Positions 1-64,000 of a stretch of 64,000 bases of DNA are shown piece by piece. The notes below the pieces were generated by a model. That model was not told the DNA's origin, ran no database searches, and saw only the letters and a list, made by a program, of their open reading frames with translations. This DNA is from an uncultured Mycoplasmatota bacterium. Lineage in GTDB: Bacteria > Bacillota_I > Bacilli_A > RF39 > UBA660. The position numbers and the translations under genes were made by a program. Where the stretch lies: positions 21,858 to 85,857 of the forward strand of contig UQVP01000001.1 of assembly GCA_900544605.1 (NCBI GenBank), read 5' to 3'. Positions within the stretch are counted from its first letter, which is position 1. Each line of letters opens with the position of its first letter.

Positions 1-962
1 TTGTTTTTAATATATTTCTTTAAAGTATTATTTAACTCCAATTTATCTTTAAAAAAGTTATCAAAATCTTTAACATCATAAATTTTTTTATTAGATAAAT
101 TTAAATTATCAAAAGACACAAAATTTATATATTTCCCAGGAAATAATTCTTCCAGTGAAAACATATATTTTTTATCTTTCTCTAATCCTTGGGAAATATT
201 ATATTCAACTATTTCATTTAAAGTTTCTTCATATCCTAACTTTATTTCATCATAATCATTAAATACAGTCAAATCAGAGTCTAAAAAATCTCTAACATTA
301 CTATTTTGTGTACTATTAACAATTATATTATCTGTATTAGGATATACATATATTTGATCTAATTTTTTTAGACTTAGTTGAGTATTAACATCAAAAATTC
401 TAATACTTTCTATTTCATCATCAAAAAATTCTAATCGCACTGGATTTTCCATAGATACAGGATATATATCAATTACAAAACCTCTAACAGCAAAATCACC
501 TGTTTTTTCTACCAAAGTTTCCTTTTCATATCCTAATTCTACCAAACTTTCAACTAATTTATTAAAATTAAATGTCATACCTGCTTTTAAATCTAAAATA
601 CCATTAAGAAATCTATGTTTGTCAGGAAGATATTTTAAATATCCCATTAAATTAGTTATAACTATATAGTTATTATTTTTAGATAACTCTATCATAGTTT
701 CAATTCTTTTTATTTTTAATTCAGGCGATGATGCTAAAACTTCACTAGTTAAAAAGTTATCCATGGGAAATAATAATACTTTTTCTGTATAATTATTTAT
801 ATATTGATACAAAGTATTAGCTTCATACAAACTATTTGTTACAACTAAAAAACCTTTATTTTTCTTTTTAAGTAATTCATAGCAATACATAGCTTTTAGT
901 TCACTATTTAAACCAACTATATTTGAAGCGTCAAAATTAAATTTTGAACTTATTATTTTCAT
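1..962 (-). CDS. mfd: Transcription-repair coupling factor Mfd, N-terminal part (5' partial: start codon at 960-962, gene runs off window start)
   Basis: Minus-strand translation from ATG 960-962 (RBS GGAGGTG at 967-975) gives ...VLLFPMDNFLTSEVLASSPELKIKRIETM... and ...ELGYEKETLVEKTGDFAVRGFVIDIYP...NPVRLEFFDDEIESIRIFD, matching remembered B. subtilis Mfd N-terminal motifs; sits downstream of pth as in Bacillus. Absent from the ORF track because there is no in-window stop. Confidence 0.8.
   Translation of the reverse strand, partial: MKIISSKFNFDASNIVGLNSELKAMYCYELLKKKNKGFLVVTNSLYEANTLYQYINNYTEKVLLFPMDNFLTSEVLASSPELKIKRIETMIELSKNNNYIVITNLMGYLKYLPDKHRFLNGILDLKAGMTFNFNKLVESLVELGYEKETLVEKTGDFAVRGFVIDIYPVSMENPVRLEFFDDEIESIRIFDVNTQLSLKKLDQIYVYPNTDNIIVNSTQNSNVRDFLDSDLTVFNDYDEIKLGYEETLNEIVEYNISQGLEKDKKYMFSLEELFPGKYINFVSFDNLNLSNKKIYDVKDFDNFFKDKLELNNTLKKYIKN
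130..145. promoter_or_regulatory. NBS-like 16-mer TATTTCCCAGGAAATA (copy A, inside mfd coding sequence)
   Basis: Exact 16-mer; inverted repeat TATTTCC-ca-GGAAATA; resembles B. subtilis Noc-binding site ATTTCCCGGGAAAT. Confidence 0.5.
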
Positions 963-1004
963 TAATACTCACCTCCTAACGACAAAAATGATACATTTGT
1001 ATCA

Positions 1005-1568
1005 TTAGTTCTTTTTATTATATTTATTCATTAATCTATCAAAATCCATTGAAAGAAAATCATCAATTATATTAGCGCTAATTTTAATAGCATGTTCTAA
1101 AATATCATACTCTTCTCTAGAAAATTTTCCTAAAACATAATCTTTTGTTTCAATACTTTTATCATTTGATATACCTATCTTTAAACGTTTATAATTATTA
1201 CTTCCAAGATTTGATTCTATATTTCTAAGTCCATTATGTCCACCACAACTACCGTGTTCGCGAAGTTTAATTTTTCCGATTGGTAAATCTAAATCATCAT
1301 TAATAATAAGAATATCGTCAATATTTATTTTATAAAATTTAACATAATCTCTAACCACTTCGCCAGAAAGATTCATATATTTTTGAGGTTTCAAAAATAT
1401 AACTTTTTCATTATTAATTGAAGTTTCACAAGATAAACCGCTAAATTTATTTTTATTAAACTCTAAACCGTTATTTGAAATATAATTATCAACAACCATA
1501 AATCCTACATTATGCCTTGTTTTTTCATATTCACATCCTGGATTACCTAATCCAACAATTAATTTCAT
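1005..1568 (-). CDS. pth: Peptidyl-tRNA hydrolase
   Basis: MKLIVGLGNPG...HNG motif family; conserved position next to mfd. Confidence 0.9.
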   Translation of the reverse strand: MKLIVGLGNPGCEYEKTRHNVGFMVVDNYISNNGLEFNKNKFSGLSCETSINNEKVIFLKPQKYMNLSGEVVRDYVKFYKINIDDILIINDDLDLPIGKIKLREHGSCGGHNGLRNIESNLGSNNYKRLKIGISNDKSIETKDYVLGKFSREEYDILEHAIKISANIIDDFLSMDFDRLMNKYNKKN

Positions 1569-1575
1569 AATTCAC

Positions 1576-2427
1576 CTACTTACTTATATTGTGATAAATA
1601 TTATATATTTCTTTTTTTGCAACATTTCTATCTTTCGCAACCAATTTTATAGCATCATTAACACTATTTCCTTCTTTTATATAAGCAGTAACATGCTCTG
1701 CTACACTTATATTTGTATAATCAACACAATCAGTATTTCCTTCAACAACTACAACAAATTCACCTTTTATATTATCAAATTTATCTATAACATCAACAAT
1801 TGTTCCTCGCACGACTTCTTCATATTTTTTACTTATTTCTTTAGAAATAGAAATTCGCCTATTTCCAAAAACTTTATAGATATCTTCCAAAGTTTCTTTT
1901 AATCGATGAGGTGATTCGTAAAAAATTATAGTTGCTTTTTCTTTTTTTAATTCTTCAAGTTCTTTGTTTCTTTTAGATTGTTTACTATTTAAAAACCCAT
2001 AAAATAAAAATGGCGATGGATTAAGTCCAGACGTAATTAAAGCAGGAATAAGTGCCGTAGGTCCTGGAAGACCAACTACATTATATCCCTTTTCGATAGC
2101 AATTTTTACTAAATCATAACCGGGATCACTTATAATCGGAGTGCCTCTATCTGTAACAATACCAACATCATGCCCATCATCTAAATATTTTAAAAACTTA
2201 TCTTTATTTTCTTTTTCATTATATTCATAACTTGATATAAGTTTTTTCTTAATATTTAAGTGATTTAGTAACAATGATGTAACTCTAGTATCTTCAGAAA
2301 AAATTACCTCAACCATTTTTAATGTATTAACAGCTCTTAATGTAATATCTTCCAAATTTCCGATTGGAGTTGGAATTAAATATACAGTTGGGCTTCCATC
2401 GTAACTTTTTTGAAACATACTTTTCAC
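1576..2427 (-). CDS. rsmI: 16S rRNA (cytidine1402-2'-O)-methyltransferase RsmI (tetrapyrrole-methylase fold)
   Basis: VYLIPTPIGNLEDITLRA... N-terminus typical of RsmI/YabC. Confidence 0.85.
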   Translation of the reverse strand: MKSMFQKSYDGSPTVYLIPTPIGNLEDITLRAVNTLKMVEVIFSEDTRVTSLLLNHLNIKKKLISSYEYNEKENKDKFLKYLDDGHDVGIVTDRGTPIISDPGYDLVKIAIEKGYNVVGLPGPTALIPALITSGLNPSPFLFYGFLNSKQSKRNKELEELKKEKATIIFYESPHRLKETLEDIYKVFGNRRISISKEISKKYEEVVRGTIVDVIDKFDNIKGEFVVVVEGNTDCVDYTNISVAEHVTAYIKEGNSVNDAIKLVAKDRNVAKKEIYNIYHNISK

Positions 2428-3146
2428 CTCTCAAAATATTTTAAAACTTCTTTTGTATATTTTCCATTTTCATCATGAACAATTAAATTTTCTAGAATTT
2501 TTAAACCTGGATTTCCATTTTTTCTACCTTCAACCAAGACCATATTAGCCTCTTTTCCTATTTTAGGATAAATAAACCTTATTTTTTTAGGCTCGATATT
2601 ATGGTTTCGCATTGAACATAAAATATCTACTAATCTATCAGGTCTATGAACGATTGCGACCACACCATTATTTTTCAATAATTTTCTAGATATTTTAAAT
2701 AAATCTTCTAAATTTAATTTTACTTCATGGCGTGCGATTGTTTTTGCATCATTTTTATTTAATTTAGATTGTTCACATACTTTAAAAAATGGAGGATTAC
2801 AAGTTATCACATCAAATGAATCACTTTCTATATTTTTACTTAACTCATTTATATCATCATTTATTATTGTTATCTGTTCTAAAAGATTATTCTCTAAAAC
2901 TGACTCTTTTGCTAGTTCAGCGATATCCTTTTGAATTTCTACACCAATTATTTTAGCATTTGTTTTTGTAGATAAAATAAGTGGAATCGGTCCATTTCCA
3001 CAGCCTATATCCATTATTTTTGTTATATTTTTATTTAAAGTAACAAAATTAGGTAATAAAACCGAATCTAAAGAAAAATTAAAACTTTCTGTATCTTGAA
3101 AAATATACATGTCATTATATCCTAATAAATAGTTTTTAACTTTCAT
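2424..3146 (-). CDS. Class I SAM-dependent methyltransferase, YabB/TrmN6-like
   Basis: DIGCGNG SAM motif and NPPF catalytic motif; overlaps neighbours by 4-11 nt (operon). Confidence 0.7.
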   Translation of the reverse strand: MKVKNYLLGYNDMYIFQDTESFNFSLDSVLLPNFVTLNKNITKIMDIGCGNGPIPLILSTKTNAKIIGVEIQKDIAELAKESVLENNLLEQITIINDDINELSKNIESDSFDVITCNPPFFKVCEQSKLNKNDAKTIARHEVKLNLEDLFKISRKLLKNNGVVAIVHRPDRLVDILCSMRNHNIEPKKIRFIYPKIGKEANMVLVEGRKNGNPGLKILENLIVHDENGKYTKEVLKYFER

Positions 3147-3930
3147 CTTCTAATTGAACCTCTATAACTCCTATTTTAGGAACATCTACTGAATATCGTT
3201 TATTTAGTATATCTAAATTTATTACTTTTCCTTCACCTTTTTCTGTTGAAACAGTTTGTCCAATTTTTGGCAAACCTTTTCTACAACATTTATAATTTTC
3301 ATCTTCATACTTTAAACAACATAATAAACGGCCACATAGACCATTTATTTTAGAAGGATTAAGCGCTATATTTTGATTTTTTGCCATATTAATAGATACT
3401 GAGTCTAAATCCTTTAAGAATCTTGAACAGCATAATTGTTGACCGCATAAACCACATCCACCAACTTCTTTAGCTTTATCTCTTGATCCTATCTGTCTTA
3501 ATTCAATTCTTGTTTTATATTTATTGGCTAATTCTTTGGCTAAATTTCTAAAATCTATTCTAGAATCTGATAAAAATCTAAAAAGTAATTGTTCACGATC
3601 AAAGGTATAATGTGCATCAACTAAAGTCATATTCAAGTTATTTTTTTCTACTAATTCTTTACAATAAATCAATGCTTTCTTTTCAATTTGCTGATTTTTT
3701 TTGTTTTTTAAAAAATCTTCTTTTGTGGCTATACGAACTATTTCATTTAATGGCTTATTATACTTCTTTTTATCGATATTATAATTTTCTAATTCAACCG
3801 TACCAAATTCTAAACCTTTTTCTGTTTCTACAATTACAGTAATTCCCCTTTTTAATTTTTTATTTCCTGGTAAGAAATTATACACAGTTTTGTTATTATT
3901 GTTAAATTTAATTCCAACTACTTCTATCAT
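3136..3930 (-). CDS. ricT: PSP1-domain protein RicT/YaaT
   Basis: Cys-rich PSP1 C-terminal block (CGLCGQQLCC...CGRLLCC); follows holB as in Bacillus. Confidence 0.8.
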   Translation of the reverse strand: MIEVVGIKFNNNNKTVYNFLPGNKKLKRGITVIVETEKGLEFGTVELENYNIDKKKYNKPLNEIVRIATKEDFLKNKKNQQIEKKALIYCKELVEKNNLNMTLVDAHYTFDREQLLFRFLSDSRIDFRNLAKELANKYKTRIELRQIGSRDKAKEVGGCGLCGQQLCCSRFLKDLDSVSINMAKNQNIALNPSKINGLCGRLLCCLKYEDENYKCCRKGLPKIGQTVSTEKGEGKVINLDILNKRYSVDVPKIGVIEVQLEDES

Positions 3931-4908
3931 TTAATCACCTTCTAACATTAAAATTAATTTGTCTAATACTAAATTAAGATTACAATTATACTTTAATCTA
4001 TCTTCTATTTTTAATATTGTTAATATTTTGTTTGCTAATTTATCAGTATCATTTTTTGAAGCTATTAATTCTAATATATCTTTGTTTTCTTCAAATATTT
4101 TTTCAGATTTTATTATTTTATAATTTAAAGCCTCATTGTATATTAACAGCAATATTTTTAAATACTCTTGAAAAAGTAATTTATCCTTTAAAATTATTGA
4201 ACATATTGTGTTTTCTTTTAAAAGTGTTTCTTTTTTGTTATTTTCTATAGATTTAATAAATTTAATAACAGCATTTAACAAATTTTTGCTTTGTTCATTT
4301 TGAATAAATTCCATTTGCTTTGTTTTGTCATCAAATATATAATTTGCTACACGTTCTAAATCTGTATTTCCTATTACATTTTTTTTATTTATTAATTTTA
4401 TTTTTTGACATCTTGAAGAAATTGTATCGAGTAACATCTCGGCATTATTTACAACTAATATTGCAACTATATTTTCTTCTGGCTCTTCTAAAAATTTCAA
4501 AATAGAATTTGCTGCTGCTTCATTCATTTTTTCTGCTTGATCTATAATATATACTTTTGTTGATGCTGTAACAGCTTTAGTAGAAAAATCTTTTTGAAGG
4601 CCACTTAATTGGTCTTTTTTTATCCACATACCATCTGGTTTTATTATTTCCAACTCTGTACTATTACCATTATCAATTTGTGTACAAAGATCACAATCAC
4701 CACAAAGATTATGTTCTATATTTTTTGTAGGACATAGTATGGCTTTAGCAAACGATAAAGCAAAATCATAACCTCTATAGTAATTATTAGTTTCTATAAT
4801 ATATGCATGAGAAATATTTTGATTTTTTAATTGTCTATATAATATTTCACAAGCTATATGATTATCTGCATAATATTCACTAAGCATATCATACTCCCTT
4901 TCTATCAA
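3931..4908 (-). CDS. holB: DNA polymerase III delta-prime subunit
   Basis: AAA+ clamp-loader like N-terminus with Cys cluster CGDCDLC; synteny holB-ricT. Confidence 0.8.
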   Translation of the reverse strand: MIEREYDMLSEYYADNHIACEILYRQLKNQNISHAYIIETNNYYRGYDFALSFAKAILCPTKNIEHNLCGDCDLCTQIDNGNSTELEIIKPDGMWIKKDQLSGLQKDFSTKAVTASTKVYIIDQAEKMNEAAANSILKFLEEPEENIVAILVVNNAEMLLDTISSRCQKIKLINKKNVIGNTDLERVANYIFDDKTKQMEFIQNEQSKNLLNAVIKFIKSIENNKKETLLKENTICSIILKDKLLFQEYLKILLLIYNEALNYKIIKSEKIFEENKDILELIASKNDTDKLANKILTILKIEDRLKYNCNLNLVLDKLILMLEGD

Positions 4909-5093
4909 AATACAAAAAATATCAATGCAATTAATGATAGTAATGCTGGCACCCCAAATATAGCAACATATAGGACAGTCAATATATTTAAAGGTACCAA
5001 AATTCCTAGTGGTACTGCAATTAAATTATAACCATAAATTAAGAACATTGAAAAAACTATTTTTTTTAATATTTGAAATATTTTTTTTAACAT
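4905..5093 (-). CDS. bofA: Small integral membrane protein, BofA-like (pro-sigma-K processing inhibitor family)
   Basis: 62 aa, two TM segments; ...GILVPLNILTVLYVAIFGVPALLSL... resembles BofA core GIHVPINLVT...GIPGIAALV; located after recR as bofA is in B. subtilis. Confidence 0.5.
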   Translation of the reverse strand: MLKKIFQILKKIVFSMFLIYGYNLIAVPLGILVPLNILTVLYVAIFGVPALLSLIALIFFVF

Positions 5094-5130
5094 ATATCTT
5101 CACCTCTATAAATGATATGAAGATAAATGC

Positions 5131-5736
5131 TTAATTAGATATTTTTTTTCTGTCTTCTAAAGCTAATTCTAAAGTTAAAGTATCAATATAATCCATATCT
5201 GTTCCTAATGGAACTCCATGAGCAATTTTAGTAACTAGTACTTGAGTGTTTTCAAATATCTTTGAAATATATAATGCTGTTGTTTCTCCTTCTATACTAG
5301 GTTTGACTGCGATAATTATTTCTTTAATCTTTTCTTTTTCTACTCTATCCACTAGAGATTTGATATTTATATCATCTGGTGTTATTCCATCTAATGGAGA
5401 AATTAACCCATTTAAAACATGGTATTTTCCCGAAAATGATTCCGTTCTTTCAAACATAATTATATTTTTAGGATATTCTACAACACATAGAACATCATTT
5501 TTACGATTTTTGTCACTACATATTTCGCAAATATCTTCTTCCGAAAAATTATTGCAAATTTTACATTTTTTAATTTTATTTTTTACATCTAATAAAGATT
5601 TAGCAAAAAATTCAACTTGATCTTTATCTTCTTCTAATATTGATAAAGCCATGCGTTCTGCTGATTTTTCACCAACACTAGGTAATTTTTTTAAACTATC
5701 TATTAAATTTCTTATACTTTTTGGATAACTATACAT
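5131..5736 (-). CDS. recR: Recombination protein RecR
   Basis: C4 zinc finger (CKICNNFSEEDICEIC) plus Toprim region; dnaX-ybaB-recR synteny. Confidence 0.9.
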   Translation of the reverse strand: MYSYPKSIRNLIDSLKKLPSVGEKSAERMALSILEEDKDQVEFFAKSLLDVKNKIKKCKICNNFSEEDICEICSDKNRKNDVLCVVEYPKNIIMFERTESFSGKYHVLNGLISPLDGITPDDINIKSLVDRVEKEKIKEIIIAVKPSIEGETTALYISKIFENTQVLVTKIAHGVPLGTDMDYIDTLTLELALEDRKKISN

Positions 5737-6032
5737 TAAAATAAACCTGGCATTCCTTGAGTATATTTACCTAATTTTTCTTCAGTTTCTGTTTCTATTT
5801 GTTTTAAAGTGTCATTAACAGCAACCATAATCATATCTTCTAACATTTCTATGTCATCACTTTCTATAGTATCAGCTTCAATTTTTACTTCAATCAACTT
5901 TTTAGCACCTGTCATTTTAACACTTACTAAAGACGATTTTGATTCAAATACTTTATTGTTTATCTCATTTTGAGCTTCTAGCATATCTTTTTGCAATTTT
6001 TGAGCTTGTTTCATTATAGCTTGCATATTCAT
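5736..6032 (-). CDS. ybaB: Nucleoid-associated protein YbaB/EbfC
   Basis: 98 aa, MNMQAIMKQAQKLQ... typical YbaB N-terminus; synteny. Confidence 0.9.
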   Translation of the reverse strand: MNMQAIMKQAQKLQKDMLEAQNEINNKVFESKSSLVSVKMTGAKKLIEVKIEADTIESDDIEMLEDMIMVAVNDTLKQIETETEEKLGKYTQGMPGLF

Positions 6033-6045
6033 AATATCTTTCCTC

Positions 6046-7743
6046 CTAATTGTAATTTATTGCATCACTAAATAAATTTTCTATTTCATTTTTATTTTCA
6101 TTTTCATTTTTTAATATCTGATCTATACTTTCTGTTTCTTCAACATATGTATATTGTTTAAGATGTGAATTAAATTCTTTCTTAATTATTTCCCAGGAAA
6201 TATTATCCGTTGAAATAACTTTATAATTATGTTTAAAAACTTTAGCAACTATTTCTTCTATTTTTAAAATATTTTCGTTAAATAGGTCACTATCAGTTTC
6301 TGTATTAAATACATAAATAAGATAATTTTCACTTGCTGCCTTTAAATTTCCATCTAGAATAATAGAAACGTATTTACTATAATCTAGATTTATCAAAAGA
6401 GGCTTTAAATCATCTTCTAATGATTTTATCTTTGTTAATTCTTTTTTATTAAATTTTGCTAAAGTATTATTGATTCTTATTTCCTTTATTTTTTTTAATT
6501 TTTCTTTTATTTCTCGGTTAATCGGTGTAAACGAATTATCAACTTTATATGAATTATTTTCTTTTTTTATTACAGTTTTTGATTCATTTTTATTTTCTAT
6601 TGGTCTTACTGAAAGGTTTTCTTTTATCAAATTTGATACATATTGTTTGTTTTGTGTTTTTTCATAATTGAGTAACTTTAAAATCAATAATTCAAATTGT
6701 AGTCTTTGTACTGTACCTTTTTTTATAACAGATAAATTTTGATTCATTGTATCTATCAAATCAATTAATTCTAATTTTGACAATATTCCAGACATATTTT
6801 TATATACCTCAGTATCATAGTTACTATCAATTAAATATTGTGGTGCTTCTTCAACTATTAATACATTTTTAAAAAACAATATTAATTCCTCTAAAATTTT
6901 AGTAAAGTTTTTACCAGTTTCATCAAAATTATCAATTTTTGTTAAAACTTCATAGACATTTTTATTTAAAATTTCTATTGCAAATTTAGATAATTCTTCT
7001 TGTGTTAGTGTTCCATTAATCAAATGAACATCTTCTACTGTTATTTCATTTTGTGTAAAAGATGAAACTTGATCAAGAATACTTAAAGAATCTCGCATTC
7101 CACCATCAGCTAATCTTGCTATTTCTCTTATACTATCATCTGTTATTTTTATATTTTCTTTATTACAAATATCTTTTAATCTTTTAAAAATACAATTATT
7201 ACTTATTTTTTTAAAATCAAATCGTTGACATCTTGATAAAATAGTTAAAGGTATTTTTTGAGGTTCAGTTGTTGCTAATATGAAAATAGCATGTTTTGGT
7301 GGTTCTTCTAATGTTTTTAATAGGGCATTAAAAGCACCTGTAGTAAGCATATGGACTTCATCAATTATATATATCTTATACTTTCCTAAAGAAGGTACTA
7401 AATTAACTTTATTACGTAATTCTCTTATTTCATCAACACCATTATTTGAAGCTGCGTCTATTTCTATAACATCCACGTGATTTTTATTAATATTTTGTGT
7501 ACAATTAACGCATTTATTACAAGCTACACCATCAACCAGGTTTTCACAGTTTACTGATTTTGCTAATATTTTTGCTATACTTGTTTTACCTGTTCCTCTA
7601 GGTCCCGTAAATAAATAAGCATGATTTATATTACCAAGTTTTAAAGAATTTAATAGTGTTTTTACTATTATATCTTGGCCTACCACATCAGAAAAATCTA
7701 TCGGTCTATATTTTCTATATAATGCTTGATACATATTAATCAC
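6046..7743 (-). CDS. dnaX: DNA polymerase III subunit tau/gamma
   Basis: Walker A GPRGTGKTS, zinc module CNKCVNC, SRC motif (LSRCQRF). Confidence 0.9.
   Translation of the reverse strand: MINMYQALYRKYRPIDFSDVVGQDIIVKTLLNSLKLGNINHAYLFTGPRGTGKTSIAKILAKSVNCENLVDGVACNKCVNCTQNINKNHVDVIEIDAASNNGVDEIRELRNKVNLVPSLGKYKIYIIDEVHMLTTGAFNALLKTLEEPPKHAIFILATTEPQKIPLTILSRCQRFDFKKISNNCIFKRLKDICNKENIKITDDSIREIARLADGGMRDSLSILDQVSSFTQNEITVEDVHLINGTLTQEELSKFAIEILNKNVYEVLTKIDNFDETGKNFTKILEELILFFKNVLIVEEAPQYLIDSNYDTEVYKNMSGILSKLELIDLIDTMNQNLSVIKKGTVQRLQFELLILKLLNYEKTQNKQYVSNLIKENLSVRPIENKNESKTVIKKENNSYKVDNSFTPINREIKEKLKKIKEIRINNTLAKFNKKELTKIKSLEDDLKPLLINLDYSKYVSIILDGNLKAASENYLIYVFNTETDSDLFNENILKIEEIVAKVFKHNYKVISTDNISWEIIKKEFNSHLKQYTYVEETESIDQILKNENENKNEIENLFSDAINYN
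6187..6202. promoter_or_regulatory. NBS-like 16-mer TATTTCCCAGGAAATA (copy B, inside dnaX coding sequence)
   Basis: Exact 16-mer; encodes ISWEII in dnaX (minus strand), a different frame and peptide from copies A and D. Confidence 0.5.
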
Positions 7744-7787
7744 CTCTTGTTTTATTATATCATTTTGAATATCATTTTTTAATTATT

Positions 7788-8207
7788 TTACCTCTTTTCT
7801 TTAAAAAAAGATTTTATATAATCAATATATTCATTCGATATTTTACATTCACAAACTTGTAATTTTGTTTCTATATTATATTTACTTTTAAATCCAAAAT
7901 TCATATTTTTTAAGCCATAATAAATTTTACTTATTCGTGACTGTTCTATTGCACCGTAGCACATTAAACAGGGTTCCATCGTTGTATATATTTCACATCC
8001 ATCTAAATGCCATGTTTTTAATTTTTTACAAGCTCTTTCTATAGCAATAATTTCTGCATGTTTAGTAGTTATTTGTTTATTTTCTTTTTTATTATAAGCT
8101 TTAGATATAATTTTTCCATTTTTAACAATAATGGCGCCTATAGGTACTTCTTGCTTTTTATATGCTTTTAGTGCTTGTTTTAAAGCTAAATCCATAAAAT
8201 TGTTCAT
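7788..8207 (-). CDS. tadA: tRNA-specific adenosine deaminase
   Basis: HAE...PCLMCYGA deaminase zinc motifs. Confidence 0.9.
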   Translation of the reverse strand: MNNFMDLALKQALKAYKKQEVPIGAIIVKNGKIISKAYNKKENKQITTKHAEIIAIERACKKLKTWHLDGCEIYTTMEPCLMCYGAIEQSRISKIYYGLKNMNFGFKSKYNIETKLQVCECKISNEYIDYIKSFFKEKR

Positions 8208-8224
8208 TTTTTATCACCTTTATA

Positions 8225-8242
8225 ATGTTTCACGTGAAACAT
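8225..8242. promoter_or_regulatory. parS: parS site 1 (aTGTTTCACGTGAAACAt, perfect palindrome)
   Basis: Exact match to the Bacillus-type parS consensus TGTTNCACGTGAAACA. Confidence 0.8.
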
Positions 8243-8257
8243 AAATCTATTTTGCAA

Positions 8258-8275
8258 TGTTCCACGTGGAACATC
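8258..8275. promoter_or_regulatory. parS: parS site 2 (aTGTTCCACGTGGAACAt, symmetric variant)
   Basis: 16/16 palindrome with CACGTG core, one symmetric substitution relative to site 1; abuts the 3' U tract of ffs. Confidence 0.7.
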
Positions 8276-8277
8276 AT

Positions 8278-8355
8278 AAAAAAAGCACACACATTTAGAG
8301 GATCTTAAGGCTGCTATTTTCCAATTCTGACCTGGTTCAAACATAAATGTTGTGC
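8278..8355 (-). ncRNA. ffs: Signal recognition particle RNA, small (4.5S-type)
   Basis: Minus-strand RNA gcacaacauuuauguuugaACCAGGUCAGaauuGGAAaauAGCAGCCuuaagauccucuaaaugugugugcUUUUUUU carries the conserved domain-IV signature CCAGGUCAG...GGAA...AGCAGCC of E. coli 4.5S; termini pair (gcacaacauuua / uaaaugugugugc) and end in a U tract. Ends are approximate (+/-5 nt). Confidence 0.8.
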
Positions 8356-8434
8356 ATTAATAATATATTATATTTTTAATATTTTTTCAACACTTATATG
8401 GTCTAATTTATAATTAAATTAAAAATTACTATAT

Positions 8435-8452
8435 ATGTTTCACGTGAAACAT
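8435..8452. promoter_or_regulatory. parS: parS site 3 (TGTTTCACGTGAAACA inside a 26-bp palindrome atatatgtttcacgtgaaacatatat)
   Basis: Perfect core identical to site 1. Confidence 0.8.
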
Positions 8453-8473
8453 ATATAATCTCTTATATAAATT

Positions 8474-8489
8474 ATTTCCCAGGAAATAA
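8474..8489. promoter_or_regulatory. NBS-like 16-mer TATTTCCCAGGAAATA (copy C, intergenic between parS sites 3 and 4)
   Basis: Exact 16-mer. Confidence 0.5.
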
Positions 8490-8505
8490 TTTTAAAAAGA
8501 AAAGA

Positions 8506-8523
8506 ATGTTTCACGTGAAACAT
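8506..8523. promoter_or_regulatory. parS: parS site 4, also the stem of a bidirectional intrinsic terminator just downstream of gyrA
   Basis: agaaTGTTTCACGTGAAACAttct flanked by T runs on both strands; gyrA stop at 8529. Confidence 0.75.
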
Positions 8524-8528
8524 TCTTT

Positions 8529-10991
8529 TTATTTTTCATTTGTTGATTCAACGACATCTTCGGTTCCATCATTATCATCTTTTTTTAATATTGATATATT
8601 TCCGACCTTTTGGTTATCTTTTAAATTTATCAATCTTACACCTTGAGCTACTCTTCCAGTGTTAGATACTTGCGTTAAATTTAAACGTATGATTATTCCA
8701 GAATTAGTAACAATCATTAAATCTTCATCACCTTCAACCATTCTGAAAGCAACTATATTACCGTTTTTTTCTGTTATATTTAAAGCTTTTACACCTTTGC
8801 TACCACGATGTGTCATTCTGTATTCATCTATGCTAGTTTTCTTTCCGTATCCATTTTCAGTAACTATTAATACGTTTTTATTTGGATCAGAAACTTCACA
8901 TCCTACAGCTTTTCCATCATCAACTTCAATTCCCTTAACACCGGCAGCACTTCTACCCATAACTCTGATTTCATCTTCTTTAAATCTGATCATTCTTCCA
9001 TTTGAAGATGCTATTAATATTTGATTATTTCCGGTAGTTTTCTTAACATCTAGTAATTCATCATCTTCTCTTAGTGTTATTGCAAATTTACCGTTTGATC
9101 TAATACTATCAAATTCTTCAAGCTTAGTTCTCTTAACTAAACCTGTTTGTGTACAAAATACAATATATTTAGATTCGTCATTGTTTTCTATCTTTAACAT
9201 AGCTTTAACAACTTCTTCTTTTTCTATAGGTAATAAATTAATTATTGGAATTCCTTTTGATTGTCTATTAAATAAAGGAATTTCATAACCTTTTAATCTA
9301 TATACTTTTCCTTTATTTGTAAAGAATAATATATAATCATGAGTTGTCATAGAAAGTAAATATTGTACAAAATCTTCTTCATTTGTAGACATTCCTTTAA
9401 TTCCAACTCCACCTCTATTTTGAGATTTAAAATTATCACTTAATACACGTTTTATATATCCCTTGTTAGTCAAAGTAATTACAATATCTTCAACCGGTAT
9501 TAATGATTCATCTTCTATATAATCTATAGCTGTCATATCAATTTTTGTTCTTCTATCATCACTGTATTTATTTTTAATTTCAGTTAATTCTAACTTAATT
9601 ATATCTAATACTTTTTGTTCAGAACCTAAAATTGCCTTTAATTCTTTAATACGTTCTAATAAATCATTTAATTCATTTTCAATCTTATCTTTTTCTAGAC
9701 CAGTTAATCTTCTTAACTTCATTTCCAAAATAGCTTCACATTGAATTTCATCTAAAGGAAATTTAGACATTAACTGTTCTTTAGCTATATCATCTGTCTT
9801 TGAAGCTTTAATTATCTTAATAACTTCATCAATATTGTCTAAAGCAACTTTTAATCCTTCTAAAATATGAACTCTAGCTTCACATTTGTTCAAATCAAAT
9901 CTTGTTCTTCTTATAATAATTTCTTTTTGGTAGTCAATATATTTGGTTATGATATCTTTAAGTCCAAGAGTTTTTGGAACACCATTATCAAGCATTAAAA
10001 ATATAATTCCATAATTTGTTTGAAATTGAGTATGTTTATATAAATTATTTAAAACAACTTGTGGATTTGCATCCCTTTTTAATGTAATAGTTATTTTAAT
10101 ACCATCTTTTAAGTCGGTATGATAATCAGAAATACCATCTATTGTTTTATTATGTACTAATTCTGCAACTTTATTTTTTAATTCCATTGTATTAACACCA
10201 TATGGAACTTCATCAATTACTATATAATTTTTTCCATCTTTTTCTTCTATAGTAGCATTACTTCTTATAGTAATAGTACCACGGCCTGTTTCATAAGCTT
10301 TTTTTATACCACTATTACCTAAAATTATGCCACCAGTAGGAAAATCTGGCCCTTTTATATATTCCATCAAACCTAAAGTATCAATGTCTGGATTATCAAT
10401 ATAAGCAATACAACCATCTATTACTTCACCTAAATTATGTGGTGGAATATTAGTTGCCATACCCACAGCAATACCCATTGTTCCATTAACTAATATGTTA
10501 GGAAACCTTGATGGTAATATTGATGGTTCTTTTTCTGATTCATCAAAGTTTGGAATAAAATTAACAGTATCTTTATTAATATCTCTTAGTAATTCTAATG
10601 ATATTTTTGATAATCTAGATTCAGTATAACGCATTGCTGCTGCTCCATACCCTTCAATATTACCAAAATTACCGTGTCCGTCCACTAACATATGACGATA
10701 ATTAAAATCTTGAGCCATTCTTACCATTGCTTCATATATTGAAGAATCTCCATGTGGGTGATATTTTCCCATTACATCTCCGACTATACGAGCTGATTTT
10801 TTATGAGGTTTGTCTGGTGTATATCCAGATTCATACATTGACCATAAAATTCTACGATGAACTGGCTTTAAACCGTCACGTAAATCTGGTAAAGCACGTG
10901 ATACGATTACACTCATAGAATACTCTAAAAATGATGATTTTACCTCTTCTACTATGTTATTTTCTTCTAATCTATCTCTACTATGATCCAT
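8529..10991 (-). CDS. gyrA: DNA gyrase subunit A
   Basis: 820 aa; N-terminal QRDR-region motifs and C-terminal beta-pinwheel repeats; gyrB-gyrA synteny. Confidence 0.95.
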
Positions 10992-11003
10992 ATACTACAC
11001 CTC

Positions 11004-12929
11004 CTAAATATCCAAATTTTCTACATATACTGCATTATTTTCTATAAATTCTCTTCTTGGTTCTACTTCATCACCCATTAATTTAGAGAATACTTCATCT
11101 GCAGCTATTAAATCATCTACAGTTATTTTTCTTAGTATTCTTGTATTTATATCCATTGTTGTTTCATTTAATTCTTCTGCATCCATTTCTCCTAAACCTT
11201 TCATACGAGCTATATCATATTTTGTATTAGGATTTAATGAAGCTAAATAAGAATCTCTCTCTTCTTCATTTAATACATATTTAATTGTTTTACCATGTTT
11301 TATACAAAATAATGGTGGTTGAGCTGCATATACGTGTCCTGCCTCTACTATTGGTCTAAAGAATCTATAAAATAAAGTTAACAACAATACTCTAATATGT
11401 GATCCATCGACATCGGCATCGGTCATAATTATTATTTTATGATATCTTAACTTACTTAAATCGAATTCAGTTCCTATACCTGTTCCAAAAGCTGTTATTA
11501 TTGTTCTAATTTCTTCATTTGATAAAGCTCTATCTAATCTTGCTTTTTCCACATTAAGTATTTTACCTCTTAAAGGTAAAATAGCCTGAGTCATTGAATT
11601 TCTACCTTTAATAGCGGATCCACCAGCCGAATCTCCTTCGACTAAAAATATTTCGCATATTTTAGGATCTTTATCCTTACAATCAACTAATTTTCCACCA
11701 AAATTAACAACATCCAAATCACTTTTTCTTCTAGTTAATTCTCTTGCTTTTTTTGCAGCAACTCTAGCACGTGCTGCTGTCATTGTTTTTTCTATTATTA
11801 ATTTAGCTTCATCTGGATTTTCCATTAAAAATCTTTCAAATCCCGCAGAAAAAACATTATCAGCAAGCTTTCTTACTTCAGAATTTCCTAATCTTCCCTT
11901 TGTTTGGCCTTCAAATTGTGGATTAGGATGTTTACAAGAAACAATCATCGTTAATCCTTCTTTAACATCATCACCAGTTAAAGAATCATCTTTTTCCTTT
12001 AAAAAATTATTCTTTCTTGCATAATTATTTATTATACGAGTTAAAGCTCTTCTAACTCCTTCTTCATGAGTACCACCATCATGAGTGTTAATATTATTAA
12101 CAAATGAGTAAATACTATCTGTGTAACCAGAATTATATTGCATAGCAACTTCAAACATAACACCATCATCTTCACCCTCTAAGTGAATTATTTGTTCATG
12201 AATTGGTGTTTTATTTCTGTTTAAATATCTTACATATTCACTTATTCCACCTTCATAATGAAATACTTCTCCAGTTGTATCTTCTTCATCTCTATCATCT
12301 CTTAATGTTAATCTTAAACCTTTATTTAAAAAAGCTAATTCTCTAGTTCTTGTTTTTAATGTCTCATAATCATATATATCTGTATCAAAAATTTCTGGAT
12401 CCGGTTTAAATGAAACTGTTGTTCCTGTTCTATTTGGATCACAATCACCTATAACGGTTAATTTTTGAACGATTTTTCCTCCATCAGCAAACTTTGCTTC
12501 ATATATTTTTGAATCTTTGTAAACTGTTACTGTTACCCATTTAGATAAAGCATTAACAACGCTAGCTCCTACTCCATGAAGACCTCCGGATACTTTATAT
12601 CCTCCTCCTCCAAATTTTCCACCAGCATGTAATACAGTATAAACAGTTTCTACTGTGGATAATCCCGTCTTAGGATGTACTCCAACAGGAATACCTCTAC
12701 CATTATCCTTAACTGTAATAGAATTATCTTTATTAATTATTATTTCAATATTATTACAATATCCAGCTAAAGCTTCGTCTATAGAGTTATCTACTATTTC
12801 CCATACCAAATGATGTAATCCCTTTACATCTGTTGTTCCTATGTACATACCAGGACGTTTTCTAACGGCTTCTAAACCTTCCAATACTTGAATATCAGAT
12901 GCATCATAATGTTGATTATTTTGTTCCAT
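11004..12929 (-). CDS. gyrB: DNA gyrase subunit B
   Basis: GHKL ATPase, Toprim (EGDSAGG), [12 protein letters not shown] motif. Confidence 0.95.
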
Positions 12930-12930
12930 T

Positions 12931-14043
12931 TTATTCCACCTCTTCTATTTTTCCACCATTTATCTTTATTAGATTAGATGTATTAATTAAGTTTTCATCT
13001 AAATTTGATAAATCTGTTGTTGTTATAATTGTTTGAATTTCATTGTTAATATAGTTTAGTAAACTATTTTTTTTATTATTGTCTAATTCACTAAATACAT
13101 CATCTAAAAGTAATATAGGTTTTGTCTGTTTAAAATCATTAAAAATATTTATTTCGGATAATTTAAACACTAAAACACCTAAACGTTGTTGACCTTGTGA
13201 ACCATACAATTTTAAATTTTTACTCTCGTATATAAACTCAAAATCATCTTTTTGAGGACCTAACAATGTGATTTTATATTTTTTATCCCTATATAAATTC
13301 TTTTTATATTCCTCTTTTATTTTAGTTTTAATATCTTCATCATTAAAATCAAAATGATCAAAATTAGTTTTATATACAATTTCATAATTATCGCTATTAT
13401 ATATTTTTTCACTTATATGCTTACTATATTGATTAATTTTATAAATGTATTTTTTACGCATTTTATATATATATATACTTTTATCAATTAAATGATCTGT
13501 TATAATATCAAAATAATTATCATCAAAATCGATTCTATCAACATATTTTTTTAGATAATCATTTCTAATTTTTAATAATTTATTATAGTCGCTTATATTT
13601 TTAAAATATATACTTGATAATTGACTTAATTGGATATTTAAATATCTTCTTCTTACTTCTGGATTACCTTTTATCAAATTTAAATCATCAGGATAAAAGA
13701 AAATTGTGTTAATGTTAGATATATAATCACTAATTTTATTAATTTTATCATCATTTATTTTTAATAATTTTTTGTGATTAATTAATTCTATAGAATATTT
13801 ATTGGTTAAGTCATTATCTTTAATAATACCTTCAACAAATAAACTATCTTCTCCATTCTTTATTAAATTATTATCCAAAAAAGAATGATGTGATTTAGTT
13901 ACCGATAAATAATATATAGATTCTAATAAATTTGTCTTCCCTTGAGCATTATTTCCATAGATAATATTAATGCCAGGAGTAAAATCTAATACTAATTTTT
14001 CATAATTTCTAAAATTATGTAATTTTATCTTGCTCAAATACAT
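12931..14043 (-). CDS. recF: DNA replication and repair protein RecF
   Basis: Walker [13 protein letters not shown]-like signature region; 2 nt before gyrB. Confidence 0.9.
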
Positions 14044-14150
14044 ATAACACCCCTGTTTTTGATATTTTTAAGGCTGTAGAAGAAAAAAAGTACATTTTTA
14101 ATATTCCTATACATCATATATATTATATCATAAATTTGATAATAAAAAGC

Positions 14151-14181
14151 AAAAAAATAGGTAAAAGTACCTATTTTTTTT
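14151..14181. terminator. Bidirectional intrinsic terminator downstream of comK-like gene
   Basis: A7-TAGGTA-aaag-TACCTA-T8 hairpin. Confidence 0.55.
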
Positions 14182-14185
14182 ATTA

Positions 14186-14635
14186 TTATTGGTTTTTTCG
14201 ACTTCTTAAAATTGATTCTAAACGAGATGCACGTAAAATTTGACTTTCTAATGTAAATATAGAAATATCTAAATTCAAATTAGTATCATTTTTAAAAGTA
14301 ATATTGGAACCCTTATTACATCTAACATAATTTTTTAAATTATTTAAAGAAATCCAAGCACATTCTACTAATCTTGGTGATGCGGTTGGAAAAAAGATAA
14401 TACTTCTACTCTCTTCTACTATGATAGGTAATTTATAGCTCATTCCTAACATATTTTTAGTACCTTCATATCTACCTTGATAATTACTCCCATAATAACA
14501 ACAGCTTTCATTTATAATTTCAAAAACAGGTTTATCAATTATGTATTCATTTCCTATTTCTATTATTCTAGTTGTGGTTTCATCTATAGGAACGATTGCT
14601 AAAGTACCAATATTAATTTCATAACTATGCAACAT
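14186..14635 (-). CDS. comK: ComK-family competence transcription factor homolog (likely true start at ATG 14633-14635 rather than the ORF-track start at 14695)
   Basis: ...SYEINIGTLAIVPIDE...CCYYGSNYQGR...KLPIIVEESRSIIFFPTASPRLVECAWISL... matches B. subtilis ComK blocks (SYEVNGATIAVLPEE / CRFFGSSYAGR / KPPIMVDPSNQIFLFPTLSSTRPQCGWIS, recalled from memory). A strong RBS AGGGAGGTG lies 7 nt upstream of the internal Met (M21 of the track ORF). Confidence 0.75.
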   Translation of the reverse strand: MLHSYEINIGTLAIVPIDETTTRIIEIGNEYIIDKPVFEIINESCCYYGSNYQGRYEGTKNMLGMSYKLPIIVEESRSIIFFPTASPRLVECAWISLNNLKNYVRCNKGSNITFKNDTNLNLDISIFTLESQILRASRLESILRSRKNQ

Positions 14636-14700
14636 TAAATTCACCTCCCTACTTATAAATTTCCACAAAAAATGGAAATTTCCTTTCTTATACATTAATT

Positions 14701-14730
14701 TTTTGTCAAATTTTGTCGATTTTTGTCGAA
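14701..14730. promoter_or_regulatory. Three tandem 10-bp repeats TTTTGTCAAA/TTTTGTCGAT/TTTTGTCGAA containing Spo0A-box-like heptamers (TGTCGAA consensus)
   Basis: Direct repeats read from sequence in the comK-like upstream region; TGTCGAA (14725-14731) is a perfect 0A box. Confidence 0.45.
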
Positions 14731-14769
14731 AAAAAAGGAAAATTTAATATTTTCCTTAAAATTTATCAA

Positions 14770-15891
14770 CTAATATGTTCTTATAGGTAAAATTAATTGT
14801 ATCAAATCATCATTAGATGCATCTTTAATAATTATAGGTTTTATTTCACCATTAAATAATAATTTAACATTATCACATTCCATTACTTTTAATGCATCCA
14901 TCATAAATTTAGAACTAAAAGCTATTTTTATATCATTATTATTACTTTCTATAATATCTAATTTTTCTTCTACATTACCAATTTCAGGAATATTAGATCT
15001 TAATAAAATTTTATTATCTATTATACTTAATTTTACTGTATTTTTATCTGCCTCATTTGTTAATAATGATGCCCTATCAATAGAATTATATAAATCTTTT
15101 AAATTTACTATTATTTCTGTTGAAAATTCTTCTGGGATTAATTTTGATGTATCAGGATAAGAGCCATTTATCAATCTTGACATAAATATAATTGTATCAA
15201 ACATAAATATAATTTTATTATTGAATATATGAATTTTTATTTCTGCTTCATCATCATTTAATAACTTTAACAATTCATTTAAATTTCTAGTTGGAATTAT
15301 TATATTTATTTTTTCATTACTTTCAAATGGTAATTTTATTTTTTTACTTGCTAATCGATATGAATCTGTTGCTGTACATTCTAAAATATCTTGATTTATT
15401 TTTAAATTTATACCAGTTAATACAGGTCTTGATTCTTGTGTAGATGTTGCAAATATAGTCTGATTTATTATGTTTTTAAATACTTTTTGATTTAAAACAA
15501 TAGGATTTTTATTTTCTTCTAATTCTAATTTTGGAAAATCGTTTACTAAATTACAATTTAAATTAAAAGAAGAATTTTTTGTGTTAATAAAGATTTTAGA
15601 ATCCATAACTTCTTCTATATCAATTATTTCATTTGGTAATTTTTTAATAATATCATATATATATCTACCAGATACTACAATATCACCAAGTGTATCAATA
15701 TTCTCAATATCTTCTTTTTTGATAAATGTTTTTATTGAAATTTCATTATCAGTACTTAACAAGTATAAACCTTCACTTTTTAATTCAAATTTTATACAAT
15801 TTAGAATTGGTATCAAATTTTTATTTGATATTCCCTTAATAACATAATTTAAATGCTCCATTAATATATTTTGTTTAATTTTTAATTTCAT
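14770..15891 (-). CDS. dnaN: DNA polymerase III beta sliding clamp
   Basis: 373 aa; MKLKIKQNIL... beta-clamp three-domain length; dnaA-dnaN synteny. Confidence 0.9.
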   Translation of the reverse strand: MKLKIKQNILMEHLNYVIKGISNKNLIPILNCIKFELKSEGLYLLSTDNEISIKTFIKKEDIENIDTLGDIVVSGRYIYDIIKKLPNEIIDIEEVMDSKIFINTKNSSFNLNCNLVNDFPKLELEENKNPIVLNQKVFKNIINQTIFATSTQESRPVLTGINLKINQDILECTATDSYRLASKKIKLPFESNEKINIIIPTRNLNELLKLLNDDEAEIKIHIFNNKIIFMFDTIIFMSRLINGSYPDTSKLIPEEFSTEIIVNLKDLYNSIDRASLLTNEADKNTVKLSIIDNKILLRSNIPEIGNVEEKLDIIESNNNDIKIAFSSKFMMDALKVMECDNVKLLFNGEIKPIIIKDASNDDLIQLILPIRTY

Positions 15892-16042
15892 AAAAAACCT
15901 CCCTAATTTATTATTATTTTAATTATTATCTTTATTATTAATGTGTAAAATGTTTAAAACTTAATTATTTGTTAAAAAATAAAGTAATTTACTATTAGAA
16001 TAACTGTGGAAAACAATTTTAAAATTTTAAATTTTCCACTTT
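15892..16042. promoter_or_regulatory. oriC: oriC part 1 (dnaA-dnaN intergenic): AT-rich candidate unwinding element plus DnaA boxes
   Basis: TGTGGAAAA at 16005-16013 and TTTTCCACt at 16032-16040; very AT-rich tract 15895-15990. Confidence 0.6.
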
Positions 16043-17404
16043 TTATTTAATTTGATTAACAATTTTATTAATTTGTTCTTCTAATTCATGATTAGTTTTT
16101 ATTTCTTTTTTTATTTTATCTACTGAATGCATAACAGTTGTATGATCTTTTCCACCAAATTCTAATCCTATTTTAGGCAATGATTCAGCTAAATAAGTTC
16201 TACAAATATACATTCCTACTTGCCTTGGTACAGAAATACTTGCCATCCTTTTTTTACTTTTAATATCTTCAACAGATATATTGTAAGCATTTGCAATTAA
16301 TTGTTGTACTTGTTCAATCTTATTTTTTGATATAATACTTTTTACAAAATAGTCTTTTAGTGCTTCTGTTGCAAGTTCAATTGTAATATCAGACCCATTC
16401 ATTATGGTTGCATAAGCGAAAACTCTAGTTATTGCACCTTCTAATTTTCTAATATCAGATGTACAATTGCTGGCAATATATTCTTTAACCTCTATAGGAA
16501 AATCATTGCACACATCATTAGCTTCTATTTTTTTGTCTATTATATCCATTCTTAATTTAAAATCTGGTGGTAGAATATCTATTGTTAATCCCCAATTGAA
16601 TCTTGTTCTAAGTCTTTCTTCTAATTTTTTTAAATCATCTGGTGATCTATCAGAAGAAATAATTATTTGCTTATTATTACAATGTAATTCATTAAATGTG
16701 TTGAAAAATTCTTGTTGTGTTTTGCTAGCTATTTCTAGGTATTGAATATCATCAATCATTAAAACATCAACATTTCTATATTTATTTTTAAATTCATCAA
16801 CAGCATCAAAATTATTTTCATCTTTATTTTTTCTATAAATATTTAGAAAATCATCAACAAATTTTTCACTTGTGACATATAAAACTTTTTTATTACTATT
16901 TTTAACAATATAATTACCTATCGCGTGCATTAAATGTGTTTTTCCTAGTCCACTACTACCATATATAAACAAAGGATTGTACATAAAACCAGGTTGTTCT
17001 GCTACCGCTAAAGAAGTAGCCTTCGCAAATTTATTACTATTTCCCACAATAAAATTATCAAAAGTATATTTAGGGTCGAGATTAGATTCATATAGATTAT
17101 TAGATGGAACCCCTACTTTATCAACGTCAATTGTAACATTTTTAACAATTTCTTCTTCTAATAAATATTCAAATTTAAAATTGCTACCAGTTATCTCTGT
17201 GAAAATTTCTTCTATTAAATTATTATAATTTTCTTTTAAATGTTTCTTATGTACTTGCATGGGAACTAAAATTTTGGCTGTATTATCGTTTAGTTCTATT
17301 AATTTAGTGTCCATAAACCATGTTTCATATAGTATAGGATCTAATTCAGCTTTTATTTTTTCAAGAAACAAGCTCCATATTGTATTAATATCCACACAAA
17401 ACAC
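16043..17404 (-). CDS. dnaA: Chromosomal replication initiator protein DnaA
   Basis: AAA+ Walker A GSSGLGKTHL, C-terminal DnaA-box-binding domain; flanked by DnaA-box clusters. Confidence 0.95.
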   Translation of the reverse strand: MFCVDINTIWSLFLEKIKAELDPILYETWFMDTKLIELNDNTAKILVPMQVHKKHLKENYNNLIEEIFTEITGSNFKFEYLLEEEIVKNVTIDVDKVGVPSNNLYESNLDPKYTFDNFIVGNSNKFAKATSLAVAEQPGFMYNPLFIYGSSGLGKTHLMHAIGNYIVKNSNKKVLYVTSEKFVDDFLNIYRKNKDENNFDAVDEFKNKYRNVDVLMIDDIQYLEIASKTQQEFFNTFNELHCNNKQIIISSDRSPDDLKKLEERLRTRFNWGLTIDILPPDFKLRMDIIDKKIEANDVCNDFPIEVKEYIASNCTSDIRKLEGAITRVFAYATIMNGSDITIELATEALKDYFVKSIISKNKIEQVQQLIANAYNISVEDIKSKKRMASISVPRQVGMYICRTYLAESLPKIGLEFGGKDHTTVMHSVDKIKKEIKTNHELEEQINKIVNQIK

Positions 17405-17758
17405 CTCACTTTAATAACAGTTAACATTATTTTACACCAAAAAAATATAAAAACCAATATTAAACTGTGGAAAAAAGCAAAAATCGACAAATTAACACAA
17501 TTTTCCACACAAATTGACATTAAATAATAAGATAAAAACATACTTTTCAACATAAGATGTGGAAAAGTAATTAACATATAATTTTGATTGTTATTAAGTT
17601 TTCCACATATACTGTGGAAAATATGGTTAGATATTATAAAATATATTAAAAATACTTGTGGAAAAAAGTTATAATAATAGCTAAAAAATATTTGACAAAT
17701 AAGAAAAATATCTATATAATGGTTAAAGCGATGAAATATAGGCTTTAGGAGGTGGAAT
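17405..17758. promoter_or_regulatory. oriC: oriC part 2 (dnaA-rpmH intergenic): cluster of at least 7 DnaA boxes (TTTTCCACA / TGTGGAAAA)
   Basis: Boxes at 17466-17474, 17501-17509, 17557-17565, 17599-17607, 17613-17621 and 17657-17665, plus ATATCCACA at 17389-17397. A 0A-box-like TGTCGAT (reverse complement of aaatcgaca at about 17483-17492) lies between boxes. Confidence 0.8.
17692..17720 (+). promoter_or_regulatory. Consensus sigma-A promoter for rpmH-rnpA (TTGACA-17-TATAAT)
   Basis: ttgaca at 17692-17697, 17-nt spacer, tataat at 17715-17720. Confidence 0.7.
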
Positions 17759-17881
17759 ATGAAAAGAACATTTCAACCAAACAATAGAAAAAGAAGTAAA
17801 AAAATGGGTTTTTTAGCTCGTATGAAAACTAAAATGATCAATTCTAGAAGAAGAAAGGGTCGTAAAGTTTTATCACATTAA
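17759..17881 (+). CDS. rpmH: 50S ribosomal protein L34
   Basis: [40 protein letters not shown] (40 aa), RBS GGAGGTG; not in the ORF track (too short). Confidence 0.95.
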
Positions 17882-17886
17882 TTTAA

Positions 17887-17914
17887 GGCCACTGCTTAAC
17901 AGTGGCTTTTAGTT
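17887..17914 (+). terminator. Hairpin (GCCACTG-cttaa-CAGTGGC) plus U tract after rpmH
   Basis: Read from sequence; may be a partial terminator/attenuator, since rnpA follows. Confidence 0.5.
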
Positions 17915-17929
17915 TAAAGAAGGTGCCTT

Positions 17930-18280
17930 ATGAAAAAAGAAAATATAATAAAGAAAAGCTTAGATTTTGATAGAATAATAAAAAATAATAAATCATATAA
18001 ATATAAAGATTATATAATTTATTTAGAAAAAACAGAAAATAATACTTATCATTTTGGTTTATCTGTTGGTAAAAAAATAGGTAATGCTGTAACAAGAAAT
18101 AAAATCAAGAGACAGTTAAAAAATATAATTGATAAAAATAACTATGAAAAAGGAATTAATTGTATTATAATAGTAAGGAAAGGTTTATTAGAAAAAACTT
18201 ATCAAGAAAAAGAAAAAATTTTACTTGAAGCATTTCACAAATTAAATATAATTAAGGAGAAAAATAATGAAAAAAAATAA
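17930..18280 (+). CDS. rnpA: Ribonuclease P protein component
   Basis: 116 aa basic protein immediately after rpmH. Confidence 0.9.
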   Translation: MKKENIIKKSLDFDRIIKNNKSYKYKDYIIYLEKTENNTYHFGLSVGKKIGNAVTRNKIKRQLKNIIDKNNYEKGINCIIIVRKGLLEKTYQEKEKILLEAFHKLNIIKEKNNEKK

Positions 18281-19205
18281 ATTAAAGATACTTTTAGTAT
18301 TATTTGTTGTTATGATATCATTAACAGGGTGTACTAAGATTTTAAAAAATGATGAAAAAAAAGTAGTTCAAAATACAGTTACAGGTCAAAATTTGGTTGA
18401 AAACATATTATGTAAGCCAAAAGATGAAAAAACTTTAAATCTATATAAAGAAAATAATGTTGATGTTGACTCACTAGTTGATTGTGAAAATTTTAAAATT
18501 ACGTCTGGTGGATACGAGGGTATTTGGACAACAATATTTGTTAAACCATTAGCGTGGATTATAATAAAGTTAGGTAATTTAGTAAAAAATTATGGTATTT
18601 CAGTAATATTAGTTACTCTTGCAATAAGATTAATTTTATATCCAATTACTAAAAAAACAGCTTTACAATCTGAAAATATGAAAAAAGCCAAACCTGACTT
18701 AGACAAATTAGAAAAAAAATATAAAAATAGACAAGATAATGAAGCGATGATGCAAAAATCACAAGAAATGATGCTTATTTATAAAAAATATGGAATAAGC
18801 CCATTATCAGGATGTTTATTTTCATTCATTCAAATTCCGTTATTTTTCGCTTTTTATGAAGCTATGAACAGAATACCTGCGTTATTTGAAGAAAAATTAT
18901 TATGTTTTCAATTAGGAACTAGTCCTTTAACAGCAATGACAAACGGCAAATTCTATTATTTAATATTTGTTATTTTAGTTATAGCTACAACATATTACTC
19001 ATTTAAATTAAATGCGACAGCTACAATGAGCGTAGAACAAGAAAAACAAATGAAAATGATGAGTAATATTTCAATCATATTTATTTCAATAGCATCATTA
19101 TCAATTTCATCAGGAATTGCATTATATTGGATTTTTAATAGTGGATTTACTATTTTACAAAATTTATTAGTTAAAAGGAGTAAGAAAAATGCAAATGTTA
19201 TATAA
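18267..19205 (+). CDS. yidC: Membrane protein insertase YidC/SpoIIIJ (lipoprotein type)
   Basis: Lipobox LTGC, 60 kDa-insertase fold length, rnpA-yidC-jag synteny. Confidence 0.9.
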   Translation: MKKNKLKILLVLFVVMISLTGCTKILKNDEKKVVQNTVTGQNLVENILCKPKDEKTLNLYKENNVDVDSLVDCENFKITSGGYEGIWTTIFVKPLAWIIIKLGNLVKNYGISVILVTLAIRLILYPITKKTALQSENMKKAKPDLDKLEKKYKNRQDNEAMMQKSQEMMLIYKKYGISPLSGCLFSFIQIPLFFAFYEAMNRIPALFEEKLLCFQLGTSPLTAMTNGKFYYLIFVILVIATTYYSFKLNATATMSVEQEKQMKMMSNISIIFISIASLSISSGIALYWIFNSGFTILQNLLVKRSKKNANVI

Positions 19206-19803
19206 ATATGAAGGAAAAAATAAAGAAGAAATAGAAAAACAAATGTTAAATGAATTAAATACTTCTAAAGAAAATTTATTTATTCGTGAAAAAGAAGAAG
19301 ATGGTTCATTATTTAAAGCTAAAAAATATATTTATGAAGTAGCAAAAAAGGAAGACATTATAGTTTTTGTAAAAGATTATATAGAAGAACTAAGCAATAA
19401 CTTTGGAGTTCAAATTAAAAGTGAAGTTAGATTTAAAGAAGATATCTTATATATTGTTTTAGTATCAGATAATAATGCTATTATAATAGGTAAAGAAGGA
19501 AGAACTTTATCAGCGCTTCAAACCTTAATAAAAAGTACGATTAACAACAAGATAGGATTTAATATCAAAGTAAATCTTGATGCTTCAAACTATAAAGCAA
19601 AAAAACAAAAAAATTTAGAATACGAAATAAAAAAAATAGCGAAGGATGTTTTAAAATCACATGTCGATGTTAAATTGGATCCAATGAATTCTTACGATCG
19701 CAGATGTGTACACAATGTTGTTGCAAAATTTGAAGATTTAAAATCAGAAAGTTTTGGGGAAAATCCAAACAGATATGTAGTAATAAGTTATAAAGGGGAA
19801 TAA
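19189..19803 (+). CDS. jag: Jag/KhpB RNA-binding protein (KH and R3H domains)
   Basis: Synteny after yidC; C-terminal R3H-like block ...YDRRCVHNVV... Confidence 0.8.
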   Translation: MQMLYKYEGKNKEEIEKQMLNELNTSKENLFIREKEEDGSLFKAKKYIYEVAKKEDIIVFVKDYIEELSNNFGVQIKSEVRFKEDILYIVLVSDNNAIIIGKEGRTLSALQTLIKSTINNKIGFNIKVNLDASNYKAKKQKNLEYEIKKIAKDVLKSHVDVKLDPMNSYDRRCVHNVVAKFEDLKSESFGENPNRYVVISYKGE

Positions 19804-19873
19804 AACCCTTTATTTTTTTGTTGACTAAAATACTATTTAATACTAAAATATATCTAGCAAAGGAGAAATTATT

Positions 19874-21220
19874 ATGGAAGATACTATAGCTGCAATTGCA
19901 ACATCACTAGGTGTAGGTGCAATATCAATTATTAGAGTAAGTGGTCCGGAAGCAATAAAAATAGTAAATAATATTTTTAAAGGTAAAGATTTGACAAAGC
20001 AAAAAACACACACTATAACCTATGGGCATATAATTGAAAATGATAAAATTATAGATGAAGTTTTGATATCTATTATGAAGTCCCCTAAAAGTTTTACAAC
20101 AGAAGATACCGTAGAGATTAATTGTCACGGTGGAATATCAACAACAAATAAAGTATTAGAGTTATTATTAAATAACGGTTGTCGTTTAGCAGCCCCAGGT
20201 GAATTTACTAAAAGAGCTTTTTTAAATGGGAGAATCGATTTAATAGAAGCTGAAGGTGTAATGGATTTAATTAATTCTAAAACAGAAAAAGCTCGAAATT
20301 TAGCAATAAATCAGCTAAGTGGAACTTCTTCTGAACTTATTAAAAAATTAAGAAAAGAAATAGTTGAAATCCTTGCTAATATAGAAGTAAATATTGATTA
20401 TCCAGAATATGATGATATAGCCGTATTATCTACACAAATAATTAAACCTCAAATAACTAATATAATAAAAGAATTAAAAGAAATAATAGATCATAGTGAA
20501 AATACTAAGATTATAAAAGATGGTATAGATGTTTTAATTCTTGGTCGTCCAAATGTAGGAAAAAGTAGTTTATTAAATAGATTACTAGAAGAAGATAAAG
20601 CAATAGTGACCGATATAGAAGGAACAACACGAGATATAGTTGAAGGAAAAATAAATTTAGATGGAATTATTTTAAATATAATAGATACTGCAGGAATTAG
20701 ACAAACAGAAGATGTTGTTGAAAAAATAGGTGTAGAAAAAAGTTTAAGTTTGATAGATAAAGCTGATTTAGTATTGTTTTTATTAAATAATAATGAAGAT
20801 ATAACCCCAGAAGATAAAAATATAATAAATCAGTTAAAAAATAAAAATCATATAATTGTTATTAATAAATGTGATTTAACTAAAAAGTTGGATTTAAACG
20901 ATAATGATTGCGTATATATAAGTGCTAAAGAAAATATAGGTATAGATGATTTAAAAAATAAAATAAAAGAACTTTATAATCTAGAAAAAATAGAAACAGA
21001 AGATTTATCTTATTTAAGCAGTGCTAGAAGTATTTCTTTATTAAAACAAGCTATGCAGTCTTTAAAAAATGCCGATAAAGGTATAGATGATAATTATCCA
21101 ATAGATATGGTAGAAATAGATATTAAAGATAGTTGGAATATATTAGGTGAAATAATTGGGGAAACTTATGAAGAAGAGTTAATAGATCAATTATTCAGTC
21201 AATTTTGTTTAGGAAAGTAG
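19874..21220 (+). CDS. mnmE: tRNA modification GTPase MnmE
   Basis: G-domain GRPNVGKSSLLN, C-terminal CxGK motif (CLGK). Confidence 0.95.
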   Translation: MEDTIAAIATSLGVGAISIIRVSGPEAIKIVNNIFKGKDLTKQKTHTITYGHIIENDKIIDEVLISIMKSPKSFTTEDTVEINCHGGISTTNKVLELLLNNGCRLAAPGEFTKRAFLNGRIDLIEAEGVMDLINSKTEKARNLAINQLSGTSSELIKKLRKEIVEILANIEVNIDYPEYDDIAVLSTQIIKPQITNIIKELKEIIDHSENTKIIKDGIDVLILGRPNVGKSSLLNRLLEEDKAIVTDIEGTTRDIVEGKINLDGIILNIIDTAGIRQTEDVVEKIGVEKSLSLIDKADLVLFLLNNNEDITPEDKNIINQLKNKNHIIVINKCDLTKKLDLNDNDCVYISAKENIGIDDLKNKIKELYNLEKIETEDLSYLSSARSISLLKQAMQSLKNADKGIDDNYPIDMVEIDIKDSWNILGEIIGETYEEELIDQLFSQFCLGK

Positions 21221-21228
21221 GTGAAACT

Positions 21229-23097
21229 ATGGAATATGAAATAATTGTTGTTGGTGGTGGACATGCTGGGTGTGAAGCCTCTTTAGCAAGTGCTAGAAAA
21301 AGCCATAAAACATTATTAATAACAGGAAATATAAAAAATATTGCAGATATGCCATGTAATCCATCAATTGGTGGCAGTGCTAAAGGCATAGTTGTAAGAG
21401 AAATTGATGCTTTAGGTGGTGAAATGGGTGTCAATGCTGATAAAGGTCAAATTCAAATAAAAATGTTAAACAGTGGAAAAGGTCCAGCAGTACAAGCTTT
21501 GCGTGCTCAAGGTGACAAAGTAACATATCCTAAAGAAATGTTAAAAACATTATCATCAACACCAAATTTAGAAATTAAAGAATCTTTGGTAGAAGATTTA
21601 ATTGTTGAAAAAAATAAAATAAAAGGTGTTATTTTAGAAAATGGAGAAAAAATTTATGCCCAAGCTGTTATTTTAACAACAGGAACATATTTAAAAGCTG
21701 ATATTTTGGTTGGTGATACAAGAACAAGACAAGGTCCTCATGGCGAAAGACCAAGTATGCACTTAAGTGATAATTTAGAAAAATTAGGTTTTAAAATTAT
21801 AAGATTAAAAACCGGAACACCACAAAGAATAGATAAAAATACAATTGACTTTACAAAAACAAGAGAAGAAAAAGGTGACAATAAGTTATTATCATTTAGT
21901 TTTGATAGAAAACCACAATATAAAATAGAAGATCAAATATCATGCCATTTAATTTATACAACACCGGAAACACATAAAATTATCAGAGATAATCTTCATA
22001 AAGCTAGTATGTATGGTGGATTAGATGATATAAAAGGTATAGGTCCAAGATATTGTCCTTCTATTGAAGACAAAGTTGTAAGATTTGCAGATAAAGAAAA
22101 ACATCAATTGTTCTTAGAACCAGAAAGTTTATACTATGATGATATATATTTACAAGGTTTTTCTACAAGTATGCCTCACGATGTTCAAGAATTAATGGTT
22201 CATAGTTTACCAGGGTTAGAGAATGCTAAGATATTAAAATATGCCTATGCTATTGAATATGATGCAATATATCCAACACAATTGAAACAATCTCTTGAAA
22301 CAAAGTTAATAGATGGTCTATATACAGCTGGACAAATAAATGGAACTAGTGGTTATGAAGAAGCTGCATGTCAAGGTTTGATTGCCGGAATAAATGCATC
22401 TTTGAAATTAGAAGGAAAAGAACCATTAATTTTAAAAAGAAATGAAGCTTATATAGGTGTTTTAATAGATGACTTAGTAACAAAAGGGGTAAGAGATCCT
22501 TATCGTTTATTAACATCAAGAGCAGAATATCGTTTATTATTAAGAAATGATAATGCCGATTTAAGATTAAGAGAGATTGGTCATAATGTTGGTTTAATAG
22601 ATGAAGATAGATATCAAAAATTCTTAAATAAAAAGGAAAAAATAAAAGAATTAAAAGAACTATTACAAAATAATAAATTAAATCCTAATGCTGAAGTAAA
22701 TGAATTTCTAACATCAATCAATTCTGCAATCTTAAAAGATGGAATAACTTTTTATAATTTATTAAGACGACCTGAAATAGATATGAATATTGTTAAAAAA
22801 TATTTGGATATTGATTATAGTGAAGAGGTAATAGAAGAAGTTGAGATAGAAATAAAATATGAAGGATATATAGTTAAAGCATTAAAAGAAGCAGAAAAGC
22901 TAAATAATTTGGAAAACAAAAAAATACCTGATGATATTAATTATGATGCAATCCATAATATAGCAAGTGAAGCAAAGCAAAAACTAAAAGAAGTAAGACC
23001 TACAACAATAGCTCAAGCCTTAAGAATAAGTGGTGTAAATCCTGCCGATATTTCAATTTTAATGGTTTATTTAAAAAAGGAGTATAGTCGTGAATAA
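21229..23097 (+). CDS. mnmG: tRNA uridine 5-carboxymethylaminomethyl modification enzyme MnmG (start moved to MEYEIIVVGGGHAGCEA)
   Basis: FAD-binding GGGHAGCEA; the track ORF starts 8 codons earlier inside the mnmE 3' end. Confidence 0.95.
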   Translation: MEYEIIVVGGGHAGCEASLASARKSHKTLLITGNIKNIADMPCNPSIGGSAKGIVVREIDALGGEMGVNADKGQIQIKMLNSGKGPAVQALRAQGDKVTYPKEMLKTLSSTPNLEIKESLVEDLIVEKNKIKGVILENGEKIYAQAVILTTGTYLKADILVGDTRTRQGPHGERPSMHLSDNLEKLGFKIIRLKTGTPQRIDKNTIDFTKTREEKGDNKLLSFSFDRKPQYKIEDQISCHLIYTTPETHKIIRDNLHKASMYGGLDDIKGIGPRYCPSIEDKVVRFADKEKHQLFLEPESLYYDDIYLQGFSTSMPHDVQELMVHSLPGLENAKILKYAYAIEYDAIYPTQLKQSLETKLIDGLYTAGQINGTSGYEEAACQGLIAGINASLKLEGKEPLILKRNEAYIGVLIDDLVTKGVRDPYRLLTSRAEYRLLLRNDNADLRLREIGHNVGLIDEDRYQKFLNKKEKIKELKELLQNNKLNPNAEVNEFLTSINSAILKDGITFYNLLRRPEIDMNIVKKYLDIDYSEEVIEEVEIEIKYEGYIVKALKEAEKLNNLENKKIPDDINYDAIHNIASEAKQKLKEVRPTTIAQALRISGVNPADISILMVYLKKEYSRE

Positions 23098-23794
23098 AAA
23101 GGAATTTATACAAGAAATAAATAAATTAGGTATTCAATTAACTGATGAACAATTACACCAACTAGATAAATATTATCAACTTTTAATAGAATGGAATAAA
23201 GTTATGAATTTAACTGGGATAACAGAAGAAAAAGAAGTATATTTGAAACATTTTTATGATAGTTTGACAATTGCTAAAGTTATAGATTTAACAAAAGAAA
23301 AAAGTTTGTGTGATGTAGGAAGTGGAGCTGGGTTTCCTGGAATGGTATTAAAAATAGTGTTTCCTAATCTAAAGGTTACATTAGTTGATTCTTTAAATAA
23401 GAGAATAAAGTTTTTAACAGAAGTAGCTAATGAACTAAATTTAAAAGATATTGCTTTAGTTCATGCTAGAGCAGAAGATTTTGCTAAGAATAACCGTGAA
23501 AAATTTGATGTTGTAACAGCTCGTGCTGTCGCACCAATAAATGTGTTATTAGAATATTGTTTACCTTTAACAAAAGTTGGGAAATATTTTATTGCCTTAA
23601 AAGGAAATATTTCCCAGGAAATAATTTTATTAAATAATTCATTAACAAAAATAGGTGGGAAATTAATTAATTCACAAGAATTTTTACTACCAATAGAAAA
23701 TAGTAATCGTTCATTATTAGTAATTACGAAAGAAAATCCAACTTCAAAAAAATATCCACGTCATCCAAAAGATATAAAAAATAACCCTCTATAG
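23090..23794 (+). CDS. rsmG: 16S rRNA (guanine527-N7)-methyltransferase RsmG
   Basis: SAM motif DVGSGAGFPG; mnmG-rsmG synteny. Confidence 0.9.
   Translation: MNKKEFIQEINKLGIQLTDEQLHQLDKYYQLLIEWNKVMNLTGITEEKEVYLKHFYDSLTIAKVIDLTKEKSLCDVGSGAGFPGMVLKIVFPNLKVTLVDSLNKRIKFLTEVANELNLKDIALVHARAEDFAKNNREKFDVVTARAVAPINVLLEYCLPLTKVGKYFIALKGNISQEIILLNNSLTKIGGKLINSQEFLLPIENSNRSLLVITKENPTSKKYPRHPKDIKNNPL
23608..23623. promoter_or_regulatory. NBS-like 16-mer TATTTCCCAGGAAATA (copy D, inside rsmG coding sequence)
   Basis: Exact 16-mer; encodes NISQEII in rsmG. Confidence 0.5.
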
Positions 23795-23810
23795 GGTTAT
23801 TTTTTTTATT
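23783..23810 (+). terminator. Intrinsic terminator after rsmG (AACCCT-ctat-AGGGTT plus T9)
   Basis: Read from sequence. Confidence 0.6.
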
Positions 23811-23885
23811 TCCCAAAAAACTATTGTAATATTTCCCAAACTATAGTATCATATTACTATAAAAGAATAAGGAAGGGGAATTATT

Positions 23886-25190
23886 ATGGATAATAATAGA
23901 AAAGTGGTAGAACTTCCTTTAGATGATGTTTTACCTAATAGATTTCAACCAAGAATTAAATTTAATGAAGAAGCAATAACAGAATTATCAGAATCAATCA
24001 AAGAACACGGTGTTATTCAACCAATTGTTGTACGCCCTGTAGGAGATAGATATGAAATAATAGCAGGAGAAAGAAGATTTAAAGCTTCCACTTTAGCTGG
24101 ACTTTCAACTATTCCAGCTATTATAATAAATTTAAATGATAAAGATAGTGCTGAAGTTGCTTTAATAGAGAATGTACAAAGACAAGATTTGACACCAATT
24201 GAAGAAGCTATTTCTTATAAAAAAATCTTAGATATGGGGTATTTAAAACAAGAAGATTTAGCTGAAAAAATAGGAAAAAGTCAATCTGCTATAGCAAATA
24301 AATTAAGATTATTGAATTTAGATGAAGATGTTCAAGAAGCTTTATTAAATGGTAAAATTTCAGAAAGACATGCCAGATCTTTATTAAAATTAACAAATAA
24401 AGAAGATCAAGTAAAATTATTAAATAAAATCATTACAGAAAGATTAACTGTTAGAAAAACAGACGAGGAAATAAACAAGATGTTAAATGGAGAAAACAAA
24501 GAAGTAAATAAAGATATTGAAGTATTAAATTTAGATGAGCCTGTTATTATTCCTTCTTTTGAAGCAGATAATAAATTTAATATACCATCAAATCCGATAA
24601 TTGAAAATGAAACATCCCCACAAGAAAGAAAAGCACAAGATATAATTAATCCTTTCTTAAATGTAGATTTATCTTCAGAAACAACTACTAAAGAAAATGA
24701 AGATAATCTACCAAAATTTAATGATTTGATTAAAAATACTGATGAAGTTCAAGAACCTACGGAAAATAAAGAAAAAGAAGTTAGTAATTTCTTTAATATT
24801 CCAACATCAGAAGAAATAGATAATATGTTGGCATCTCCTGAAAAAGTTTCTGAAAAAGCTGATAATTACCAATTTAAAAATGATTTTGTTCCACAAGACG
24901 AGAGTACTTCTACACCGGATTTTACAATATCTCCTAATTTTGGAATTCCAACTTTTGATGACTCAATTTTTAATAATTCATCATCAAATTCTAATTCTGT
25001 AAAAAATGAATTGCCAGAAGTAAAAAGAACAGATACTTTTGTAACTGGTGACATAAAAACTGTTATTAATACTTTAAGGGATTGTGCAAATACTATAGAA
25101 AAATATGGTTTTGATGTAGATACAGAAGAATTTGATTTAGGTGATATGTACCAAGTAGTATTTAAAGTTCACAAAAAACCAAATGAATAA
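23886..25190 (+). CDS. ParB/Noc-family DNA-binding protein with long low-complexity acidic C-terminal extension
   Basis: N-terminal ParB box ...FQPRIKFNEEAITELSESIKEHGVIQPIVVRPVGDRYEIIAGERRF..., HTH KSQSAIANKLRLL; about 180 extra C-terminal residues rich in E/N/S/T/F; located at the noc position after rsmG; no parA/soj downstream. Confidence 0.8.
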   Translation: MDNNRKVVELPLDDVLPNRFQPRIKFNEEAITELSESIKEHGVIQPIVVRPVGDRYEIIAGERRFKASTLAGLSTIPAIIINLNDKDSAEVALIENVQRQDLTPIEEAISYKKILDMGYLKQEDLAEKIGKSQSAIANKLRLLNLDEDVQEALLNGKISERHARSLLKLTNKEDQVKLLNKIITERLTVRKTDEEINKMLNGENKEVNKDIEVLNLDEPVIIPSFEADNKFNIPSNPIIENETSPQERKAQDIINPFLNVDLSSETTTKENEDNLPKFNDLIKNTDEVQEPTENKEKEVSNFFNIPTSEEIDNMLASPEKVSEKADNYQFKNDFVPQDESTSTPDFTISPNFGIPTFDDSIFNNSSSNSNSVKNELPEVKRTDTFVTGDIKTVINTLRDCANTIEKYGFDVDTEEFDLGDMYQVVFKVHKKPNE

Positions 25191-25198
25191 TAAAAAAT

Positions 25199-25232
25199 GC
25201 GATGAATGTTAAAACTTCATCGCTTTTCTTTA
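25199..25232 (+). terminator. Intrinsic terminator after the ParB-family gene (GCGATGAA-loop-TTCATCGC plus TTTTCTTT)
   Basis: Read from sequence. Confidence 0.7.
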
Positions 25233-25439
25233 TAAATAGACAATAATTGTGCAATGTTTGAAATAGCACTATATGTTTTCATTAATTTTATGCCGTAATA
25301 AAAAATATTAATAGTATAATGATGGTTGAATATCAAAAAGTATATTATTAATTTGATATTTATATTAAATTTTTATAGAATAATTCATGTGTTCTTTTGT
25401 TCTTATTTATGATAAAATAACTCTAGTTGAGGTGGTAAA

Positions 25440-27392
25440 ATGTTTAAATTAAAATCAAAATATAAACCAAGCGGTGACCAACCAGAAGCTATAAAAAATT
25501 TGGTATCAGGTTTACAAGAAGGAAAAAAAGATCAAGTACTACTAGGTGCTACAGGAACAGGTAAGACTTTTACAATAGCCAATGTTATTAAAGAAGTTAA
25601 TAAACCAACTCTAGTTTTAGCTCATAATAAAACTCTTGCCGGACAACTTTATAGTGAGTTTAAAGAGTTGTTTCCTGAAAACCATGTCGAATACTTTGTT
25701 TCTTACTATGATTATTACCAACCAGAAGCTTATGTTGCTAAAACAGATACATATATTGAAAAAGATGCCTCAATAAATGATGAAATAGATGAATTACGTC
25801 ATGCAGCAACAGCTGCTTTACTAGATAATAAGGATGTAATTGTAGTTGCTTCTGTATCTTGTATATATGGTATTGGAGAGATAGAAGAGTATAAAAATAA
25901 AACTATCACTTTAAATGTTGGTCAGCAAGTAAATAGAGATGAAGTTCTAGAAAAGCTTGTAGAAATGTTGTATGAACGTAATAACATAGATTTAAAAAGA
26001 GGAAGCTTTAGAGTTAGGGGAGATATATTAGAGGTAGTGCCAATAGGTGAACATGGTAAGGCAATTAGAATTGACTTTTTTGGAGACGAAATAGAAAGTA
26101 TTTCAGAATTTGATACTCTAACAGGAGCTGTTATCAAAAATAAAAAAAATTGTACTATTTTTCCTGCTAGCCATTTCGTAACTAATGAAGATAAATTAAA
26201 AATAGCTGTAGAAAATATTAAAAAAGAGTTAGAAGAAAGATTAGATTATTTTCAAAAAAATAACAAATTACTAGAATACCAACGTTTAAAAGAAAGAACT
26301 AATTATGATATAGAAATGTTGAGTGAAACAGGATTTTGTAGAGGTGTAGAAAATTATTCACGTCATTTAGCTTTAAAAGAAGTAGGGGCGACGCCAGTAA
26401 CCCTTCTAGATTTTTTTGGAGATGATTATTTATTAGTTATAGACGAATCACACGTAACAATACCTCAAATTAGAGGAATGTACAACGGTGATAGAGCTCG
26501 TAAACAAGTTCTAGTTGATTATGGTTTTAGATTGCCAAGTGCTTTAGATAATAGACCATTAAAATTTTCAGAATTTGAAAAAAAAGTTCATCAAGCAATT
26601 TATATTTCTGCAACACCTGGAGAATATGAATTAGAAAAAGTAAATAATAAAGTAGTAGAACAAATTATTAGACCAACAGGATTGTTAGATCCAAATATAG
26701 AAATAAAACCAACAAAGAATCAAATTGATGATTTAGTGGAACAAATACATAAAGAAAAAAATAAAGGTTTTAGAACGTTGATTACTACATTAACTATTAG
26801 AATGGCAGAAGAATTAACAAATTATTTGAAGAGTTTAAATATAAAAGTAGCGTATTTACATAGTGAAATAAAAACTTTGGAGAGACTTCAAATAATTCAT
26901 GATTTAAGGATAGGAAAATATGATGTTTTAGTAGGAATAAATCTACTTAGAGAAGGATTGGATATACCAGAAGTTAGTTTAGTTGCTATAATGGATGCAG
27001 ATAAGCAAGGATTTTTACGTAGTGATAGAAGTCTTATTCAAACTATTGGTCGTGCTGCTAGAAATGCTAATGGTCATGTAATTATGTATGCTGATGAAAT
27101 AAGTGATTCTATGAAAATTGCAATAAAAGAAACTGAAAGAAGACGTAAAATCCAAGAAGAATATAATAAAAAACACAATATCATTCCAAAAACAATAAAT
27201 AAAGAAATTAGAGAAGTTATAAGTAATAATGTGGAAATAAAAGAGAAAACTTCTAAAAAACTTACAGCTAAAGAAAAGATTAATATGATAAATGAAATTG
27301 AAGTCGAAATGAGAGAAGCTGCTGCAAATCTAGATTTTGAAAGAGCTATGGAATTAAGAGATATTTTATTTGAACTAAAAAGTAGTAAATAA
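25440..27392 (+). CDS. uvrB: Excinuclease ABC subunit B
   Basis: Walker A GATGTGKT, helicase motifs, C-terminal UVR domain ([11 protein letters not shown]). Confidence 0.95.
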
Positions 27393-27458
27393 ATAGTAAT
27401 CAATGATGTAAGTACTGATATTTATTTATATACGTGGTATAATGTAAGTGGTGATTAG

Positions 27459-27872
27459 ATGAAAAAAGTAATAATTGAAGAAAATAAAAAACGTAATTAT
27501 TTTATAGATTGGTTAGCGCATATGATTGGTTATGCAATTGTATTAATACTAGCTTCTATTATTTTTAAAAATACAATTTATATTGATAATTCATTATTTG
27601 GTTTTTGGGCCTTATTAGCAGCTATATTGACATCACTTTTAAATGAAACAGTAAAGCCAATTTTAGTGTTATTAACATTACCAATAACAAGTTTAACTTT
27701 AGGACTTTTTTATCCATTTATAAATGTTTTAATACTTAATATTGTTTCATTTATTTTGGGTTCACATTTTAATATTGGAAATTTATTAATGAGTTTTATT
27801 GTTTCAATTTTTATATCAATAATGAATATATTTATTGATAGAATGGTAGAAGATATACTTAGAAAGGGGTAA
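27459..27872 (+). CDS. Small 4-TM membrane protein, DUF360/YvlD-like (phage-holin-4 family fold)
   Basis: 137 aa, hydrophobic; extended -10 promoter tggTATAAT at about 27432-27440. Confidence 0.5.
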   Translation: MKKVIIEENKKRNYFIDWLAHMIGYAIVLILASIIFKNTIYIDNSLFGFWALLAAILTSLLNETVKPILVLLTLPITSLTLGLFYPFINVLILNIVSFILGSHFNIGNLLMSFIVSIFISIMNIFIDRMVEDILRKG

Positions 27873-27875
27873 TTT

Positions 27876-28691
27876 ATGAATCCTATATTATTAGATTTGG
27901 GAGTTATTAAAATTTATTGGTATTCAGCAATGATTTTTTTAGGACTTTTAATAGGTGGTTGGCTAATTTTAAAAGAAGCTGAAAGATTTAATATATCTGA
28001 AGATTTTATTGTTAATCTTTTCTTTTTTACTATTCCAATAGCAGTAATAGGAGCAAGACTTTATTATGTAATTTTTAATTGGGATTATTATTCAGTTAAT
28101 ATGTCTGAAATTTTTATGATTTGGGAAGGTGGCCTAGCAATTCATGGTGGAATGTTATTTGGACTTCTATGGATTATTTTTTACACAAAAAAATATAAAG
28201 TTAATACTTTTCGTATTTTAGATATGATTGTAATAGGACTAATTATTGGTCAAGCTATTGGTAGATGGGGAAACTTCTTTAATGGGGAAGCTCATGGTAC
28301 TGCTACAACATTAGAACATCTCCAAAGTTTACATATTCCAGAATTTATTATAAATGGCATGAATATTGGTGGAACATATTATTTACCAACTTTTCTTTAT
28401 GAATCAATTTGGTGTCTGCTAGGATTTATAATTTTATTAGTAATAAGAAGATTAAAATATATAAAAATAGGTCAGACTACAGCTGTTTATTTAATTTGGT
28501 ATGGAATAGGTAGATTTATAATAGAAGGAATGCGCACAGATAGTTTAATGATAGGCAACTTCAGGCAAGCACAAATTATTTCTATAATAATGGTTATACT
28601 AGGTATAGTAATCTTTATTTTAAAAGGAAAAGGATCGAAACTAGATAATCAATATAATAAAATGGGTGATATAAATGAAATTAAATTTTGA
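27876..28691 (+). CDS. lgt: Prolipoprotein diacylglyceryl transferase
   Basis: Lgt signature region ...GRWGNFFNGE... Confidence 0.9.
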   Translation: MNPILLDLGVIKIYWYSAMIFLGLLIGGWLILKEAERFNISEDFIVNLFFFTIPIAVIGARLYYVIFNWDYYSVNMSEIFMIWEGGLAIHGGMLFGLLWIIFYTKKYKVNTFRILDMIVIGLIIGQAIGRWGNFFNGEAHGTATTLEHLQSLHIPEFIINGMNIGGTYYLPTFLYESIWCLLGFIILLVIRRLKYIKIGQTTAVYLIWYGIGRFIIEGMRTDSLMIGNFRQAQIISIIMVILGIVIFILKGKGSKLDNQYNKMGDINEIKF

Positions 28692-29583
28692 TTGTGTAAT
28701 TGTAGGAGCAGGCGTAGCAGGAATGACTTCTGCTTTATATTTAAAAAGAGCAGGTCTAAATGTAGCGATAATTGAAAAAAATTATGTAGGTGGTCAAATT
28801 AATAAAACCTACACTATCCAAAATTACCCAGGGTTTTTAGAAATTGACGGACCTACTTTGTCGTTAAATATTAAAAATCAGTTAGATGAATTAAAAGTTC
28901 CTATTATTTATCAAGAAGTAATCAAAATAGAAAGTAGCGATAAATTAAAAAAAGTAATAACTACAAAAGAAGAATATAATACTAAAACAATTATAATTGC
29001 TACAGGTAGAACAGAAAGAAAATTGAATCTATCTCTTGAAGAAGAGTTGGTAGGACACGGTATTAGTTATTGCGCAACCTGTGATGGGAACTTTTTTAAA
29101 GGAGAAGAAGTTGCTGTTGTAGGTGGCGGAAATACAGCAATGGAAGATGCGTTATATTTGAGTAATATTTGTCCAAAAGTACATTTAATAAATAGAAGTA
29201 GCAATTTTTCTAAGGCAGATAAAATATTATATGAAAAAGTTAAAAATAGCAAGAATATTAATATTTTAACAGATTGTGTTGTAGATACACTAGAACAGAA
29301 AAATGGTTCTTTATCAGGAGTAATTTTAAATAATAATCAAAAACTTAATATTAAAGGTTTATTTATTGCAATAGGAAGTGTTCCTGATATAGAATTTTTA
29401 AAAAGTTTAGAGTTAGCGACAGATAATAACTATATTATTGTTGATGAACATATGGAGACTGGTATTAGTGGAATATTTGCTTGTGGTGATATAATAAAAA
29501 AAGATTTGTATCAAATAATAACTGCCGCAAGTGAAGGAGCAATTGCTGCTAATTCTGTGAAAAAAAATTTATTAGAAAGATGA
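28675..29583 (+). CDS. trxB: Thioredoxin-disulfide reductase
   Basis: GAGVAG FAD motif, redox CATC, GGGN NADPH motif. Confidence 0.9.
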   Translation: MKLNFDCVIVGAGVAGMTSALYLKRAGLNVAIIEKNYVGGQINKTYTIQNYPGFLEIDGPTLSLNIKNQLDELKVPIIYQEVIKIESSDKLKKVITTKEEYNTKTIIIATGRTERKLNLSLEEELVGHGISYCATCDGNFFKGEEVAVVGGGNTAMEDALYLSNICPKVHLINRSSNFSKADKILYEKVKNSKNINILTDCVVDTLEQKNGSLSGVILNNNQKLNIKGLFIAIGSVPDIEFLKSLELATDNNYIIVDEHMETGISGIFACGDIIKKDLYQIITAASEGAIAANSVKKNLLER

Positions 29584-29587
29584 TAAA

Positions 29588-30535
29588 ATGAAAAAGAAAG
29601 TCGTTATATTAGGAGGAGGAACAGGAATGTCATCCCTTCTTAGAGGCTTAAAAGAGTTTCCCTTAGAGATAACATCTATTGTCTCTGTTTGTGATGATGG
29701 AAAAAGTACTGGTAAAATTAGAAAAGAATTTAATACTCCAGCACTAGGAGATATAAGAAAAGTTTTAGCAGCTTTGTCCGAAACCGAACCACTTTTTGAA
29801 AAAATGTTAAATTATCGTTTTCAAACAAATGGTTCTTTTAATGGCCACACGGTAGGTAATTTACTATTAGTTGCAATGAGTGAAATAACTGGATCTGTGT
29901 CAAATGGAATTGAATCACTAAGTAATATTTTGAATCTTAAAGGAAAAGTTTTACCTCTTACAGAAGAAAGTAATAATACTTTAGTAGCTAGAATGGCTGA
30001 TGGTAAAGTTATAGAAGGTGAACATAAAATAACTAAATATCCAAGTCCTATAGAGGAAGTATGGTTTAAAGATAAAACAGAGGTAAATAAAGAGACAATA
30101 ACAGCTATATTAGATGCAGATTTAATAGTTTTAAGTATGGGTAGTCTATATACAAGTGTTGTACCTAATTTATTATGTCAAGATATAAAAGATGCAATAG
30201 ATAGAAGTAAAGCCAAAATTTTATATGTCTGCAATATGATGACTCAACCAGGGGAAACAGATAATTATACTGTAAGTGATCATGTTAAGGTATTAAATAA
30301 GTACTTAGGAACAAAAAAGATAGGGGTTGTTGTAGCTAATAATGGCTATATAAGTAAAACTTTGGCCCGTCGTTATTACACTTTAGAACAAAAAGATCCC
30401 GTAAAATTAGATCGTGATGAATTAAAAAAATTAAAAGTTAAAGTAATAGATGATAATTTTGTTAGCATTGAAGATGGTCTTTTACGTCATAATGCAATTA
30501 AAGTATCAAGTCAAATTTTCTCTTATTTATTATAA
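29588..30535 (+). CDS. yvcK: Gluconeogenesis factor YvcK (CofD-like, UPF0052)
   Basis: VVILGGGTGMSSLLRGLK N-terminus; precedes whiA. Confidence 0.85.
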   Translation: MKKKVVILGGGTGMSSLLRGLKEFPLEITSIVSVCDDGKSTGKIRKEFNTPALGDIRKVLAALSETEPLFEKMLNYRFQTNGSFNGHTVGNLLLVAMSEITGSVSNGIESLSNILNLKGKVLPLTEESNNTLVARMADGKVIEGEHKITKYPSPIEEVWFKDKTEVNKETITAILDADLIVLSMGSLYTSVVPNLLCQDIKDAIDRSKAKILYVCNMMTQPGETDNYTVSDHVKVLNKYLGTKKIGVVVANNGYISKTLARRYYTLEQKDPVKLDRDELKKLKVKVIDDNFVSIEDGLLRHNAIKVSSQIFSYLL

Positions 30536-30547
30536 AGGAGGTACTAT

Positions 30548-31477
30548 ATGTCTTTTACACAAGAAGTAAAACAAGAAATAATTAGTTTGCAGACACTTGA
30601 AACAGAAAAAATATCTGAATTGTCAGCAATTATACATAATTCCATCATTACTGATGATTGTATAAGAATAGTTTCTGAAAATAACTCTGTTGTTAGATAT
30701 ATATTTTCTTTAATAAAAGACATATATCAAATAACCCCAAAAGTTATAGTTAGACGTGGTTATAATTATAAAAAAAACTATATATATATTCTTGAAATTT
30801 ATAATAAATTTGATGATATATTATTAGATTTAGGAATAGAAAAAAATAATAAAATATTAGTAGTGCCTCAGAAGTATATTGTAGATGATGATTCTTTATT
30901 AAGAAAATATCTTACAGGTGTATTTTTAATAACAGGAAGTATAAACGATCCTAAAAAATCACGTTATCATTTAGAATTTCTAGTAAATAATAAAGAATAT
31001 TCGGAATTTCTAAAAGAATTATTAAATAAATTTAATTTAAATAGTAAAGTAATTAAACGAGAAACAAAATATATGGTTTATATAAAAGAGGCAGAAAAAA
31101 TAGGTGATTTTTTAAGACTTATAAACGCTACTAAAAGTCTACTTTACTATGAAGATATAAGAATATATCGAGATCATAAGAATATGACAAATAGATTAAA
31201 TAACTGTGAGCAAGCTAATGTCGATAAAATAATTAGTGTTGCAAATAATCAAATTAATGATATAAAAACAATAATGGATATAGGAAGTCTAGCCTTACTT
31301 GATGAAAAAGAACAAGTAGTAGCTAAATACCGTCTTAAATATCCAGATGCCTCACTACTTGAATTGAGTGAAATAATATCTTTAGAAACAGGTAAACCAC
31401 TTACTAAGTCAGGGGTAAATCATCGTATGAAAAAAATAAAATTATTAGCAGAAAAAATAAGAAAGAACGAAAAATAG
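30548..31477 (+). CDS. whiA: DNA-binding protein WhiA
   Basis: 309 aa, LAGLIDADG-like N-domain plus C-terminal HTH; yvcK-whiA synteny. Confidence 0.85.
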   Translation: MSFTQEVKQEIISLQTLETEKISELSAIIHNSIITDDCIRIVSENNSVVRYIFSLIKDIYQITPKVIVRRGYNYKKNYIYILEIYNKFDDILLDLGIEKNNKILVVPQKYIVDDDSLLRKYLTGVFLITGSINDPKKSRYHLEFLVNNKEYSEFLKELLNKFNLNSKVIKRETKYMVYIKEAEKIGDFLRLINATKSLLYYEDIRIYRDHKNMTNRLNNCEQANVDKIISVANNQINDIKTIMDIGSLALLDEKEQVVAKYRLKYPDASLLELSEIISLETGKPLTKSGVNHRMKKIKLLAEKIRKNEK

Positions 31478-31495
31478 CGTTCTTTTATTATTTTT
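31463..31495 (+). terminator. Intrinsic terminator after whiA (AAGAACG-loop-CGTTCTT plus T-rich)
   Basis: Read from sequence; stop codon lies in the loop. Confidence 0.55.
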
Positions 31496-31549
31496 AACGA
31501 CAATTTACTTATTTTATAGTATAATAAATGTGATTAAGAGGAGGTATAT

Positions 31550-31990
31550 ATGAAAGTTATATTTCTTAAAGATGTAAAAAAACAAGGTAAAAAAGGTGAA
31601 ATAAAAGAAGTTGCAGACGGTTATGGTAAAAACTTCTTAATAAAAAATGGCTATGCAGTTTTAGCAACTCAGACAGGTGTTAAAAGATTAAATGCCGAAA
31701 ATGAAGAAAAGCGTTTAGAAGAAAATTTAAACATTAAAAACTGCGAAGCATTAAAACAAAAGTTAGAAAAAGCAAAGTTTAAATTTAAGGTAAAAACCGG
31801 AACTGGTGATCGTGTTTTTGGTAGTATAAGCACAAAATCAATTGCAGAAGAGTTAAAAAAACAAGGATTTGACATAGATAAGAAAAAAATAAAATTAGAT
31901 AGTCCTTTAACTTCTTTAGGGTTTCATAATGTACAAATAGAATTACATAAAGAAGTATTAGCACAAATAAAAGTAGAATTAACGAAGTAG
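31550..31990 (+). CDS. rplI: 50S ribosomal protein L9
   Basis: [31 protein letters not shown]. Confidence 0.95.
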
Positions 31991-31998
31991 GTGATATT

Positions 31999-33351
31999 AT
32001 GCAAGAAAGAAATATGCCGCATAATTTAGAAGCAGAACAATCTGTACTAGGATCAATGTTCTTGTCAAAATATGCATTACAAAAAGCTTTAGAGTCCTTA
32101 ACAAAAGAATCATTTTATTCTGATAGTAATGCTAAAATATTTGAAGTTATTGATTTTTTATCAGAAAAAGGTACAAGTATAGATTTAACAACAGTAACAG
32201 CAGAGTTAGATAATAGAAAATGGTTAAAACAAGTAGGAGATATTGAATATGTAACTGAAATAGTAAATATTGTACCAAGTGCTGCTAATATCGATGAATA
32301 TATTAAAATTGTCGAAGAAAAAGCCGTTTTAAGAAGATTAATTAATGAAGCCACAGATATTGTAAGTAGTGGTTATAATCAAGCGGAAGATGTTAATGAT
32401 ATTCTTGATAATGCTGAAAAAAAGATACTTAATGTCGTAAAGACACGAAAAGGAACTGAGTTTAGAAGTATTCAAGATGTATTATTTAAAACCCAAGCTG
32501 ATTTAGAAAAACTAGCTCAAACAAAAAATGAAATTACGGGGTTAGTTACAGGTTTTTATGATTTAGATAAAATCACATCTGGATTACACGGAAATGAATT
32601 AATAATTATAGCTGCTCGTCCAGCCATGGGAAAAACAGCATTTGCTGTTAATTTAGCTACTAATATAGCTATTCAAAATAAGAAACCAGTTGCCCTTTTT
32701 AACATGGAAATGGGTGCTGAACAACTAGCAATGCGTATGCTTTCTTCTGCTGGTCAAATTGATGGTTATAAATTAAAAAATGGAAGACTTGAGCATGATG
32801 ATTGGAAAAGGGTTAATGAAGCAATAAGCCGTCTTGCAGAGACAAAGATATTTATTGATGATACTCCTGGAATGACAATAGGTGAAATAAGAGCTAAATG
32901 TCGTCGTTTAGCAAGTTCTGAAGGTGGATTAGGGGTAGTAATTATCGACTACTTACAATTAATCACAGGTTCTGCAAAATATGCTGGAAATAGACAACAA
33001 GAAGTATCTGAAATATCGCGTTCTTTAAAGACACTAGCTATGGAATTAGAAATACCAGTAGTAGCTTTAGCGCAGTTATCCCGTACTGTTGAAGGAAGAG
33101 AAGATAAACGCCCTTTATTAAGCGATTTAAGAGAGTCTGGGTCAATAGAACAAGATGCAGATATAGTTGCGTTCTTGTATCGTGATGATTATTATACAAA
33201 AGAAGTATCAATTGATGAAAATACAAGTAAAAGTGAATTTATTATAGCTAAGCACCGTAACGGTCCAACCGCAACAATAGATTTAATTTTCAAACGCAAC
33301 ACAAGTACATTTGTAAGTATGTTAAAGAGTGATAAACAACATGAAGGTTAG
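31999..33351 (+). CDS. dnaB: Replicative DNA helicase (DnaB family)
   Basis: Walker A ARPAMGKTAF, RecA-like core; rplI-dnaB synteny. Confidence 0.95.
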   Translation: MQERNMPHNLEAEQSVLGSMFLSKYALQKALESLTKESFYSDSNAKIFEVIDFLSEKGTSIDLTTVTAELDNRKWLKQVGDIEYVTEIVNIVPSAANIDEYIKIVEEKAVLRRLINEATDIVSSGYNQAEDVNDILDNAEKKILNVVKTRKGTEFRSIQDVLFKTQADLEKLAQTKNEITGLVTGFYDLDKITSGLHGNELIIIAARPAMGKTAFAVNLATNIAIQNKKPVALFNMEMGAEQLAMRMLSSAGQIDGYKLKNGRLEHDDWKRVNEAISRLAETKIFIDDTPGMTIGEIRAKCRRLASSEGGLGVVIIDYLQLITGSAKYAGNRQQEVSEISRSLKTLAMELEIPVVALAQLSRTVEGREDKRPLLSDLRESGSIEQDADIVAFLYRDDYYTKEVSIDENTSKSEFIIAKHRNGPTATIDLIFKRNTSTFVSMLKSDKQHEG

Positions 33352-34108
33352 TTTATTAGCAAGTGGAAGCAAAGGGAATTGTTGTTTTGTTGAAACAAAA
33401 AATAATTCTTTTTTAATAGATGCCGGAATGACTTGTGCTTATATAGATAAAGAATTAAATAATGTTGGAAAAACAGGAAAAGATATAGATGCTGTATTTA
33501 TAACACATACTCATACAGATCATATAAATGGTTTAAAAGTATTTGTAAAAAAATATAATCCAATAATATATGTAAGTGAGAAAATGTATCAGGAATTAAG
33601 AAATATTGTTTGGTCTGATAACTATGTAATTATAGATAAAGAACTAATAATAGATGATTTAAAGATAACAGCAATTAAAACTTCTCATGATGCTGACGAT
33701 TCAATGGGATATATTTTTGAAGAAGATGGTCATAGTTTAGTATATATTACCGATACGGGGTATATTAATGCTAAAAATCATCAAAAGTTATCTAACAAGA
33801 ATATGTATATATTAGAAAGTAATCATGATATAGATATGCTTATGAATAATCCTAAATATCCTTATCACCTTAAACAAAGAATACTTGGAGATAAAGGACA
33901 TTTATCAAATAAAGATTGTTCTTATTATTTATCAAAGTTTATTAGTGAAAATACAAAGTGTATTATACTAGCTCATTTAAGTGAACATAATAATACTCCC
34001 GCTTTAGCACTAGAAGAATTAAAAAAAACTTTGCAAGATAATAATAAAAAATGTGATAATATAATTGTTGCAGAACAAAAAGAGAGAACTGAGTTGGTAG
34101 AAGTATGA
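33329..34108 (+). CDS. MBL-fold metallo-hydrolase (YycJ/WalJ-like)
   Basis: HTHTDH metal-binding motif; likely start at MKVSLL (33341). Confidence 0.75.
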   Translation: MINNMKVSLLASGSKGNCCFVETKNNSFLIDAGMTCAYIDKELNNVGKTGKDIDAVFITHTHTDHINGLKVFVKKYNPIIYVSEKMYQELRNIVWSDNYVIIDKELIIDDLKITAIKTSHDADDSMGYIFEEDGHSLVYITDTGYINAKNHQKLSNKNMYILESNHDIDMLMNNPKYPYHLKQRILGDKGHLSNKDCSYYLSKFISENTKCIILAHLSEHNNTPALALEELKKTLQDNNKKCDNIIVAEQKERTELVEV

Positions 34109-34560
34109 TAAAAATACTATGTGTTGGAAAAATAAAAGAAAAATTTTTTAAAGACGCTATCTCTGAGTATAGTAAAAGATTATCTAAATACACAAATCTT
34201 CAAATAATTGAAGTAGATGATATTAATAGTGATAATATAAACACTATTTTGGATAAAGAAAAAGATTTAATTATAAAACATATATCATCTAAAGATTATG
34301 TTATTACTCTTGAAATAGAAGGTAAACAACTAAATTCACTAGAATTTTCTAAAAAGATAGAAGAACTTCAAATTTATAATTCAAGTATTGTTTTTATAAT
34401 TGGAGGTTCTTATGGATTACACCAACAAATAAAAGATAGAGCTGATTATAAATTATCTTTTTCTAAACTAACATTCCCTCATCAATTATTTAGAATTATT
34501 CTTTTAGAACAAATTTATCGTGCCTATAAAATTATAAATAATGAATCTTATCATAAATAA
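34105..34560 (+). CDS. rlmH: 23S rRNA (pseudouridine1915-N3)-methyltransferase RlmH
   Basis: SPOUT-family RlmH length and N-terminus MIKILCVGKIKE. Confidence 0.85.
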   Translation: MIKILCVGKIKEKFFKDAISEYSKRLSKYTNLQIIEVDDINSDNINTILDKEKDLIIKHISSKDYVITLEIEGKQLNSLEFSKKIEELQIYNSSIVFIIGGSYGLHQQIKDRADYKLSFSKLTFPHQLFRIILLEQIYRAYKIINNESYHK

Positions 34561-34565
34561 CTAAG

Positions 34566-34600
34566 GTTGTGTCACAAAAAAATGACACAACTTTTTATTA
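34566..34600 (+). terminator. Intrinsic terminator after rlmH (GTTGTGTCA-loop-TGACACAAC plus T5)
   Basis: Read from sequence. Confidence 0.75.
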
Positions 34601-34626
34601 AATTTTCACTATTCGTCTAATCAATT

Positions 34627-34656
34627 ATTTACATTTTAAATATAGCTATGATATAA
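34627..34656 (+). promoter_or_regulatory. Near-consensus sigma-A promoter (TTTACA-18-TGaTATAAT) for the secreted-protein/ABC operon
   Basis: tttaca at 34627-34632, tataat at 34651-34656 with extended -10 TG. Confidence 0.55.
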
Positions 34657-34730
34657 TCGGTTTGAAAGTAACAGCAGTATCGTTATTTTCATATGGATAA
34701 GGAGAGAATTTAACGATTGGAGGAAAATAA

Positions 34731-35126
34731 ATGAAATTAATTAAAAGTATTATGTTTGTTTTCATGGTTAGTACCTTTTTAGCTGTTACTGGTACAAATG
34801 CCTCTGGGGCTTCTGTTGGATATAGTGATATAACAATATCTGCCCTAGGAGGAACATACACTACTTCTGCTTATGACAAAACAAAAAGTGGACCTAAACA
34901 AAGAATTTATACAACAGATATGACAACCAGCATGAAAGCAAGAACTTATGCAACATTATCCCCATCTGGTTATAGTGATTGGATTAATCTTCAAAAGAAA
35001 GCTGAACAAGATTGGGGAAATCAAAATAGTGATATAAATCAATATAAACTTCAAATAAAATGTACAGGATATAATTTACTTAACGAAAAATACTGGGGTA
35101 TTTGGAAATATAACTGGCCAGAATAA
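34731..35126 (+). CDS. Small secreted protein (Sec signal peptide, about 105-aa mature, Trp-rich C-terminus), function unknown; candidate bacteriocin-like protein
   Basis: MKLIKSIMFVFMVSTFLAVTGTNASGA signal peptide; RBS GGAGG; first gene of an operon with ABC-type permeases. Confidence 0.6.
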   Translation: MKLIKSIMFVFMVSTFLAVTGTNASGASVGYSDITISALGGTYTTSAYDKTKSGPKQRIYTTDMTTSMKARTYATLSPSGYSDWINLQKKAEQDWGNQNSDINQYKLQIKCTGYNLLNEKYWGIWKYNWPE

Positions 35127-35155
35127 TTAAAATAAAATTCTCTCTTTTATCTTAT

Positions 35156-36070
35156 TTGGAGGAAAAAATGAAAAAAATAAAACAAAATTATATATTAATA
35201 TTAACAATTATAATTATTGCAGTTTTAACATTGCTAGCGGTTTATAACAATATAAAAGAATATAAAATGAATGTTTTTTCATATAAATATCATGTTAATC
35301 AATGTAATAATGAATATAAAAATGATAGTTCTATGCAAGAATATTGTAACAATTTAAAATTATGGGGTGGGCCTAAAAGGTCAGATGCATTTTTTACTTT
35401 TTTTGATTTACTTTTTGATGATAGGCTTATGATTTTAGAATTATTGCTTCCCTTGTTAATAATTCTTTGTTCACTAGATAAATTTCTAAAAAAACTTAAA
35501 AGTGGTTATTTAAAAAATGAATTAACTAGGATGCCATATAAAAAAATTATAATTAAAGAGTGGTTAAATGGTGCTAAAATTATTTTTATAATACCTTGTT
35601 TTTTCATAGTTTTATTTATCATTTCCTTTTTTATGACAGGAAATATAAATTATAAAGAGTCGTTGAATAATTTTGACCCTTGGGTTAATCCACTCTTCTT
35701 TAATAATTTATTTACATCAATTATAATTTATTTTTTAAATTTCTTTCTATATGGTGTTTTCTTAGTAAATATAGGTTTTATTGTTGCTAGAGATAGCAAA
35801 AACATTATTTTAACATATATAACAAGTTATTTAGTTTATTTTGGTCTTTGGCTTTTATCTGAAACAATATTAGGATATTTTATATTTAATGGCTTATTAG
35901 GTAAACCCGAATGGCATAATTATTTTTCATTTACATCAATATGGGGTTATCCAAATATAAATAATTTTTATGTTCGTACTTTAATTCAGTTCTTATGGAC
36001 GCTTGGCTCATTTCTTGTTTTAATAAAATTTTATAAAAAGAAAGAGAAGGTGTTAATTAACAATGAGTAA
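35156..36070 (+). CDS. Polytopic membrane protein (ABC-2-like permease candidate) with Cys-containing extracytoplasmic loop
   Basis: 304 aa, multiple TM segments; RBS GGAGG; overlaps next gene. Confidence 0.55.
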   Translation: MEEKMKKIKQNYILILTIIIIAVLTLLAVYNNIKEYKMNVFSYKYHVNQCNNEYKNDSSMQEYCNNLKLWGGPKRSDAFFTFFDLLFDDRLMILELLLPLLIILCSLDKFLKKLKSGYLKNELTRMPYKKIIIKEWLNGAKIIFIIPCFFIVLFIISFFMTGNINYKESLNNFDPWVNPLFFNNLFTSIIIYFLNFFLYGVFLVNIGFIVARDSKNIILTYITSYLVYFGLWLLSETILGYFIFNGLLGKPEWHNYFSFTSIWGYPNINNFYVRTLIQFLWTLGSFLVLIKFYKKKEKVLINNE

Positions 36071-36809
36071 AAATTTTAACTTAGAATTTACAAAGAAAAT
36101 TTTATCTTCAAATAAATCTGTATTATCTATTTTGTTATTAATAGCAACTAATTTTCTTTTAATCCCAAAATATTCAGCAAATTTTGAATATATAGATGCC
36201 TTTATATCTGTGAACAATCTATTTATTTATAATACTATCATTGCTGCTATTTTGCTTTTGAGTACACTAAACACAATTAAAATATTTGAACAAAACAAAA
36301 TATTGATTATTAGGCTTCAAACAAAAGAAAAATATTTTTTAGAGTTATTAAAAACAGTTTTAATAGTTAATTTAGTCGTAATTTTATTGAATTTTATTTT
36401 GTTACTAACAAATTTAAATTTTTTTGCTAATTCTCTTAAAATTCAAAATTTTGTTGTATATAATATACCAAATATTTTGTATGCAGTATTTATATTTTTG
36501 AAGAAAATATTTCTATTTGAATTTTTATCTGTAATATTTTTAATAAGTAACCAAAAACTTAATAAAAATTTATCTATAATAGTATCTCTTGTTATTGTTC
36601 TATTATTGTTTGTCGCACCATATAGCGACATTTATATAAATTCTATATTTAATATTAGATTATTTTATTGGGATTATTTTGTTTATCATAGATATTCCTC
36701 ATTTTTATTAGAATTATCGCTTACTAGTATCTATTTTTGTGGATGCTTTATGGTTTGCTATATATTGTCAAAATATATTATTAAAAATTTAAAAGAAATT
36801 GGTGATTAA
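36063..36809 (+). CDS. Polytopic membrane protein (ABC-2-like permease candidate)
   Basis: 248 aa hydrophobic; start overlaps upstream stop; TAATG coupling to next gene. Confidence 0.55.
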   Translation: MSKNFNLEFTKKILSSNKSVLSILLLIATNFLLIPKYSANFEYIDAFISVNNLFIYNTIIAAILLLSTLNTIKIFEQNKILIIRLQTKEKYFLELLKTVLIVNLVVILLNFILLLTNLNFFANSLKIQNFVVYNIPNILYAVFIFLKKIFLFEFLSVIFLISNQKLNKNLSIIVSLVIVLLLFVAPYSDIYINSIFNIRLFYWDYFVYHRYSSFLLELSLTSIYFCGCFMVCYILSKYIIKNLKEIGD

Positions 36810-37456
36810 TGAAATATATATTTAGAAATGATTTTAATTTTTTTAAAAAATTTTTAACAATAGCTTCAGTATTCTACATATTACCACTAGTTCTTTATTA
36901 TTGTGTATACTTATTGACCGGTGGAGCTCTAGATAAAAATTTAATTAGTCAATTTTTATCATATAATGTAGAATTTAATTCTTCAAAATGGATTTTTATA
37001 ATAATCAGTATATTAAATATTTTAACTTATTTTAGCTTAATAATTAATTTAATTATTAGAGATCTCACATATGGATATGAATATATTTTTTTAAGATTAA
37101 ATATTAAATCATGGCTTCTTTATAAAATAGTTTCTTTATGTTTTTACATTTTTATTTATACAGTTTTAAGAAGTTTATTATTTGTTATTATTACAAACAT
37201 TAATATAAATATAATTGGATTCGATTTAGTATATATAACAATTTATCAATTTATTTTATTTTTGTTTGTTGCTATACTATTATTATTTTTGGTAATAAAT
37301 TTTAAAAATAATATATTACCATTGTTAGTTATGGTTATTCCAATGCTAAATTTTAATTTATTTAGTTTAATAGTTATGACTATTATTATAGTATTTCTGT
37401 TATTACTATCTATAAAAAACAACAATATTAACATTATTAGAGGAGGGTGTAAATAA
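36809..37456 (+). CDS. Polytopic membrane protein (ABC-2-like permease candidate)
   Basis: 215 aa hydrophobic; TAATG stop/start overlaps at both ends. Confidence 0.55.
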   Translation: MKYIFRNDFNFFKKFLTIASVFYILPLVLYYCVYLLTGGALDKNLISQFLSYNVEFNSSKWIFIIISILNILTYFSLIINLIIRDLTYGYEYIFLRLNIKSWLLYKIVSLCFYIFIYTVLRSLLFVIITNININIIGFDLVYITIYQFILFLFVAILLLFLVINFKNNILPLLVMVIPMLNFNLFSLIVMTIIIVFLLLLSIKNNNINIIRGGCK

Positions 37457-38094
37457 TGAAAATACAAATTAAAAATCTTTCTAAAAGTTTTAAAGGAATT
37501 ACCATTTTAGATAATGTATCTATTGAATTTGAATCAGGTAAAATATATGGACTAATAGGAAGAAATGGAAGTGGGAAAAGTGTTTTTTTAAAGCTTCTTT
37601 GTAATTTTTATGTTCCTACTTCTGGCGAAATATTATATGATGGATTAAATATAAATGAAAAAAATATTTTTCTTCCAGATACTAGAGCATTAATAGAAAA
37701 ACCATCATTTTTACCGGATTTATCTGGATTTGATAACTTAAAGTTATTAGCGTCTATTCAAGGAAAAATAGGTGATAAAGAAATTAATGAAAGTTTGAAA
37801 AAAGTCAATTTGTTTGATGATAAAGATAAAAAGTATAAAATATATTCGCTAGGTATGAAACAGAAATTAGGAATAGCGCAAGTGTTGATGGAAGATCCTA
37901 AAGTAATGATACTTGATGAACCATTTAATGGAATTGAAGAAAAAACTGCTGAAAAATTAAGAAATATCTTAAAAGAAGAAGTTAAAAAAGATAAAATTAT
38001 AATTATTGCATCACATATTAAGGAAGACGTATTCGAACTAGCAGATGTAGTTTATAAATTTGATGATGGTAAAGTTGAAATTTGTAATAAATAA
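37456..38094 (+). CDS. ABC transporter ATP-binding protein
   Basis: Walker A GRNGSGKS, signature-like LGMKQKLGIAQ, Walker B ILDEP. Confidence 0.85.
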   Translation: MKIQIKNLSKSFKGITILDNVSIEFESGKIYGLIGRNGSGKSVFLKLLCNFYVPTSGEILYDGLNINEKNIFLPDTRALIEKPSFLPDLSGFDNLKLLASIQGKIGDKEINESLKKVNLFDDKDKKYKIYSLGMKQKLGIAQVLMEDPKVMILDEPFNGIEEKTAEKLRNILKEEVKKDKIIIIASHIKEDVFELADVVYKFDDGKVEICNK

Positions 38095-38160
38095 AAAATT
38101 ATTCAATTGAATAAAAATTTAAAAGATTGCCCACTATTAAATAGAAAGGACAATCTTTTT

Positions 38161-38685
38161 ATGAAAAAAACAATATTTATTTTAATAACAATATTTTTAA
38201 TTTATTATATAATTGGAGCTTTAAGTGAGGAGATAATAAGGATTCCAGACGAGGCAATTAGATTTAGAGTAATAGCTAATAGTAATACAAAACAAGATCA
38301 AGATGTAAAATATAAAGTAAAAGATGAAGTAGAATCATATATGGCTTCTATTTTACAAAATGTTGATACTATTGATGAATCTAGAGCTATTATTTCTACT
38401 AATTTAGATAGTATAAATAGTAAAGTAACTAATGTATTTAATAGAAATAATTATAATCTAAATTATAAAGTTAATTTTGGATTAAATTACTTTCCAGAAA
38501 AGGAATTCAAAGGAATAACTTATGATGCGGGATATTATGAATCATTAGTTATTACTATTGGAGAAGGAAAAGGGGATAATTGGTGGTGTGTATTATTTCC
38601 TCCACTTTGTATGTTAGAAGCCGAAGAAAGTACAGAAGTTGAATATAAATCTTTTGTAAAAGAAATTATTGATAAATATATATAG
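38161..38685 (+). CDS. spoIIR: Stage II sporulation protein R (start moved to MKKTIFIL at 38161)
   Basis: ...IRFRVIANSNTKQDQDVKYKVKDEV...GDNWWCVLFPPLCM matches the SpoIIR family; RBS AAAGGA upstream of 38161. Confidence 0.8.
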   Translation: MKKTIFILITIFLIYYIIGALSEEIIRIPDEAIRFRVIANSNTKQDQDVKYKVKDEVESYMASILQNVDTIDESRAIISTNLDSINSKVTNVFNRNNYNLNYKVNFGLNYFPEKEFKGITYDAGYYESLVITIGEGKGDNWWCVLFPPLCMLEAEESTEVEYKSFVKEIIDKYI

Positions 38686-38760
38686 TTAATAATTTTTAAA
38701 TCACTTAATGTGATGTATAATTAAAACTTCCTATAATAAAATGTTATAGGAGGTTTTTTC

Positions 38761-39291
38761 ATGCAGATATGTATTATATTAACAATAGCGGTAAGTCTTA
38801 GTATGGATGCTTTTTCTTTATCCCTTGCGTATGGAACTTTAGGAATTACCAAAAAAGAAATATCAAAACTATCTTTAATTGTTGGCTTATATCATTTTTT
38901 TATGCCCTTATTTGGATATTATCTAGGTCGTATATTATTAAATATAATTCCTCTTAATCCTGATTTTATTGTTTTTGTTGTTCTTTCTTTTGTTGGTATA
39001 GAAATGATTATTGAATCAATTAAAACAGAAAGTATTGTTAAAAAAACTAAAATTATAGATTTATTATTATTTGGTTTAGCAGTAAGTATGGATAGTTTTT
39101 CTATAGGAATAGGTTTAAATGCAATTTCTCATAAAAAAATATTATGTGCTTTAATTTTTAGTATAACCAGTTATATATTTACATATCTTGGTTTAAATTT
39201 TGGTAAAAAAATAAATCAATTAATTGGTAAAATATCTACTATAATAGGAGGTGTTGTGTTAATAGTAATAGGAATAATATATTTGCTTTAA
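38761..39291 (+). CDS. mntP: MntP-family (DUF204) putative manganese efflux pump
   Basis: Duplicated SMDAFS / SMDSFS motifs in a 6-TM protein. Confidence 0.75.
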   Translation: MQICIILTIAVSLSMDAFSLSLAYGTLGITKKEISKLSLIVGLYHFFMPLFGYYLGRILLNIIPLNPDFIVFVVLSFVGIEMIIESIKTESIVKKTKIIDLLLFGLAVSMDSFSIGIGLNAISHKKILCALIFSITSYIFTYLGLNFGKKINQLIGKISTIIGGVVLIVIGIIYLL

Positions 39292-39421
39292 TTTTCCTTT
39301 TTTTGTTTTTCTTGCCTTTTCCTTCTAAAAATAATATAATTAAAGTGTAATAGGTGGTATTAAAAAAACACCAAAAGATAAAAAAAACATATAAATATAG
39401 TGATAGTAGTGGAGGTTTTAA

Positions 39422-40675
39422 ATGAAACAAATAAAAATAGAAGGTAAACATGTATTAGAAGGAACGATTAGAATTAGTGGAGCTAAAAATAGTGCTGTAG
39501 CACTTATTCCAGCCTCTTTACTTTCTGATGGTGTTGTCACTATAGATAATGTTCCTAATATATCAGATATAGATGCATTGTCTGAAATATTGGAATTTTT
39601 AGGAGTAACAGTAGAAAAAAAGGAAGGATTAATAAAAATTGATTCATCTAATTTAGTTAATAGAGAAATACCTGAAATGATTTCAAGTAAGTTGAGAGCA
39701 TCATATTATTTTATGTCTGCTCTTTTGGGAAAATATAAAAAAGTTGAAATGTATTTTCCAGGAGGTTGTTCGATTGGAGCTAGACCTATTGATCAAACTT
39801 TAAAAGGTTTTAAAGTTTTAGGAGCCGAAGTAAAAGAAGAAGGAAATAAATATACTATAACCGCTGAAAATTTACATGGTGGTCACGTTTATCTTGATAT
39901 GCCTAGTGTAGGAGCAACAATAAATACAATATTAGTTGCAGTTAGAGCTAGTGGTAAAACAATTATTGAAAATGCTGCTAAAGAGCCAGAAATCGTGAAT
40001 GTTGCAACCTTTTTAAATAATATGGGGGCTAAAATTACAGGAGCAGGAACAAGTGAAATAAGGATTACCGGTGTTAATCATTTAAATGGGTGCTTTTCTG
40101 AAGTAATTCCTGATAGAATAGAAGCAGGGACATATATTATAGCAGGTGCCCTAACAGGCCATAATTTAAGAATAGAAAATATTATTCCTGAACATGTTGA
40201 ATCATTAACATTGAAATTAAAAGAAATAGGTGTTCCAATTGAAATTGGTGATGACTATGCTATTGTAAGTAAAACAAGCAATATGAAAAGTGTTAATGTT
40301 AAAACTTTAGGATATCCAGGATTTCCTACCGATTTACAACAGCCATTAACTACATTACTAACTCAATGTACTGGTAAATCGATTTTAGAAGAAACAATTT
40401 ATGAAAATAGATTTAAAAACGTTAAGTATTTAAATAAAATGGGAGCTAATATAGAAATTAATGACCGAAAAATTTATATTCAAGGTCCAGCAGACTTAAA
40501 AGGTTCAGAAGTAGTAGCTACTGATTTACGCGCAGGTGCTGGTTTAATTTTGGCAGGTCTTATAGCAGAAGGAACAACTGTTGTAAAAGAAGTAGAACAT
40601 GTACTAAGAGGTTATGACAGTATCATTAATAAATTAACAACTGTTGGTGCAAAAATAGAATTAAGCGAAGAATAA
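39422..40675 (+). CDS. murA: UDP-N-acetylglucosamine 1-carboxyvinyltransferase
   Basis: EPT fold, active-site Cys region (GGCSIGARPID). Confidence 0.9.
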   Translation: MKQIKIEGKHVLEGTIRISGAKNSAVALIPASLLSDGVVTIDNVPNISDIDALSEILEFLGVTVEKKEGLIKIDSSNLVNREIPEMISSKLRASYYFMSALLGKYKKVEMYFPGGCSIGARPIDQTLKGFKVLGAEVKEEGNKYTITAENLHGGHVYLDMPSVGATINTILVAVRASGKTIIENAAKEPEIVNVATFLNNMGAKITGAGTSEIRITGVNHLNGCFSEVIPDRIEAGTYIIAGALTGHNLRIENIIPEHVESLTLKLKEIGVPIEIGDDYAIVSKTSNMKSVNVKTLGYPGFPTDLQQPLTTLLTQCTGKSILEETIYENRFKNVKYLNKMGANIEINDRKIYIQGPADLKGSEVVATDLRAGAGLILAGLIAEGTTVVKEVEHVLRGYDSIINKLTTVGAKIELSEE

Positions 40676-40733
40676 ATTAATAAAATTTTAATATAATTTA
40701 AGTAGGATTAACCCTACTTTTTTTGGAGGTAAA

Positions 40734-41447
40734 ATGAAAAAAATTTTATTGATTTTAATAGTTTTTATTACTGTTTTTTTAATTTATTTATTCAATATTG
40801 ATACAAAAATATATTATTTATCGTTAGAATCACTTAATGAATATAATGATGAAAATGGTGATTACGATGAATCAATCATTAATTATTTAACAACTAATAA
40901 GAAATTAGAAAAAGCGGTAGTTGAATTTTCTAAAAATAATTATCTAGTTAATGATTTATCAAAAGATATTAAAGATAATAAAAAAACAACTGTTGGTGGT
41001 AAAAATATAACTTTAAAAAATACTTTAATAAAAGCCGATTTAGTAACTATGTTTGTTGGAATGAATGAAATAAATAATCAATTATTATTATCAAAGACTA
41101 GTAATTTAAAACAATATAACTATGTTGATAATTTATTGATAGATCTAGATAAATTATTAAGTTTAACAAGAGAGTATTGCAAAGAAGATATTTTTATAAT
41201 AGGTGTTTACTATCCTTATCAAGAATACAAAACTGAATTGGTAGATTTATTTTCGTACTATAATGAAAGGTATAAAGAATTGGCAAATAAATATAATATG
41301 AAATATATAGATATATATAATCCATTTCTAGAAAACGCCTCTTATCTTTCTTCCAGTGGTAATATTTCTCCATCACTTAAAGGATACAAATATATTTCTG
41401 ATCAAATAATTATTACAATTAATGAAACTGTTTTAAAAAATGGTTGA
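40734..41447 (+). CDS. Membrane-anchored/secreted hypothetical protein, possibly SGNH/GDSL-type hydrolase
   Basis: N-terminal TM anchor; weak GDSL-like block LVTMFVGMNE; assignment tentative. Confidence 0.35.
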   Translation: MKKILLILIVFITVFLIYLFNIDTKIYYLSLESLNEYNDENGDYDESIINYLTTNKKLEKAVVEFSKNNYLVNDLSKDIKDNKKTTVGGKNITLKNTLIKADLVTMFVGMNEINNQLLLSKTSNLKQYNYVDNLLIDLDKLLSLTREYCKEDIFIIGVYYPYQEYKTELVDLFSYYNERYKELANKYNMKYIDIYNPFLENASYLSSSGNISPSLKGYKYISDQIIITINETVLKNG

Positions 41448-41526
41448 TTTTATAAAAAAAACTTGTTATACTATATGAGTATTAAATTTCTATGGCATGA
41501 AATTGCTATGGCGGAAGGAGATAACT

Positions 41527-41736
41527 ATGAAAAAAGGAATACATCCAAATTATGTAGAAACAGAAGTAACTTGTGCTTGTGGAAACAAATTCACAGTAAA
41601 ATCAAATAAACCTTCTTTACATTTAGAAGTTTGTGATAAATGTCATCCATTTTTTACAGGTGTTCAAGGAAAAGCTGCAAAAACTGGTAGAGTTGAAAAA
41701 TTCAACCGTAAATATGGTTTAAACCAAGAAAAATAA
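41527..41736 (+). CDS. rpmE: 50S ribosomal protein L31 (start moved to MKKGIHPNY)
   Basis: MKKGIHPNY...C..C...C..CHPFFTG zinc-ribbon L31; RBS GGAAGGAG. Confidence 0.9.
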
Positions 41737-41764
41737 GAGCTAGTATTTAGCTCTTATTTTTTGT
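41735..41764. terminator. Bidirectional terminator between convergent rpmE and ATP-grasp gene (AGAGCTA-gtatt-TAGCTCT plus T-rich)
   Basis: Read from sequence. Confidence 0.65.
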
Positions 41765-42754
41765 GTATTCAATTATTTGTTCTGCAAAAAAGTTAAGAAT
41801 TTCTTTTCTTTTTTTTCTGTCAGCTATAAATTCCAAAAACAAATTAGGATCCAAAAGTTCAACTTCCATTACTAAGAATTTCTTTTTTTGTTTTACAAAA
41901 TCAATTCTTAGGAATAGATTATCTTTATATTCCTTAATGTTTAATATGTTATTAACTATTTCAATAATTTTATGATCGATTTTATCAGCTGGTATATACT
42001 TTATCATATTAGTTTTAGTAAAAGCATTTTTATATTTAATAATTCCGTGTGTAATCTTGTTATTAATACAACAAATTGAGTATTCACCATCAAAAATTTC
42101 TTTCATAAATGGTTGAACCATTAATTTTGATTTATTATTCTTGTATTTGTTATAAACTTCATTAATATCTATAATATTATTAAATTCATAACGATTATCC
42201 CCTACTAAGTAGACATCTTTACTTCCCTCTGATATTGTTGGCTTTAGAACAATTAAATTGTTTTCTAAATCATTATTTGTTTTTAAATCTAAAATACGTG
42301 ATTTAATATTTTTATTTATAGGTAGAAAGAATGTTTTAATTGTTTCAATATTATATTTGTTCAGAATATCAAATTGAATTTCTTTATCATAATTATTTTT
42401 AATAACATTAATAGGATTTAAAACTTTTATTTTTTGAGTTTCAAGCATATTAAGCCAGTTTTCAAATTTAGTTTTATTTTCTTGAAATCCCCAAATGCTC
42501 CTTATTATAATTAAGTCATATTTTGAATAATCAATTGTTTTGTCTTCCCATGATATTATATCTACTTTGCAGTTTTGTTTGTTTAAACTATGTTTTAAAT
42601 ATAAATCCTCTAATGATTTATTTTTCCATTTATCACAAGAAACGATTGCTACTAGTTTATTATAAGAATTAGATTTTAATAAATCATAGACAATAAATAG
42701 TTTTTTTTCAATAAAAACAATAATTTTTTTTATCAAGTTTATTATTTTTCTCAT
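41747..42754 (-). CDS. Putative ATP-grasp family ligase (RimK/YheC-D-like), substrate unknown
   Basis: 335 aa; pre-ATP-grasp-like N-terminal half and a VLKPTISEGSKDVYLVG block typical of ATP-grasp nucleotide-binding region (judged by eye); start overlaps upstream aminotransferase stop. Confidence 0.45.
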   Translation of the reverse strand: MRKIINLIKKIIVFIEKKLFIVYDLLKSNSYNKLVAIVSCDKWKNKSLEDLYLKHSLNKQNCKVDIISWEDKTIDYSKYDLIIIRSIWGFQENKTKFENWLNMLETQKIKVLNPINVIKNNYDKEIQFDILNKYNIETIKTFFLPINKNIKSRILDLKTNNDLENNLIVLKPTISEGSKDVYLVGDNRYEFNNIIDINEVYNKYKNNKSKLMVQPFMKEIFDGEYSICCINNKITHGIIKYKNAFTKTNMIKYIPADKIDHKIIEIVNNILNIKEYKDNLFLRIDFVKQKKKFLVMEVELLDPNLFLEFIADRKKRKEILNFFAEQIIEYTKNKS

Positions 42755-44364
42755 TATTCTAAACCTTCCACTGCTTTTCCTATTAATTCAAAATTTAATA
42801 TTAAATCATTAATATCTAAAGAAAATCCTACTCTTATAATAATTTCATCTTCGTAAGGCCATGATATATTTAATCCAGCAATACATTTTATTCCTGTTTC
42901 TTTATAAAGAAATTTTAAAAAATCTGCATCATTATTGATAGTTTCACCATTGTATTTCTTTCCTTTTAGTTGAGTAAAATCAGCAATAGCAAAGAATCCA
43001 GAATCTGGATAAACATCTTTTCTAAGCTCAACACCTGGTATTCCTTTTAATAATTTATTTTGTAAATTTTTATCCTTTGTATATTTATTAATATCTTTTA
43101 TTATTCTTTTTTTGCATTTTAAAGAATTAATACTATCAATGCCATCAATTAATGCTTGCAATAAATTTAAATGGTATATATATCTTTTAATTAAAGGCTT
43201 AAAATATTTTTTAGCGATTTTATAACGTCTATTAGTTCCATTAAAAGCTCCTGCAACTACCTGTGTTTGTAAAAGAGAAATAGAACCCATATCAGAAGAA
43301 ATAATATCACAAATTCCACTGCATATAGGAGCGGGAGCAACTATAAATCCTGCTCTAACAGATGCTAATCCATACGATTTTGATAATCCTAAAAAAGAAA
43401 TAGTATTGTTAAAATATTTAGGCATACTGGCCATTGGTATTGCAAGATCATTTTGATCATATGTTAAATCTCGATATATAAGATCATCAATTACAAAAAC
43501 GCCTTTCTCTAAACATACATCTCCAATACTTTTTAGAAGATCAATATTTTTAGAGTTCATAACTCTACCAGTAGGATTATGAGGATTCATATTAAAAAAT
43601 GCTACAACTTTTGGAATATAATCTAATTTACCTTCAAATTTTTCTTTTAAATTTTTATTTATTTCATCAATTTTCTTTTCTAGACTTTTTGGATTTACGT
43701 ACCAATCATCTTCTTTTTTTAAGTCAAGTATTTCAACATGAGCGTTTATTTTTTCAGTTTCTACTGTAAATAATCCATAATTAGGTCCTGTCATAATTAC
43801 AACATCCTCTGGTCTACAGATTGTTTTTATTATCATACCATAGGCATGTGTTGTAGAATAAGCAAAAACAATATTTTCAACACCAAGTCCGTCATAATTT
43901 TCACTCTTTTCGGCTTTAAATCCTTCTCTAATTAGATAATTAATAACATTTTGACATCCTAATGATTTATCGGTTACAGATGGATAACGGTATAAATATT
44001 TGCTTAATAATAAGCGCATAACATATTCTTCACACATAGGAAATGGCTTACTTCTTAGTGGAATACCACTTCTAATTGATCTATGTTCTGTCAAATTATA
44101 TTTACTATTAGTGCCAATTTCTTCAAGATCACGATATAATAAATCAAACCCAACAGCAATTTTTTTAGCAGCAGGATAAAAATCTTGTTTATCCTTTCTT
44201 TCTCCAATACTTTTATATTCAGAAACAGATCTTGGGTTTAATTTAATATATTGTTCTAAAGCTTTAGATGCATTTTCTTGATGAAAGTTAACACTTTTAA
44301 CATCTAGGTCTTCATTTAAACATTTTTTTATTACTGATTTTAATTTGGTCTTTAAGTTGATCAT
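42754..44364 (-). CDS. PLP-dependent aminotransferase (class I/II fold) with about 130-aa N-terminal extension
   Basis: NPHNPTG motif and PLP-lysine block SKSYGLASVRAG; 536 aa. Confidence 0.75.
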   Translation of the reverse strand: MINLKTKLKSVIKKCLNEDLDVKSVNFHQENASKALEQYIKLNPRSVSEYKSIGERKDKQDFYPAAKKIAVGFDLLYRDLEEIGTNSKYNLTEHRSIRSGIPLRSKPFPMCEEYVMRLLLSKYLYRYPSVTDKSLGCQNVINYLIREGFKAEKSENYDGLGVENIVFAYSTTHAYGMIIKTICRPEDVVIMTGPNYGLFTVETEKINAHVEILDLKKEDDWYVNPKSLEKKIDEINKNLKEKFEGKLDYIPKVVAFFNMNPHNPTGRVMNSKNIDLLKSIGDVCLEKGVFVIDDLIYRDLTYDQNDLAIPMASMPKYFNNTISFLGLSKSYGLASVRAGFIVAPAPICSGICDIISSDMGSISLLQTQVVAGAFNGTNRRYKIAKKYFKPLIKRYIYHLNLLQALIDGIDSINSLKCKKRIIKDINKYTKDKNLQNKLLKGIPGVELRKDVYPDSGFFAIADFTQLKGKKYNGETINNDADFLKFLYKETGIKCIAGLNISWPYEDEIIIRVGFSLDINDLILNFELIGKAVEGLE

Positions 44365-44500
44365 AAAACAACCTCCGTATTAATTATAACACGTATATTA
44401 TTAAACATAAAGAAAATTTTATGTGCTTTTTAAATACAAAAAAGAAACAACGTTTGTTGAAAGTGTTGGGAAATTCTTACTTTTAACTAACTTTGCTTCG

Positions 44501-45733
44501 TTATTTTTTAATTATTTTTTTAACTGTTTTATAAGTCTTAAACATGAAATTATATAAACAATATTTAGGTTTTGATATTATTAAGTCAAATTCTCCAATT
44601 AGTTCAACAACTCGTCCGCCAAAACCTCTTTTAAATTCATAAACACCATACATATCATTGTTTTCTTTTTCAAAATTACCACTTATACCATAGAAGTTAT
44701 ATATTTCACATCCTAAATTTAAGGCTTCTTTCATCGTATGCCATTTTATCAAATATTGAGCATCATAATGCATAAATTCTTCATAAGCTCCACCAAATAA
44801 ATTTAAATATTCTTTTCCACATACAATAGACATTGTGCCTGCCAAAGGGATTTTATCACCATATTTTTTTTGGTAACTCTCGTATAGTTCTATTTTCTTT
44901 TTATAATCTTCTATATCTTTCAAATGATAATCTTTAATATCTTGGTACCCTTCAATCTTTTTTATTTCATCTTTAAATTTATTTATACCTAAATTTGTAT
45001 CAAGGTAGCACACATTTATTATTAGGTTCTCTCCAATTTTATCATACATGTTTTCATAATACGAATAAGGTCTATCAATGAAATCACGTCTAGAACTTGT
45101 GTGTTCCATTATTTTTTTGTAGTCCATTAGTTTATCTTTAGAAATTCTTTCAACAACTAAACCTTGCTTTTCTGTTCTTCTAATCGTTTTTCGATAATGT
45201 TTACTAAAGTTAGAAAAAATTTCATCTTCGGTCTTACCTTTTAAATCTAAAACGTACATCCAACGAGGTTGCAATTCTTTAGATATATCTTTGTTAAAAC
45301 CATAATGTTTAAAGCCTAATTTCTTTAAATTTTCTACTACTTTGGAGTTGTCAACTCCACCTTCAACGATATTTCCATCAATATCTCTTGTTTTGTATTC
45401 AACATAGGGATCTATTTTCAAAATAAACCCGTTTTCCCTTTTTACATATTCTTTAATTTCCAAAACAAACTCTTTTAATAATTCTTCATCATTATAATCA
45501 ATTAAAAAACCTCTTGGTGAATAAAAAAGCTTTAATCCTAGTGGGAGATTTTTAAATAATAATAAAGTTGCTCCAACAATTTTATTATTTTTCTTCATTC
45601 CTACTAATTTGTAATTCCAACCACCATCTTTTTTTAGTTTTCCCCAATATTCTTTTTGATAAAAAGTTGTATATTTATTTTTTGAGATATATTCTTCATA
45701 TTCGTTACTTTCTAATTCTTCTATTTTCATCAT
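44501..45733 (-). CDS. FemAB-family aminoacyl-tRNA-dependent peptidoglycan branch-peptide transferase (paralog 1)
   Basis: 410 aa; two GNAT-like lobes with coiled-coil insert typical of FemA/FemX/MurM; similar to the two downstream paralogs. Confidence 0.75.
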   Translation of the reverse strand: MMKIEELESNEYEEYISKNKYTTFYQKEYWGKLKKDGGWNYKLVGMKKNNKIVGATLLLFKNLPLGLKLFYSPRGFLIDYNDEELLKEFVLEIKEYVKRENGFILKIDPYVEYKTRDIDGNIVEGGVDNSKVVENLKKLGFKHYGFNKDISKELQPRWMYVLDLKGKTEDEIFSNFSKHYRKTIRRTEKQGLVVERISKDKLMDYKKIMEHTSSRRDFIDRPYSYYENMYDKIGENLIINVCYLDTNLGINKFKDEIKKIEGYQDIKDYHLKDIEDYKKKIELYESYQKKYGDKIPLAGTMSIVCGKEYLNLFGGAYEEFMHYDAQYLIKWHTMKEALNLGCEIYNFYGISGNFEKENNDMYGVYEFKRGFGGRVVELIGEFDLIISKPKYCLYNFMFKTYKTVKKIIKK

Positions 45734-45923
45734 ATCCCTCCAAGCCTAAGGCAATTATATCACGCCAACAAAAATCTGTAAATAAATATAGGTTAAAATA
45801 ACTGACACTAGTATATCTGTTTTTAATGTCGTTTATTGACTAGTTTAGTGATTTTCTTTAAAAAACTTTTATTAAAAATTATTTTGTAGTATGATATTAA
45901 TAGTTATGATTGGAGGGAATTTA

Positions 45924-47162
45924 ATGAAATTCGAAATATTAAGTGAAGATGAATATAATAATTTTTTTGACAATCATGAACAAAAAACATTTTTAAATAG
46001 CCCTAATATTGGTAAAATTCGCAAACTAGAAGGTTGGAATTATGAATTTGTTGGTGTAAAAGATGTCGACAATAAAATAATAGGCGTTACTATGTTATTG
46101 TCTAGGAAAGAATTTCTAGGTAAAAAAGAATTTTATGCAATTAGAGGTTTTTTGTTAGATTACAATAATTTTAAGTTACTATCCTTTTTTACAGATAATA
46201 TTAAAAAATATATAAAGAAAAATAATGGCTTTATATTAAGAATTGATCCCTATATTATCAAACAAGAACATGACTTAAATGGAAATGTTATGCCAAATGG
46301 AAAAAATAATATTATGGCTATAAAAAATCTATTGAAACTAAATTTTAAGGAACATACACCAGAGCAAACAAAGTGGATGTTTGAACTTAATACTGAAAAT
46401 AAGACTATAGATGAACTTTTAAAAGATATGAAAGCTAATACTAGAAATTGTATTAAAAGAACTTTTAAAAATGGAATTAACATTAGAGAACTTACTTATG
46501 ATGAGCTACCTCTCTTTTATAAAATAACAAATGATACTAGTAAAAGAAAAGGTTTTGAAAATAAAACTTTAGAATATTATCAAGACATGTATAAATTTTT
46601 CAAACCAAGTAATCAAGTTAAATTTTTGGTGGCTGAATTAAATACAAAAAATTATAAAGAAAACCTAGATAATCAATTAAAGACAGAAGAGAATATTTTA
46701 AGAGGAATAAAAAATAATAATAGTGGAAAATATAAAGAACAACTAGTAAAGATTAATAGTATTAAAAAAAATCTCAAAGAATCATCTGAGTTGATAAAAA
46801 AAGGAGATATAATCATTTTATCAGCAGCAATGTTTGTTATGTATGGAAATGAAGTTATTTATCTTGCTAGTGGAAATTACCAAGAATATTTTAATTTTTT
46901 TGCTCAATATAGAATTCAATATGAAATGATTAAATATGCAACAGAAAATAACTTTAAAATATATAATTTTTATGGTATAAGTGGTAATTTTGATATCAAT
47001 GATGATAGAATTGGTGTCTATGAATTTAAAAAAGGATTTGGTGGATTTGTAGTTGAATTAATTGGCGAGTATAGATTAGATATTAATAAATTATGGTGCA
47101 TTCTTTATGATTTTGTTAATGTTATTAAAAATAATATAAAGAAAATAATAAATGGGAAGTGA
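45924..47162 (+). CDS. FemAB-family peptidoglycan branch-peptide transferase (paralog 2; start moved to MKFEIL, RBS GGAGGG)
   Basis: Shared blocks with paralogs 1 and 3 (WN(Y/F)...VG..., GFGG(F/R)VVELIGE). Confidence 0.75.
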   Translation: MKFEILSEDEYNNFFDNHEQKTFLNSPNIGKIRKLEGWNYEFVGVKDVDNKIIGVTMLLSRKEFLGKKEFYAIRGFLLDYNNFKLLSFFTDNIKKYIKKNNGFILRIDPYIIKQEHDLNGNVMPNGKNNIMAIKNLLKLNFKEHTPEQTKWMFELNTENKTIDELLKDMKANTRNCIKRTFKNGINIRELTYDELPLFYKITNDTSKRKGFENKTLEYYQDMYKFFKPSNQVKFLVAELNTKNYKENLDNQLKTEENILRGIKNNNSGKYKEQLVKINSIKKNLKESSELIKKGDIIILSAAMFVMYGNEVIYLASGNYQEYFNFFAQYRIQYEMIKYATENNFKIYNFYGISGNFDINDDRIGVYEFKKGFGGFVVELIGEYRLDINKLWCILYDFVNVIKNNIKKIINGK

Positions 47163-47166
47163 TATT

Positions 47167-48435
47167 ATGAAATATGAATTTATAGAAAAAATTGAAAAAA
47201 AAGAGTATGAAAAATTTGTGGAAAATCATCCAACTAAATCACATTTTATGCAATCGTGGAATTTTGGGGAAATAAGTAAAGAAAAAGGATTTATTCCTCA
47301 TTTCGTTGGCGTTAGGAAAAATAAAAAGTTAGTAGCAACAGCTTTACTACTTCAAAAAAAATTATATAAAAATATTTGTTATTTCTATAGCCCTCGTGGT
47401 TATGTTTTAGATTTTAAAGATTATGAATTATTAAAATATTTTACTAATCAAATTAAAGAGTATACCAAAAAATATCATTCTATTTTTACAGCAATAGATC
47501 CTGATGTACAACTTCAAAAGTTAGATATTAATGGAAATGTTGTAGAAGGAGATCATAATTATGCATTAGTTGAATATTTAAAATCGCTAGGTTATAAACA
47601 TCTTGGTTTTAATAAAAATTTTGAAAATAAAGAACCAAGATATACATTTAGATTAAATTTAGAACCAAGTATAGAGGAAATACATAAAAATATGCATGCA
47701 ACAACAAGAAAAATTCTAAATAAAGGTAATCAGTATAACTTAGATTGTTATATTGGTGATTCTTCAGATTTAGATGGATTCTATTTTACGATGAAAGAAA
47801 CAGCAGTTCGAGAGGGTATAACACCATTTAAATATTCATACTATAAATCTTTTTATGAAACATTTAATAAAGATAATGAAAGTGATTTATATATAGTAAG
47901 AGTTGATATTAATAAATTAAAAGAAAATTATAAAAATCAAATAAAAGACATTGAAAATAGTATTGACAATCTAAAAAATTTAAAAAATAAAGAAAAAGCT
48001 AATAATTTATTAAAAGATTACAATAATAAATTATCTAGATTAAATAAAGATTTTGAGTTAATAAATAATATAAAGGAAGATAAATTAGTTTTATCATCAA
48101 TTATAACAGTAAAATATGGTAATAAAGTTTGGACTGTTCATGGTGGTAATTGCAATAGATTAAGAGAATTGAATGCCAATTATTTAATATACGATAAAAT
48201 CATTTGCGATGCTAAAAAGGAAAATTATCAAATAATTGATTTCTTTGGAACAACTGGCGCAGACTCAGATGATAATAAAATTCATGGTATCCATTTATTT
48301 AAAAAACGTTTAGGTGGAGAATATACTGAATTTATAGGTGAATTCCATTTAATAACAAATAAAGTTTTATATGTTTTATATCAAAAATTATTACCATTAT
48401 ATTCAAAAATGCGTAAAAAAATTGCTAAAAAATAA
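47167..48435 (+). CDS. FemAB-family peptidoglycan branch-peptide transferase (paralog 3; start MKYEFIEK)
   Basis: As above; tandem with paralog 2. Confidence 0.75.
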   Translation: MKYEFIEKIEKKEYEKFVENHPTKSHFMQSWNFGEISKEKGFIPHFVGVRKNKKLVATALLLQKKLYKNICYFYSPRGYVLDFKDYELLKYFTNQIKEYTKKYHSIFTAIDPDVQLQKLDINGNVVEGDHNYALVEYLKSLGYKHLGFNKNFENKEPRYTFRLNLEPSIEEIHKNMHATTRKILNKGNQYNLDCYIGDSSDLDGFYFTMKETAVREGITPFKYSYYKSFYETFNKDNESDLYIVRVDINKLKENYKNQIKDIENSIDNLKNLKNKEKANNLLKDYNNKLSRLNKDFELINNIKEDKLVLSSIITVKYGNKVWTVHGGNCNRLRELNANYLIYDKIICDAKKENYQIIDFFGTTGADSDDNKIHGIHLFKKRLGGEYTEFIGEFHLITNKVLYVLYQKLLPLYSKMRKKIAKK

Positions 48436-48538
48436 GTATCAATTATAATAGTAAAGTGCCTTTTTATAAAGGCATCTTTATTATTTACACAATTTTTAAT
48501 TAATGTTATAATTATATTTACAGAATGGATAGTGAAAT

Positions 48539-50176
48539 ATGAAAAAGAATACTTTTATAGAAGGTGCCTTTATATCCACCTTTTCAATACTAATTTGTAA
48601 AATAATAGGATTATTATATGTAATTCCTTTCTATAGCCTAATAGGTAACAAAGGTGGAGCCTTATATAGTTATGCATACTCTATATATGCTATATTTTTA
48701 AGTTTATCAACATGTGGTATTCCTTTAGCAATTTCTAAAAATATTAGTGAATATAATGAGCTTGGATATCATAAAGCTAAAAATGATGTATACAAAATAG
48801 GAAAATATGTCATTCTAGGTTTGGGATTATTATCATGCTTAATTTTACTAATTTTTGCGCCTAATATAGCTTACTTAATTATAGGTAATGTAGAAGGAGG
48901 AAATACAATTGAAGATGTCAGTACTGCTATAAGAATTGTATCTTTATCATTGCTTATAGTTCCCTCTTTAAGTGTAACTAGAGGATATTTAAATGGACAC
49001 AAGATGATATTACCAACAAGTATATCAGAAGTTCTTGAACAAGTAGTAAGAGTATTAGTGATTGTAGTTGGTAGTTTTTTAACAATAAAAGTTTTTAATC
49101 TCCCAACTAATGTGGCAGTATATATAGCTGTAGCTGGTGCTGGAATAGGTGCTTTAGTTGCTTTAATATATTTAAAATTAAAATTAAAACGTAATAAAGA
49201 TGCTATTGTAAATGAATCTGAAAATGAACCTGAATATAGAAAAAAGGATATATTTAAAAAAATCGTTTTATATGCCTTACCTTTTGTAGTTATAGATTTG
49301 ATTAGATCTGCTTATGGTATGGTTGATTCATTTACAGTTGTAAAAACTATGGTTAATCTTGGTTATGATGTAAGTGTTGCAGAAACAACAATAGGCGTTT
49401 TATCTACTTGGGCAACAAAATTAAATATGATCGTAGCGTCTGTAGCTTTAGGTTTTGTTACTAGTTTAATTCCTAACATTGCAGGAAGTGCAGCAAAAAA
49501 AGATTTAAAAGATGTTAATAACAAAATTAATGAATCATATAAAACTCTATTATTTGTTGTTTTACCAATGACTATTGGCTTAAGTTTCTTAGCTCAACCT
49601 GTTTGGGTAGCATTCTATGGTTACAATAGTCTAAGTATAGGAATATTTAAATATTATATCCTTCAAGCAATAATATTCTGTGTTTATACAATTGCTCTTA
49701 ATTTAGCGCAATCTATGAATCAATCTAAAATATCTTTAGGATCATTGCTAGTAAGCTTTTTATTGAAAGTAGTTTTAAATATTCCAATGATGAAATTATT
49801 TGTAATGATGGGAATCGAAGCTTACTACGCACCAATAATTACTAATATTCTAGTTCAAGGTAGTATAACATTATTTATTATGTTGGCTTTAAAACATAAA
49901 TTTAAATTTGATTATAAAGATACTACTAAAGCAATATTAAAAATGCTTTTAACGTTAACTATAATGGTGCTAATACTTTCAGGCTTATCTTTAATTATCC
50001 CACTTACAGTAACTAGTAGATTAAAAGCAATTTTAACAATTATCCCATATATTCTTGTTGGAGCTGCTATCTATATTGGTATGTCTTATAAAATAGGACT
50101 ATTAAACGATATGTTTGGTGCTAAAAAAATAAAGACAATTATAAATAAAGTGAAAAGTAAAATTACAAAGAAATAA
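48539..50176 (+). CDS. MOP-superfamily flippase (MurJ/SpoVB/YtgP-like, 14 TM)
   Basis: 545 aa polytopic; N-terminal region resembles SpoVB/MurJ family. Confidence 0.7.
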   Translation: MKKNTFIEGAFISTFSILICKIIGLLYVIPFYSLIGNKGGALYSYAYSIYAIFLSLSTCGIPLAISKNISEYNELGYHKAKNDVYKIGKYVILGLGLLSCLILLIFAPNIAYLIIGNVEGGNTIEDVSTAIRIVSLSLLIVPSLSVTRGYLNGHKMILPTSISEVLEQVVRVLVIVVGSFLTIKVFNLPTNVAVYIAVAGAGIGALVALIYLKLKLKRNKDAIVNESENEPEYRKKDIFKKIVLYALPFVVIDLIRSAYGMVDSFTVVKTMVNLGYDVSVAETTIGVLSTWATKLNMIVASVALGFVTSLIPNIAGSAAKKDLKDVNNKINESYKTLLFVVLPMTIGLSFLAQPVWVAFYGYNSLSIGIFKYYILQAIIFCVYTIALNLAQSMNQSKISLGSLLVSFLLKVVLNIPMMKLFVMMGIEAYYAPIITNILVQGSITLFIMLALKHKFKFDYKDTTKAILKMLLTLTIMVLILSGLSLIIPLTVTSRLKAILTIIPYILVGAAIYIGMSYKIGLLNDMFGAKKIKTIINKVKSKITKK

Positions 50177-50280
50177 CATTTATTATGTCCAAAAATTGTT
50201 ACCGATAAAAAATTGTCTAAAAATGGCATTATTAAAATCTCAAAGATATGATATAATGTTGATAGTAGGAGAGGTGAAAC

Positions 50281-51489
50281 ATGAAGATTATCAAGAAGTT
50301 TTTAAATATTTTTCTCGTTTTAATGCTCTTTTCAGCATCAATTTTTGTCCCAGAAGTAAAAGTTGATGCTAAAACATTAGGTGATTTAAAAAAAGAACTC
50401 GCTGAGATGGAAGCTAATTACAAAAGTAATCAACAAAGTAAAAATTTGACAGAGCAACAAATCAATACTGCAAGATCAGAAATTAATGCAGCTTCTGCTG
50501 AAATAGAAAATTCTCAAACAGAAATAAAAAATTTGAATGACGAAATAGAAAAATTAACAGAAGAAATAAAAAATAAAGAAGAAGAAATAAGAGAATTTAT
50601 TCGTTATTATCAATTATCTAACGGTGAATCTGCTTATTTAGAATATGTTTTTGGAGCTGCTGATTATACTGATTTTATTTACAGATTGGCTATTACTGAA
50701 CAACTAACAAAATATAATGATAATTTGGTTAAAAAATATAATGAAACTATTGAGCAAAATAAGAAGAACGCTCAAACGTTAGCAGATAAACAAGTTGAAC
50801 TTTCAAAAAAACAAGATACTTTAGCTCAGAAGATAGAAAATTTGGGTAGTGAATTAGCTGCCATATCAGATGAAAGTATATCAATAGAAGAAGAAATAAA
50901 AATGCAAAAAGAAGCAATTGATTACTATCAAAATCAATTAAAATGTAAAGATACAGAAAGTTTGAGTACTTGTGGAAGAGATCAATTGCCAGCAAATACA
51001 GCTTTCTTTAGACCTATAACAAGTGGTTATGTTACAAGTGAGTTTGGTCAAAGAACATTTGATTTCCACTATGGTGTAGATTTATCCACAACAGCTGATA
51101 AAGCTCCTGTATATGCTGCAGCATCAGGAGTTGTTATAACAGTTATGTATAAGACAAGTTGTGGAGGTACCAGAGTTTATATTCACCATAATGTAAATGG
51201 TCAAATGTATACAACTTCTTATGGACATTTAAGAGAAGCTCTCGTTTCAAAAGGAGATAGAGTAACAACTAATACTCAAATAGGAATCATGGGAGGAAAT
51301 CCTAATAGAGAGACTTGGGATAAATGTTCAACAGGACAACATGTTCATTTCGTAATTGCTAATGGATTATACCTAAAAGATTATATGTATTGGAGTACAT
51401 TTTTATCAAAATCATTCAATCCAAGAAATCTTGTGAATTTACCATCTGGTAAATATAATTGGTTCTATAATAGAACAACCAAGTACTAA
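50281..51489 (+). CDS. Secreted coiled-coil plus M23 metallopeptidase (PcsB/EnvC-like peptidoglycan hydrolase)
   Basis: Signal peptide; long coiled-coil; M23 motifs HYGVD and HVHF. Confidence 0.8.
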   Translation: MKIIKKFLNIFLVLMLFSASIFVPEVKVDAKTLGDLKKELAEMEANYKSNQQSKNLTEQQINTARSEINAASAEIENSQTEIKNLNDEIEKLTEEIKNKEEEIREFIRYYQLSNGESAYLEYVFGAADYTDFIYRLAITEQLTKYNDNLVKKYNETIEQNKKNAQTLADKQVELSKKQDTLAQKIENLGSELAAISDESISIEEEIKMQKEAIDYYQNQLKCKDTESLSTCGRDQLPANTAFFRPITSGYVTSEFGQRTFDFHYGVDLSTTADKAPVYAAASGVVITVMYKTSCGGTRVYIHHNVNGQMYTTSYGHLREALVSKGDRVTTNTQIGIMGGNPNRETWDKCSTGQHVHFVIANGLYLKDYMYWSTFLSKSFNPRNLVNLPSGKYNWFYNRTTKY

Positions 51490-51556
51490 AAAAGTCAGAA
51501 CTATGTTTTGATTTTTTTTTCGTTTTATGTTATATTAACTATACGAGGTTGATGAT

Positions 51557-53011
51557 ATGAAGAAAGTATTTTTAATTATTTTTATTTTAGTTCTTTCTAG
51601 TGTTACTGTTTTTCTGGGACTTTCAACCCAAAAAAGTTCACAACCTAACACATATTATCAAGTAACTCTAGATGGTGAATTAATTGGTAATATCAAGTCT
51701 AAAAGACAGTTAGAAAAATATATAAGCAATACAGAAGAGTATTTAAAAAACAAATATAATATAAATGAAGTATATGCTCCTAATGGATTAGAAATAAAGA
51801 AGATAGTTAGTTATACCGAAGATATAAAAGATGTTGGTGAAATATATAATTTAATTCAAGATAAGAAACCTTTTACGGTTAAAGGTTATCAATTAACTAT
51901 ATATAATGATGACAATAGTCAAAAAATATATGTTATAGATGATAGTATTTATAAAACATCTTTAGAAAATTCAATAAAAACATTTGTGGGGACAGATGCT
52001 TATAACAACTATATATCTAAGAATCAAGCAAAAATTAAAGATACAGGAACATATATAAATAATATATATATTGAGAATAATATGAGTATAAAAGATGCTT
52101 ATATACCTGCTACTGAAAAAATATATACCTCAGCTGAAGAACTTACTAAATATTTATTATTTGGTACAACAGACCAACAAAAAAAATATGTAGTAAATTT
52201 AGGAGATACAATGGAACAAGTCGCATTTGATAATGAGATAAGTGTGGAAGAGTTATTAATCTCTAATCCACAGTTTAAAAATTCAAATGCATTGTTGTAT
52301 CCGGGACAGGAATTAGTAATAGGAATTTTAGATCCACAAATAAAGGTAACTGTTGAACAACAGGTTGTTGAAGATCTTGTTGATTCATATAAAACAATAG
52401 AGGAAGTTGATGAAACATTAAACTATGGTGTTACAAAGGTAACACAACAAGGTGAAGATGGATTATTAAGAATCAAACAAGATGTAAAAATTACTAATGG
52501 TACAACAGTGTACGTAAAACAAATATCAAAAGAATCTTTAAAACCAGCTATAAATAAAATTATTGTAAAAGGTGGTAAGAGAACCTACGGTATTGGTAGT
52601 ACTTCTTGGCAATGGCCTACTGATAGTGGATGGACGATATCTTCTAATTATTCTTATAGAATTAACCCAGTTACAGGTAGACGTGAGCTTCATGGAGCTT
52701 TAGATATTGCAGGTACTGGATATGGTTCAAATGTATATGCAGCTAATAGTGGCGTTATTTATAAAAAATCATATGATGGAATAAATGGAAACCACATTAT
52801 TATTAATCATAATAATGGCTATTATACGCAATACAATCATATGAGTAGAATGGAATCACTATCTGTTGGTGATGAAGTAGAAAAAGGTCAAGTAATAGGA
52901 TATGTAGGTATGACCGGTCAAGCAACGGGACCACATTTACACTTTGCTGCTTGGTACGGTGGTCCTCCATATAGAGGAACACGTATTAATCCATGGACAT
53001 TATTTAGATAA
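51557..53011 (+). CDS. Membrane-anchored LysM plus M23 metallopeptidase
   Basis: LysM block (VVNLGDTMEQVAFDNEISVEELLISNP...), M23 motifs HGALD and HLHF. Confidence 0.8.
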   Translation: MKKVFLIIFILVLSSVTVFLGLSTQKSSQPNTYYQVTLDGELIGNIKSKRQLEKYISNTEEYLKNKYNINEVYAPNGLEIKKIVSYTEDIKDVGEIYNLIQDKKPFTVKGYQLTIYNDDNSQKIYVIDDSIYKTSLENSIKTFVGTDAYNNYISKNQAKIKDTGTYINNIYIENNMSIKDAYIPATEKIYTSAEELTKYLLFGTTDQQKKYVVNLGDTMEQVAFDNEISVEELLISNPQFKNSNALLYPGQELVIGILDPQIKVTVEQQVVEDLVDSYKTIEEVDETLNYGVTKVTQQGEDGLLRIKQDVKITNGTTVYVKQISKESLKPAINKIIVKGGKRTYGIGSTSWQWPTDSGWTISSNYSYRINPVTGRRELHGALDIAGTGYGSNVYAANSGVIYKKSYDGINGNHIIINHNNGYYTQYNHMSRMESLSVGDEVEKGQVIGYVGMTGQATGPHLHFAAWYGGPPYRGTRINPWTLFR

Positions 53012-53073
53012 CATCTCAAAAGAGATGTTTTTCTTATGAATTTTATAGTATAATAAAAAAGGAGAGTGATAAA

Positions 53074-53517
53074 ATGAAAATAATAATTGGTAATGATCAC
53101 CGCGGTTTAAAATTAAAAGAACAAATATTAAAATATTTATTATCAAAAAATTATGATGTAGAAAATATAGGAACCGATACAGACGCTTCAGTTAATTATC
53201 CTGAATATGCCCTAAAACTATGTGAAAAAGTAAAAAAAGAAAATGGCTTAGGAATTTTAATATGCGGAACAGGAATAGGGATGAGCATTGTTGCTAATAA
53301 AGTAAATGGAATTATATGTGGAAAAGTAAATACTGTAGAAGAAGCAGAGTTAACAAAATCACATAATTATGCCAATGTTATAGCGCTATCTTCTAAATTA
53401 TCTAAAAGAACAGCTATAAAGATGGTTGAAACATTTATAAAGACTTCAAATTCAAATGAGGAAAGACATATAAAACGTGTTCAAGAAATAAGAGAAATAG
53501 AGAAAAATAATGCTTAA
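53074..53517 (+). CDS. rpiB: Ribose-5-phosphate isomerase B
   Basis: MKIIIGNDHRG...CGTGIG RpiB/LacAB signature. Confidence 0.9.
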   Translation: MKIIIGNDHRGLKLKEQILKYLLSKNYDVENIGTDTDASVNYPEYALKLCEKVKKENGLGILICGTGIGMSIVANKVNGIICGKVNTVEEAELTKSHNYANVIALSSKLSKRTAIKMVETFIKTSNSNEERHIKRVQEIREIEKNNA

Positions 53518-53704
53518 AACAATTCTTTATATAATTGTAGTTATCATGTCTATTTGGGCTTTAGATAGTATTAATATAACTAACTTATTTAAAAAGAATA
53601 GGTACTATCAAGCTAGAGTTTTATACCTTTTTGTTTCTATGGCTTTAGCGTATTTAGTAGTAAACTTTTTATATGATTTCTTTCTTTTTTCAAAATTTAT
53701 ATAA
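53510..53704 (+). CDS. Small 2-TM membrane protein (DUF1146/YwzB-like)
   Basis: 64 aa; position near murA/spoIID as ywzB is in Bacillus. Confidence 0.5.
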   Translation: MLKTILYIIVVIMSIWALDSINITNLFKKNRYYQARVLYLFVSMALAYLVVNFLYDFFLFSKFI

Positions 53705-53777
53705 GCTAAGTTTTTTAGCTTTTTTTTGACAAAAAATGTCCATAATATAACATATAATAAAAAAAAGAAGGTATATT

Positions 53778-54692
53778 ATGAAAAAAATCATTTTAATCAT
53801 TTTAGCAATTATTTTTATCCCATATATTATTGTAAGTTTGTTCATAAGAACTGATGATATAAAATTTTATTATAAAGAAGGAATGAATGTTAGGGTAAAA
53901 AGAGAACAAACTAATACTATAGAAGTTGTTCCTTTTGAAGATTATGTTGTTGGTGTTTTAGCAGGAGAAATGCCAGTCAATTTTGAGTTAGAAGCATTAA
54001 AAGCTCAAGCAGTAGCAGCTAGAACATATGTCATGAAAAAAATGAGTGATAATAGAAACCAAGATTATGATATTGTTGATACAGTTCAAAATCAAGTATA
54101 TATTAGTGATGAAGAGCTAAAAGATAAATGGCAAGATAAATATCAAGAACGAATTAATAAGGTAAAAACAGCTGTATTAGAAACAAAAGGAGAATACTTG
54201 TCTTATAATGGCAAAGTAATAGAAGCTTTCTTTTTTTCTACAAGTGTAGGAAAAACAGAAAACAGTGAAGAAGTTTTTAAAGAGTCTCTTCCATATCTTA
54301 GAAGCGTAGATTCGACTTGGGATGAAGAAGTATCACCTGTATTTAATGATTCAAAAGAATACAGTTTACAAGAATTTTTTGAACGTCTAAATTTAAAATA
54401 CTCCGATCAAATTAATGTAGAAGTTTTAAATACTACAAGTACTGGCAGAATAAAAAATATCAAAATTAATGGCAAAAAATTTACTGGCAGTGAAGTATAT
54501 AAAAATTTAAATTTACGTTCAACTTTCTTTGAAATAAATCAGGTTGGTAGTAATGTTATTATCAATACCAAAGGATATGGACATGGCGTAGGAATGAGTC
54601 AATATGGAGCTCTAGCAATGGCAAAAAAAGGTTATAAATATGATGAAATCTTAAAATACTATTATCAAAATGTTCAAATTGAAAAAATTTAA
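53778..54692 (+). CDS. spoIID: Stage II sporulation protein D (lytic transglycosylase)
   Basis: ...VVGVLAGEMPVNFELEALKAQAVAARTYVMKK... SpoIID family block. Confidence 0.85.
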   Translation: MKKIILIILAIIFIPYIIVSLFIRTDDIKFYYKEGMNVRVKREQTNTIEVVPFEDYVVGVLAGEMPVNFELEALKAQAVAARTYVMKKMSDNRNQDYDIVDTVQNQVYISDEELKDKWQDKYQERINKVKTAVLETKGEYLSYNGKVIEAFFFSTSVGKTENSEEVFKESLPYLRSVDSTWDEEVSPVFNDSKEYSLQEFFERLNLKYSDQINVEVLNTTSTGRIKNIKINGKKFTGSEVYKNLNLRSTFFEINQVGSNVIINTKGYGHGVGMSQYGALAMAKKGYKYDEILKYYYQNVQIEKI

Positions 54693-54746
54693 AAAAATTA
54701 GTATAAATAAATCACTTTCTGTTCACACTTAAAATGAGGTGAGAAA

Positions 54747-55376
54747 GTGAAAAGAAGAAAATTAAAAAGACCAGTAGTATACGGTTTATATGCTTTAGGA
54801 TTTGTAATGTTATTAGGAACGCTATATCTTATAGATGGAATGTTCCCAACTAATAGTTTTAATGGTATAAATGATGATTATGTAAATAAGACTGTTTTAG
54901 AAGAAGATGTTCCTGTTGTTAATACAGAAAACACTATTATAAGACCATATTTAGTTAATGATGTAAGTATAGTTAAAAATTATTATGATTATAAAAGTGA
55001 AGCAGAAAATCAAGAAAAATCATTAATCTATTATGAAAATACTTATTTACAAAATAGTGGTGTTAGTTATGGAAGAGAAGCATCATTTGATGTAGTTTCT
55101 ATCTTAGATGGTACTGTTACATCTATTAAAGAAGATCAAAACCTAGGTAAAATTGTAGAAGTAACACATAGTAATGATATTATAAGCATTTATCAAAGTT
55201 TAAGCGATGTTAAAGTAAAAGAAAATCAAGAAATTAAACAAGGCGATATTATTGGAACTAGTGGTACTTGCAATATTGAGAACGATTTAAATAATCATTT
55301 ACACTTTGAAATGATTGTAAAAGGATCAATCGTAAATCCTGAAAATTACTATGACAAAAAAATTTCTGAATTATAG
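54747..55376 (+). CDS. spoIIQ: M23-family peptidase-like membrane protein, SpoIIQ-like by position (spoIID-X-spoIIID-mbl, Clostridial synteny)
   Basis: N-terminal TM anchor; C-terminal M23 HLHFE motif; first HxxxD motif not obvious (possibly degenerate). Confidence 0.5.
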   Translation: MKRRKLKRPVVYGLYALGFVMLLGTLYLIDGMFPTNSFNGINDDYVNKTVLEEDVPVVNTENTIIRPYLVNDVSIVKNYYDYKSEAENQEKSLIYYENTYLQNSGVSYGREASFDVVSILDGTVTSIKEDQNLGKIVEVTHSNDIISIYQSLSDVKVKENQEIKQGDIIGTSGTCNIENDLNNHLHFEMIVKGSIVNPENYYDKKISEL

Positions 55377-55438
55377 AGCTTAGCTCTTTTTTAGAATAAA
55401 AGCACCTCTAAATTATATAATTTATTAAGGGGTGTAAT

Positions 55439-55693
55439 ATGTTGAATAATATTTCTAATCGTGTTTTAGAAGAAGCTAATTATATTATTGATACTCATGA
55501 AACAATAAGAGAACTAGCAAAAATTTTTAGAGTTTCAAAAAGTACCGTTCATAAGGATTTGCATGAAAGATTACTTAAAATAGATAAAGATAAGTTTGAT
55601 ATTGTAGATAAAATTTTAAAATATCATACCGAAATAAGACATATTAGAGGTGGCGAATCGACAAAACAAAAATATTTAAATATAAATAGTTAA
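55439..55693 (+). CDS. spoIIID: Stage III sporulation protein D
   Basis: 84 aa HTH; ...AKIFRVSKSTVHKDL... matches SpoIIID. Confidence 0.9.
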   Translation: MLNNISNRVLEEANYIIDTHETIRELAKIFRVSKSTVHKDLHERLLKIDKDKFDIVDKILKYHTEIRHIRGGESTKQKYLNINS

Positions 55694-55701
55694 AAAGGAA
55701 A

Positions 55702-56706
55702 GTGAATGTTAAAATGTTTGCAAAAGATATAGGAATAGATTTAGGAACAGCTAATGTTTTAGTTTACATTAAAGGACAAGGCATAGTTCTAAATGAACCA
55801 AGTGTTGTAGCAATAGATGCTGAAACAAGAAAACCATTAGCAGTTGGAAGTGAAGCTAGAGAAATGTTAGGAAGAACTCCAGGAACAGTGATTGCTATTA
55901 GACCTATGAAAGATGGTGTAATTGCTGATTTTGATATAACAGAAACAATGCTTAATTATTTTATAAAAAAGATTAATGGTAAAAGTGTATTTACAAGACC
56001 ACGAATATTAATTTGTTGTCCATCAAATATAACTGGTGTAGAGAAAAATGCTATTAAAGAAGCTGCTGAAAGGACAGGGGCTAAAAGAGTATTCTTAGAA
56101 GAAGAACCGAAAGTAGCTGCTATAGGAGCAGGACTTGATATATCAAAACCTGGAGGAAATATGGTTATTGATATTGGTGGGGGAACTACTGATATAGCAG
56201 TATTATCTTTAGGTGGTATAGTTACTAGTGCATCAATTAAAACAGCCGGAAATACTTTTGATACAGATATTGTAAAATATATAAAAGATAAATATAAATT
56301 GCTAATTGGAGATAGAACAGCTGAAGAAATAAAAATTACAATTGGTAATGTATATAAAGCTGATGAAAAAGAAAAAATGCAAGTTAGGGGTAGAGATATG
56401 GTATCTGGATTACCTAGTACAATATCTATTACTTCTAAAGAAGTAGAAGAAGCATTAAAAGATAGTATAGATACAATTATTCATACAGCGAAAAGTGTTT
56501 TAGAAAAAACTCCTCCAGAATTATCCGCAGATATTATTGATAAAGGAATTGTCATTACTGGTGGTGGTGCTTTAATTAGAGGTTTTAGTGAATTACTATC
56601 ACATGAACTAAAAGTACCGGTATTTATTGCAGAAAGCCCTTTAACCTGTGTTGTTGAAGGTGCTGGAATGATGTTAGATAACATAAATAAATTAATAATT
56701 AGATAA
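55702..56706 (+). CDS. mbl: Rod-shape determining actin homolog MreB/Mbl
   Basis: DLGTANVLVY phosphate-1 motif; after spoIIID as mbl is. Confidence 0.9.
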   Translation: MNVKMFAKDIGIDLGTANVLVYIKGQGIVLNEPSVVAIDAETRKPLAVGSEAREMLGRTPGTVIAIRPMKDGVIADFDITETMLNYFIKKINGKSVFTRPRILICCPSNITGVEKNAIKEAAERTGAKRVFLEEEPKVAAIGAGLDISKPGGNMVIDIGGGTTDIAVLSLGGIVTSASIKTAGNTFDTDIVKYIKDKYKLLIGDRTAEEIKITIGNVYKADEKEKMQVRGRDMVSGLPSTISITSKEVEEALKDSIDTIIHTAKSVLEKTPPELSADIIDKGIVITGGGALIRGFSELLSHELKVPVFIAESPLTCVVEGAGMMLDNINKLIIR

Positions 56707-56790
56707 TGGTGCATTTGTAAAATAATTGCACTTTTTTTCTTATTACTTTATATTATTGACTAATTATGTTATAATTAAATAGGTGATTTT

Positions 56791-57852
56791 ATGACTCAAG
56801 AAGTATTAATAAAAATTATGATGATGGTAATTTCAACATTTTTACTAGTTGCATTCCTTATACCATTCATAAAAAAAATCGCATTTCATATTGATGCGAT
56901 GGATATTCCAAATGCTAGAAAGGTCCATACAAAGCCAATGCCTCGCCTTGGAGGATTAGGGATTTACTTAGGATTCTTGTTTGGTTATATGATATTTGGT
57001 CAACATAGTGAAACAATGAATTCCATTTTGATAGGAAGTTTTATAATTGTACTTACAGGTGTAGTTGATGATATTAAACCTTTAAAAGCCTCAACTCAGT
57101 TTATAGGACAATTAATCGCATCATTAATAGTGGTGTTTTATGGAAATATTGTTTTAAAAGATGTCAGTGCTTTTGGTATATATATCAATTTTAGTATTTT
57201 ATCTTATCCACTTACAATATTCTTTATTTTAGGATGTATAAATTGTATGAATCTAATTGATGGATTAGATGGACTAGCTTCAGGTATTAGTTCAATTTAC
57301 TTTTTAACAATAGGTATTATTACAACAATTAAAGGATCAACAGGATTAGATTTTGTTTTAACATTTGTAATGTTAGGTTCAACTTTAGGTTTCCTTGTTC
57401 ATAATTTCTATCCAGCTAGTATTTTCATGGGACAAAGTGGTTCAATGTTCTTAGGATTTATAGTAGCAGTAATTGCTTTATTAGGATTTAAAAATGTAAC
57501 AATGACGTCATTAATAATTCCACTTTTAATATTAGCAATCCCTATTTTAGATACATTATTTGCTATTATAAGAAGATTATTAAAAGGAGAAAATCCTTCT
57601 AAACCAGATAAATTTCACATTCATCATCAATTATTAAATCGTAACTTTTCACAAAGAACTACTGTATTAATTATATATGCAGTAAACTTACTTTTCTCTT
57701 TTGCATCAATTGTTTATGTTTTAAAAGATAGAGTATTAGGATATATAATTTATAGTATTCTTCTTGTTATGGTAGTCTTATTTGTTGCTAAAACAAATGT
57801 TATATTAGATGATGAACAAAAAGATAAATTATTTAAAATAAAAAAGAAATAG
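56791..57852 (+). CDS. tagO: Undecaprenyl-phosphate N-acetylhexosamine-1-phosphate transferase (MraY/WecA/TagO family)
   Basis: Polytopic; DD motif VVDDIKP and family length. Confidence 0.75.
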   Translation: MTQEVLIKIMMMVISTFLLVAFLIPFIKKIAFHIDAMDIPNARKVHTKPMPRLGGLGIYLGFLFGYMIFGQHSETMNSILIGSFIIVLTGVVDDIKPLKASTQFIGQLIASLIVVFYGNIVLKDVSAFGIYINFSILSYPLTIFFILGCINCMNLIDGLDGLASGISSIYFLTIGIITTIKGSTGLDFVLTFVMLGSTLGFLVHNFYPASIFMGQSGSMFLGFIVAVIALLGFKNVTMTSLIIPLLILAIPILDTLFAIIRRLLKGENPSKPDKFHIHHQLLNRNFSQRTTVLIIYAVNLLFSFASIVYVLKDRVLGYIIYSILLVMVVLFVAKTNVILDDEQKDKLFKIKKK

Positions 57853-57919
57853 GTGTTATAAACATCTGTTTTTTTGTATAAAACAATATAAACTTTTCCA
57901 CAATAAAATAGGTGATAAA

Positions 57920-58642
57920 ATGAATTTTAATATGGTGGAAATCTTAGATGTAATTTTAAGAGCATTAATTTCTTTAATTGCTTTGTTTTCGGTTACTAAA
58001 TTATTAGGTAAAAAACAAGTATCACAGTTATCTTTATTTGATTATGTAATTGGCATATCAATAGGTAACTTTGCGGCTGAAATGACGACTGATTTAGATT
58101 TACCTTATCCACATGGTGTTGTTGCAGTCTTAATATTTGGTTTAGTAGCGTATTTAGTATCAGTTTTTACTATGAAAAGTATTTCCTTGCGTAGATTTTT
58201 TATAGGTACTCCAACAGTTTTAATTCAAGAAGGAAAGATTCTTATGAAAGGATTAAAACAAGTTAAGTTTGATGTTAATGATTTATTAGAAGAATGCAGA
58301 GGAAATGGCTATTTTGATATAAGTCAAATAGAATACGCTTTAATGGAGGCAAATGGTAAACTTAGTATTCTTCCTAAGGGAGAAAATCTTCCTGTAACAA
58401 TTAAAGATATGAATATAAAGCCAGAAAAACAAAGTTTGTGCGCCAACGTAATTATTGATGGAAAAATAATGTATACAAATTTAAAAAATATGAATAAAGA
58501 CAAAAAATGGTTAGTGCAAGAATTAAAAATAAAAGGCTATAAGACATTTGAAAATATTTTATTAGCAACCTTGGATAACAATGAAAAGGTTACTGTTTAT
58601 GAGAAAAATAATGATATTGAGCCTCTAGTAATATTAGAATAA
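57920..58642 (+). CDS. YetF/DUF421-family membrane protein
   Basis: N-terminal TM helices plus conserved DUF421 region (judged by eye). Confidence 0.6.
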   Translation: MNFNMVEILDVILRALISLIALFSVTKLLGKKQVSQLSLFDYVIGISIGNFAAEMTTDLDLPYPHGVVAVLIFGLVAYLVSVFTMKSISLRRFFIGTPTVLIQEGKILMKGLKQVKFDVNDLLEECRGNGYFDISQIEYALMEANGKLSILPKGENLPVTIKDMNIKPEKQSLCANVIIDGKIMYTNLKNMNKDKKWLVQELKIKGYKTFENILLATLDNNEKVTVYEKNNDIEPLVILE

Positions 58643-58653
58643 AAAAATATGGC

Positions 58654-59256
58654 TTAGACACCATATTTTTTTAATTGTTTCTTTATTTTTTTAGCTTTAG
58701 ATTTAGTAAGTTTCCCAGTAAAAAGTAAAACTCCCGCACCTAATATTGTAAGCCCTATCATTAAATAATTTTTTGGTTCTTCTTTATAATCCCCCCAAAT
58801 TCCAACTTTATTAGCTTTGCTGATACTTTGATGATCTTCTAAAGTTCCTGTATATTTATAATTTCCATAAAGATATGCAACTTCAGCCAGCCCTTCTTTT
58901 ATTAATTCGTCTTGAAGTAGGTAATCGTCAACCCAAACCCAAACCAAATCACGGTCATATTTATCTTTTTTATCACTATTTTCATCATATTCAATTTCAA
59001 TCTTTTTCGCATTTGTAAGTTTAGAACAAGTATATTTGCTAGCTTCTTTACCAAAAGGTTCAACTCCCTTTGTAGGATGTTTAGTTTCAGGAGTATCAAT
59101 AGCAAGAAATCTAATTTTAATTGTTTCTCCATTTAAATTAACTTTAGCTGTATCACCATCTACACAGCTAACAAAAGTTACTTCGATTTTATCACTAGCT
59201 AAGCAGATATTCATTCCTATAAAAAAGCTAAAACATAATACTAATATCTTTTTCAT
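58654..59256 (-). CDS. Secreted, C-terminally membrane-anchored thermonuclease (SNase fold)
   Basis: Signal peptide; ...FLAIDTPETKHPTKGVEPFGKEAS... matches micrococcal nuclease catalytic region; C-terminal TM plus Lys-rich tail. Confidence 0.8.
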   Translation of the reverse strand: MKKILVLCFSFFIGMNICLASDKIEVTFVSCVDGDTAKVNLNGETIKIRFLAIDTPETKHPTKGVEPFGKEASKYTCSKLTNAKKIEIEYDENSDKKDKYDRDLVWVWVDDYLLQDELIKEGLAEVAYLYGNYKYTGTLEDHQSISKANKVGIWGDYKEEPKNYLMIGLTILGAGVLLFTGKLTKSKAKKIKKQLKKYGV

Positions 59257-59363
59257 ACTATCACCTATTTTATTTTATAATAAAAAATTAAAATATGCTA
59301 GAGCAAAAACTTTACATAAATAATAAAAGTGTGATATAATACAGCGGTTGGAGAGATGATAGT

Positions 59364-61175
59364 ATGAAAAAAATAAGAAATATCGCAATAATCGCCCATG
59401 TTGACCATGGAAAGACAACATTGGTAGATAAATTATTACAAATGTCAGGAACTTTTAGAGAAAATGAAGAGGTAGTAGATTGTGTAATGGATTCAAATGC
59501 CATTGAACGTGAACGTGGTATTACCATTTTGTCAAAAACAACTGCCATTAATTATAAAGGCTATAGAATTAACATTTTGGATACTCCAGGACATGCAGAC
59601 TTTGGTGGAGAAGTAGAACGTATTATGAATATGGTTGATGGTGTACTTCTTGTTGTAGACGCATATGAAGGAACTATGCCTCAAACTAGATTCGTTTTAA
59701 AAAAAGCCTTAGAAGCTGGGGTAACACCTATTGTTGTTGTTAATAAAATAGATAAACCTGCAGCTCGTCCTACTGAAGTAGTAGATGAAGTTTTAGATTT
59801 GTTTATTGAACTAGGTGCTGATGTAGATCAATTAGAATTCCCTGTTATTTATGCTTCAGGTTTAGCTGGAACATCAAGTTTAAGTCCAGAATTAGATACT
59901 CAAGAACATACTATGGATCCTATTCTAGATGCAATAATTAAATATATTCCAGAACCAGATGTAGACATAGAAGGCGGATTTCAATTTCAACCTGCCTTAC
60001 TTGATTACAATGATTTCGTTGGAAGAATTGGTATTGGACGTGTTAAACGTGGTTCTGTTAAAGTAAATGAAATGGTTTCATGCGTTAGATTAGATGGAAG
60101 TATTAAACAATTTAGAATTCAAAAAATGTTTGGTTATCTAGGACTAAAAAGAATTGAAATAACAGAAGCTAGTGCTGGAGATATAATTGCTATAGCTGGA
60201 CTTCCAGATATTAGTGTTGGTGAAACAGTTTGTACAATAGGAAAAGAAGAAGCCCTTCCTCACTTAAGAATTGATGAACCAACTTTACAAATGACATTTG
60301 GAGTAAACACTTCTCCATTCTGTGGAAGAGATGGTAAATTATTAACAGCTAGTAAGATTGCTGAAAGACTAAGAAAAGAAACAGAAAGAGACGTTTCTTT
60401 AAAAGTTGCTCCTAATGATTCAGAATCATTTATTGTTTCAGGACGTGGAGAATTACACTTATCTATTTTAATAGAAAATATGCGTCGTGAAGGTTTTGAA
60501 CTTCAAGTATCAAAACCAGAGGTAATTGTTAAAGAAATAGACGGTGTTAAATGTGAACCTTATGAAGAAGTTCAAATTGATATGCCTGAAGAATACATGG
60601 GTAGTGTAATAGAAGCTTTAGGTAATCGTGAAGCGGAACTTGTTAATATGACACAAGCAGATGGACAAGTAAAAATTCATTATATTATGCCATCACGTGG
60701 TTTAATAGGATTTACTACTGATTTTATGACTATGACTAAAGGTTATGGTATGTTAAATCATTCATATTTAGAATATCGTAAAATGGCTAGTAGCAAAGTA
60801 GGAGAAAGAAAAGCTGGTGTTTTAGTTTCTATGGAAAATGGAAAAGCTACCGCTTATGCTTTAGGTCAATTAGAAGACCGTGGAGTGATGTTTATTGAAC
60901 CTGGTGCAGATGTTTATGAAGGTATGATTGTCGGAGAACATAATCATGAGAATGATCTTGCTGTTAATGTTGTAAAAGGTAAAAAATTAACAAATACTAG
61001 AGCTTCTGGTAGTGACCATACTGTTGTTTTAAATAGACCTCGTAATATGAGTTTAGAGGAAAGTTTAGATTATATTAATAGTGATGAATTAGTAGAAGTA
61101 ACACCTGTTAATTATCGTTTAAGAAAGAAAATTTTAAATACTGAACAAAGAAAAAAATTTGATAGTAGAAAATAA
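59364..61175 (+). CDS. typA: Translational GTPase TypA/BipA
   Basis: [18 protein letters not shown]-motifs; 603 aa. Confidence 0.95.
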
Positions 61176-61183
61176 AAAAGAAA

Positions 61184-61456
61184 CTAAGAAATTGATTGTA
61201 AATCTTTATTCTTAGTTTCTTTTATTTCGTCTTCATTAAAGAAATTTGTTATATTAGTATCTAAAGCTTTAGCTATCTGTTCTAATGTATCAATTGATAT
61301 TGATTGATAGGTAACAGATTCTAATTTTGCTATAAAACTTTCACTTAGAAGTAGGGCATCTGCTAATTCTCTTTGCGTCATTCCTTTTTCTAGTCGATAC
61401 TTTTTTATATTCTTTCCTATTTTATTATAAATATTCTCATGTTTGCTATTTGTCAT
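61184..61456 (-). CDS. XRE-family HTH transcriptional regulator
   Basis: HTH_3 block GMTQRELADAL. Confidence 0.7.
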   Translation of the reverse strand: MTNSKHENIYNKIGKNIKKYRLEKGMTQRELADALLLSESFIAKLESVTYQSISIDTLEQIAKALDTNITNFFNEDEIKETKNKDLQSIS

Positions 61457-61544
61457 ACTACCACCATATTTATTTTCTCATAGAAATTATTTTTAATACA
61501 TAGACAAATAGTCCATGAAAATGTATAATGAAATTGGTGATTAA

Positions 61545-61736
61545 ATGTATAATACAGATACTTTAAAAAGATTAAGAAAAGAAAATAATCTTACAATATA
61601 TGAAATGGCAAAAAAACTTGGAATATCATCTTCTTATTATTCTCAAATTGAAAATAAAAAACGAAGACTCTATTATGATTTTGCTATCAAAATAGCAGCT
61701 ATATTTAATAAAAAACCAGATGATATTTTCTTGTAA
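61545..61736 (+). CDS. XRE-family HTH transcriptional regulator (Cro-like, 63 aa)
   Basis: HTH_3 block LTIYEMAKKLGIS; divergent from the 90-aa XRE gene. Confidence 0.65.
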   Translation: MYNTDTLKRLRKENNLTIYEMAKKLGISSSYYSQIENKKRRLYYDFAIKIAAIFNKKPDDIFL

Positions 61737-61840
61737 GATGTCAAATTACTTTACATTTTTTATTAATTAAGAAAAAATAATGATTAATAAACCATTATTT
61801 TAAAAAGGTAAAAAGTAATAATATTGCAAAATATAGAAAA

Positions 61841-62821
61841 TTAGCTATTATTTATTAACTTTGTAATTAAATCTTTATATTCTATTCCGCTATAAGCAAA
61901 TAGTTTTGGATACATACTAATTTCTGTAAACCCAGGTAAAGTATTTATTTCATTTAAATATAACTGACCATTATCTTCATCATAAAAAAAATCTATTCGC
62001 GCAAATCCTTTGCCGTTAATTCCATCAAAAGCTATTTTTACGTATTTAATAATTTTATCTTTAACTTCTTTTGTTAATTTAGCTGGAATTGTTGTACATG
62101 ATTTTTTATTCTCATATTTAGCATTATAATCATAAAATTCATTTGCTGGTAATATTTCTCCAATTTCAGATATATAAAAATCTTTATCTTCTAAAATACC
62201 ACATTCCAATTCACGGGCTTTAATAAACTTTTCAATTATGATTTTTTCATCGTATTTAAAAGCTTCAATAATAGCTTTTTTTAATTCTTTTTTATTGTTG
62301 GCTTTATTAATACCAATAGATGATCCACCATTAGCTGGTTTTACAATAAGTGGAAGACCTAATTTTTTTATTATGTCATGAATTTTAAACTTTTTGTTTG
62401 TTATGGTTATAAAAGGTACTTGTGGAATACCTAAATAAGAAAAAATCATCTTTGAAAAATCTTTATCCATACATATAGCACTGCTACTTGTTTTACAACC
62501 AACATATTTTATACCAAATAAATCTAACATTCCTTGTAATTTCCCATCTTCACCATTTTTTCCATGTGTAATTGGAAAAACTACGTCATATTTTTTTAAA
62601 TAATCCACAATATTATCAATGTGTTCATATTCTTGTTGTTTCCACTCACTTAAATAATCCACTTTTCCACCATATTCATACCAGTTATTATCATAGTCAA
62701 TAATTACAGTTGATACTTCAAATAAATTATTATCAATGTTATTTAATATTGATTTAGCTGAGATTAAAGAAACATTATGTTCGCTAGAGTTACCTCCACA
62801 TAAAACTAATACTTTTTTCAT
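61841..62821 (-). CDS. ddl: D-alanine--D-alanine ligase
   Basis: MKKVLVLCGGNSSEH N-terminus; ATP-grasp Ddl family length (326 aa). Confidence 0.85.
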   Translation of the reverse strand: MKKVLVLCGGNSSEHNVSLISAKSILNNIDNNLFEVSTVIIDYDNNWYEYGGKVDYLSEWKQQEYEHIDNIVDYLKKYDVVFPITHGKNGEDGKLQGMLDLFGIKYVGCKTSSSAICMDKDFSKMIFSYLGIPQVPFITITNKKFKIHDIIKKLGLPLIVKPANGGSSIGINKANNKKELKKAIIEAFKYDEKIIIEKFIKARELECGILEDKDFYISEIGEILPANEFYDYNAKYENKKSCTTIPAKLTKEVKDKIIKYVKIAFDGINGKGFARIDFFYDEDNGQLYLNEINTLPGFTEISMYPKLFAYSGIEYKDLITKLINNS

Positions 62822-63012
62822 ATCACACCTCTATAAAGTATATGTAATTAGCCTAAGAATGTGAAAGTGTAAACTACAAAAAAATAAAGAATATTTTTAT
62901 TGTGGAAAACATATTTATATGGTATAGTATATTTGATTTATGAGTTATTTTGTCAACCTTTTTAGAGAAACAATATAATAAATTTAAATCAAATCTAAAG
63001 AGGAGGACTTAA

Positions 63013-63198
63013 ATGCAAGATAAAGTTATTGTTTGTAAAGATTGTGGTAAAGAATTTACTTTTACAGTTAGAGACCAAGAATTTTATAAAGAAATGGGAT
63101 TCACTAACGAACCAGTAAGATGTAAAGAATGTCGCGCTGCAAAAAAAGCTAGAAGACAAGAAGAACAAAATCATTCTAGCAATCATCAAAACGCATAA
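63013..63198 (+). CDS. Small CxxC...CxxC zinc-ribbon protein
   Basis: VCKDCGK...RCKECRA; strong RBS AGAGGAGGA; followed by terminator at 63197-63222. Confidence 0.6.
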   Translation: MQDKVIVCKDCGKEFTFTVRDQEFYKEMGFTNEPVRCKECRAAKKARRQEEQNHSSNHQNA

Positions 63199-63215
63199 AA
63201 ACTCTTAGGAGTTTT

Positions 63216-63908
63216 TTATTTTGTTTTAATTTCATATGTGAATACGTTTTCATTGTAATTCAAAAATATTTCAAAGTCGTAATTATACTTGTTTTTAAAA
63301 TTGATTTTATAATTATTTATGTTATTTTTATCAATTCTGATAAGTATTTTTTTATCTATAAATTCACTATCATATAGTAAATCTATTTCTTGAATAGCAC
63401 CATTGTTTTTTTCTATTTGATGTATTTTAAAATTATAAATATCTTCATTAACATCTAGAACTAAGTAACTATTACTTTTATTTAATTTTATAATTGCCTC
63501 TTTTTCATCATAATCATAATTATCAACAAGTTCTAACTCTATAAAGTTAGTATTTTTATATTTATTAATTAAATTATCTAGGTTATTTTTAAGCTTTTTA
63601 ACAACTTTTTTATTTTTTGTGTAGCAGTACTTATTATTATTTTTATATTCCATATAATAGTTATTAGAAAAGTAAAAATTTATAATACTATCTTTGGTAT
63701 TTATTATTAAATTAGATTCATTATAATTATTATCGTTTTTAACACAATTCCACTTTATACTATTTAAATCATTTATAATAATATTGTAATCTTGATAGTA
63801 AATATTATTGTTGTTATATTTAATACTGTTTATTTCGTTATTGATATTTAATTTACTACTACATCCTGTAATAAAAATTAGTAGTATTAGAATGAGTATC
63901 TTTTTCAT
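63216..63908 (-). CDS. Asn-rich hypothetical lipoprotein
   Basis: Lipobox ITGCSS after signal peptide; low-complexity N/Y/K-rich. Confidence 0.5.
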   Translation of the reverse strand: MKKILILILLIFITGCSSKLNINNEINSIKYNNNNIYYQDYNIIINDLNSIKWNCVKNDNNYNESNLIINTKDSIINFYFSNNYYMEYKNNNKYCYTKNKKVVKKLKNNLDNLINKYKNTNFIELELVDNYDYDEKEAIIKLNKSNSYLVLDVNEDIYNFKIHQIEKNNGAIQEIDLLYDSEFIDKKILIRIDKNNINNYKINFKNKYNYDFEIFLNYNENVFTYEIKTK

Positions 63909-64000
63909 ATTACACCTCGTATTTATTATGCTTTTTATAAAGAAAAAAATACTATTAGATAGTATTATATTTTCTTTTCAAGGTAGTAGTTTCTTAATTC

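Follow-up and report, generated by a model that had tools for sequence, protein, structure and literature searches.

The window, that is the whole stretch of 64,000 nucleotides that was analyzed, contains a replication origin, the genes mfd (identified via L133 and its TRCF/CarD domains), dnaX, tadA, gyrA and rsmG, and a gene predicted to encode a Noc-type paralogue of ParB. Two short motifs are distributed among these genes: parS and a 16-mer that we propose to be a variant of the Noc-binding sequence (NBS). Along the window, the features are as follows, distances being given relative to the oriC DnaA-box cluster.

130..145, inside mfd (minus strand): site 1, predicted NBS variant TATTTCCCAGGAAATA, exact match, about 17.4 kb left of oriC
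6187..6202, in the 3' part of dnaX (minus strand): site 2, predicted NBS variant, exact match, about 11.3 kb left of oriC
8226..8241: parS TGTTTCACGTGAAACA, adjoining the tadA start
8258..8273: parS variant TGTTCCACGTGGAACA
8436..8451: parS, 21 bases left of site 3
8473..8488, intergenic, just downstream of gyrA and between two parS: site 3, predicted NBS variant, about 9.0 kb left of oriC
8507..8522: parS, 18 bases right of site 3, stem of a terminator-like hairpin directly past the gyrA stop codon
17388..17665: oriC DnaA-box cluster, seven TTTTCCACA/ATATCCACA boxes at the GC-skew switch
23090..23794: rsmG
23608..23623, inside rsmG (plus strand): site 4, predicted NBS variant, exact match, about 6.1 kb right of oriC and 263 bases upstream of the noc-like gene
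23886..25190, plus strand: gene for a putative Noc-type ParB paralogue of 434 aa, assigned from Pfam, PDB relatives and specificity residues

An exact search of the window returned the four copies of TATTTCCCAGGAAATA reported in the initial annotation; three of them were correctly placed, while the third lies at 8473-8488 and not, as first given, at 8474-8489. By composition, about 8e-5 to 1e-4 exact matches are expected on both strands (the earlier estimate was about 1e-4, the composition estimate about 8e-5), and shuffled sequence yields 0.15 matches with two mismatches permitted. No degenerate copies were found in the window, where ATTTCCNNGGAAAT with up to 2 mismatches retrieved the four sites and two chance-level matches. 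Only one other 16-mer, parS, is present at least three times in the whole window. All four copies carry CCCAGG on the plus strand, and their flanks differ from each other past about 3 bases; the 16-mer is thus not the footprint of a repeat element, and the initial view that no mobile element is involved holds.

Selection on the 16-mers acts on the DNA. Three of the four sites are located deep within genes, away from promoters, and encode different peptides: ELFPGKYI in mfd, NISWEII in dnaX and NISQEII in rsmG, in agreement with the coding contexts first described. These in-gene sites use rare codons, namely the Gly codon GGG in mfd (5% of Gly codons), the Ser codon TCC in dnaX (2% of Ser codons), and both TCC (2%) and CAG (8%) in rsmG, which argues for DNA-level selection. 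Moreover, two relatives possess the identical 16-mer at the identical dnaX codon position with DnaX C-termini only 42-51% identical to that of the window. The nucleotide-level conservation suggested at the outset is hence corroborated by codon usage and by the kept dnaX position. At the orthologous position of rsmG, the sister species L131 (85% identical) has the canonical TATTTCCCGGGAAATA, L129 a version with one mismatch and L127 a version with two, and the intergenic site 3 has orthologues, likewise NBS beside parS, in eight related sequences.

Regarding the identity of the motif, the published NBS has its 16-bp core within the duplex GGA-TATTTCCCGGGAAATA-TCC (PMC7383237). The 16-mer agrees with this duplex, GGATATTTCCCGGGAAATATCC, at 15/16 positions; the sole difference, the central base already pointed out with respect to the B. 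subtilis sequence, is a G9 to A change at the dyad. It conforms to the 16-bp palindrome with its 14-bp core ATTTCCCGGGAAAT, and A1 and C6, the bases separating NBS from parS, are present in both half-sites of all four copies, so that it does not fit TGTTNCACGTGAAACA, the parS sequence with G1 and A6. On these grounds, the 16-mer is best described as the canonical NBS in which a single transition has turned the CpG of the dyad into CpA or, equivalently, TpG. Where a genome is depleted of CpG, no mutation arises more easily, and the change is evidently tolerated in the clade. In an unbiased count across metagenome contigs of the clade, the NBS center is CG in 267 cases, CA/TG in 51 (16%) and TA in one, and the parS center is CG in 400 and CA in four, with AG and GA as singletons. 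Variant and canonical NBS interchange at orthologous positions in related species and are found mixed inside one array in the arrays of relatives. At a frequency of 16%, four variant centers out of four have a probability of 0.16^4, about 7e-4, and binding-site selection alone does not account for all four sites sharing a non-palindromic center.

The same genome encodes a candidate reader of these sites. The product of 23886-25190, for which a ParB/Noc-family assignment had been made initially, matches ParB_N (2.7e-34) and HTH_ParB (3.7e-34) in Pfam, and its closest PDB relatives are Noc structures (7NG0 at 7e-64, 7OL9 at 1e-54), Spo0J coming behind at 3e-52. An AF2 domain map comprises a CTP-binding N-terminal domain with the ParB-type GERRxR and ENxQR motifs, an HTH DNA-binding domain, a disordered linker of ~185 residues and a small C-terminal domain. 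Its residues Q133, K139, N144 and R161 correspond to positions 173, 179, 184 and 201 of Caulobacter ParB. In deep mutational scanning, parS-specific variants always had R173, and Q173/R201 combined with K179 belonged to the NBS-specific class; the protein has Q173, R201 and a lysine at 179, one lysine at 179 or 184 being enough. R64 and N96 are equivalent to R89 and N121 of B. subtilis Noc; these CTP-binding residues do not vary among 17 homologues. TIGR04285 (nucleoid_noc) is the best-scoring family, with 298.2 bits, below the NCBIfam cut-off of 315; this match is limited to profile positions 1-204 of 255 because the linker detaches the C-terminal domain. Judged by its specificity residues and best structural relatives, the protein is thus predicted to be of the Noc type. 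Of note, such proteins are currently annotated as generic ParB/Spo0J partition proteins and their sites escape gene callers. The noc-like gene directly follows rsmG, with an identical order in four related species, an adjacency which is the ancestral arrangement of the Firmicutes origin cluster.

One hallmark of Noc is missing. The N-terminal amphipathic helix (residues 1-10) is required for B. subtilis Noc function and very highly conserved in Noc homologues. In the product of 23886-25190, residues 3-5 align to Noc residue 26, no counterpart of Noc residues 1-25 (MKHSFSRFFGLGEKEQE...) is present, and the ORF cannot be extended upstream in frame to an ATG, GTG or TTG start. Furthermore, all 17 homologues begin with an MDNNRKVVEL-like sequence. 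The linker contains conserved short motifs, one of which contains FF.

Taken together, the four 16-mers are very probably nucleation (loading) sites for this Noc-type paralogue, a prediction made from sequence. A Noc dimer would use Q133 and R161 to recognize A1 and C6 in each of the half-sites, K139 being permissive. CTP, bound with the participation of R64 and N96, would then trigger clamp closure and sliding onto adjacent DNA. From sites at -17, -11, -9 and +6 kb, a Noc coat could span a region of roughly 30-40 kb with oriC inside it, next to ParB that has loaded at the parS sites in between. How the complex binds, spreads and acts is inferred here. Without the N-terminal helix, it is doubtful that the protein tethers DNA to the membrane in the manner of classical nucleoid occlusion.

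Compared with Noc-NBS of B. subtilis and S. aureus, the palindrome (save one central base), the Q, K and R residues and conserved CTP-binding residues of a ParB-family protein, the gene position directly downstream of rsmG (gidB) and the presence of sites in coding DNA are all shared. By contrast, the protein lacks the membrane-targeting helix, has a long disordered linker before its C-terminal domain (434 aa in total; B. subtilis Noc has about 283 aa) and is encoded without an adjoining soj-spo0J; a canonical ParB gene was not found in the examined sequence of the species. The sites differ as well. In the known systems, ~70 (B. subtilis) or 41 (S. aureus) of them are spread across one half to two-thirds of the chromosome, on the side of the origin and with none near the terminus, whereas here they are few and perfect. 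Within the ~83 kb examined for the species, the four sites fall within 24 kb, all at most about 18 kb from oriC on either side, and the remaining ~59 kb contain no NBS copy. In a genome scan with the variant 16-mer as only query, ~24 matches were listed for the low-GC clade, of which at least 22 fall in DNA syntenic with positions 1-24 kb of the window. The scatter through coding DNA known from B. subtilis, and anticipated here at first, is not what the examined sequence shows: the sites are tightly origin-proximal and paired with parS.

This pairing is systematic. Composite parS-NBS pairs are found in at least 119 metagenome contigs, of which 118 have them at the gyrA-ffs-tadA/dnaX locus; downstream of gyrA, NBS alternates with parS, and some arrays consist of tandem units of 61-72 bp. 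In the examined sequence of the clade, NBS is paired one-to-one with parS in an origin-restricted layout. As in ParB (Spo0J)-parS, 16-bp palindromes cluster near the origin, multiply in arrays and presumably serve to load a CTP-dependent sliding clamp; unlike in that system, half-site positions 1 and 6 are A and C instead of G and A, and the adjacent protein has Q where parS-specific variants invariably had R. A close parallel to the protein is Erysipelothrix Noc (L069 6628-7377, 249 aa), which also starts at the ParB N-domain without an amphipathic helix, resembles it in the C-terminal domain and shares the specificity residues Q, K and R, but is short, without the long linker, and belongs to a classical rsmG-noc-soj-spo0J operon.

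Accepting the sites as NBS still leaves the function of the protein to be weighed. It has a fair prospect, somewhat below even, of organizing the origin domain or regulating initiation together with ParB, at a centromere-like locus composed of parS and NBS, instead of being a nucleoid-occlusion factor, a reading that competes on function only and shares the binding-site assignment. The placement of the sites, the syntenic matches, the composite pairs and tandem units and the missing helix all favor it, and a role of Noc in the control of replication initiation has already been established in S. aureus (PMC5540599). However, the restriction of the sites is drawn from ~83 kb of the species and from the matches listed in a scan with the variant 16-mer, so that further NBS may lie elsewhere in the genome, the linker motif with FF may yet mediate membrane binding, and the helix-less Erysipelothrix protein is part of a classical operon. 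The loss of the helix together with the gain of a long disordered linker may point to a job other than chromosome-wide nucleoid occlusion, such as origin-domain organization, anchoring via a new partner or control of initiation. A little less probably, Noc in this clade might have become an origin-restricted partner of ParB, with NBS and parS alternating as one composite centromere-like array by gyrA/ffs.

Alternatives to the NBS assignment itself carry far less weight. The 16-mers might serve an unrelated DNA-binding protein, for instance as operators of a transcription factor or as attachment sites of an origin anchor of the RacA/RicO/RocS type. Origin-proximal site sets of such proteins do exist; in S. 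aureus, ricS occurs nine times within ~700 kb around oriC (bioRxiv 10.64898/2026.03.06.710092). In SlmA-SBS of E. coli, RacA-ram and RicO-ricS, specific chromosomal sites likewise set the position of a nucleoprotein complex with respect to origin or terminus and couple the chromosome to division or membrane, but the folds (TetR, MerR-like) and motifs are unrelated. RacA recognizes motifs other than the 16-mer, and the same probably applies to RicO. With a match to NBS, a gene of the reader family 263 bases away and three of four sites deep in genes instead of in promoters, such a protein is very unlikely. It is even harder to credit that the 16-mers are divergent parS bound by canonical ParB: they share 12/16 bases with parS and are located among parS sites, but have in both half-sites the A1 and C6 that ParB discriminates against. 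Moreover, neither intermediates nor parS/NBS hybrids occur among about 100 sites of the clade, which form two discrete classes (49 and 41), and the classes are still separate across roughly 725 sites in metagenome contigs. Equally implausible is retention of the 16-mer as a restriction-modification or Dcm-type methylation target. Its center is indeed CCAGG, a CCWGG site as initially remarked, and since L129 is devoid of CCGG in 21.5 kb and has a CCCAGG-centered rsmG site, restriction avoidance may shape the center base. In the present species, however, CCGG is not avoided (21 observed, 17 expected). CCWGG is over-represented 2.2-fold in the window (29 observed vs 12.9 expected), mostly outside the motif, with four copies inside the 16-mer, and selection on the pentanucleotide itself was rejected as a candidate. 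Being only 5 bases long, CCWGG leaves 16-24 conserved bases unaccounted for, as conservation covers 16 bases plus A/T-specific flanks; it explains at most the central A instead of G and is incidental to the conservation of the 16-mer.

As a type of site, NBS is ordinary; what is unusual here is its origin-only placement among the examined sequence, its alternation with parS and its helix-less Noc with a long disordered linker. Most work on Noc-NBS concerns B. subtilis and S. aureus, with spread sites and a membrane tether via the N-terminal helix. The present clade is a large lineage, with at least roughly 100 sequence clusters, of uncultured, spore-forming gut Bacilli of ~25% GC. If the composite-array proposal is true, two paralogous CTP clamps would load side by side at one array. 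The clade offers a natural test of the insulation of two paralogous CTP-dependent clamps loaded about 10-20 bp apart at near-identical sites, as well as a test case for the separability of Noc function from membrane binding. Finally, the alternating arrays could be a living picture of NBS arising from duplicated parS, and may thereby open a window on the evolution of NBS from parS.

The 16-mer TATTTCCCAGGAAATA has four exact matches in the window, all of them with CCCAGG on the plus strand:

130-145, inside mfd (minus strand), peptide ELFPGKYI, about -17.4 kb from oriC
6187-6202, inside dnaX (minus strand), peptide NISWEII, about -11.3 kb from oriC
8473-8488, tadA-gyrA gap, about -9.0 kb from oriC
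23608-23623, inside rsmG (plus strand), peptide NISQEII, about +6.1 kb from oriC

The four copies and their coding contexts in mfd, dnaX and rsmG had been correctly called in the initial annotation, which had the third copy shifted by a single base. With up to two mismatches tolerated, shuffled sequence still yields just 0.15 matches, and base composition leads to an estimate of about 8e-5 exact matches. No degenerate copy was found in the window, where only two 16-mers occur three times or more, namely this motif and parS, the binding site of ParB (Spo0J). Beyond about 3 bases the flanks differ among the four copies, and Rfam finds the SRP RNA alone in the window; a mobile element (already dismissed by the first reading), a tandem repeat and an RNA motif are hence rejected. 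Moreover, the sites within genes draw on rare codons (TCC, 2% of Ser codons; CAG, 8% of Gln codons; GGG, 5% of Gly codons), indicating selection on the DNA and not on the peptide and bearing out the nucleotide-level conservation initially proposed. The common strand orientation was set aside as a signal, since relatives have both orientations and the chance for four sites is 1 in 8. Among other short sequences of the window, CCWGG is over-represented 2.2-fold (29 observed vs 12.9 expected), whereas fewer GATC are present than expected (83 vs 145).

The published duplex of the Noc-binding site (NBS; map motif TATTTCCNNGGAAATA) is GGA-TATTTCCCGGGAAATA-TCC (PMC7383237). The window motif differs from it by a single CpG transition at the dyad, CCCGGG being replaced by CCCAGG. 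What separates NBS from parS is the base at positions 1 and 6 of the half-sites; both halves of all four window copies carry A1 and C6, as in NBS. The tadA-gyrA gap contains, separately, true parS sites, three perfect (TGTTTCACGTGAAACA) and one symmetric variant. The resemblance to the Noc-binding site noted at the outset is thus supported, and we regard the four 16-mers as predicted NBS, one transition away from consensus, for a Noc-type protein encoded alongside.

This protein (434 aa, 23886-25190, plus strand) contains the domains ParB_N and HTH_ParB. Among solved structures, its best relatives are Noc of Geobacillus (7e-64) and of B. subtilis (1e-54), with Spo0J behind at 3e-52, and its top NCBIfam model is nucleoid_noc with 298 bits, below the cut-off of 315. 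R64 and N96, equivalent to the CTP-binding R89 and N121 of B. subtilis, are invariant in 17 homologues. The specificity positions defined by Jalal et al., in Caulobacter ParB numbering, were read from alignments to the solved relatives.

Specificity residues of ParB, Noc and the window protein
Caulobacter position 173: ParB R, Noc Q, window protein Q133
Caulobacter position 179: ParB T, Noc K, window protein K139
Caulobacter position 184: ParB A, Noc K, window protein N144
Caulobacter position 201: ParB G, Noc R, window protein R161

Q173 is known to contact adenine 1 and R201 cytosine 6, while just one lysine, at 179 or 184, is needed for NBS specificity. As R173 is invariable in parS-specific variants, the presence of Q133, K139 and R161 leads us to predict a protein specific for NBS which would not bind parS.

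In B. subtilis Noc, an N-terminal amphipathic helix (MKHSFSRFFGLG...), a very highly conserved segment, is required for membrane binding and function. In contrast, the window protein begins about 23 residues later, with the ParB N-domain itself, and the 17 aligned homologues all do likewise. An AlphaFold2 model, used for domain boundaries alone, has a confident N-domain and HTH (residues 1-203), a disordered stretch with pLDDT <50 (204-387) and a small C-terminal domain made of a helix and two strands with pLDDT ~85 (388-431), the latter aligning weakly to the C-terminal domain of Erysipelothrix Noc. Short motifs of the linker (204-387), i.e., FNIPxxPIIE, xFFN (with F302 invariant) and SPNFGIPxFDD, are shared by homologues 50-75% identical. 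Many of the homologues have G(K/R)FFN(L/I) as their FF motif, recalling SRFFGLG of the Noc N-terminal membrane helix; the likeness is weak in the window species (SNFFNIP) and may serve as a lead only. Like the window protein, the Noc of Erysipelothrix (249 aa, locus L069) has no N-terminal amphipathic helix, and helix loss is therefore not confined to the long-linker clade.

The window corresponds to the replication-origin region of a genome of about 25% GC, with a switch of GC-skew sign at 16-18 kb and seven DnaA boxes clustered at 17388-17665, adjoining dnaA. Its gene order is that of the Firmicutes origin cluster, with mfd, pth ... dnaX, tadA, ffs, gyrA, gyrB, recF, comK, dnaN and dnaA on the minus strand and rpmH, rnpA, yidC, jag, mnmE, mnmG and rsmG, then the ParB-family gene and uvrB, on the plus strand. 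The comK homologue (14186-14695), lying between recF and dnaN, is kept in related species. Human-gut metagenome assemblies contain identical genes, and the labels of the relatives are those of Bacilli, Erysipelotrichaceae, Bacillales or Tenericutes MAGs. Neighbouring DNA encodes SpoIID, SpoIIID, SpoVT, BofA, SpoIIR and MreB, pointing to an uncultured spore-forming rod of the Bacilli. To the right of the window end, one strain has an integrative element (L135 1-9900) with a serine recombinase, an integrase, HTH regulators and a SpoVG-like gene, and another strain (L136) has a different sequence there.

Within the tadA-gyrA gap (8208-8528), the four parS and one NBS surround ffs, the SRP RNA gene (8276-8361, minus strand, RF00169), and this composite locus occupies the same position in more than 100 metagenome contigs. 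Indeed, searching metagenomes for a parS with an NBS of any centre 5-35 bases further on retrieved at least 119 contigs, 118 of them syntenic with the gyrA-ffs-tadA-dnaX stretch. The contigs listed are all low in GC (median 26.5%), group into about 100 sequence clusters and contain 319 NBS and 406 parS, unlike neighbours being mostly 22-38 bases apart, start to start. In some species the two sites form tandem composite units:

L092, 3558-4054, 64 bp x 7.8, one parS and one NBS per unit
L214, 2915-3392, 61 bp x 7.8, one parS and one NBS per unit, CCCAGG centre
L194, 1-326, 72 bp x 4.5, one parS and one NBS per unit

In metagenome loci of the clade (L137-L255), NBS are preceded by AAA(T/A) and followed by (A/T)TTT, with a single base at 82-87% at three positions, a figure possibly inflated by duplicated array units; the recognised or selected element may hence span about 24 bp. 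A limited literature search, which is not proof of absence, found no published description of such parS/NBS pairing. Besides, a bidirectional terminator-like hairpin (8499-8530) with T-runs on both sides lies directly after the gyrA stop; its stem is the parS at 8507-8522, which may thus double as gyrA terminator.

Scanning one genome per species for the exact 16-mer yielded at least 120 stretches, a sample of positions in which the source genome is not among the matches listed. About 22 of the matches listed come from MAGs of 23-30% GC related to the window, and all 22 are syntenic with window 1-24 kb, at the gyrA 3' end, the same dnaX position, the jag-mnmE gap and the pth region. In these relatives the variant adjoins canonical TATTTCCCGGGAAATA and parS. 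The remaining matches listed are from Noc-bearing Bacilli (Halobacillus, Oceanobacillus, Planococcus, Lactobacillus and others) or scattered; among them, the 96 tiles from outside the clade that contain the 16-mer all lack a parS within 150 bases, making the parS/NBS pairing a feature of the window clade. No further site was found in about 9 and 10 kb beyond the two sides of the window. In the 85%-identical sister species (L131) rsmG has the canonical site, and two species further removed have a degenerate version in the same place, while the dnaX site uses the same codons in species with DnaX C-termini 42-51% identical to that of the window and is absent in the more distant species compared. 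In several Lactobacillus species (L031, L088, L106, L125), the variant 16-mer lies in the origin-proximal recF-gyrB gap. Two contigs from MAGs labelled Muribaculaceae (L094, L056) have parS/NBS sites and are 72-77% identical to the window gyrA/dnaX region; they look like mis-binned contigs of the window's Bacilli clade.

Regarding the A centre, a centre-unbiased scan of the contigs listed gave 267 CG, 51 CA/TG (16%) and 1 TA for NBS, and 400 CG, 4 CA and two singletons (AG, GA) for parS. The CpG transition is therefore a tolerated state of NBS and is much less common in parS. In the window species, each strain seen (L001-L006, L133, L134) has the variant at all four sites, an outcome with a chance of about 7e-4 at a frequency of 16%; among the listed contigs with at least two NBS, 1 of 88 is all-variant. 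The DNA-binding region of the window protein is the same as in its sister-species homologues P0005 and P0008. A general difference in CpG mutation is rejected, as the sister species, which keeps the canonical site, is equally CpG-depleted (observed/expected 0.53 vs 0.54 in the window species). Avoidance of CCGG does not account for the A centre either, this tetramer occurring 21 times for 17 expected. A CCCGGG-specific restriction system would fit and is one candidate cause of the all-variant centres. In the AT-rich genomes of the clade nearly every CCCGGG is itself an NBS, and the absence of CCCGGG is uninformative, since 0.3-0.4 are expected in the available DNA. In a 21.5-kb contig of a relative (L129; GCA_949505625.1, CATBQD010000004.1), CCGG is absent where about 8 would be expected, pointing to an active CCGG-specific restriction system, and the orthologous rsmG site, TATTGCCCAGGAAATA, is CCCAGG-centred; restriction avoidance can thus act on the NBS centre.

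The parS sites probably have a reader of their own. Erysipelothrix has a classical rsmG-noc-soj-spo0J operon (L069 4963-7377), and the Spo0J encoded in it carries R and G at the positions that set specificity; noc-soj-spo0J was seen there alone, soj and spo0J being absent from the noc locus in all four window-clade species examined. Using the Noc-like protein as query, tblastn detected a second ParB-family gene neither in the window nor in about 0.72 Mb of contigs with composite arrays, nor around noc in four species. A single dual-specificity reader for parS and NBS is unlikely, given that R173 is invariable in parS-specific variants and that the sites form two clean classes with no parS/NBS hybrid, the latter being a weak test because a hybrid needs two mutations. 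From the perfectly conserved parS arrays, we infer instead that the parS reader is encoded elsewhere in the genome.

The pairing of site and protein itself belongs to the known Noc-NBS system, and binding, spreading and a cellular function of the Noc-like protein at these sites are predictions drawn from sequence. What is new is the layout, with few perfect sites that all lie near the origin in the DNA covered, alternating with parS and at times arranged in tandem composite units, as well as the protein, a Noc without membrane helix and with a long disordered linker.

What the first reader, a model, noticed from the sequence alone, without database searches (positions are those of the whole stretch)
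8220..8530. Four parS sites packed into about 300 bp around the SRP RNA gene, between tadA and gyrA
The 16-bp palindrome TGTTTCACGTGAAACA is an exact instance of the Bacillus-type parS consensus, the centromere bound by Spo0J/ParB. Three identical copies occur at 8226-8241, 8436-8451 and 8507-8522. A symmetric variant, TGTTCCACGTGGAACA, lies at 8259-8274. All four sit in one 320-bp intergenic region about 9 kb from dnaA. In B. subtilis parS sites are scattered singly over the origin-proximal fifth of the chromosome. A tight four-site array bracketing ffs is unusual. Copy 4 doubles as the stem of the gyrA terminator. No parA/parB operon is in this window, so the cognate ParB is either encoded elsewhere or is the atypical ParB-family protein at 23886.
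Basis: partly seen in the sequence, partly recalled or inferred. Interest (0 to 1): 0.65.

Follow-up and report, generated by a model that had tools for sequence, protein, structure and literature searches.

The report
Clustered parS centromere sites beside oriC
Four copies of the chromosome-segregation "centromere" sequence parS lie in the 321-bp gap between gyrA and tadA, about 9 kb from the replication origin of an uncultured gut bacterium; this is an ordinary kind of bacterial centromere, but its whole lineage keeps it at this one spot and some relatives have expanded it to 24 tandem copies.

Summary
TGTTTCACGTGAAACA occurs exactly at 8226, 8436 and 8507. No other copy with up to 3 mismatches exists in the 64 kb.

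The parS reading is well supported.
- The sites lie about 9 kb from a DnaA-box cluster and the GC-skew flip.
- They are identical in four conspecific strains and positionally conserved in sister species, while their flanks diverge.
- All 40 related genomes with a complete gyrA-ffs spacer carry 2-24 parS there (median 7). One has a perfect 24 x 26-bp tandem array.
- None was found in 750 kb of non-origin DNA from the clade.
- Variation among 355 sites falls on the positions known to be degenerate in parS.

The ParB-family gene at 23886 is not the likely binder. It is Noc-type: specificity residues Q-K-N-R, and its best matches are Noc structures. Four Noc-binding-site-like 16-mers are present, one of them inside this spacer.

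Canonical soj-parB with parS-type residues is widespread in the clade. I did not find it in about 98 kb around this species' origin, so the cognate ParB is inferred, not shown.

Tight parS clusters are the norm in bacteria. This is a new member of a known kind and of moderate interest.

The parts
8226..8241 (.). parS-1, exact TGTTTCACGTGAAACA. It lies 18 nt upstream of the tadA start codon region (RBS AAAGGTGAT).
   Evidence: Conserved in strains L101-L104 and sisters L007/L008, where L008 carries the symmetric variant TGTTCCACGTGGAACA.
8258..8273 (.). parS-2, symmetric variant TGTTCCACGTGGAACA, beginning 3 nt after the 3' end of ffs.
   Evidence: A parS at this position is kept in L007-L012. 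The two changes fall on positions 5 and 12, the known degenerate positions.
8276..8361 (-). ffs, the small SRP RNA gene, embedded in the cluster.
   Evidence: Rfam RF00169, 56.3 bits, E 1.2e-9. Found downstream of the parS array in every related locus that reaches it.
8362..8390 (-). Sigma-70-type promoter of ffs (TTGAAA-17-TATATT).
   Evidence: Conserved in the alignments.
8436..8451 (.). parS-3, exact, inside a 28-nt palindrome TATATA...TATATA, upstream of the ffs promoter.
   Evidence: Positionally conserved in L007 and L009-L012, decayed in L008.
8473..8488 (.). NBS-like site TATTTCCCAGGAAATA, one mismatch to the B. subtilis Noc-binding site, between parS-3 and parS-4.
   Evidence: The sisters L007/L008 have the exact NBS TATTTCCCGGGAAATA at the same place.
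8500..8529 (.). Perfect 30-nt palindrome containing parS-4 (8507-8522). It overlaps the gyrA stop codon by one base and is a terminator-like hairpin with a T-run on both strands.
   Evidence: The palindromic extension is kept in L007/L008 but not in most relatives.
8529..10991 (-). gyrA, the upstream flank of the spacer.
   Evidence: Pfam DNA_topoisoIV and DNA_gyraseA_C on the identical gene in L101.
7788..8207 (-). tadA (tRNA adenosine deaminase), the downstream flank of the spacer.
   Evidence: Pfam MafB19-deam and dCMP_cyt_deam_1.
23886..25190 (+). Noc-type ParB-family protein, 434 aa: ParB_N + HTH_ParB (residues 1-205), a long low-complexity linker, and a conserved C-terminal ~40 aa. It is the predicted binder of the NBS-like sites, not of parS.
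130..145 (.). NBS-like site TATTTCCCAGGAAATA.
6187..6202 (.). NBS-like site TATTTCCCAGGAAATA, inside dnaX. Conserved in L007-L009, L012 and L040.
23608..23623 (.). NBS-like site TATTTCCCAGGAAATA at the 3' end of rsmG, about 260 bp upstream of the Noc-type gene. The sisters have the exact NBS here.
17466..17665 (.). DnaA-box cluster (6 x TTTTCCACA) upstream of dnaA. This is oriC, the reference point for calling the sites origin-proximal.

Best explanation
The four palindromes are functional parS sites and together form the origin-proximal centromere and ParB loading zone of this chromosome. A canonical ParB (Spo0J-type, with R173/G201 specificity residues and an N-terminal ParA-activating peptide), encoded elsewhere in the genome, would bind each 16-mer as a dimer. 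By the established ParB mechanism it then binds CTP, closes into a clamp and slides onto flanking DNA. That builds one partition complex about 9 kb from oriC, which Soj/ParA and SMC condensin use to segregate and organise the origin region. Packing several sites into 300 bp raises the loading rate at a single point.

The Noc-type protein at 23886 is a separate paralogue that reads the NBS-like 16-mers.

Shown here: sequence identity to parS, clustering, origin proximity, strong conservation at one syntenic spot across a whole clade, and the parS-like pattern of tolerated variation.

Inferred: the existence of ParB in this species, its binding to these sites, and all downstream steps.
For: 1. 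The sites match the consensus exactly and are far above chance: 4 observed against 0.32 expected with up to 3 mismatches.
2. They lie about 9 kb from oriC.
3. All four sites are identical in four conspecific strains whose spacer is 99.2% identical.
4. They are positionally conserved in sister species, while only the 16-mers, ffs and the ffs promoter survive divergence.
5. The synteny gyrA-[parS array]-ffs-tadA-dnaX holds across 80 related genomes. All 40 complete spacers carry at least 2 parS (median 7, maximum 24).
6. Outside that spacer there is one 2-mismatch hit in 1.35 Mb of origin loci and none in 750 kb of other loci.
7. Among 355 sites, variation concentrates at positions 1, 5, 12 and 16, the known parS degeneracy. 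G2 and A7, the bases that separate parS from NBS, are essentially invariant (PMC7383237).
8. Canonical soj-parB is widespread in the clade. ParB is 292 aa with N-terminal KRALGRGL and GKSR...MGHAR, which is R173/G201.
9. L013 carries a parS array and soj on one contig.
Against: 1. No soj and no canonical parB were found in the window, or in about 98 kb of contiguous sequence of this species from window -23 kb to +74 kb.
2. In 14 related metagenome loci soj-parB directly follows tilS-ftsH. In this species that place holds a pilin-like gene, rpsP, khpA, cdsA and rseP instead.
3. The cognate ParB is therefore inferred only from relatives and from the conservation of the sites.
4. No binding data exist.
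5. A genome-wide count of the 16-mer for this species was not possible.
Confidence: 0.8

Rival explanations
1. The Noc-type protein at 23886 is the only ParB-family protein of this species and binds these parS sites itself, either with dual parS/NBS specificity or having taken over after loss of canonical ParB.
For: It is the only ParB-family gene found in about 98 kb around oriC. It is conserved across the clade next to rsmG. Residue 184 is N rather than the Noc-typical K. Dual-specificity variants exist in the mutational scan.
Against: All 30 orthologues carry Q173, K179 and R201. In PMC7383237, parS-specific variants have an invariant R173, and Q173/R201 read the NBS bases when K is at 179 or 184. 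NBS-like sites matching that prediction are present and conserved. Canonical ParB appears to coexist with the Noc-type gene in a relative: L117 has the Noc-type gene, and ParB P0160's longest listed contig has the same length, 323,453 bp, though this match is not verified. The protein lacks the ParA-activating N-terminal peptide.
Confidence: 0.07
2. The palindromes are mainly RNA or DNA hairpins, acting as intrinsic terminators or insulators for gyrA, ffs and tadA, and match parS only by resemblance.
For: Site 4 lies in a 30-nt perfect palindrome followed by a T-run and scores as a bidirectional terminator. Site 2 starts 3 nt after ffs. Symmetric T5/A12 to C5/G12 swaps preserve pairing.
Against: Sites 1-3 have no T-run. 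Only 5 of 62 first sites in relatives have a T-rich tail, and most have little palindromic extension. L010 and L011 have a separate conventional terminator hairpin next to parS-4. The commonest variants (TGTTCCACGTGAAACA/T, 72 sites) break hairpin symmetry. Tandem arrays of up to 24 copies make no sense as terminators.
Confidence: 0.03
3. The sites are relics: this species has lost soj-parB and the sites no longer function.
For: soj-parB is absent from its commonest clade position after ftsH and from about 98 kb around oriC. This subclade has the smallest arrays, 2-4 sites. One site has decayed in L008.
Against: There are three perfect 16-mers plus a symmetric variant. They are identical across strains and retained across species whose flanking spacer has diverged beyond alignment. 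The whole block soj-parB-mscS-DUF951-abgT-ychF-rpsF-ssb-rpsR is missing from the region, and rpsF, ssb and rpsR must exist somewhere, so relocation is more likely than loss.
Confidence: 0.06
4. The sites are copies of a dispersed REP/MITE-type repeat, or operators of an unrelated CACGTG-binding regulator of ffs and tadA.
For: They are palindromic and intergenic. Two of them flank promoter and 5' regions.
Against: Only the 16-mer is shared and the flanks differ between copies. There are no copies elsewhere in the window, its flanks, or 750 kb of clade DNA. In relatives most sites are far from any promoter and number up to 24.
Confidence: 0.03

Closest known systems
Bacillus subtilis parS / Spo0J (ParB) chromosomal centromere sites, consensus TGTTNCACGTGAAACA
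   Same: The 16-bp sequence is identical. The degenerate positions (5 and its symmetric partner 12) are the same. The sites are origin-proximal. The relatives' ParB is the same kind of protein, with the N-terminal LG-R/K-GL peptide and GKSR...GHxR.
   Different: B. subtilis has eight sites scattered over about 0.75 Mb. Here all sites seen lie in one 321-bp spacer. That spacer is unlinked from the parAB operon, and the loci holding soj-parB in relatives contain no parS.
Tight origin-proximal parS clusters of other bacteria: Pseudomonas aeruginosa (four sites near oriC), Caulobacter crescentus, Corynebacterium glutamicum, Myxococcus xanthus (22 sites)
   Same: Several parS are concentrated at one origin-proximal locus that serves as a single ParB/SMC loading zone (papers listed; statement).
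   Different: The literature read here describes such sites as separated by a few kb. Here the whole cluster spans 297 bp, and in relatives sites are 26-280 bp apart, sometimes as perfect tandem repeats.
Plasmid iterated centromeres such as F sopC (tandem 43-bp units, each with a 16-bp inverted repeat; from my own knowledge)
   Same: Some relatives have strict head-to-tail units each holding one palindromic ParB site: L026 has 24 x 26 bp at 100% identity and L084 has 2 x ~4.6 x 63 bp.
   Different: The window's own four sites are irregularly spaced (32, 178 and 71 bp) with unrelated flanks. The element is chromosomal, and the site is the chromosomal parS sequence.
Noc / NBS nucleoid-occlusion system of Bacillota
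   Same: The protein at 23886 sits at the ancestral noc position after rsmG, matches Noc structures best, and has Q173/K179/R201. The 16-mer TATTTCCCAGGAAATA differs by one base from the NBS, and the sisters have the exact NBS.
   Different: These are not the four sites of the finding. The protein lacks Noc's N-terminal membrane-targeting segment, has N instead of K at position 184, has a linker of about 180 aa, and scores just below the NCBIfam noc cut-off.

Membership tests
Chromosomal parS (ParB-binding centromere, Bacillota-type) | 16-bp palindrome matching TGTTNCACGTGAAACA | tested here: met
   Three exact copies and one symmetric 2-mismatch variant, changed at positions 5 and 12.
Chromosomal parS (ParB-binding centromere, Bacillota-type) | Origin-proximal location | tested here: met
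   The sites are about 9 kb from the DnaA-box cluster, dnaA and the GC-skew flip.
Chromosomal parS (ParB-binding centromere, Bacillota-type) | Few copies, not a dispersed repeat; enrichment over chance | tested here: met
   4 observed against 0.32 expected in the window. No copies in the 10-kb flanks on either side, nor in the stretch out to about -23 kb (L115). 0 copies in 750 kb of non-origin clade DNA. The whole genome of this species was not available.
Chromosomal parS (ParB-binding centromere, Bacillota-type) | Purifying selection on the 16-mer, with variation only at positions ParB tolerates | tested here: met
   Strain, sister and subclade alignments. Position matrix of 355 sites.
Chromosomal parS (ParB-binding centromere, Bacillota-type) | Cognate ParB with parS-type specificity residues (R173, G201) encoded in the same genome | tested here: inconclusive
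   Present in many clade relatives. Not found in about 98 kb of this species. The rest of the genome could not be reached.
Chromosomal parS (ParB-binding centromere, Bacillota-type) | ParB binds and spreads from the site (ChIP-seq, EMSA) | not testable with these tools
   This needs an experiment.
Noc/NBS system (considered for the protein at 23886 and the TATTTCCCAGGAAATA sites) | Specificity residues Q173, K179, K184, R201 | tested here: inconclusive
   Q-K-N-R, so 3 of 4 match. PMC7383237 states that K at either 179 or 184 suffices. The exact variant QKNR was not found in the held supplementary files.
Noc/NBS system (considered for the protein at 23886 and the TATTTCCCAGGAAATA sites) | Score above the curated NCBIfam TIGR04285 (nucleoid_noc) cut-off | tested here: not met
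   298.2 bits against a cut-off of 315. Only model positions 1-204 of 255 align, because of the long linker. A clade ParB scores 236.3.
Noc/NBS system (considered for the protein at 23886 and the TATTTCCCAGGAAATA sites) | N-terminal membrane-targeting amphipathic segment | tested here: not met
   The protein starts MDNNRKVVELPL, and the ParB_N domain begins at residue 6. The Noc structures align from their residue ~26. By the definition of the ORF listing, no upstream in-frame start is possible.
Noc/NBS system (considered for the protein at 23886 and the TATTTCCCAGGAAATA sites) | NBS 16-mers dispersed on the chromosome | tested here: met
   Four identical one-mismatch sites in 64 kb, against 0.45 expected with up to 3 mismatches. 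Exact NBS sites sit at orthologous places in the sister species.
Rho-independent terminator | GC-containing hairpin followed by a U-run, conserved at the 3' end of the gene | tested here: inconclusive
   Met for site 4 only and not for sites 1-3. Not conserved in relatives, where 5 of 62 qualify.
Iterated (sopC-like) tandem centromere | Head-to-tail repeat units, each with one binding palindrome | tested here: not met
   Window spacing is 32, 178 and 71 bp with unrelated flanks. The feature is met in some relatives, such as L026, L029, L045, L078 and L084.

The most novel reading that the evidence does not exclude
This species has lost or never had a canonical ParB, and the conserved Noc-type Q-K-N-R protein serves both the NBS-like sites and the parS cluster. 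That protein has no ParA-activating peptide and no membrane helix. It would be a natural dual-specificity ParB/Noc intermediate acting on a centromere array.

A weaker and much more likely form is this. The gyrA-ffs spacer is a lineage-wide centromere that changes quickly in copy number, from 2 to 24 sites including perfect 26-bp tandem arrays. It is unlinked from parAB and has not been described.
Probability: 0.07. Interest if true: 0.7.

Novelty: new member of a known kind. Interest (0 to 1): 0.4.

Why it matters
For this window it fixes the annotation. The gyrA-tadA spacer holds the chromosome's centromere sites, the SRP RNA gene and a Noc-type site. The nearby ParB-family gene is noc-like, not parB.

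More broadly, a whole order-level group of uncultured, small-genome gut Bacilli keeps its parS sites at one syntenic spot. Copy number there runs from 2 to at least 24.
- This is a natural series for asking how parS number and spacing set ParB clamp loading and SMC flux.
- It is a practical marker of the origin region in metagenome-assembled genomes.
- It explains why many of those assemblies break just after gyrA.

Tried and rejected
1. Hunt for the cognate ParB in this species.
- tblastn of the ParB N-terminal domain and of a B. subtilis Soj sequence written from memory against the window found only the Noc-type gene.
- The 10 kb beyond the right end holds cotJC, cotJB and, in one strain, a prophage.
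- The 10 kb beyond the left end holds pth, mfd, spoVT, dut, metG, tatD and ksgA.
- I walked further left through a homologue search and a metagenome scan to tilS-ftsH and 8 kb beyond. No soj, parB, ychF, rpsF, ssb or rpsR turned up.
- Look-ups of Soj and ParB clusters all landed in other species.

2. The variant QKNR was not found in the held supplementary files of PMC7383237.

3. Terminator hypothesis: rejected as the conserved function.

4. REP/MITE hypothesis: rejected, because the copies share no flanks and no dispersed copies exist.

5. An exact DnaA-box search was uninformative. The one-mismatch count located oriC.

6. Helical phasing of the four sites (32, 178 and 71 bp) shows no consistent pattern, so I did not pursue it.
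Full report
**Observation.** The 16-mer TGTTTCACGTGAAACA occurs exactly at 8226-8241, 8436-8451 and 8507-8522. These are the only matches with up to three mismatches in the 64-kb window. Shuffles expect 0.32, and none of 100 reach four. The sites lie in the 321-bp gap between the gyrA stop (8529) and the tadA start (8207), both on the minus strand. The SRP RNA gene (RF00169, 56.3 bits) is at 8361..8276 on the minus strand, between sites 2 and 3.

GC skew changes sign at about 17-18 kb. dnaA is at 16043-17404. Six TTTTCCACA DnaA boxes lie at 17466-17665. The cluster is therefore about 9 kb from oriC.

**Anatomy.** Read in the direction of transcription (minus strand), the spacer holds these features in order:
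- The gyrA stop codon.
- parS-4, inside a perfect 30-nt palindrome (8500-8529) followed by a T-run. This scores as a terminator on both strands.
- An NBS-like 16-mer at 8473-8488.
- parS-3, in a 28-nt palindrome.
- The ffs promoter, TTGAAA-17-TATATT, at 8390..8362.
- ffs itself.
- parS-2, three bases after the end of ffs.
- parS-1, 18 nt before the tadA ribosome-binding site and start.

Only the 16-mer is shared between copies. The flanks are unrelated.

**Organism and relatives.** The exact proteins of the window occur on human-gut-type metagenome contigs. A DnaN-based scan of species-representative genomes returned 80 loci with 65-89% identity. All are uncultured MAGs labelled Bacilli, Tenericutes or Mycoplasmatota, and they include Firmicutes bacterium CAG:822, Ca. 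Pelethosoma and Ca. Coprosoma. Where complete, these genomes are 1.26-1.54 Mb. The window is about 25% G+C.

**Conservation.**
- Four conspecific strains have a spacer 99.2% identical, with all four parS and the NBS-like site intact.
- Two sister species (spacer 85-89% identical) keep parS at the same four positions. They show symmetric T5/A12 to C5/G12 swaps, and one site has decayed in L008.
- In the next relatives (L009-L012) the spacer has diverged so far that only the parS cores, ffs and the ffs promoter align.
- Across all 80 loci the order gyrA-[parS array]-ffs-tadA-dnaX holds wherever the contig reaches.
- All 40 complete gyrA-ffs spacers contain at least two parS (median 7, maximum 24).
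- Some arrays are strict tandem repeats. L026, from a circular HiFi MAG, has 24.0 copies of a 26-bp unit at 100% identity. L084 has two blocks of 63-bp units. L075 has a 332-bp higher-order repeat.
- Many short-read contigs stop inside the array.
- Outside this spacer I found one 2-mismatch hit in 1.35 Mb of origin loci and none in 750 kb of other loci from the clade.
- Among 355 sites, variation is concentrated at positions 1, 5, 12 and 16. G2 and A7, the bases that distinguish parS from the Noc-binding site, are almost invariant (PMC7383237 as read).

This pattern is what selection for ParB binding predicts. It is not what a hairpin or a mobile repeat predicts. The commonest variants are asymmetric. 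Only 5 of 62 first sites in relatives are followed by a T-rich tail. L010 and L011 have a separate conventional terminator hairpin next to the site.

**The ParB-family gene at 23886.**
- It has ParB_N and HTH_ParB domains in residues 1-205.
- It matches Noc structures best: 7NG0 at 219.6 bits and B. subtilis Noc 7OL9 at 189.2, against B. subtilis Spo0J 6SDK at 174.5.
- At the four specificity positions defined in PMC7383237 it reads Q-K-N-R. So do 29 of 30 orthologues across the clade, and the last reads QKQR.
- That paper reports that parS-specific variants have an invariant R173. It also reports that Q173 and R201 read the two NBS-specific bases, provided K is at 179 or 184.
- The protein lacks about 32 N-terminal residues that the clade's canonical ParBs have, including KRALGRGL. 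It also lacks the roughly 25 N-terminal residues of Noc that precede the aligned region.
- It has a poorly conserved linker of about 180 aa and a conserved C-terminal ~40 aa.
- It scores 298.2 bits on NCBIfam nucleoid_noc, just below the cut-off of 315.
- Matching this, TATTTCCCAGGAAATA (one mismatch from the NBS) occurs four times in the window, at 130, 6187, 8473 and 23608. The exact NBS occupies the orthologous places in the sister species.

I conclude that this protein is a Noc-type paralogue that reads the NBS-like sites. It is very unlikely to be the parS binder.

**The cognate ParB.** Canonical soj-parB is widespread and well conserved in the clade. Soj is 84-97% identical and ParB 72-100% identical across the 120 best clusters listed for each. 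ParB is 292 aa with GKSR...MGHAR, which is R173/G201. It belongs to a block, soj-parB-mscS-DUF951-abgT-ychF-rpsF-ssb-rpsR, whose upstream neighbour varies:
- ftsH in many species.
- polA-fhs in another.
- rsmG in L013, which also carries a parS array on the same contig.

No parS lies near these operons.

In the species of the window I assembled about 98 kb of contiguous context, from window -23 kb to +74 kb, from overlapping loci that are 99.3-99.6% identical. It contains no soj, no canonical parB and none of the block's genes. After ftsH it has a pilin-like gene, rpsP, khpA, cdsA and rseP instead. rpsF, ssb and rpsR must exist somewhere, so relocation of the block is more likely than loss. 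Even so, the ParB of this species remains inferred, not shown.

**Mechanism.** From established knowledge of ParB, and not tested here: ParB dimers nucleate at each parS, bind CTP, close into clamps and slide onto neighbouring DNA. The resulting complex is moved by ParA/Soj and loads SMC condensin, which aligns the chromosome arms from that point. Several sites in 300 bp would act as one high-rate loading point. This fits the argument that closely placed sites avoid SMC collisions (10.1101/2020.12.04.411900). Site 4 may also serve as the gyrA terminator in this species.

**Comparison and novelty.** The sequence and the inferred function are those of Bacillota parS. The arrangement differs from B. 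subtilis, which has eight sites over about 0.75 Mb. It agrees with the general bacterial habit of one or a few closely placed sites (clusters in Pseudomonas, Caulobacter, Corynebacterium and Myxococcus). It is tighter than those, it is unlinked from parAB, and in relatives it resembles plasmid-type iterated centromeres. Three literature searches found no description of such arrays in this clade. I rate the window's feature a new member of a known kind. The clade-wide array is the more interesting by-product.

**Verdict.** The parS interpretation is supported at about 0.8. The suggestion that the 23886 protein is the binder is not supported. Interest is moderate (0.4).

Noticed in passing
window 130-145, 6187-6202, 8473-8488, 23608-23623: There are four identical NBS-like 16-mers, TATTTCCCAGGAAATA, one mismatch from the B. 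subtilis Noc-binding site. All share the same asymmetric centre and the same orientation on the + strand. Sister species have the exact palindromic NBS at three of these places (8473, 6187, 23608); the fourth lies outside the loci compared.
   Followed up: partly
window 23886-25190 (+): This is a Noc-type ParB-family protein. It lacks both the ParA-activating peptide and Noc's N-terminal membrane-targeting segment. It has a poorly conserved low-complexity linker of about 180 aa and a conserved C-terminal ~40 aa. Specificity residues Q-K-N-R are essentially invariant across the clade. How a Noc without a membrane anchor would work is unexplained.
   Followed up: partly
L026 17344-17968; also L029, L053, L023, L054, L030, L031, L045, L078, L084: Relatives carry strict tandem parS arrays just after gyrA. 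L026, a circular HiFi MAG, has 24.0 copies of a 26-bp unit at 100% identity. Periods in other species are 26-28, 37-39, 42 and 63-64 bp. Many short-read MAG contigs end inside the array, so true lengths are probably underestimated.
   Followed up: partly
window 14186-14695 (-): A ComK-family gene (Pfam PF06338 on the identical gene in L001) lies between dnaN and recF, inside the otherwise classical dnaA-dnaN-recF-gyrB-gyrA cluster.
   Followed up: no
L115 13434-20148 versus L105, L113, L126 and others: In 14 related metagenome loci soj-parB directly follows tilS-ftsH. In this species that position holds a pilin-like (N_methyl) gene, rpsP, khpA, cdsA, rseP and an ABC transporter. The conserved block soj-parB-mscS-DUF951-abgT-ychF-rpsF-ssb-rpsR has different upstream neighbours in different species of the clade.
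   Followed up: partly
window 53778-56706 and flanks (L098 17203-20131; L003 21041-21305; L101 15594-16124; L099 8939-9944): The lineage has small, low-GC genomes and its MAGs are often labelled Tenericutes or Mycoplasmatota. Yet it carries sporulation genes: spoIID, spoIIID, spoIIR, spoVT, cotJB/cotJC and a bofA-like gene.
   Followed up: no
L098 1-9526 (just beyond the right end of the window): In one strain a prophage-like insertion carrying a serine recombinase, an integrase and HTH regulators interrupts the cotJC (Mn_catalase) gene. The gene product is 115 aa there, against 185 aa in strains L099 and L100.
   Followed up: no
window 17466-17665: The DnaA boxes upstream of dnaA are all the variant TTTTCCACA (six copies). 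The four exact TTATCCACA boxes in the window lie elsewhere, at 4620, 12654, 51082 and 58105.
   Followed up: no

What the first reader, a model, noticed from the sequence alone, without database searches (positions are those of the whole stretch)
14186..14769. comK homolog inserted between dnaN and recF, preceded by tandem Spo0A-box-like decamers, palindromes and a DnaA-box-like motif
The conserved oriC gene block normally has yaaA (S4 RNA-binding protein) between dnaN and recF. Here that slot holds a ComK-family protein. Its true start is probably 14633-14635 (strong RBS AGGGAGGTG), not the longer track ORF. Directly upstream at 14701-14730 are three tandem 10-bp repeats TTTTGTCAAA / TTTTGTCGAT / TTTTGTCGAA, each containing a TGTCGAA-type Spo0A box. 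Between them and the RBS lie a perfect 10-bp palindrome GGAAATTTCC (about 14673-14682) and an inverted repeat TTTCCA-N7-TGGAAA that includes a DnaA-box-like ATTTCCACA. In B. subtilis Spo0A-P binds several 0A boxes in the comK promoter. A comK wired into the replication-origin gene cluster, with candidate Spo0A and DnaA inputs, would couple the competence regulator to sporulation and replication status.
Basis: partly seen in the sequence, partly recalled or inferred. Interest (0 to 1): 0.6.

Follow-up and report, generated by a model that had tools for sequence, protein, structure and literature searches.

The report
Origin-embedded comK with Spo0A-type promoter boxes
A gene for the competence master regulator ComK sits between the replication genes dnaN and recF in a large group of uncultured, probably spore-forming gut bacteria, and its conserved promoter carries three evenly spaced sites that look like binding sites for the sporulation regulator Spo0A.

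Summary

- **Gene.** The ORF is a full-length ComK-family gene (Pfam PF06338, E=6e-39). Its true start is 14635, giving 149 aa.
- **Position.** It is not a recent insertion. dnaA-dnaN-comK-recF-gyrB is conserved in 69 of 80 related species genomes, and in further contigs where DnaA identity falls to about 40%.
- **Promoter.** The three decamers at 14701-14730 belong to a stereotyped comK promoter. In order it has the dnaN terminator, three TGTCRAA boxes at 10-bp phasing, 11 bp, an extended -10 (TG-TATAAG) with no -35, a leader hairpin, a strong RBS and a terminator. The module stays with comK where comK lies away from oriC.
- **Same boxes elsewhere.** The same triple box at the same spacing precedes orphan histidine-kinase genes and spoVS in other low-GC contigs.
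- **Spo0A link.** The window encodes SpoIIR, SpoIID and SpoIIID, so Spo0A is plausible. I could not show spo0A in the same genome.
- **Palindromes.** TTTCCA-N7-TGGAAA is a conserved RNA-level leader hairpin. GGAAATTTCC is incidental.
- **DnaA box.** Not supported.

Verdict: a new variant of the known Spo0A-to-comK wiring, of moderate interest.

The parts
14186..14635 (-). comK-family coding sequence (149 aa; stop included)
   Evidence: Pfam PF06338, 133.6 bits, profile 3-150/152. Homologues are 147-154 aa. dN/dS 0.16-0.30.
14642..14650 (-). Shine-Dalgarno AGGGAGGTG, 6 nt before the ATG
   Evidence: Read directly. A GGAGG-type SD sits at the same place in related loci.
14657..14681 (-).
   Evidence: RNA fold -9.7 kcal/mol. 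A stem is present in most related loci with varying sequence: at least 8 pairs in 52% against 3.5% of shuffles. Isolated transitions are 10 G.U against 0 A.C. The sense strand folds better than the antisense in 62 of 80 loci, p=1e-8.
14661..14667 (-). Inverted 0A-like heptamer TGTGGAA (one mismatch to TGTCGAA) in the loop and 3' arm. On the + strand it forms part of the 'DnaA-box-like' ATTTCCACA.
   Evidence: TGTCGAA (at most 1 mismatch) at +25/+26 from the -10 start in 21 of 53 loci.
14682..14686 (-). Conserved A-N-A-G-G between the -10 and the hairpin; the probable transcription start lies at about 14679-14682
   Evidence: GG conserved in 45-46 of 49 loci. The start site is inferred from distance to the -10, not measured.
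14687..14694 (-). Extended -10: TG + TATAAG
   Evidence: Consensus TGnTATAAG across 49 loci. No -35 at 16-18 bp: the nearest TTGACA is 11 bp away and the middle TCGACA 22 bp away.
14701..14710 (-). Box 3, TTTGACAAAA (TGTCAAA on the + strand), about -30 to -21
14711..14720 (-). Box 2, ATCGACAAAA (TGTCGAT on the + strand), about -40 to -31
14721..14730 (-). Box 1, TTCGACAAAA (perfect TGTCGAA on the + strand), about -50 to -41
14728..14757 (-). dnaN terminator: hairpin AAGGAAAAU/AUUUUCCUU followed by U8
   Evidence: Fold -7.9 kcal/mol. A hairpin plus T-run lies at this place in nearly all related loci. The consensus scan missed it because it requires 3 G-C pairs.
14151..14180 (-). comK terminator (13-bp stem plus U-run)
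   Evidence: Fold -13.4 kcal/mol, z=-5.05.
14770..15891 (-). dnaN (upstream neighbour)
12931..14043 (-). recF (downstream neighbour)
38107..38685 (+). spoIIR (context: evidence that the organism keeps a sporulation programme)
   Evidence: Pfam Spore_II_R, E=1e-42.
53778..55693 (+). spoIID, an M23 peptidase (SpoIIQ-like?) and spoIIID (context)
   Evidence: Pfam SpoIID 3.7e-27, Peptidase_M23 4.5e-20, SpoIIID 2e-27.

Best explanation
**What it is.** 14186-14635 (- strand) encodes a functional ComK-family transcription factor. It occupies the dnaN-recF slot as an ancient, vertically inherited arrangement in a large lineage of uncultured, very low-GC gut Bacilli. I think this is RF39 or a related order, but that placement is inferred.

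**How it is built.** comK is its own monocistronic unit, insulated by terminators on both sides. It is driven by an activator-dependent sigma-A-type promoter. Three heptamers of consensus TGTCRAA, each separated by 3 bp, lie at about -50, -40 and -30. They end exactly 11 bp upstream of an extended -10, and there is no -35.

**Most likely mechanism (inferred, not shown).** Phosphorylated Spo0A, or a regulator with the same DNA specificity, binds the three phased boxes head to tail. It substitutes for the missing -35 and switches comK on as cells leave growth.

**Leader.** A fourth, inverted box at about +13 to +20 is well kept in many species but degenerate here (TGTGGAA). It may repress at high regulator levels, as the R boxes do in B. 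subtilis PcomK. The leader also folds into a 5'-proximal RNA hairpin that probably controls mRNA stability or translation.

**Position.** The origin location gives no DnaA-box input. At most it adds a gene-dosage effect.
For: **Shown**
- ComK membership.
- Short start.
- Purifying selection on comK.
- Synteny in 69 of 80 species genomes, in distant homologues, and in 9 metagenome loci with ComK identity 30-51%.
- Fixed-register boxes at -38, -28 and -18 from the -10.
- Box consensus TGTCRAA. The positions that contact Spo0A are among the best kept: G2 in 41 of 49 loci and C4 in 36 of 49 in box 3.
- 48 of 53 loci have at least one box; 99% of shuffles have none.
- Strict tandem pairs occur in 29% of dnaN-comK spacers, against 0-3% of the two adjacent spacers, 8% of the 300 bp upstream of dnaA, and 0.1% of shuffles.
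- The module accompanies comK outside oriC.
- A perfect triple box with the same 11-bp distance to a -10 precedes orphan histidine kinases, spoVS, mgtE and other genes in low-GC contigs.
- Sporulation genes spoIIR, spoIID and spoIIID are in the window.

**From the literature**
- The 0A box is TGTCGAA. Sites are often two boxes 3 bp apart. Contacts are at G2, C4 and G5, and the specificity is shared by Bacillus and C. difficile (PMC2731898, PMC3485338).
- B. subtilis PcomK has three activating and two repressing Spo0A boxes (PMC3297582).

**From my own memory (a lead only)**
- The ChIP-derived consensus TTTGTCRAA.
- The 21-22-bp '-35-like' spacing of the Spo0A-activated spoIIG and spoIIE promoters, which matches box 2 here.
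Against: - spo0A was not shown in this genome or in any genome that carries this comK. No assembly is shared between the comK loci and the Spo0A loci I retrieved.
- No binding or transcript data exist. The transcription start is inferred.
- Box 2 is weaker than boxes 1 and 3, and G5 is only R.
- Only 8 of 53 loci have all three boxes within one mismatch.
- One clade has TCTACA boxes instead.
- The genes behind other triple boxes (mgtE, uncharacterised proteins) are not classic Spo0A targets.
- No comG, comE or comF genes lie in the 64-kb window, so the competence role itself is unverified.
Confidence: 0.58

Rival explanations
1. The phased boxes are bound by a regulator other than Spo0A. One candidate is ComK itself, as lineage-specific autoregulation. 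Another is an OmpR/PhoB-type response regulator, a class that typically binds direct repeats at 10-11-bp spacing.
For: Direct repeats with helical phasing are typical of winged-helix response regulators (established knowledge). ComK autoregulates in B. subtilis (PMC3297582). spo0A was not demonstrated in the genome. One clade has TCTACA boxes that fit the 0A consensus less well.
Against: - The consensus is exactly TGTCRAA with 3-bp spacers.
- The promoter has no canonical ComK K-box AAAA-N5-TTTT.
- The same triple box precedes orphan histidine kinases and spoVS rather than DNA-uptake genes.
- The pilin-like genes next to comK in L073 and L035 lack the boxes.
Confidence: 0.25
2. comK is coupled to replication through DnaA binding at the DnaA-box-like ATTTCCACA (and TTTTCGACA) next to oriC.
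For: ATTTCCACA (14659-14667) and TTTTCGACA (14724-14732) are each one mismatch from this organism's DnaA box TTTTCCACA. The gene lies about 1.3 kb from the dnaA-dnaN box cluster.
Against: - One-mismatch sites occur 64 times in 64 kb.
- The true boxes cluster at 17466-17665 and 15942-16013.
- The site is not conserved. Other species have TGTCGAA, TATCAAA, ATTGAAT and others at that position.
- The module is unchanged where comK is away from oriC.
- The mismatch in TTTTCGACA falls in the critical CACA part of the box.
Confidence: 0.03
3. The inverted repeat TTTCCA-N7-TGGAAA is a DNA operator for a dimeric repressor (or a pair of inverted Spo0A boxes), not an RNA structure.
For: In many species the arms are TTCGACA-N5-TGTCGAA, two inverted 0A boxes. 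An inverted TGTCGAA-like heptamer sits at a fixed position in 21 of 53 loci. RNAalifold found no common-register structure.
Against: - There are 31 different arm cores with complementarity kept.
- All 10 isolated transitions are G.U and none is A.C (p=0.002; not corrected for shared ancestry).
- The sense strand folds better than the antisense in 62 of 80 loci.
- The arms do not co-vary with the upstream boxes, which stay TCGACA.
- In L159 the stem pairs with the Shine-Dalgarno sequence.
Confidence: 0.2
4. The decamers are non-specific: phased A-tracts or an UP-like element, or low-complexity sequence left next to the terminator T-run.
For: The genome is 25.7% GC. Each unit ends in A4, so the array is intrinsically bent DNA. 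Box 1 overlaps the terminator T-run.
Against: The G/C-containing core GAC is the best conserved part of each unit in a very AT-rich background. The register relative to the -10 is fixed. Shuffles essentially never reproduce it.
Confidence: 0.06

Closest known systems
Bacillus subtilis comK promoter under direct Spo0A~P control (the 'temporal gate'; PMC3297582)
   Same: A ComK-family master regulator whose promoter carries several 0A-type boxes: three upstream, and others placed to repress.
   Different: - Here the boxes are contiguous, in one orientation at exact 10-bp phasing, and stand in place of the -35. In B. subtilis they are dispersed around a normal promoter that also has ComK boxes and Rok, CodY, DegU and AbrB inputs.
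- No K-box was found here.
- The gene sits in the oriC gene block.
- The protein is 149 aa, against 192 aa for B. subtilis ComK as I recall it.
- A conserved leader hairpin is present.
Spo0A-activated sigma-A promoters spoIIG and spoIIE of B. subtilis (own knowledge; Satola/Baldus/Moran and York et al., cited in PMC12090719)
   Same: An activator-dependent promoter with a good -10, no -35 at the proper distance, and 0A boxes overlapping the -35 region. A '-35-like' hexamer lies about 21-22 bp from the -10 (box 2 here is 22 bp away).
   Different: The geometry is recalled from memory and was not verified in a paper I could read. Three boxes with a fixed 11-bp gap to the -10 form a stereotyped class here, shared by several genes.
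Origin-proximal competence regulators in Streptococcus pneumoniae (comCDE gene dosage under replication stress; Slager et al. 2014; own knowledge)
   Same: A competence master switch lies next to oriC, where replication stress raises its copy number.
   Different: The regulator family differs (ComK versus ComCDE/ComX). No evidence was gathered here for a dosage effect. It is an analogy only.
The dnaA-dnaN-yaaA(rlbA)-recF-remB-gyrB block of Bacillus (own knowledge)
   Same: The same conserved gene order around oriC, with bipartite DnaA-box clusters upstream of dnaA and between dnaA and dnaN.
   Different: The S4-domain yaaA slot is occupied by comK, and no remB lies between recF and gyrB.

Membership tests
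ComK family (Pfam PF06338) | Full-length match to the ComK profile above the curated threshold | tested here: met
   133.6 bits against a cutoff of 22.3; profile 3-150 of 152; E=6e-39. All 68 homologues carry PF06338.
ComK family (Pfam PF06338) | Gene under selection as a protein (not a pseudogene) | tested here: met
   dN/dS 0.16-0.30 against four relatives. 31 invariant columns across 21 sequences.
ComK family (Pfam PF06338) | Acts as activator of late competence genes (comG, comE, comF) present in the genome | not testable with these tools
   None of these genes is in the 64-kb window, and whole genomes could not be searched. The only hint is pilin-like (N_methyl) genes inserted next to comK in L073 and L035.
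ComK family (Pfam PF06338) | Autoregulation through K-boxes (paired AAAA-N5-TTTT) in its own promoter, as in B. subtilis | tested here: not met
   No AAAA-N5-TTTT in 14636-14769. This is a feature of the B. subtilis system, not of the protein family.
NCBIfam curated ComK models | Hit to a curated NCBIfam model | tested here: not met
   No NCBIfam family at E<=1.
Spo0A binding site (0A boxes) | 7-bp core TGTCGAA with few mismatches | tested here: met
   TGTCGAA, TGTCGAT and TGTCAAA. The consensus over 49 species is TGTCRAA.
Spo0A binding site (0A boxes) | Adjacent boxes separated by 3 bp (10-bp period), same orientation | tested here: met
   Boxes start at -38, -28 and -18 from the -10. Literature geometry in PMC2731898.
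Spo0A binding site (0A boxes) | Conservation of the contacted bases G2, C4 and G5 | tested here: inconclusive
   In box 3, G2 is kept in 41 of 49 loci and C4 in 36 of 49. G5 is G or A in about equal numbers. Contacts per PMC3485338.
Spo0A binding site (0A boxes) | spo0A encoded in the same genome | not testable with these tools
   - Indirect support: spoIIR, spoIID and spoIIID are in the window.
[quoted passage not shown]
- AT-rich Spo0A proteins with a conserved recognition helix exist in similar contigs.
- No shared assembly was found.
Spo0A binding site (0A boxes) | Spo0A~P binding and Spo0A-dependent transcription | not testable with these tools
   Needs EMSA or footprinting and genetics.
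DnaA box / oriC element | 9-mer close to the organism's consensus TTTTCCACA | tested here: met
   ATTTCCACA at 14659-14667 has one mismatch.
DnaA box / oriC element | Clustering and conservation of the box across relatives | tested here: not met
   The site is single. 64 such sites occur in the window. The real clusters are at 17466-17665 and 15942-16013. Related species have unrelated sequences at this position.
Known RNA families (Rfam 15) | Leader matches a curated RNA family | tested here: not met
   No match at E<=1 in 13800-18000.

The most novel reading that the evidence does not exclude
A whole order-level lineage of uncultured, reduced-genome gut spore-formers has hard-wired ComK into the Spo0A regulon through a dedicated promoter class: three phased 0A boxes, 11 bp, then an extended -10. 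The same class drives orphan sporulation kinases and spoVS. The lineage has also fixed comK inside the oriC gene block. ComK induction would then combine Spo0A~P level with origin gene dosage, or with origin-first capture of the chromosome in the forespore. These never-cultured bacteria would be naturally transformable at the onset of sporulation.
Probability: 0.3. Interest if true: 0.65.

Novelty: new variant of a known kind. Interest (0 to 1): 0.5.

Why it matters
- **A prevalent, uncultured species.** The window's exact ComK sequence is indexed in 340 blocks of the public assembly collection. A conserved ComK under a sporulation-type switch predicts a competence-like state in it, and suggests how to induce that state. 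That would help genetics and cultivation of RF39-type gut bacteria.
- **A computable promoter class.** The stereotyped triple-box promoter can be used to map a putative Spo0A regulon in thousands of metagenome-assembled genomes.
- **An evolutionary example.** The Spo0A-to-comK link, diffuse in B. subtilis, appears here in a minimal form.
- **An open question.** The fixed dnaN-comK-recF position, kept down to 30% ComK identity, asks whether chromosome position matters for this regulator.

Tried and rejected
1. **Linking spo0A to the comK-bearing genomes.**
   - A B. subtilis Spo0A C-domain search returned only Bacillus-like hits.
   - tblastn against all fetched DNA found none.
   - A search of 50%-identity representatives, followed by a profile of AT-rich Spo0A proteins, gave many low-GC Spo0A loci.
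   - Six look-ups showed no assembly in common with any comK locus.
   - The supplement of PMC10868615 did not list my MAG names.
2. **RNAalifold on a MAFFT alignment of 25 leaders.** It gave no consensus because the stems shift register. I used per-sequence stem finding and strand-asymmetry tests instead.
3. **All-transition count in stems.** This gave 18 G.U against 15 A.C, not significant. Only isolated transitions flanked by two pairs on each side gave 10 against 0.
4. **The terminator scan.** It found none, because its rule needs three G-C pairs. The hairpins were folded directly.
5. **Literature searches.** Searches for comK with dnaN/recF synteny and for RF39 with competence found nothing relevant. 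The spoIIG paper PMC205050 is not held.
6. **Structure and family searches.** No PDB relative of ComK, no NCBIfam hit, no Rfam hit.
7. **0A boxes upstream of spo0A in the AT-rich loci.** These were weak or variable and were not used as a control.

Full report
**Observation**

The window is 25.7% GC. The oriC gene block lies on the minus strand:

| Gene | Coordinates |
|---|---|
| dnaA | 17404-16043 |
| dnaN | 15891-14770 |
| the ORF in question | see below |
| recF | 14043-12931 |
| gyrB | 12929-11004 |
| gyrA | 10991-8529 |

rnpA, yidC, jag, mnmE and mnmG run divergently from dnaA.

**The gene**

- The ORF matches Pfam ComK over profile positions 3-150 of 152 (133 bits, E=6e-39).
- The match begins at residue 4 of the short form.
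- The 68 database homologues are almost all 147-154 aa, and public gene calls use 149 aa.
- AGGGAGGTG lies 6 nt before the ATG at 14635.
- The long-ORF ATG (14695) sits inside the -10 region.
- The short start is therefore right.
- dN/dS against four relatives is 0.16-0.30. The protein is under purifying selection but is the least constrained gene of the block; only recF, in one of the four comparisons, has a higher ratio.
- There is no solved structure and no NCBIfam model.

**Not an insertion**

- A scan of one genome per species found 538 relatives. The best 80 are uncultured gut 'Bacilli', 'Tenericutes' or 'Erysipelotrichaceae' MAGs.
- In 69 of the 80, comK lies in the ori block next to dnaN and/or recF, with DnaA identity down to about 50%. 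In 11 it lies elsewhere.
- Distant homologues (45-52% identity) and nine metagenome loci (ComK identity 30-51%, DnaA down to 40%) are in the same slot.
- The arrangement is therefore old and vertically inherited.
- The window's exact protein is indexed in 340 blocks of the assembly collection, for example NCBI GCA_934167185.1.

**The promoter module**

Aligning the dnaN-comK spacers shows one architecture, in this order:

1. the upstream gene's terminator hairpin and T-run;
2. two or three decamers WTCGACAAAA at 10-bp period;
3. 11 bp;
4. TGnTATAAG;
5. A-N-A-G-G;
6. an inverted repeat;
7. GGAGG;
8. ATG.

Supporting numbers:

- Anchored on the -10, TTCGACA (at most 1 mismatch) starts at -38, -28 and -18 in 27, 19 and 33 of 53 loci. 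An inverted TGTCGAA lies at +25/+26 in 21 loci.
- 8 loci have all three boxes, 20 have two, 20 have one and 5 have none. 99% of shuffles have none.
- Strict tandem pairs occur in 29% of dnaN-comK spacers. The figures are 0-3% for the neighbouring spacers, 8% upstream of dnaA and 0.1% for shuffles.
- Read on the other strand, each box is TGTC(G/A)AA. T1, G2, T3, C4 and A6 are strongly kept.
- No hexamer lies 16-18 bp from the -10. The proximal TTGACA is 11 bp away and the middle TCGACA is 22 bp away. The promoter therefore looks activator-dependent.
- The 11 loci where comK is not at oriC keep the same module. It belongs to comK, not to the origin.

**Who binds?**

- The core, the 3-bp spacers and the A/T flanks match published Spo0A sites. 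[quoted passage not shown]
- B. subtilis PcomK has three activating and two repressing Spo0A boxes (PMC3297582).
- A Pfam survey of the window found SpoIIR (1e-42), SpoIID, an adjacent M23 peptidase and SpoIIID (2e-27).
- PMC10868615 predicts RF39 to form spores and reports spo0A in the related RFN20 families CAG-631 and CAG-449. It reports spoIID and spoIIQ as retained in RF39 but mostly absent from ML615J-28 and RFN20. This fits the window.
- A metagenome scan for a perfect triple box returned, besides satellites and chance hits, low-GC loci with the same 11-bp gap to a -10. These lie upstream of nine comK genes, four or five orphan membrane histidine kinases, spoVS, mgtE and several uncharacterised genes.
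- That gene set fits a Spo0A-type global regulator better than ComK autoregulation. No K-box is present, and the pilin-like genes beside comK in L073 and L035 lack the boxes.
- I could not show spo0A in the same genome. The assignment therefore remains an inference.

**The palindromes**

- TTTCCA-N7-TGGAAA is the core of a 9-bp stem (14657-14681; -9.7 kcal/mol).
- Related loci have a stem at the same place but with 31 different arm cores. At least 8 pairs occur in 52% of loci against 3.5% of shuffles.
- Isolated transitions inside stems are 10 G.U against 0 A.C (p=0.002; not corrected for phylogeny).
- The sense strand folds better than the antisense in 62 of 80 loci (p=1e-8).
- This points to an RNA hairpin near the 5' end of the mRNA.
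- In a large subset the arms are themselves TTCGACA and TGTCGAA, so a DNA-level role as a downstream Spo0A operator is not excluded.
- GGAAATTTCC is only the junction of the conserved AGGAAAT with the 5' arm.
- No Rfam family matches.

**DnaA**

- The organism's boxes are TTTTCCACA. They cluster upstream of dnaA (six boxes) and between dnaA and dnaN.
- ATTTCCACA in the leader is one of 64 one-mismatch sites in the window, and it is not conserved.
- DnaA input is not supported.
- The origin position might still matter through copy number, but that is speculation.

**Verdict**

This is a real ComK gene with a well-defined, conserved and probably Spo0A-dependent promoter, in an ancient origin-embedded position. 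It is a new variant of a known regulatory link, of moderate interest.

Noticed in passing
window 38107-38685, 53778-55693: Sporulation genes in a 25.7%-GC genome of an uncultured gut lineage: spoIIR, spoIID, an M23 peptidase (SpoIIQ-like?), and spoIIID followed by mreB/mbl. spoIIR lies about 21 kb from oriC, as in B. subtilis, where its origin-proximal position matters.
   Followed up: partly
L117-L196 (e.g. L141 6162-6187, L147, L119, L138, L162, L164): A promoter class of three perfect TYGACA boxes at 10-bp period, 11 bp before a -10. It precedes orphan membrane histidine kinases, spoVS, mgtE and uncharacterised proteins in low-GC metagenome contigs. This may be a regulon signature.
   Followed up: partly
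P0215, P0266 (AT-rich Spo0A homologues; loci L087, L088 are relatives): Some very AT-rich Spo0A proteins have Asn where the phospho-accepting Asp should be (…LVVNLFLP…, …VIVNVNVP…), and a degenerate acidic pocket. This suggests phosphorylation-independent Spo0A variants. Their lineage is unknown.
   Followed up: no
L098-L103: Two convergent Spo0A paralogues (271 aa and 248 aa) lie next to each other in a prevalent low-GC organism.
   Followed up: no
L073 3397-3828; L035 2791-3864: In two species a type IV pilin-like gene (N-terminal methylation motif; one carries a Laminin_G_3 domain) is inserted between dnaN and comK. In L073 dnaN also appears split or frameshifted.
   Followed up: partly
window 10500-18000 versus L001: Mosaic divergence from the closest species. 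dS is 0.24 in gyrB, 0.45 in recF, 0.65 in dnaN, and about 1.0 in dnaA and comK. Nucleotide identity is 75-81% in comK against 92-98% in recF and gyrB. This suggests recombination across the origin region.
   Followed up: partly
L159 about 248-340: In this species the comK leader hairpin pairs CCCCC with the Shine-Dalgarno GGGGG, so the leader may control translation there. In the window the hairpin leaves the SD free.
   Followed up: no
L026, L041, L046, L063, L067, L075 (upstream of comK): In a clade where comK lies downstream of what looks, by eye, like a ligA gene, the phased boxes read TCTACA (TGTAGAA) instead of TCGACA, with the same 11-bp gap to the -10. TTCTACA also follows the spoIVB terminator upstream of spo0A in L088, L107 and L109, and lies upstream of spo0A in L090.
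   Followed up: no
loci L001-L080, 300 bp upstream of dnaA: 5 of 65 loci have tandem TTCGACA-like pairs upstream of dnaA, recalling the Spo0A boxes in B. subtilis oriC.
   Followed up: no
window 44501-48435: Three FemAB-family paralogues lie together (one on the - strand, two on the +). Next come a flippase-like gene and three M23 or LysM peptidase genes. This looks like a cell-wall cross-bridge cluster.
   Followed up: no
L121, L125, L139, L146, L160, L191 (Ga0126342 contigs): Long satellite arrays of a TYGACA-containing 10-bp unit occur in contigs of 35-48% GC from one metagenome. They are unrelated to the bacterial promoter.
   Followed up: no

What the first reader, a model, noticed from the sequence alone, without database searches (positions are those of the whole stretch)
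23886..25190. ParB/Noc-family protein at the noc locus with Noc-like HTH residues, no N-terminal membrane helix, a long acidic Phe-motif tail and no soj-spo0J downstream
In Bacillus the order is rsmG-noc-soj-spo0J. Here a single ParB-family gene follows rsmG, then comes a terminator and uvrB; no ParA is present. The HTH region KSQSAIANKLRLL...GKISERHAR carries Q, K (at i+6) and R (at i+28). By my recollection of the ParB-to-Noc specificity-switch work, these are Noc-type residues at 3 of the 4 specificity positions (Noc Q/K/K/R versus ParB R/T/A/G). The numbering is from memory and needs an alignment. The protein lacks Noc's N-terminal amphipathic membrane-targeting helix; it starts MDNNRKVVELPLDD. 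Instead it carries an E/N/S/T-rich C-terminal extension of about 180 aa, with short Phe-containing repeats (NPFLNV, NFFNIP, NFGIPTFDD) and a final globular-looking block of about 50 aa. Together with the NBS-like 16-mers and the parS array, this suggests a Noc-like DNA-membrane tether with a relocated membrane/partner-binding module. It could also be a single ParB-family protein covering both roles.
Basis: partly seen in the sequence, partly recalled or inferred. Interest (0 to 1): 0.7.

Follow-up and report, generated by a model that had tools for sequence, protein, structure and literature searches.

The report
Noc variant without its membrane helix
[quoted passage not shown] In its place it carries a long acidic disordered segment with conserved short motifs, a layout shared by a large undescribed family.

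Summary
ORF 23886-25190 (+) encodes a 434-aa ParB-family protein directly after rsmG. It has its own promoter and terminator and is followed by uvrB. No ParA or second ParB lies in the window or within 10 kb on either side.

It belongs to the Noc lineage. Its best sequence and fold matches are Noc. The specificity residues are Q133/K139/N144/R161, which is Noc's QKKR at 3 of 4 positions. Its last ~50 aa match only the Noc C-terminal domain. NBS-type sites are enriched, including a conserved pair of half-sites in its own promoter.

The ~25-residue N-terminal membrane-targeting segment of canonical Noc is absent.

The layout is not a one-off. The best 150 cluster representatives (50% identity) share it. 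They are 291-982 aa long and those with a source name come from uncultured Bacilli MAGs. Their linkers carry conserved motifs: [KR]FF in an acidic tract in 111 of 151, and NPGFMD..KIE..A.DI in 67 of 151.

The most likely reading is an NBS-loaded CTP clamp whose linker motifs replace the lost membrane helix by docking a partner. Direct membrane insertion is less likely. This is a new variant of a known kind. A dual ParB/Noc role is not supported.

The parts
23886..25190 (+). Noc-lineage ParB-family gene, 434 aa
   Evidence: ORF. Pfam ParB_N + HTH_ParB. TIGR04285 nucleoid_noc scores 298 bits against 198 for the generic parB model. Best PDB sequence and fold matches are Noc 7ng0/7nfu.
23901..24179 (+). 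N-terminal ParB/Srx (CTP-binding) domain, residues 6-98. It includes AGERR (24063-24077); the IENVQR box (24165-24182) spans its C-terminal boundary.
   Evidence: These residues are invariant in 74 relatives. AF2 pLDDT is about 85-92.
24183..24485 (+). HTH DNA-binding domain, residues 100-200. Specificity residues: Q133 (24282-24284), K139 (24300-24302), N144 (24315-24317), R161 (24366-24368).
   Evidence: Alignment to B. subtilis Noc Q158/K164/K169/R186. Rule from Jalal 2020. The model's DNA-binding domain superposes on the Noc-NBS structure 6y93 at rmsd 1.5-1.9 A.
24498..25019 (+). Acidic, disordered linker insertion, residues 205-378. Net charge -23, 12 Phe.
   Evidence: Composition. AF2 pLDDT <50 over most of 205-387. 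No Pfam or NCBIfam hit. Length varies from 152 to 295 aa in close relatives. Whole proteins in the wider family reach 982 aa.
24576..24605 (+). Linker motif FNIPSNPIIE (residues 231-240)
   Evidence: Conserved island, 58-74% column identity apart from the two variable positions 235-236 (28-32%). Found in 45 of 74 close relatives.
24645..24665 (+). Linker motif INPFLNV (residues 254-260). This is a degenerate copy of family motif A, [IV]NPGF[MV]D[VI]xKIExxAxDI.
   Evidence: Motif A occurs in 67 of 151 family representatives against 1.1 expected.
24708..24731 (+). Linker motif LPKFNDLI (residues 275-282). A short helix is predicted at 279-282.
24780..24800 (+). Linker motif VSNFFNI (residues 299-305). 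This is the query's copy of family motif B, G-[KR]-F-F-x-hydrophobic-hydrophobic in an acidic tract.
   Evidence: F302 is 97% conserved in 74 relatives. Motif B occurs in 111 of 151 family representatives against 8.6 expected on shuffled linkers.
24930..24974 (+). Linker motif SPNFGIPTFDDSIFN (residues 349-363). Its IPTF core is identical to the core of the B. subtilis FtsZ C-terminal peptide DIPTFLR.
   Evidence: FtsZ peptide sequence from bioRxiv 10.1101/459685. The resemblance is a lead only.
25020..25178 (+). Noc-type C-terminal (dimerisation) domain, residues 379-431: one helix plus a beta-hairpin.
   Evidence: The isolated C-terminal 67 aa hit only TIGR04285, at model positions 202-255 of 255, E 1.2e-5. 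AF2 pLDDT is about 87 with H390-406, E409-417, E422-430. C400, G408, E415 and Y422 are invariant.
23807..23852 (+). Own promoter. Two direct NBS half-sites TATTTCCC (23807-23814, 23830-23837) bracket and overlap -35 TTGTAA (23824-23829); -10 is TATCAT (23847-23852). The RBS AAGGAAGGGG follows at 23869-23878.
   Evidence: Promoter scan. The block TATTTCCCAAA...TTG.AATATTTCCCAAA.TATAGTAT is conserved in 7 species (A3) and in a relative at 50% identity. In L013 the upstream copy is a near-complete NBS.
25199..25232 (+). Intrinsic terminator of the gene
   Evidence: strand folding: dG -12.6 kcal/mol, z -4.4, followed by UUUUCUUU.
23608..23623 (.). NBS-like 16-mer TATTTCCCAGGAAATA inside the 3' end of rsmG, 263 bp upstream of the gene (site end 23623 to the ATG at 23886)
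   Evidence: At the syntenic position four sister species carry the perfect NBS TATTTCCCGGGAAATA.
8473..8488 (.). NBS-like 16-mer TATTTCCCAGGAAATA, embedded in the parS array
6187..6202 (.). NBS-like 16-mer TATTTCCCAGGAAATA (inside dnaX)
130..145 (.). NBS-like 16-mer TATTTCCCAGGAAATA
8226..8522 (.). parS array flanking the SRP RNA gene: three perfect TGTTTCACGTGAAACA (8226, 8436, 8507) and one palindromic variant TGTTCCACGTGGAACA (8258). These are not sites for this protein. They imply a separate parS-binding ParB.
   Evidence: (8 strand-matches against 0.06 expected).

Best explanation
This is the Noc orthologue of an uncultured, spore-forming, walled, low-GC (~26%) gut Bacilli lineage, in a variant architecture.

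**Supported by homology and by the sites.** It is a ParB-family CTP-binding clamp. Its HTH carries the Noc specificity residues (Q, K, R). It therefore nucleates on NBS-type sites, not on parS. In this species those sites are TATTTCCCAGGAAATA. Nucleation on the half-sites in its own promoter is inferred only from their conservation and enrichment. It dimerises through a Noc-type C-terminal domain.

**Shown by sequence.** It lacks the ~25-residue N-terminal segment (membrane-targeting helix alpha1, alpha2 and loop) that canonical Noc needs for function. Instead, a 150-aa or longer acidic, disordered linker is inserted between the DNA-binding domain and the C-terminal domain; whole proteins in the wider family reach 982 aa. 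This linker carries single-copy conserved short motifs.

**Inferred.** These motifs do the job of the lost helix. They connect the NBS-loaded nucleoprotein complex to the cell envelope or division machinery. The most likely route is docking onto a partner protein, probably membrane-associated. Many clamps spread around each NBS would provide avidity.

The conserved NBS half-sites over its own promoter suggest autoregulation, or a nucleation site at the gene.
For: **Noc lineage**
- TIGR04285 scores 298 bits against 198 for the generic parB model.
- PDB phmmer gives Noc 219 bits against Spo0J 174-181.
- Foldseek's top hits are Noc 7nfu, 7ol9 and 7ng0, and the DNA-binding domain fits 6y93 at 1.5-1.9 A.
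- The Noc-type PNRFQPR box is present.
- The C-terminal domain hits only the Noc model.
- The gene sits directly after rsmG, and this synteny is conserved down to 50%-identity relatives.

**DNA specificity**
- The quartet is QKNR.
- Jalal 2020 shows that Q173 and R201 read NBS and that one K at 179 or 184 suffices.
- The Q and R positions are present in all 137 scorable of 145 family representatives (8 could not be scored).

**Sites**
- Four identical NBS-like 16-mers occur against 0.23 expected.
- A perfect NBS sits at the syntenic rsmG position in 4 sister species.
- A promoter half-site pair is conserved in 8 species.
- The half-site TATTTCCC is enriched about 3-9 fold in seven of the eight relatives' origin-proximal loci tested, while control 8-mers are not.

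**Missing helix**
- There are 14-21 residues before PNRFQPR in 141 of the 145 newly listed representatives, against 39 in B. subtilis Noc.
- The conserved promoter and RBS just upstream fix the start codon.

**Linker**
- It is disordered.
- It is acidic in all 151 representatives.
- Motif B occurs in 111 of 151 against 8.6 expected. Motif A occurs in 67 of 151 against 1.1 expected. Both are single-copy and in a fixed order.
- Motif A has invariant polar positions (N-P-G-F, K-I-E, A, D-I), which is typical of specific protein docking.
Against: - No biochemical or cell-biological data exist; every member with a source name comes from an uncultured MAG.
- The partner is unknown, and no co-conserved neighbouring gene points to one.
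- AF2 gives no confident structure or docking for the motifs.
- Overall identity of NTD+DBD to Noc (49-55%) is only slightly above that to Spo0J (46-48%), so the lineage branches deeply.
- The protein scores below NCBIfam's Noc cut-off (298 < 315).
- The query's own copies of motifs A and B are degenerate (INPFLNV, SNFFNI).
- For B. subtilis Noc, Adams 2015 found no evidence of any protein partner.
Confidence: 0.55

Rival explanations
1. Relocated membrane anchor. The linker's Phe motifs, above all [KR]FFx-hydrophobic, insert directly into the membrane. They would replace the N-terminal amphipathic helix, so the protein is a direct DNA-membrane tether like canonical Noc.
For: - The motif B core (G-K/R-F-F-N-hydrophobic, then acidic residues) resembles the canonical Noc helix core S-R-F-F-G-L-G-E-K-E (PDB chains; logo).
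- Gain of the motif coincides with loss of the N-terminal helix across the family.
- Adams 2015 shows the Noc helix is deliberately weak and can be replaced by an unrelated one.
- The query has three segments with negative interfacial energy.
Against: - The linker has net charge -23 and no cationic amphipathic helix. All 151 linkers are acidic.
- Best 7-mer interfacial energies are -1.5 (query) and -2.2 (family consensus), against -3.0 for the Noc helix.
- This model does not explain the other conserved motifs, especially the 18-residue motif A with its invariant polar residues.
Confidence: 0.22
2. No envelope link at all. The protein is an NBS-bound chromosome organiser and/or autoregulating transcription factor. 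Its long acidic linker acts as an entropic or electrostatic spacer, or enlarges the clamp lumen. Any nucleoid occlusion would be by bulk exclusion.
For: - NBS half-sites overlap its own promoter in all species examined.
- Linker length is hypervariable: 152-295 aa in close relatives, with whole proteins up to 982 aa and PVVE-type repeats in the longest. Its composition is uniformly acidic. Both are typical of spacer regions.
- The membrane helix is absent.
Against: Pure spacers do not keep single-copy motifs conserved across clusters below 50% identity, with an invariant FF and an invariant NPGF...KIE..A.DI.
Confidence: 0.15
3. A single ParB-family protein serves both as Spo0J (on the parS array) and as Noc (on NBS).
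For: It is the only ParB-family gene in about 84 kb around oriC, which holds both a parS array and NBS sites. No ParA gene is nearby.
Against: - The Q and R positions are invariant and there is no R173/G201 signature. In Jalal 2020, Q/R variants read A1/C6 of NBS.
- parS and NBS are each kept as exact palindromes and lie within 50 bp of each other, which implies two readers.
- There is no Spo0J-type N-terminal peptide. Adams 2015 notes that this peptide mediates Soj contact.
- The rest of the genome could not be searched, so absence of spo0J is not shown.
Confidence: 0.04
4. An ordinary Spo0J/ParB paralogue, with the Noc resemblance being superficial.
For: NCBI annotates family members only as 'ParB/RepB/Spo0J family partition protein'. 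Identity to T. thermophilus Spo0J (48%) is close to identity to B. subtilis Noc (49%).
Against: All Noc-discriminating features except the helix are present. These are the specificity residues, PNRFQPR, the Noc C-terminal domain, NBS sites, the position after rsmG, and a Noc model score 100 bits above the generic ParB model.
Confidence: 0.03

Closest known systems
Noc (nucleoid occlusion protein) of Bacillus subtilis / Geobacillus thermoleovorans (TIGR04285; PDB 7ol9, 7nfu, 7ng0, 6y93)
   Same: It has the ParB/Srx CTP-binding domain with GERR and ENxQR boxes. Its HTH carries Q/K/R at the NBS-specificity positions, and it has a Noc-type C-terminal domain. The gene lies directly after rsmG, and NBS 16-mers lie on the chromosome. 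It is 49-55% identical over NTD+DBD.
   Different: It lacks the first ~25 residues (membrane-targeting helix alpha1, alpha2, loop). These were reported as extremely conserved in all Noc examined and necessary for function (Adams 2015). It has K184->N. It has a 150-aa or longer acidic disordered insertion with conserved short motifs between the DNA-binding and C-terminal domains. It scores below the curated Noc cut-off. soj-spo0J are not downstream.
Chromosomal ParB / Spo0J (TIGR00180; PDB 6sdk, 1vz0)
   Same: It has the same fold and CTP-clamp motifs, and is 46-48% identical over NTD+DBD.
   Different: It has Q and R instead of R173 and G201, so it is predicted not to read parS. It has PNRFQPR instead of PNPxQPR. 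It has no N-terminal ParA-activating peptide and no adjacent parA. Its C-terminal domain matches the Noc model, not a ParB model.
SlmA of E. coli (nucleoid occlusion by direct FtsZ-tail binding)
   Same: The only likeness is a possible functional analogy. It would apply if the linker motifs engage division proteins directly from a DNA-bound platform.
   Different: SlmA has an unrelated fold (TetR family), unrelated DNA sites and no CTP clamp. Here the occlusion factor would carry an FtsZ-tail-like peptide (IPTF) rather than bind one. This analogy is untested.
KorB of plasmid RK2 (ParB-family CTP clamp that works through a protein partner, KorA)
   Same: It is a ParB-family sliding clamp whose output depends on docking a partner rather than on ParA or membrane. 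It also sits on its own promoters. It is a weak sequence and fold match.
   Different: KorB has different DNA specificity, no Noc-type residues, a different partner interface and a plasmid context.

Membership tests
Noc (nucleoid occlusion protein, TIGR04285) | ParB/Srx N-terminal domain with CTP-binding boxes (GERR, ENxQR) | tested here: met
   PF02195 E 2.7e-34. AGERR and IENVQR are present and invariant in 74 relatives.
Noc (nucleoid occlusion protein, TIGR04285) | NBS-specificity residues Q173/K179/K184/R201 (Caulobacter numbering) | tested here: met
   Q133/K139/N144/R161 align to B. subtilis Noc Q158/K164/K169/R186. This is 3 of 4. Jalal 2020 shows one Lys at 179 or 184 is sufficient.
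Noc (nucleoid occlusion protein, TIGR04285) | N-terminal amphipathic membrane-targeting helix (aa 1-10/15) followed by alpha2 and a spacer | tested here: not met
   The ORF cannot extend upstream. There are 16 residues before PNRFQPR against 39 in B. subtilis Noc. The helix is absent in all 74 close relatives and 145 representatives.
Noc (nucleoid occlusion protein, TIGR04285) | Noc-type C-terminal dimerisation domain | tested here: met
   The C-terminal 67 aa hit only TIGR04285, positions 202-255 of 255, E 1.2e-5. The AF2 fold is confident. Dimerisation itself was not tested.
Noc (nucleoid occlusion protein, TIGR04285) | Cognate NBS sites on the chromosome | tested here: met
   Four TATTTCCCAGGAAATA in the window against 0.23 expected, and a fifth just outside it. 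Sister species carry a perfect NBS at the syntenic site. Half-sites are enriched. Genome-wide distribution, including absence near ter, is not testable here.
Noc (nucleoid occlusion protein, TIGR04285) | Gene position immediately downstream of rsmG (gidB) near oriC | tested here: met
Noc (nucleoid occlusion protein, TIGR04285) | Score at or above NCBIfam's curated cut-off (315 bits) | tested here: not met
   298.2 bits in two stretches. The shortfall is explained by the missing N-terminus and the split caused by the linker.
Noc (nucleoid occlusion protein, TIGR04285) | CTP-dependent clamp formation, membrane recruitment of DNA and division inhibition | not testable with these tools
   These require biochemistry and cell biology.
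Chromosomal ParB / Spo0J | parS-specificity residues (R173, G201) | tested here: not met
   Q133 and R161 occupy these positions.
Chromosomal ParB / Spo0J | N-terminal ParA(Soj)-interacting peptide and adjacent parA gene | tested here: not met
   The N-terminus has only 5 residues before the first strand of the fold. There is no ParA Walker box in the window or in 10 kb on each side.

The most novel reading that the evidence does not exclude
Firmicutes may have a second, helix-independent mechanism of nucleoid occlusion. In it, NBS-loaded Noc clamps display a long acidic disordered arm. The arm's conserved peptides are an FF-in-acidic-tract motif, an NPGFMD..KIE..A.DI helix and, in this species, an FtsZ-tail-like IPTF motif. 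These would capture division proteins directly, for example the FtsZ-tail receptors FtsA, SepF, EzrA or MinC. Division would then be blocked over the chromosome by sequestration, as with SlmA, rather than by DNA-membrane tethering. This family spans at least 150 sequence clusters of uncultured gut Bacilli.
Probability: 0.15. Interest if true: 0.85.

Novelty: new variant of a known kind. Interest (0 to 1): 0.6.

Why it matters
The N-terminal membrane helix is considered the functional heart of Noc. Removing 10 residues abolishes nucleoid occlusion in B. subtilis, and the helix was reported as conserved in every Noc examined. Here a very large, previously undescribed family keeps everything else that defines Noc but has lost that helix. 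The family comprises all of the best 150 cluster representatives at 50% identity, and those with a source name come from uncultured Bacilli MAGs, several from gut samples. What it keeps includes NBS-reading residues, NBS sites, the C-terminal domain and the gene position. What it has gained is a long acidic disordered linker with conserved short motifs.

Either these bacteria tether DNA to the envelope in a new way, or Noc has a helix-independent activity. Both possibilities bear on the still-open question of how Noc actually blocks division, and they offer concrete peptides to test.

There are two practical consequences. Current annotation pipelines label these proteins as generic ParB partition proteins. 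In addition, the ParB clamp evidently tolerates DBD-CTD linkers of 150 aa and, judging from the longest family members (982 aa), several hundred.

Tried and rejected
1. **Restriction avoidance of CCGG as the cause of the species-specific NBS centre (CCCAGG instead of CCCGGG).** Rejected: CCGG is not under-represented (21 observed, 14.9 expected).
2. **Scan for a cationic amphipathic helix in the linker (hydrophobic moment).** None was found. The top segments are neutral or acidic.
3. **Domain searches of the isolated linker.** NCBIfam on the isolated linker gave no hit, and Pfam on the full-length protein placed no domain there.
4. **AF2 of the query and of a relative with canonical motifs (P0113), to look for docking of motifs onto the folded domains.** The motifs stay at pLDDT around 50-66 with no docking signal.
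5. **Search for soj/spo0J.** A six-frame motif scan covered the window and all fetched loci. Walking 10 kb beyond each window end found only housekeeping and sporulation genes.
6. **The one allowed genome-contig scan.** It retrieved relatives at no more than 69% identity, but not the source genome.
7. **Cluster look-ups for a cultured carrier of the family.** Only MAG labels came back: 'Bacilli bacterium' and 'Firmicutes bacterium'.
8. **Literature searches for Noc homologues lacking the helix or carrying disordered linkers.** Nothing was found.
9. **Beta-clamp-binding and SSB-tail-like readings of the Phe motifs.** Considered from memory and set aside, because the motifs do not fit those consensus sequences.
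Full report
**Observation**

The ORF at 23886-25190 (+) is real. It encodes 434 aa, starts with ATG, and cannot be extended upstream. It carries ParB_N (residues 6-98) and HTH_ParB (residues 100-200), each at about E 1e-34.

It lies 91 bp after rsmG. Behind an rsmG terminator hairpin (23776-23805) sits a promoter-like TTGTAA-17-TATCAT (23824-23852). A hairpin plus U-tract terminator follows the gene (25199-25232; dG -12.6, z -4.4). uvrB comes next.

A six-frame scan finds no ParA Walker box and no second GERR box anywhere in the 64-kb window. The 10 kb beyond each end hold only housekeeping and sporulation genes. The window spans oriC, with dnaA at 16043-17404 on the minus strand and a GC-skew switch near 17-18 kb.

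**What the protein is**

The protein belongs to the Noc lineage. Five lines of evidence support this.
- NCBIfam's Noc model TIGR04285 scores 298 bits, against 198 for the generic ParB model.
- In the PDB, Geobacillus Noc scores 219 bits and B. subtilis Noc 189. The Spo0J entries score 174-181.
- Foldseek with the AF2 model ranks the Noc structures first. The DNA-binding domain superposes on the Noc-NBS co-crystal 6y93 at 1.5-1.9 A.
- The alignment to B. subtilis Noc has no gaps through the HTH. It puts Q133, K139, N144 and R161 opposite Noc Q158, K164, K169 and R186. Jalal et al. 2020 number these positions 173/179/184/201. They show that Q173 reads adenine 1 and R201 reads cytosine 6 of NBS. 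They also show that a single Lys at 179 or 184 is sufficient (PMC7383237).
- The last 67 residues, searched alone, hit only the Noc model, exactly at its C-terminal positions 202-255 (E 1.2e-5). They fold confidently as a helix plus hairpin.

The 'globular block' is therefore the Noc C-terminal domain. The 'acidic tail' is an insertion in the DBD-CTD linker.

**The DNA sites agree**

- The window has four identical 16-mers TATTTCCCAGGAAATA, at 130, 6187, 8473 and 23608, against 0.23 expected. A fifth lies just outside the window. Each differs from the canonical NBS by one central base.
- Four sister species, whose protein is 63-78% identical over the matched part, carry the perfect NBS TATTTCCCGGGAAATA at the syntenic spot in the 3' end of rsmG.
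- The gene's own promoter contains two direct NBS half-sites (TATTTCCCAAA) bracketing the -35 element. This block is conserved in seven aligned species and in a relative at 50% identity. In one species the upstream copy is a near-complete NBS.
- The half-site TATTTCCC is enriched about 3-9 fold in seven of the eight relatives' origin-proximal loci tested, whereas control 8-mers are not.
- CCGG avoidance does not explain the central A of this species' sites.

**What is missing**

Canonical Noc begins MKHSFSRFFGLGEKEQE... in B. subtilis and MKHPFSRLFSFGEKEQE... in Geobacillus. Both sequences were verified from PDB chains.

This ~25-residue segment comprises membrane-targeting helix alpha1, alpha2 and a loop, and is specific to Noc (PMC8429893). 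It was reported as extremely conserved in all Noc examined, and NocN-delta-10 is non-functional (PMC4331003).

The query has 16 residues before PNRFQPR, against 39 in B. subtilis Noc. The conserved RBS and promoter immediately upstream fix the start codon. The protein also lacks a Spo0J-type N-terminal peptide.

**The linker**

Residues 205-378 are rich in N, E, S, D and P, carry 12 Phe, and have net charge -23. No cationic amphipathic helix is present. The segment matches no known family and is predicted disordered.

In 74 relatives the linker is 152-295 aa long but keeps islands of conservation:
- FNIPxxPIIE
- NP(G)F
- PKFxDLL
- (G)KFFN, with F302 97% conserved
- NFGIPxFDD

**The family**

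An exhaustive search of 1.84 billion cluster representatives shows how large this family is. The best 150 representatives at 50% identity all have this architecture.
- They are 291-982 aa long.
- 141 of the 145 newly listed have 14-21 residues before PNRFQPR.
- The Q and R positions are present in all that could be scored.
- All 151 linkers analysed are acidic.

Two single-copy motifs are family-wide:
- G-[KR]-F-F-x-hydrophobic-hydrophobic in an acidic tract, in 111 of 151 (8.6 expected on shuffled linkers).
- [IV]NPGF[MV]D[VI]xKIExxAxDI, in 67 of 151 (1.1 expected).

All members with a source name are MAGs labelled Bacilli, Firmicutes, Bacillota or Tenericutes bacterium, from human (Hadza, Nepal) and rabbit samples. 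They are annotated only as 'ParB/RepB/Spo0J family partition protein'.

**The organism**

The organism is walled and forms spores. The evidence is SpoIIR, MurA, SpoIID, SpoIIID, MreB, SpoVT, BofA and CotJ. The gene order rsmG, noc-like gene, uvrB ... rplI-dnaB is conserved down to 50%-identity relatives.

**A second ParB?**

The intergenic region between gyrA and tadA holds four parS sites around the SRP RNA gene. Three are perfect and one is a palindromic variant. One NBS-like site is interleaved among them.

Two distinct palindromes kept side by side argue for two readers, and so does the NBS-type quartet of this protein. I therefore infer that a parS-binding ParB is encoded elsewhere. I could not search the rest of the genome, so this remains inference.

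**Mechanism**

By homology, the protein should nucleate on NBS, bind CTP, close its N-terminal gate and slide. This would form nucleoprotein complexes held together by the C-terminal dimer.

How it produces an output without the helix is inferred. I favour docking of the linker motifs onto a protein partner, probably at the membrane or divisome. The reasons are:
- There are several different conserved motifs.
- One motif has many invariant polar positions.
- The flanks are uniformly acidic.
- Predicted interfacial energies are about half those of the already weak Noc helix.

The rival is direct membrane insertion. It draws on the likeness of [KR]FFx-hydrophobic followed by acidic residues to the Noc helix core SRFFGLGEKE.

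The IPTF core of NFGIPTFDD is identical to the core of the B. subtilis FtsZ tail DIPTFLR. This is a lead only, because a four-residue match has roughly a 0.03-0.15 chance expectation in such a linker (my estimate).

A pure spacer role does not explain the conservation of the motifs.

**Comparison and novelty**

The protein works like Noc at the DNA end and is most probably its orthologue. It fails one defining feature, the membrane helix, and it falls below the curated score cut-off. I therefore file it as a new variant of Noc, not as a canonical member. I found no paper describing helix-less or long-linker Noc.

**Limits**

Everything here is computational. Overall identity to Noc is only a little higher than to Spo0J, so a proper phylogeny is needed. 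The partner of the linker motifs is unknown.

Noticed in passing
window 8226-8522: The parS array brackets the SRP RNA gene (Rfam RF00169, 8276-8361, minus strand). Two parS lie on each side. The variant at 8258 (TGTTCCACGTGGAACA) keeps perfect palindromy. An NBS-like site (8473-8488) sits between two parS, 21 bp and 18 bp away, so ParB and Noc loading sites are interleaved.
   Followed up: partly
window 130, 6187, 8473, 23608; L016:11423-11438: All five NBS-like sites of this species have the same asymmetric centre (CCCAGG) in the same orientation. Sister species have CCCGGG. In rsmG the change turns an Arg codon (CGG) into Gln (CAG). CCGG is not avoided in the genome, so a restriction-avoidance explanation fails. 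The cause is unexplained.
   Followed up: partly
window 23807-23852; L007-L013 and L020 upstream of the gene: Two direct NBS half-sites (TATTTCCCAAA, 23 bp apart) overlap the promoter of the noc-like gene. They are conserved in all eight species examined. This suggests autoregulation or a nucleation site at the gene.
   Followed up: partly
L020, L007, L009, L013, L015 (whole loci) and window: The NBS half-site TATTTCCC is enriched about 3-9 fold in origin-proximal DNA of the clade (for example 10 observed against 1.07 expected in L020). This holds even where no full palindromic NBS is present. Half-sites may be functional for this family.
   Followed up: partly
window, whole; also L007-L018: GATC is under-represented by about half (83 observed against 151 expected in the window) in this species and its relatives. 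This is consistent with a GATC-specific restriction system or similar pressure.
   Followed up: no
P0121-P0265 (family representatives): About 11 of 145 representatives have quartets such as QTNR, QTGR or QTTR, with no Lys at either permissive position (179/184). In the Caulobacter scaffold of Jalal 2020 such variants did not bind DNA. Other residues must be permissive here.
   Followed up: no
window 14186-14695 (-): A ComK-family gene lies between dnaN and recF, inside the otherwise classical dnaA-dnaN-recF-gyrB-gyrA block. This placement is conserved in conspecific contigs and in a relative at 50% identity.
   Followed up: no
L018:1-9600 (conspecific contig beyond the window's right end): One strain carries a roughly 9-kb phage-like or integrative element next to the Mn-catalase/CotJ genes. 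It encodes a serine recombinase, a tyrosine integrase, HTH regulators and a DnaB_2 replication protein. Another strain (L019) lacks it.
   Followed up: no
window 34731-37456 (+): Four consecutive ORFs (131, 304, 248 and 215 aa) have no Pfam match. An ABC ATPase (37456-38094) and spoIIR follow. In one conspecific contig (L003) spoIIR lies where this block sits in the window and in L001.
   Followed up: no
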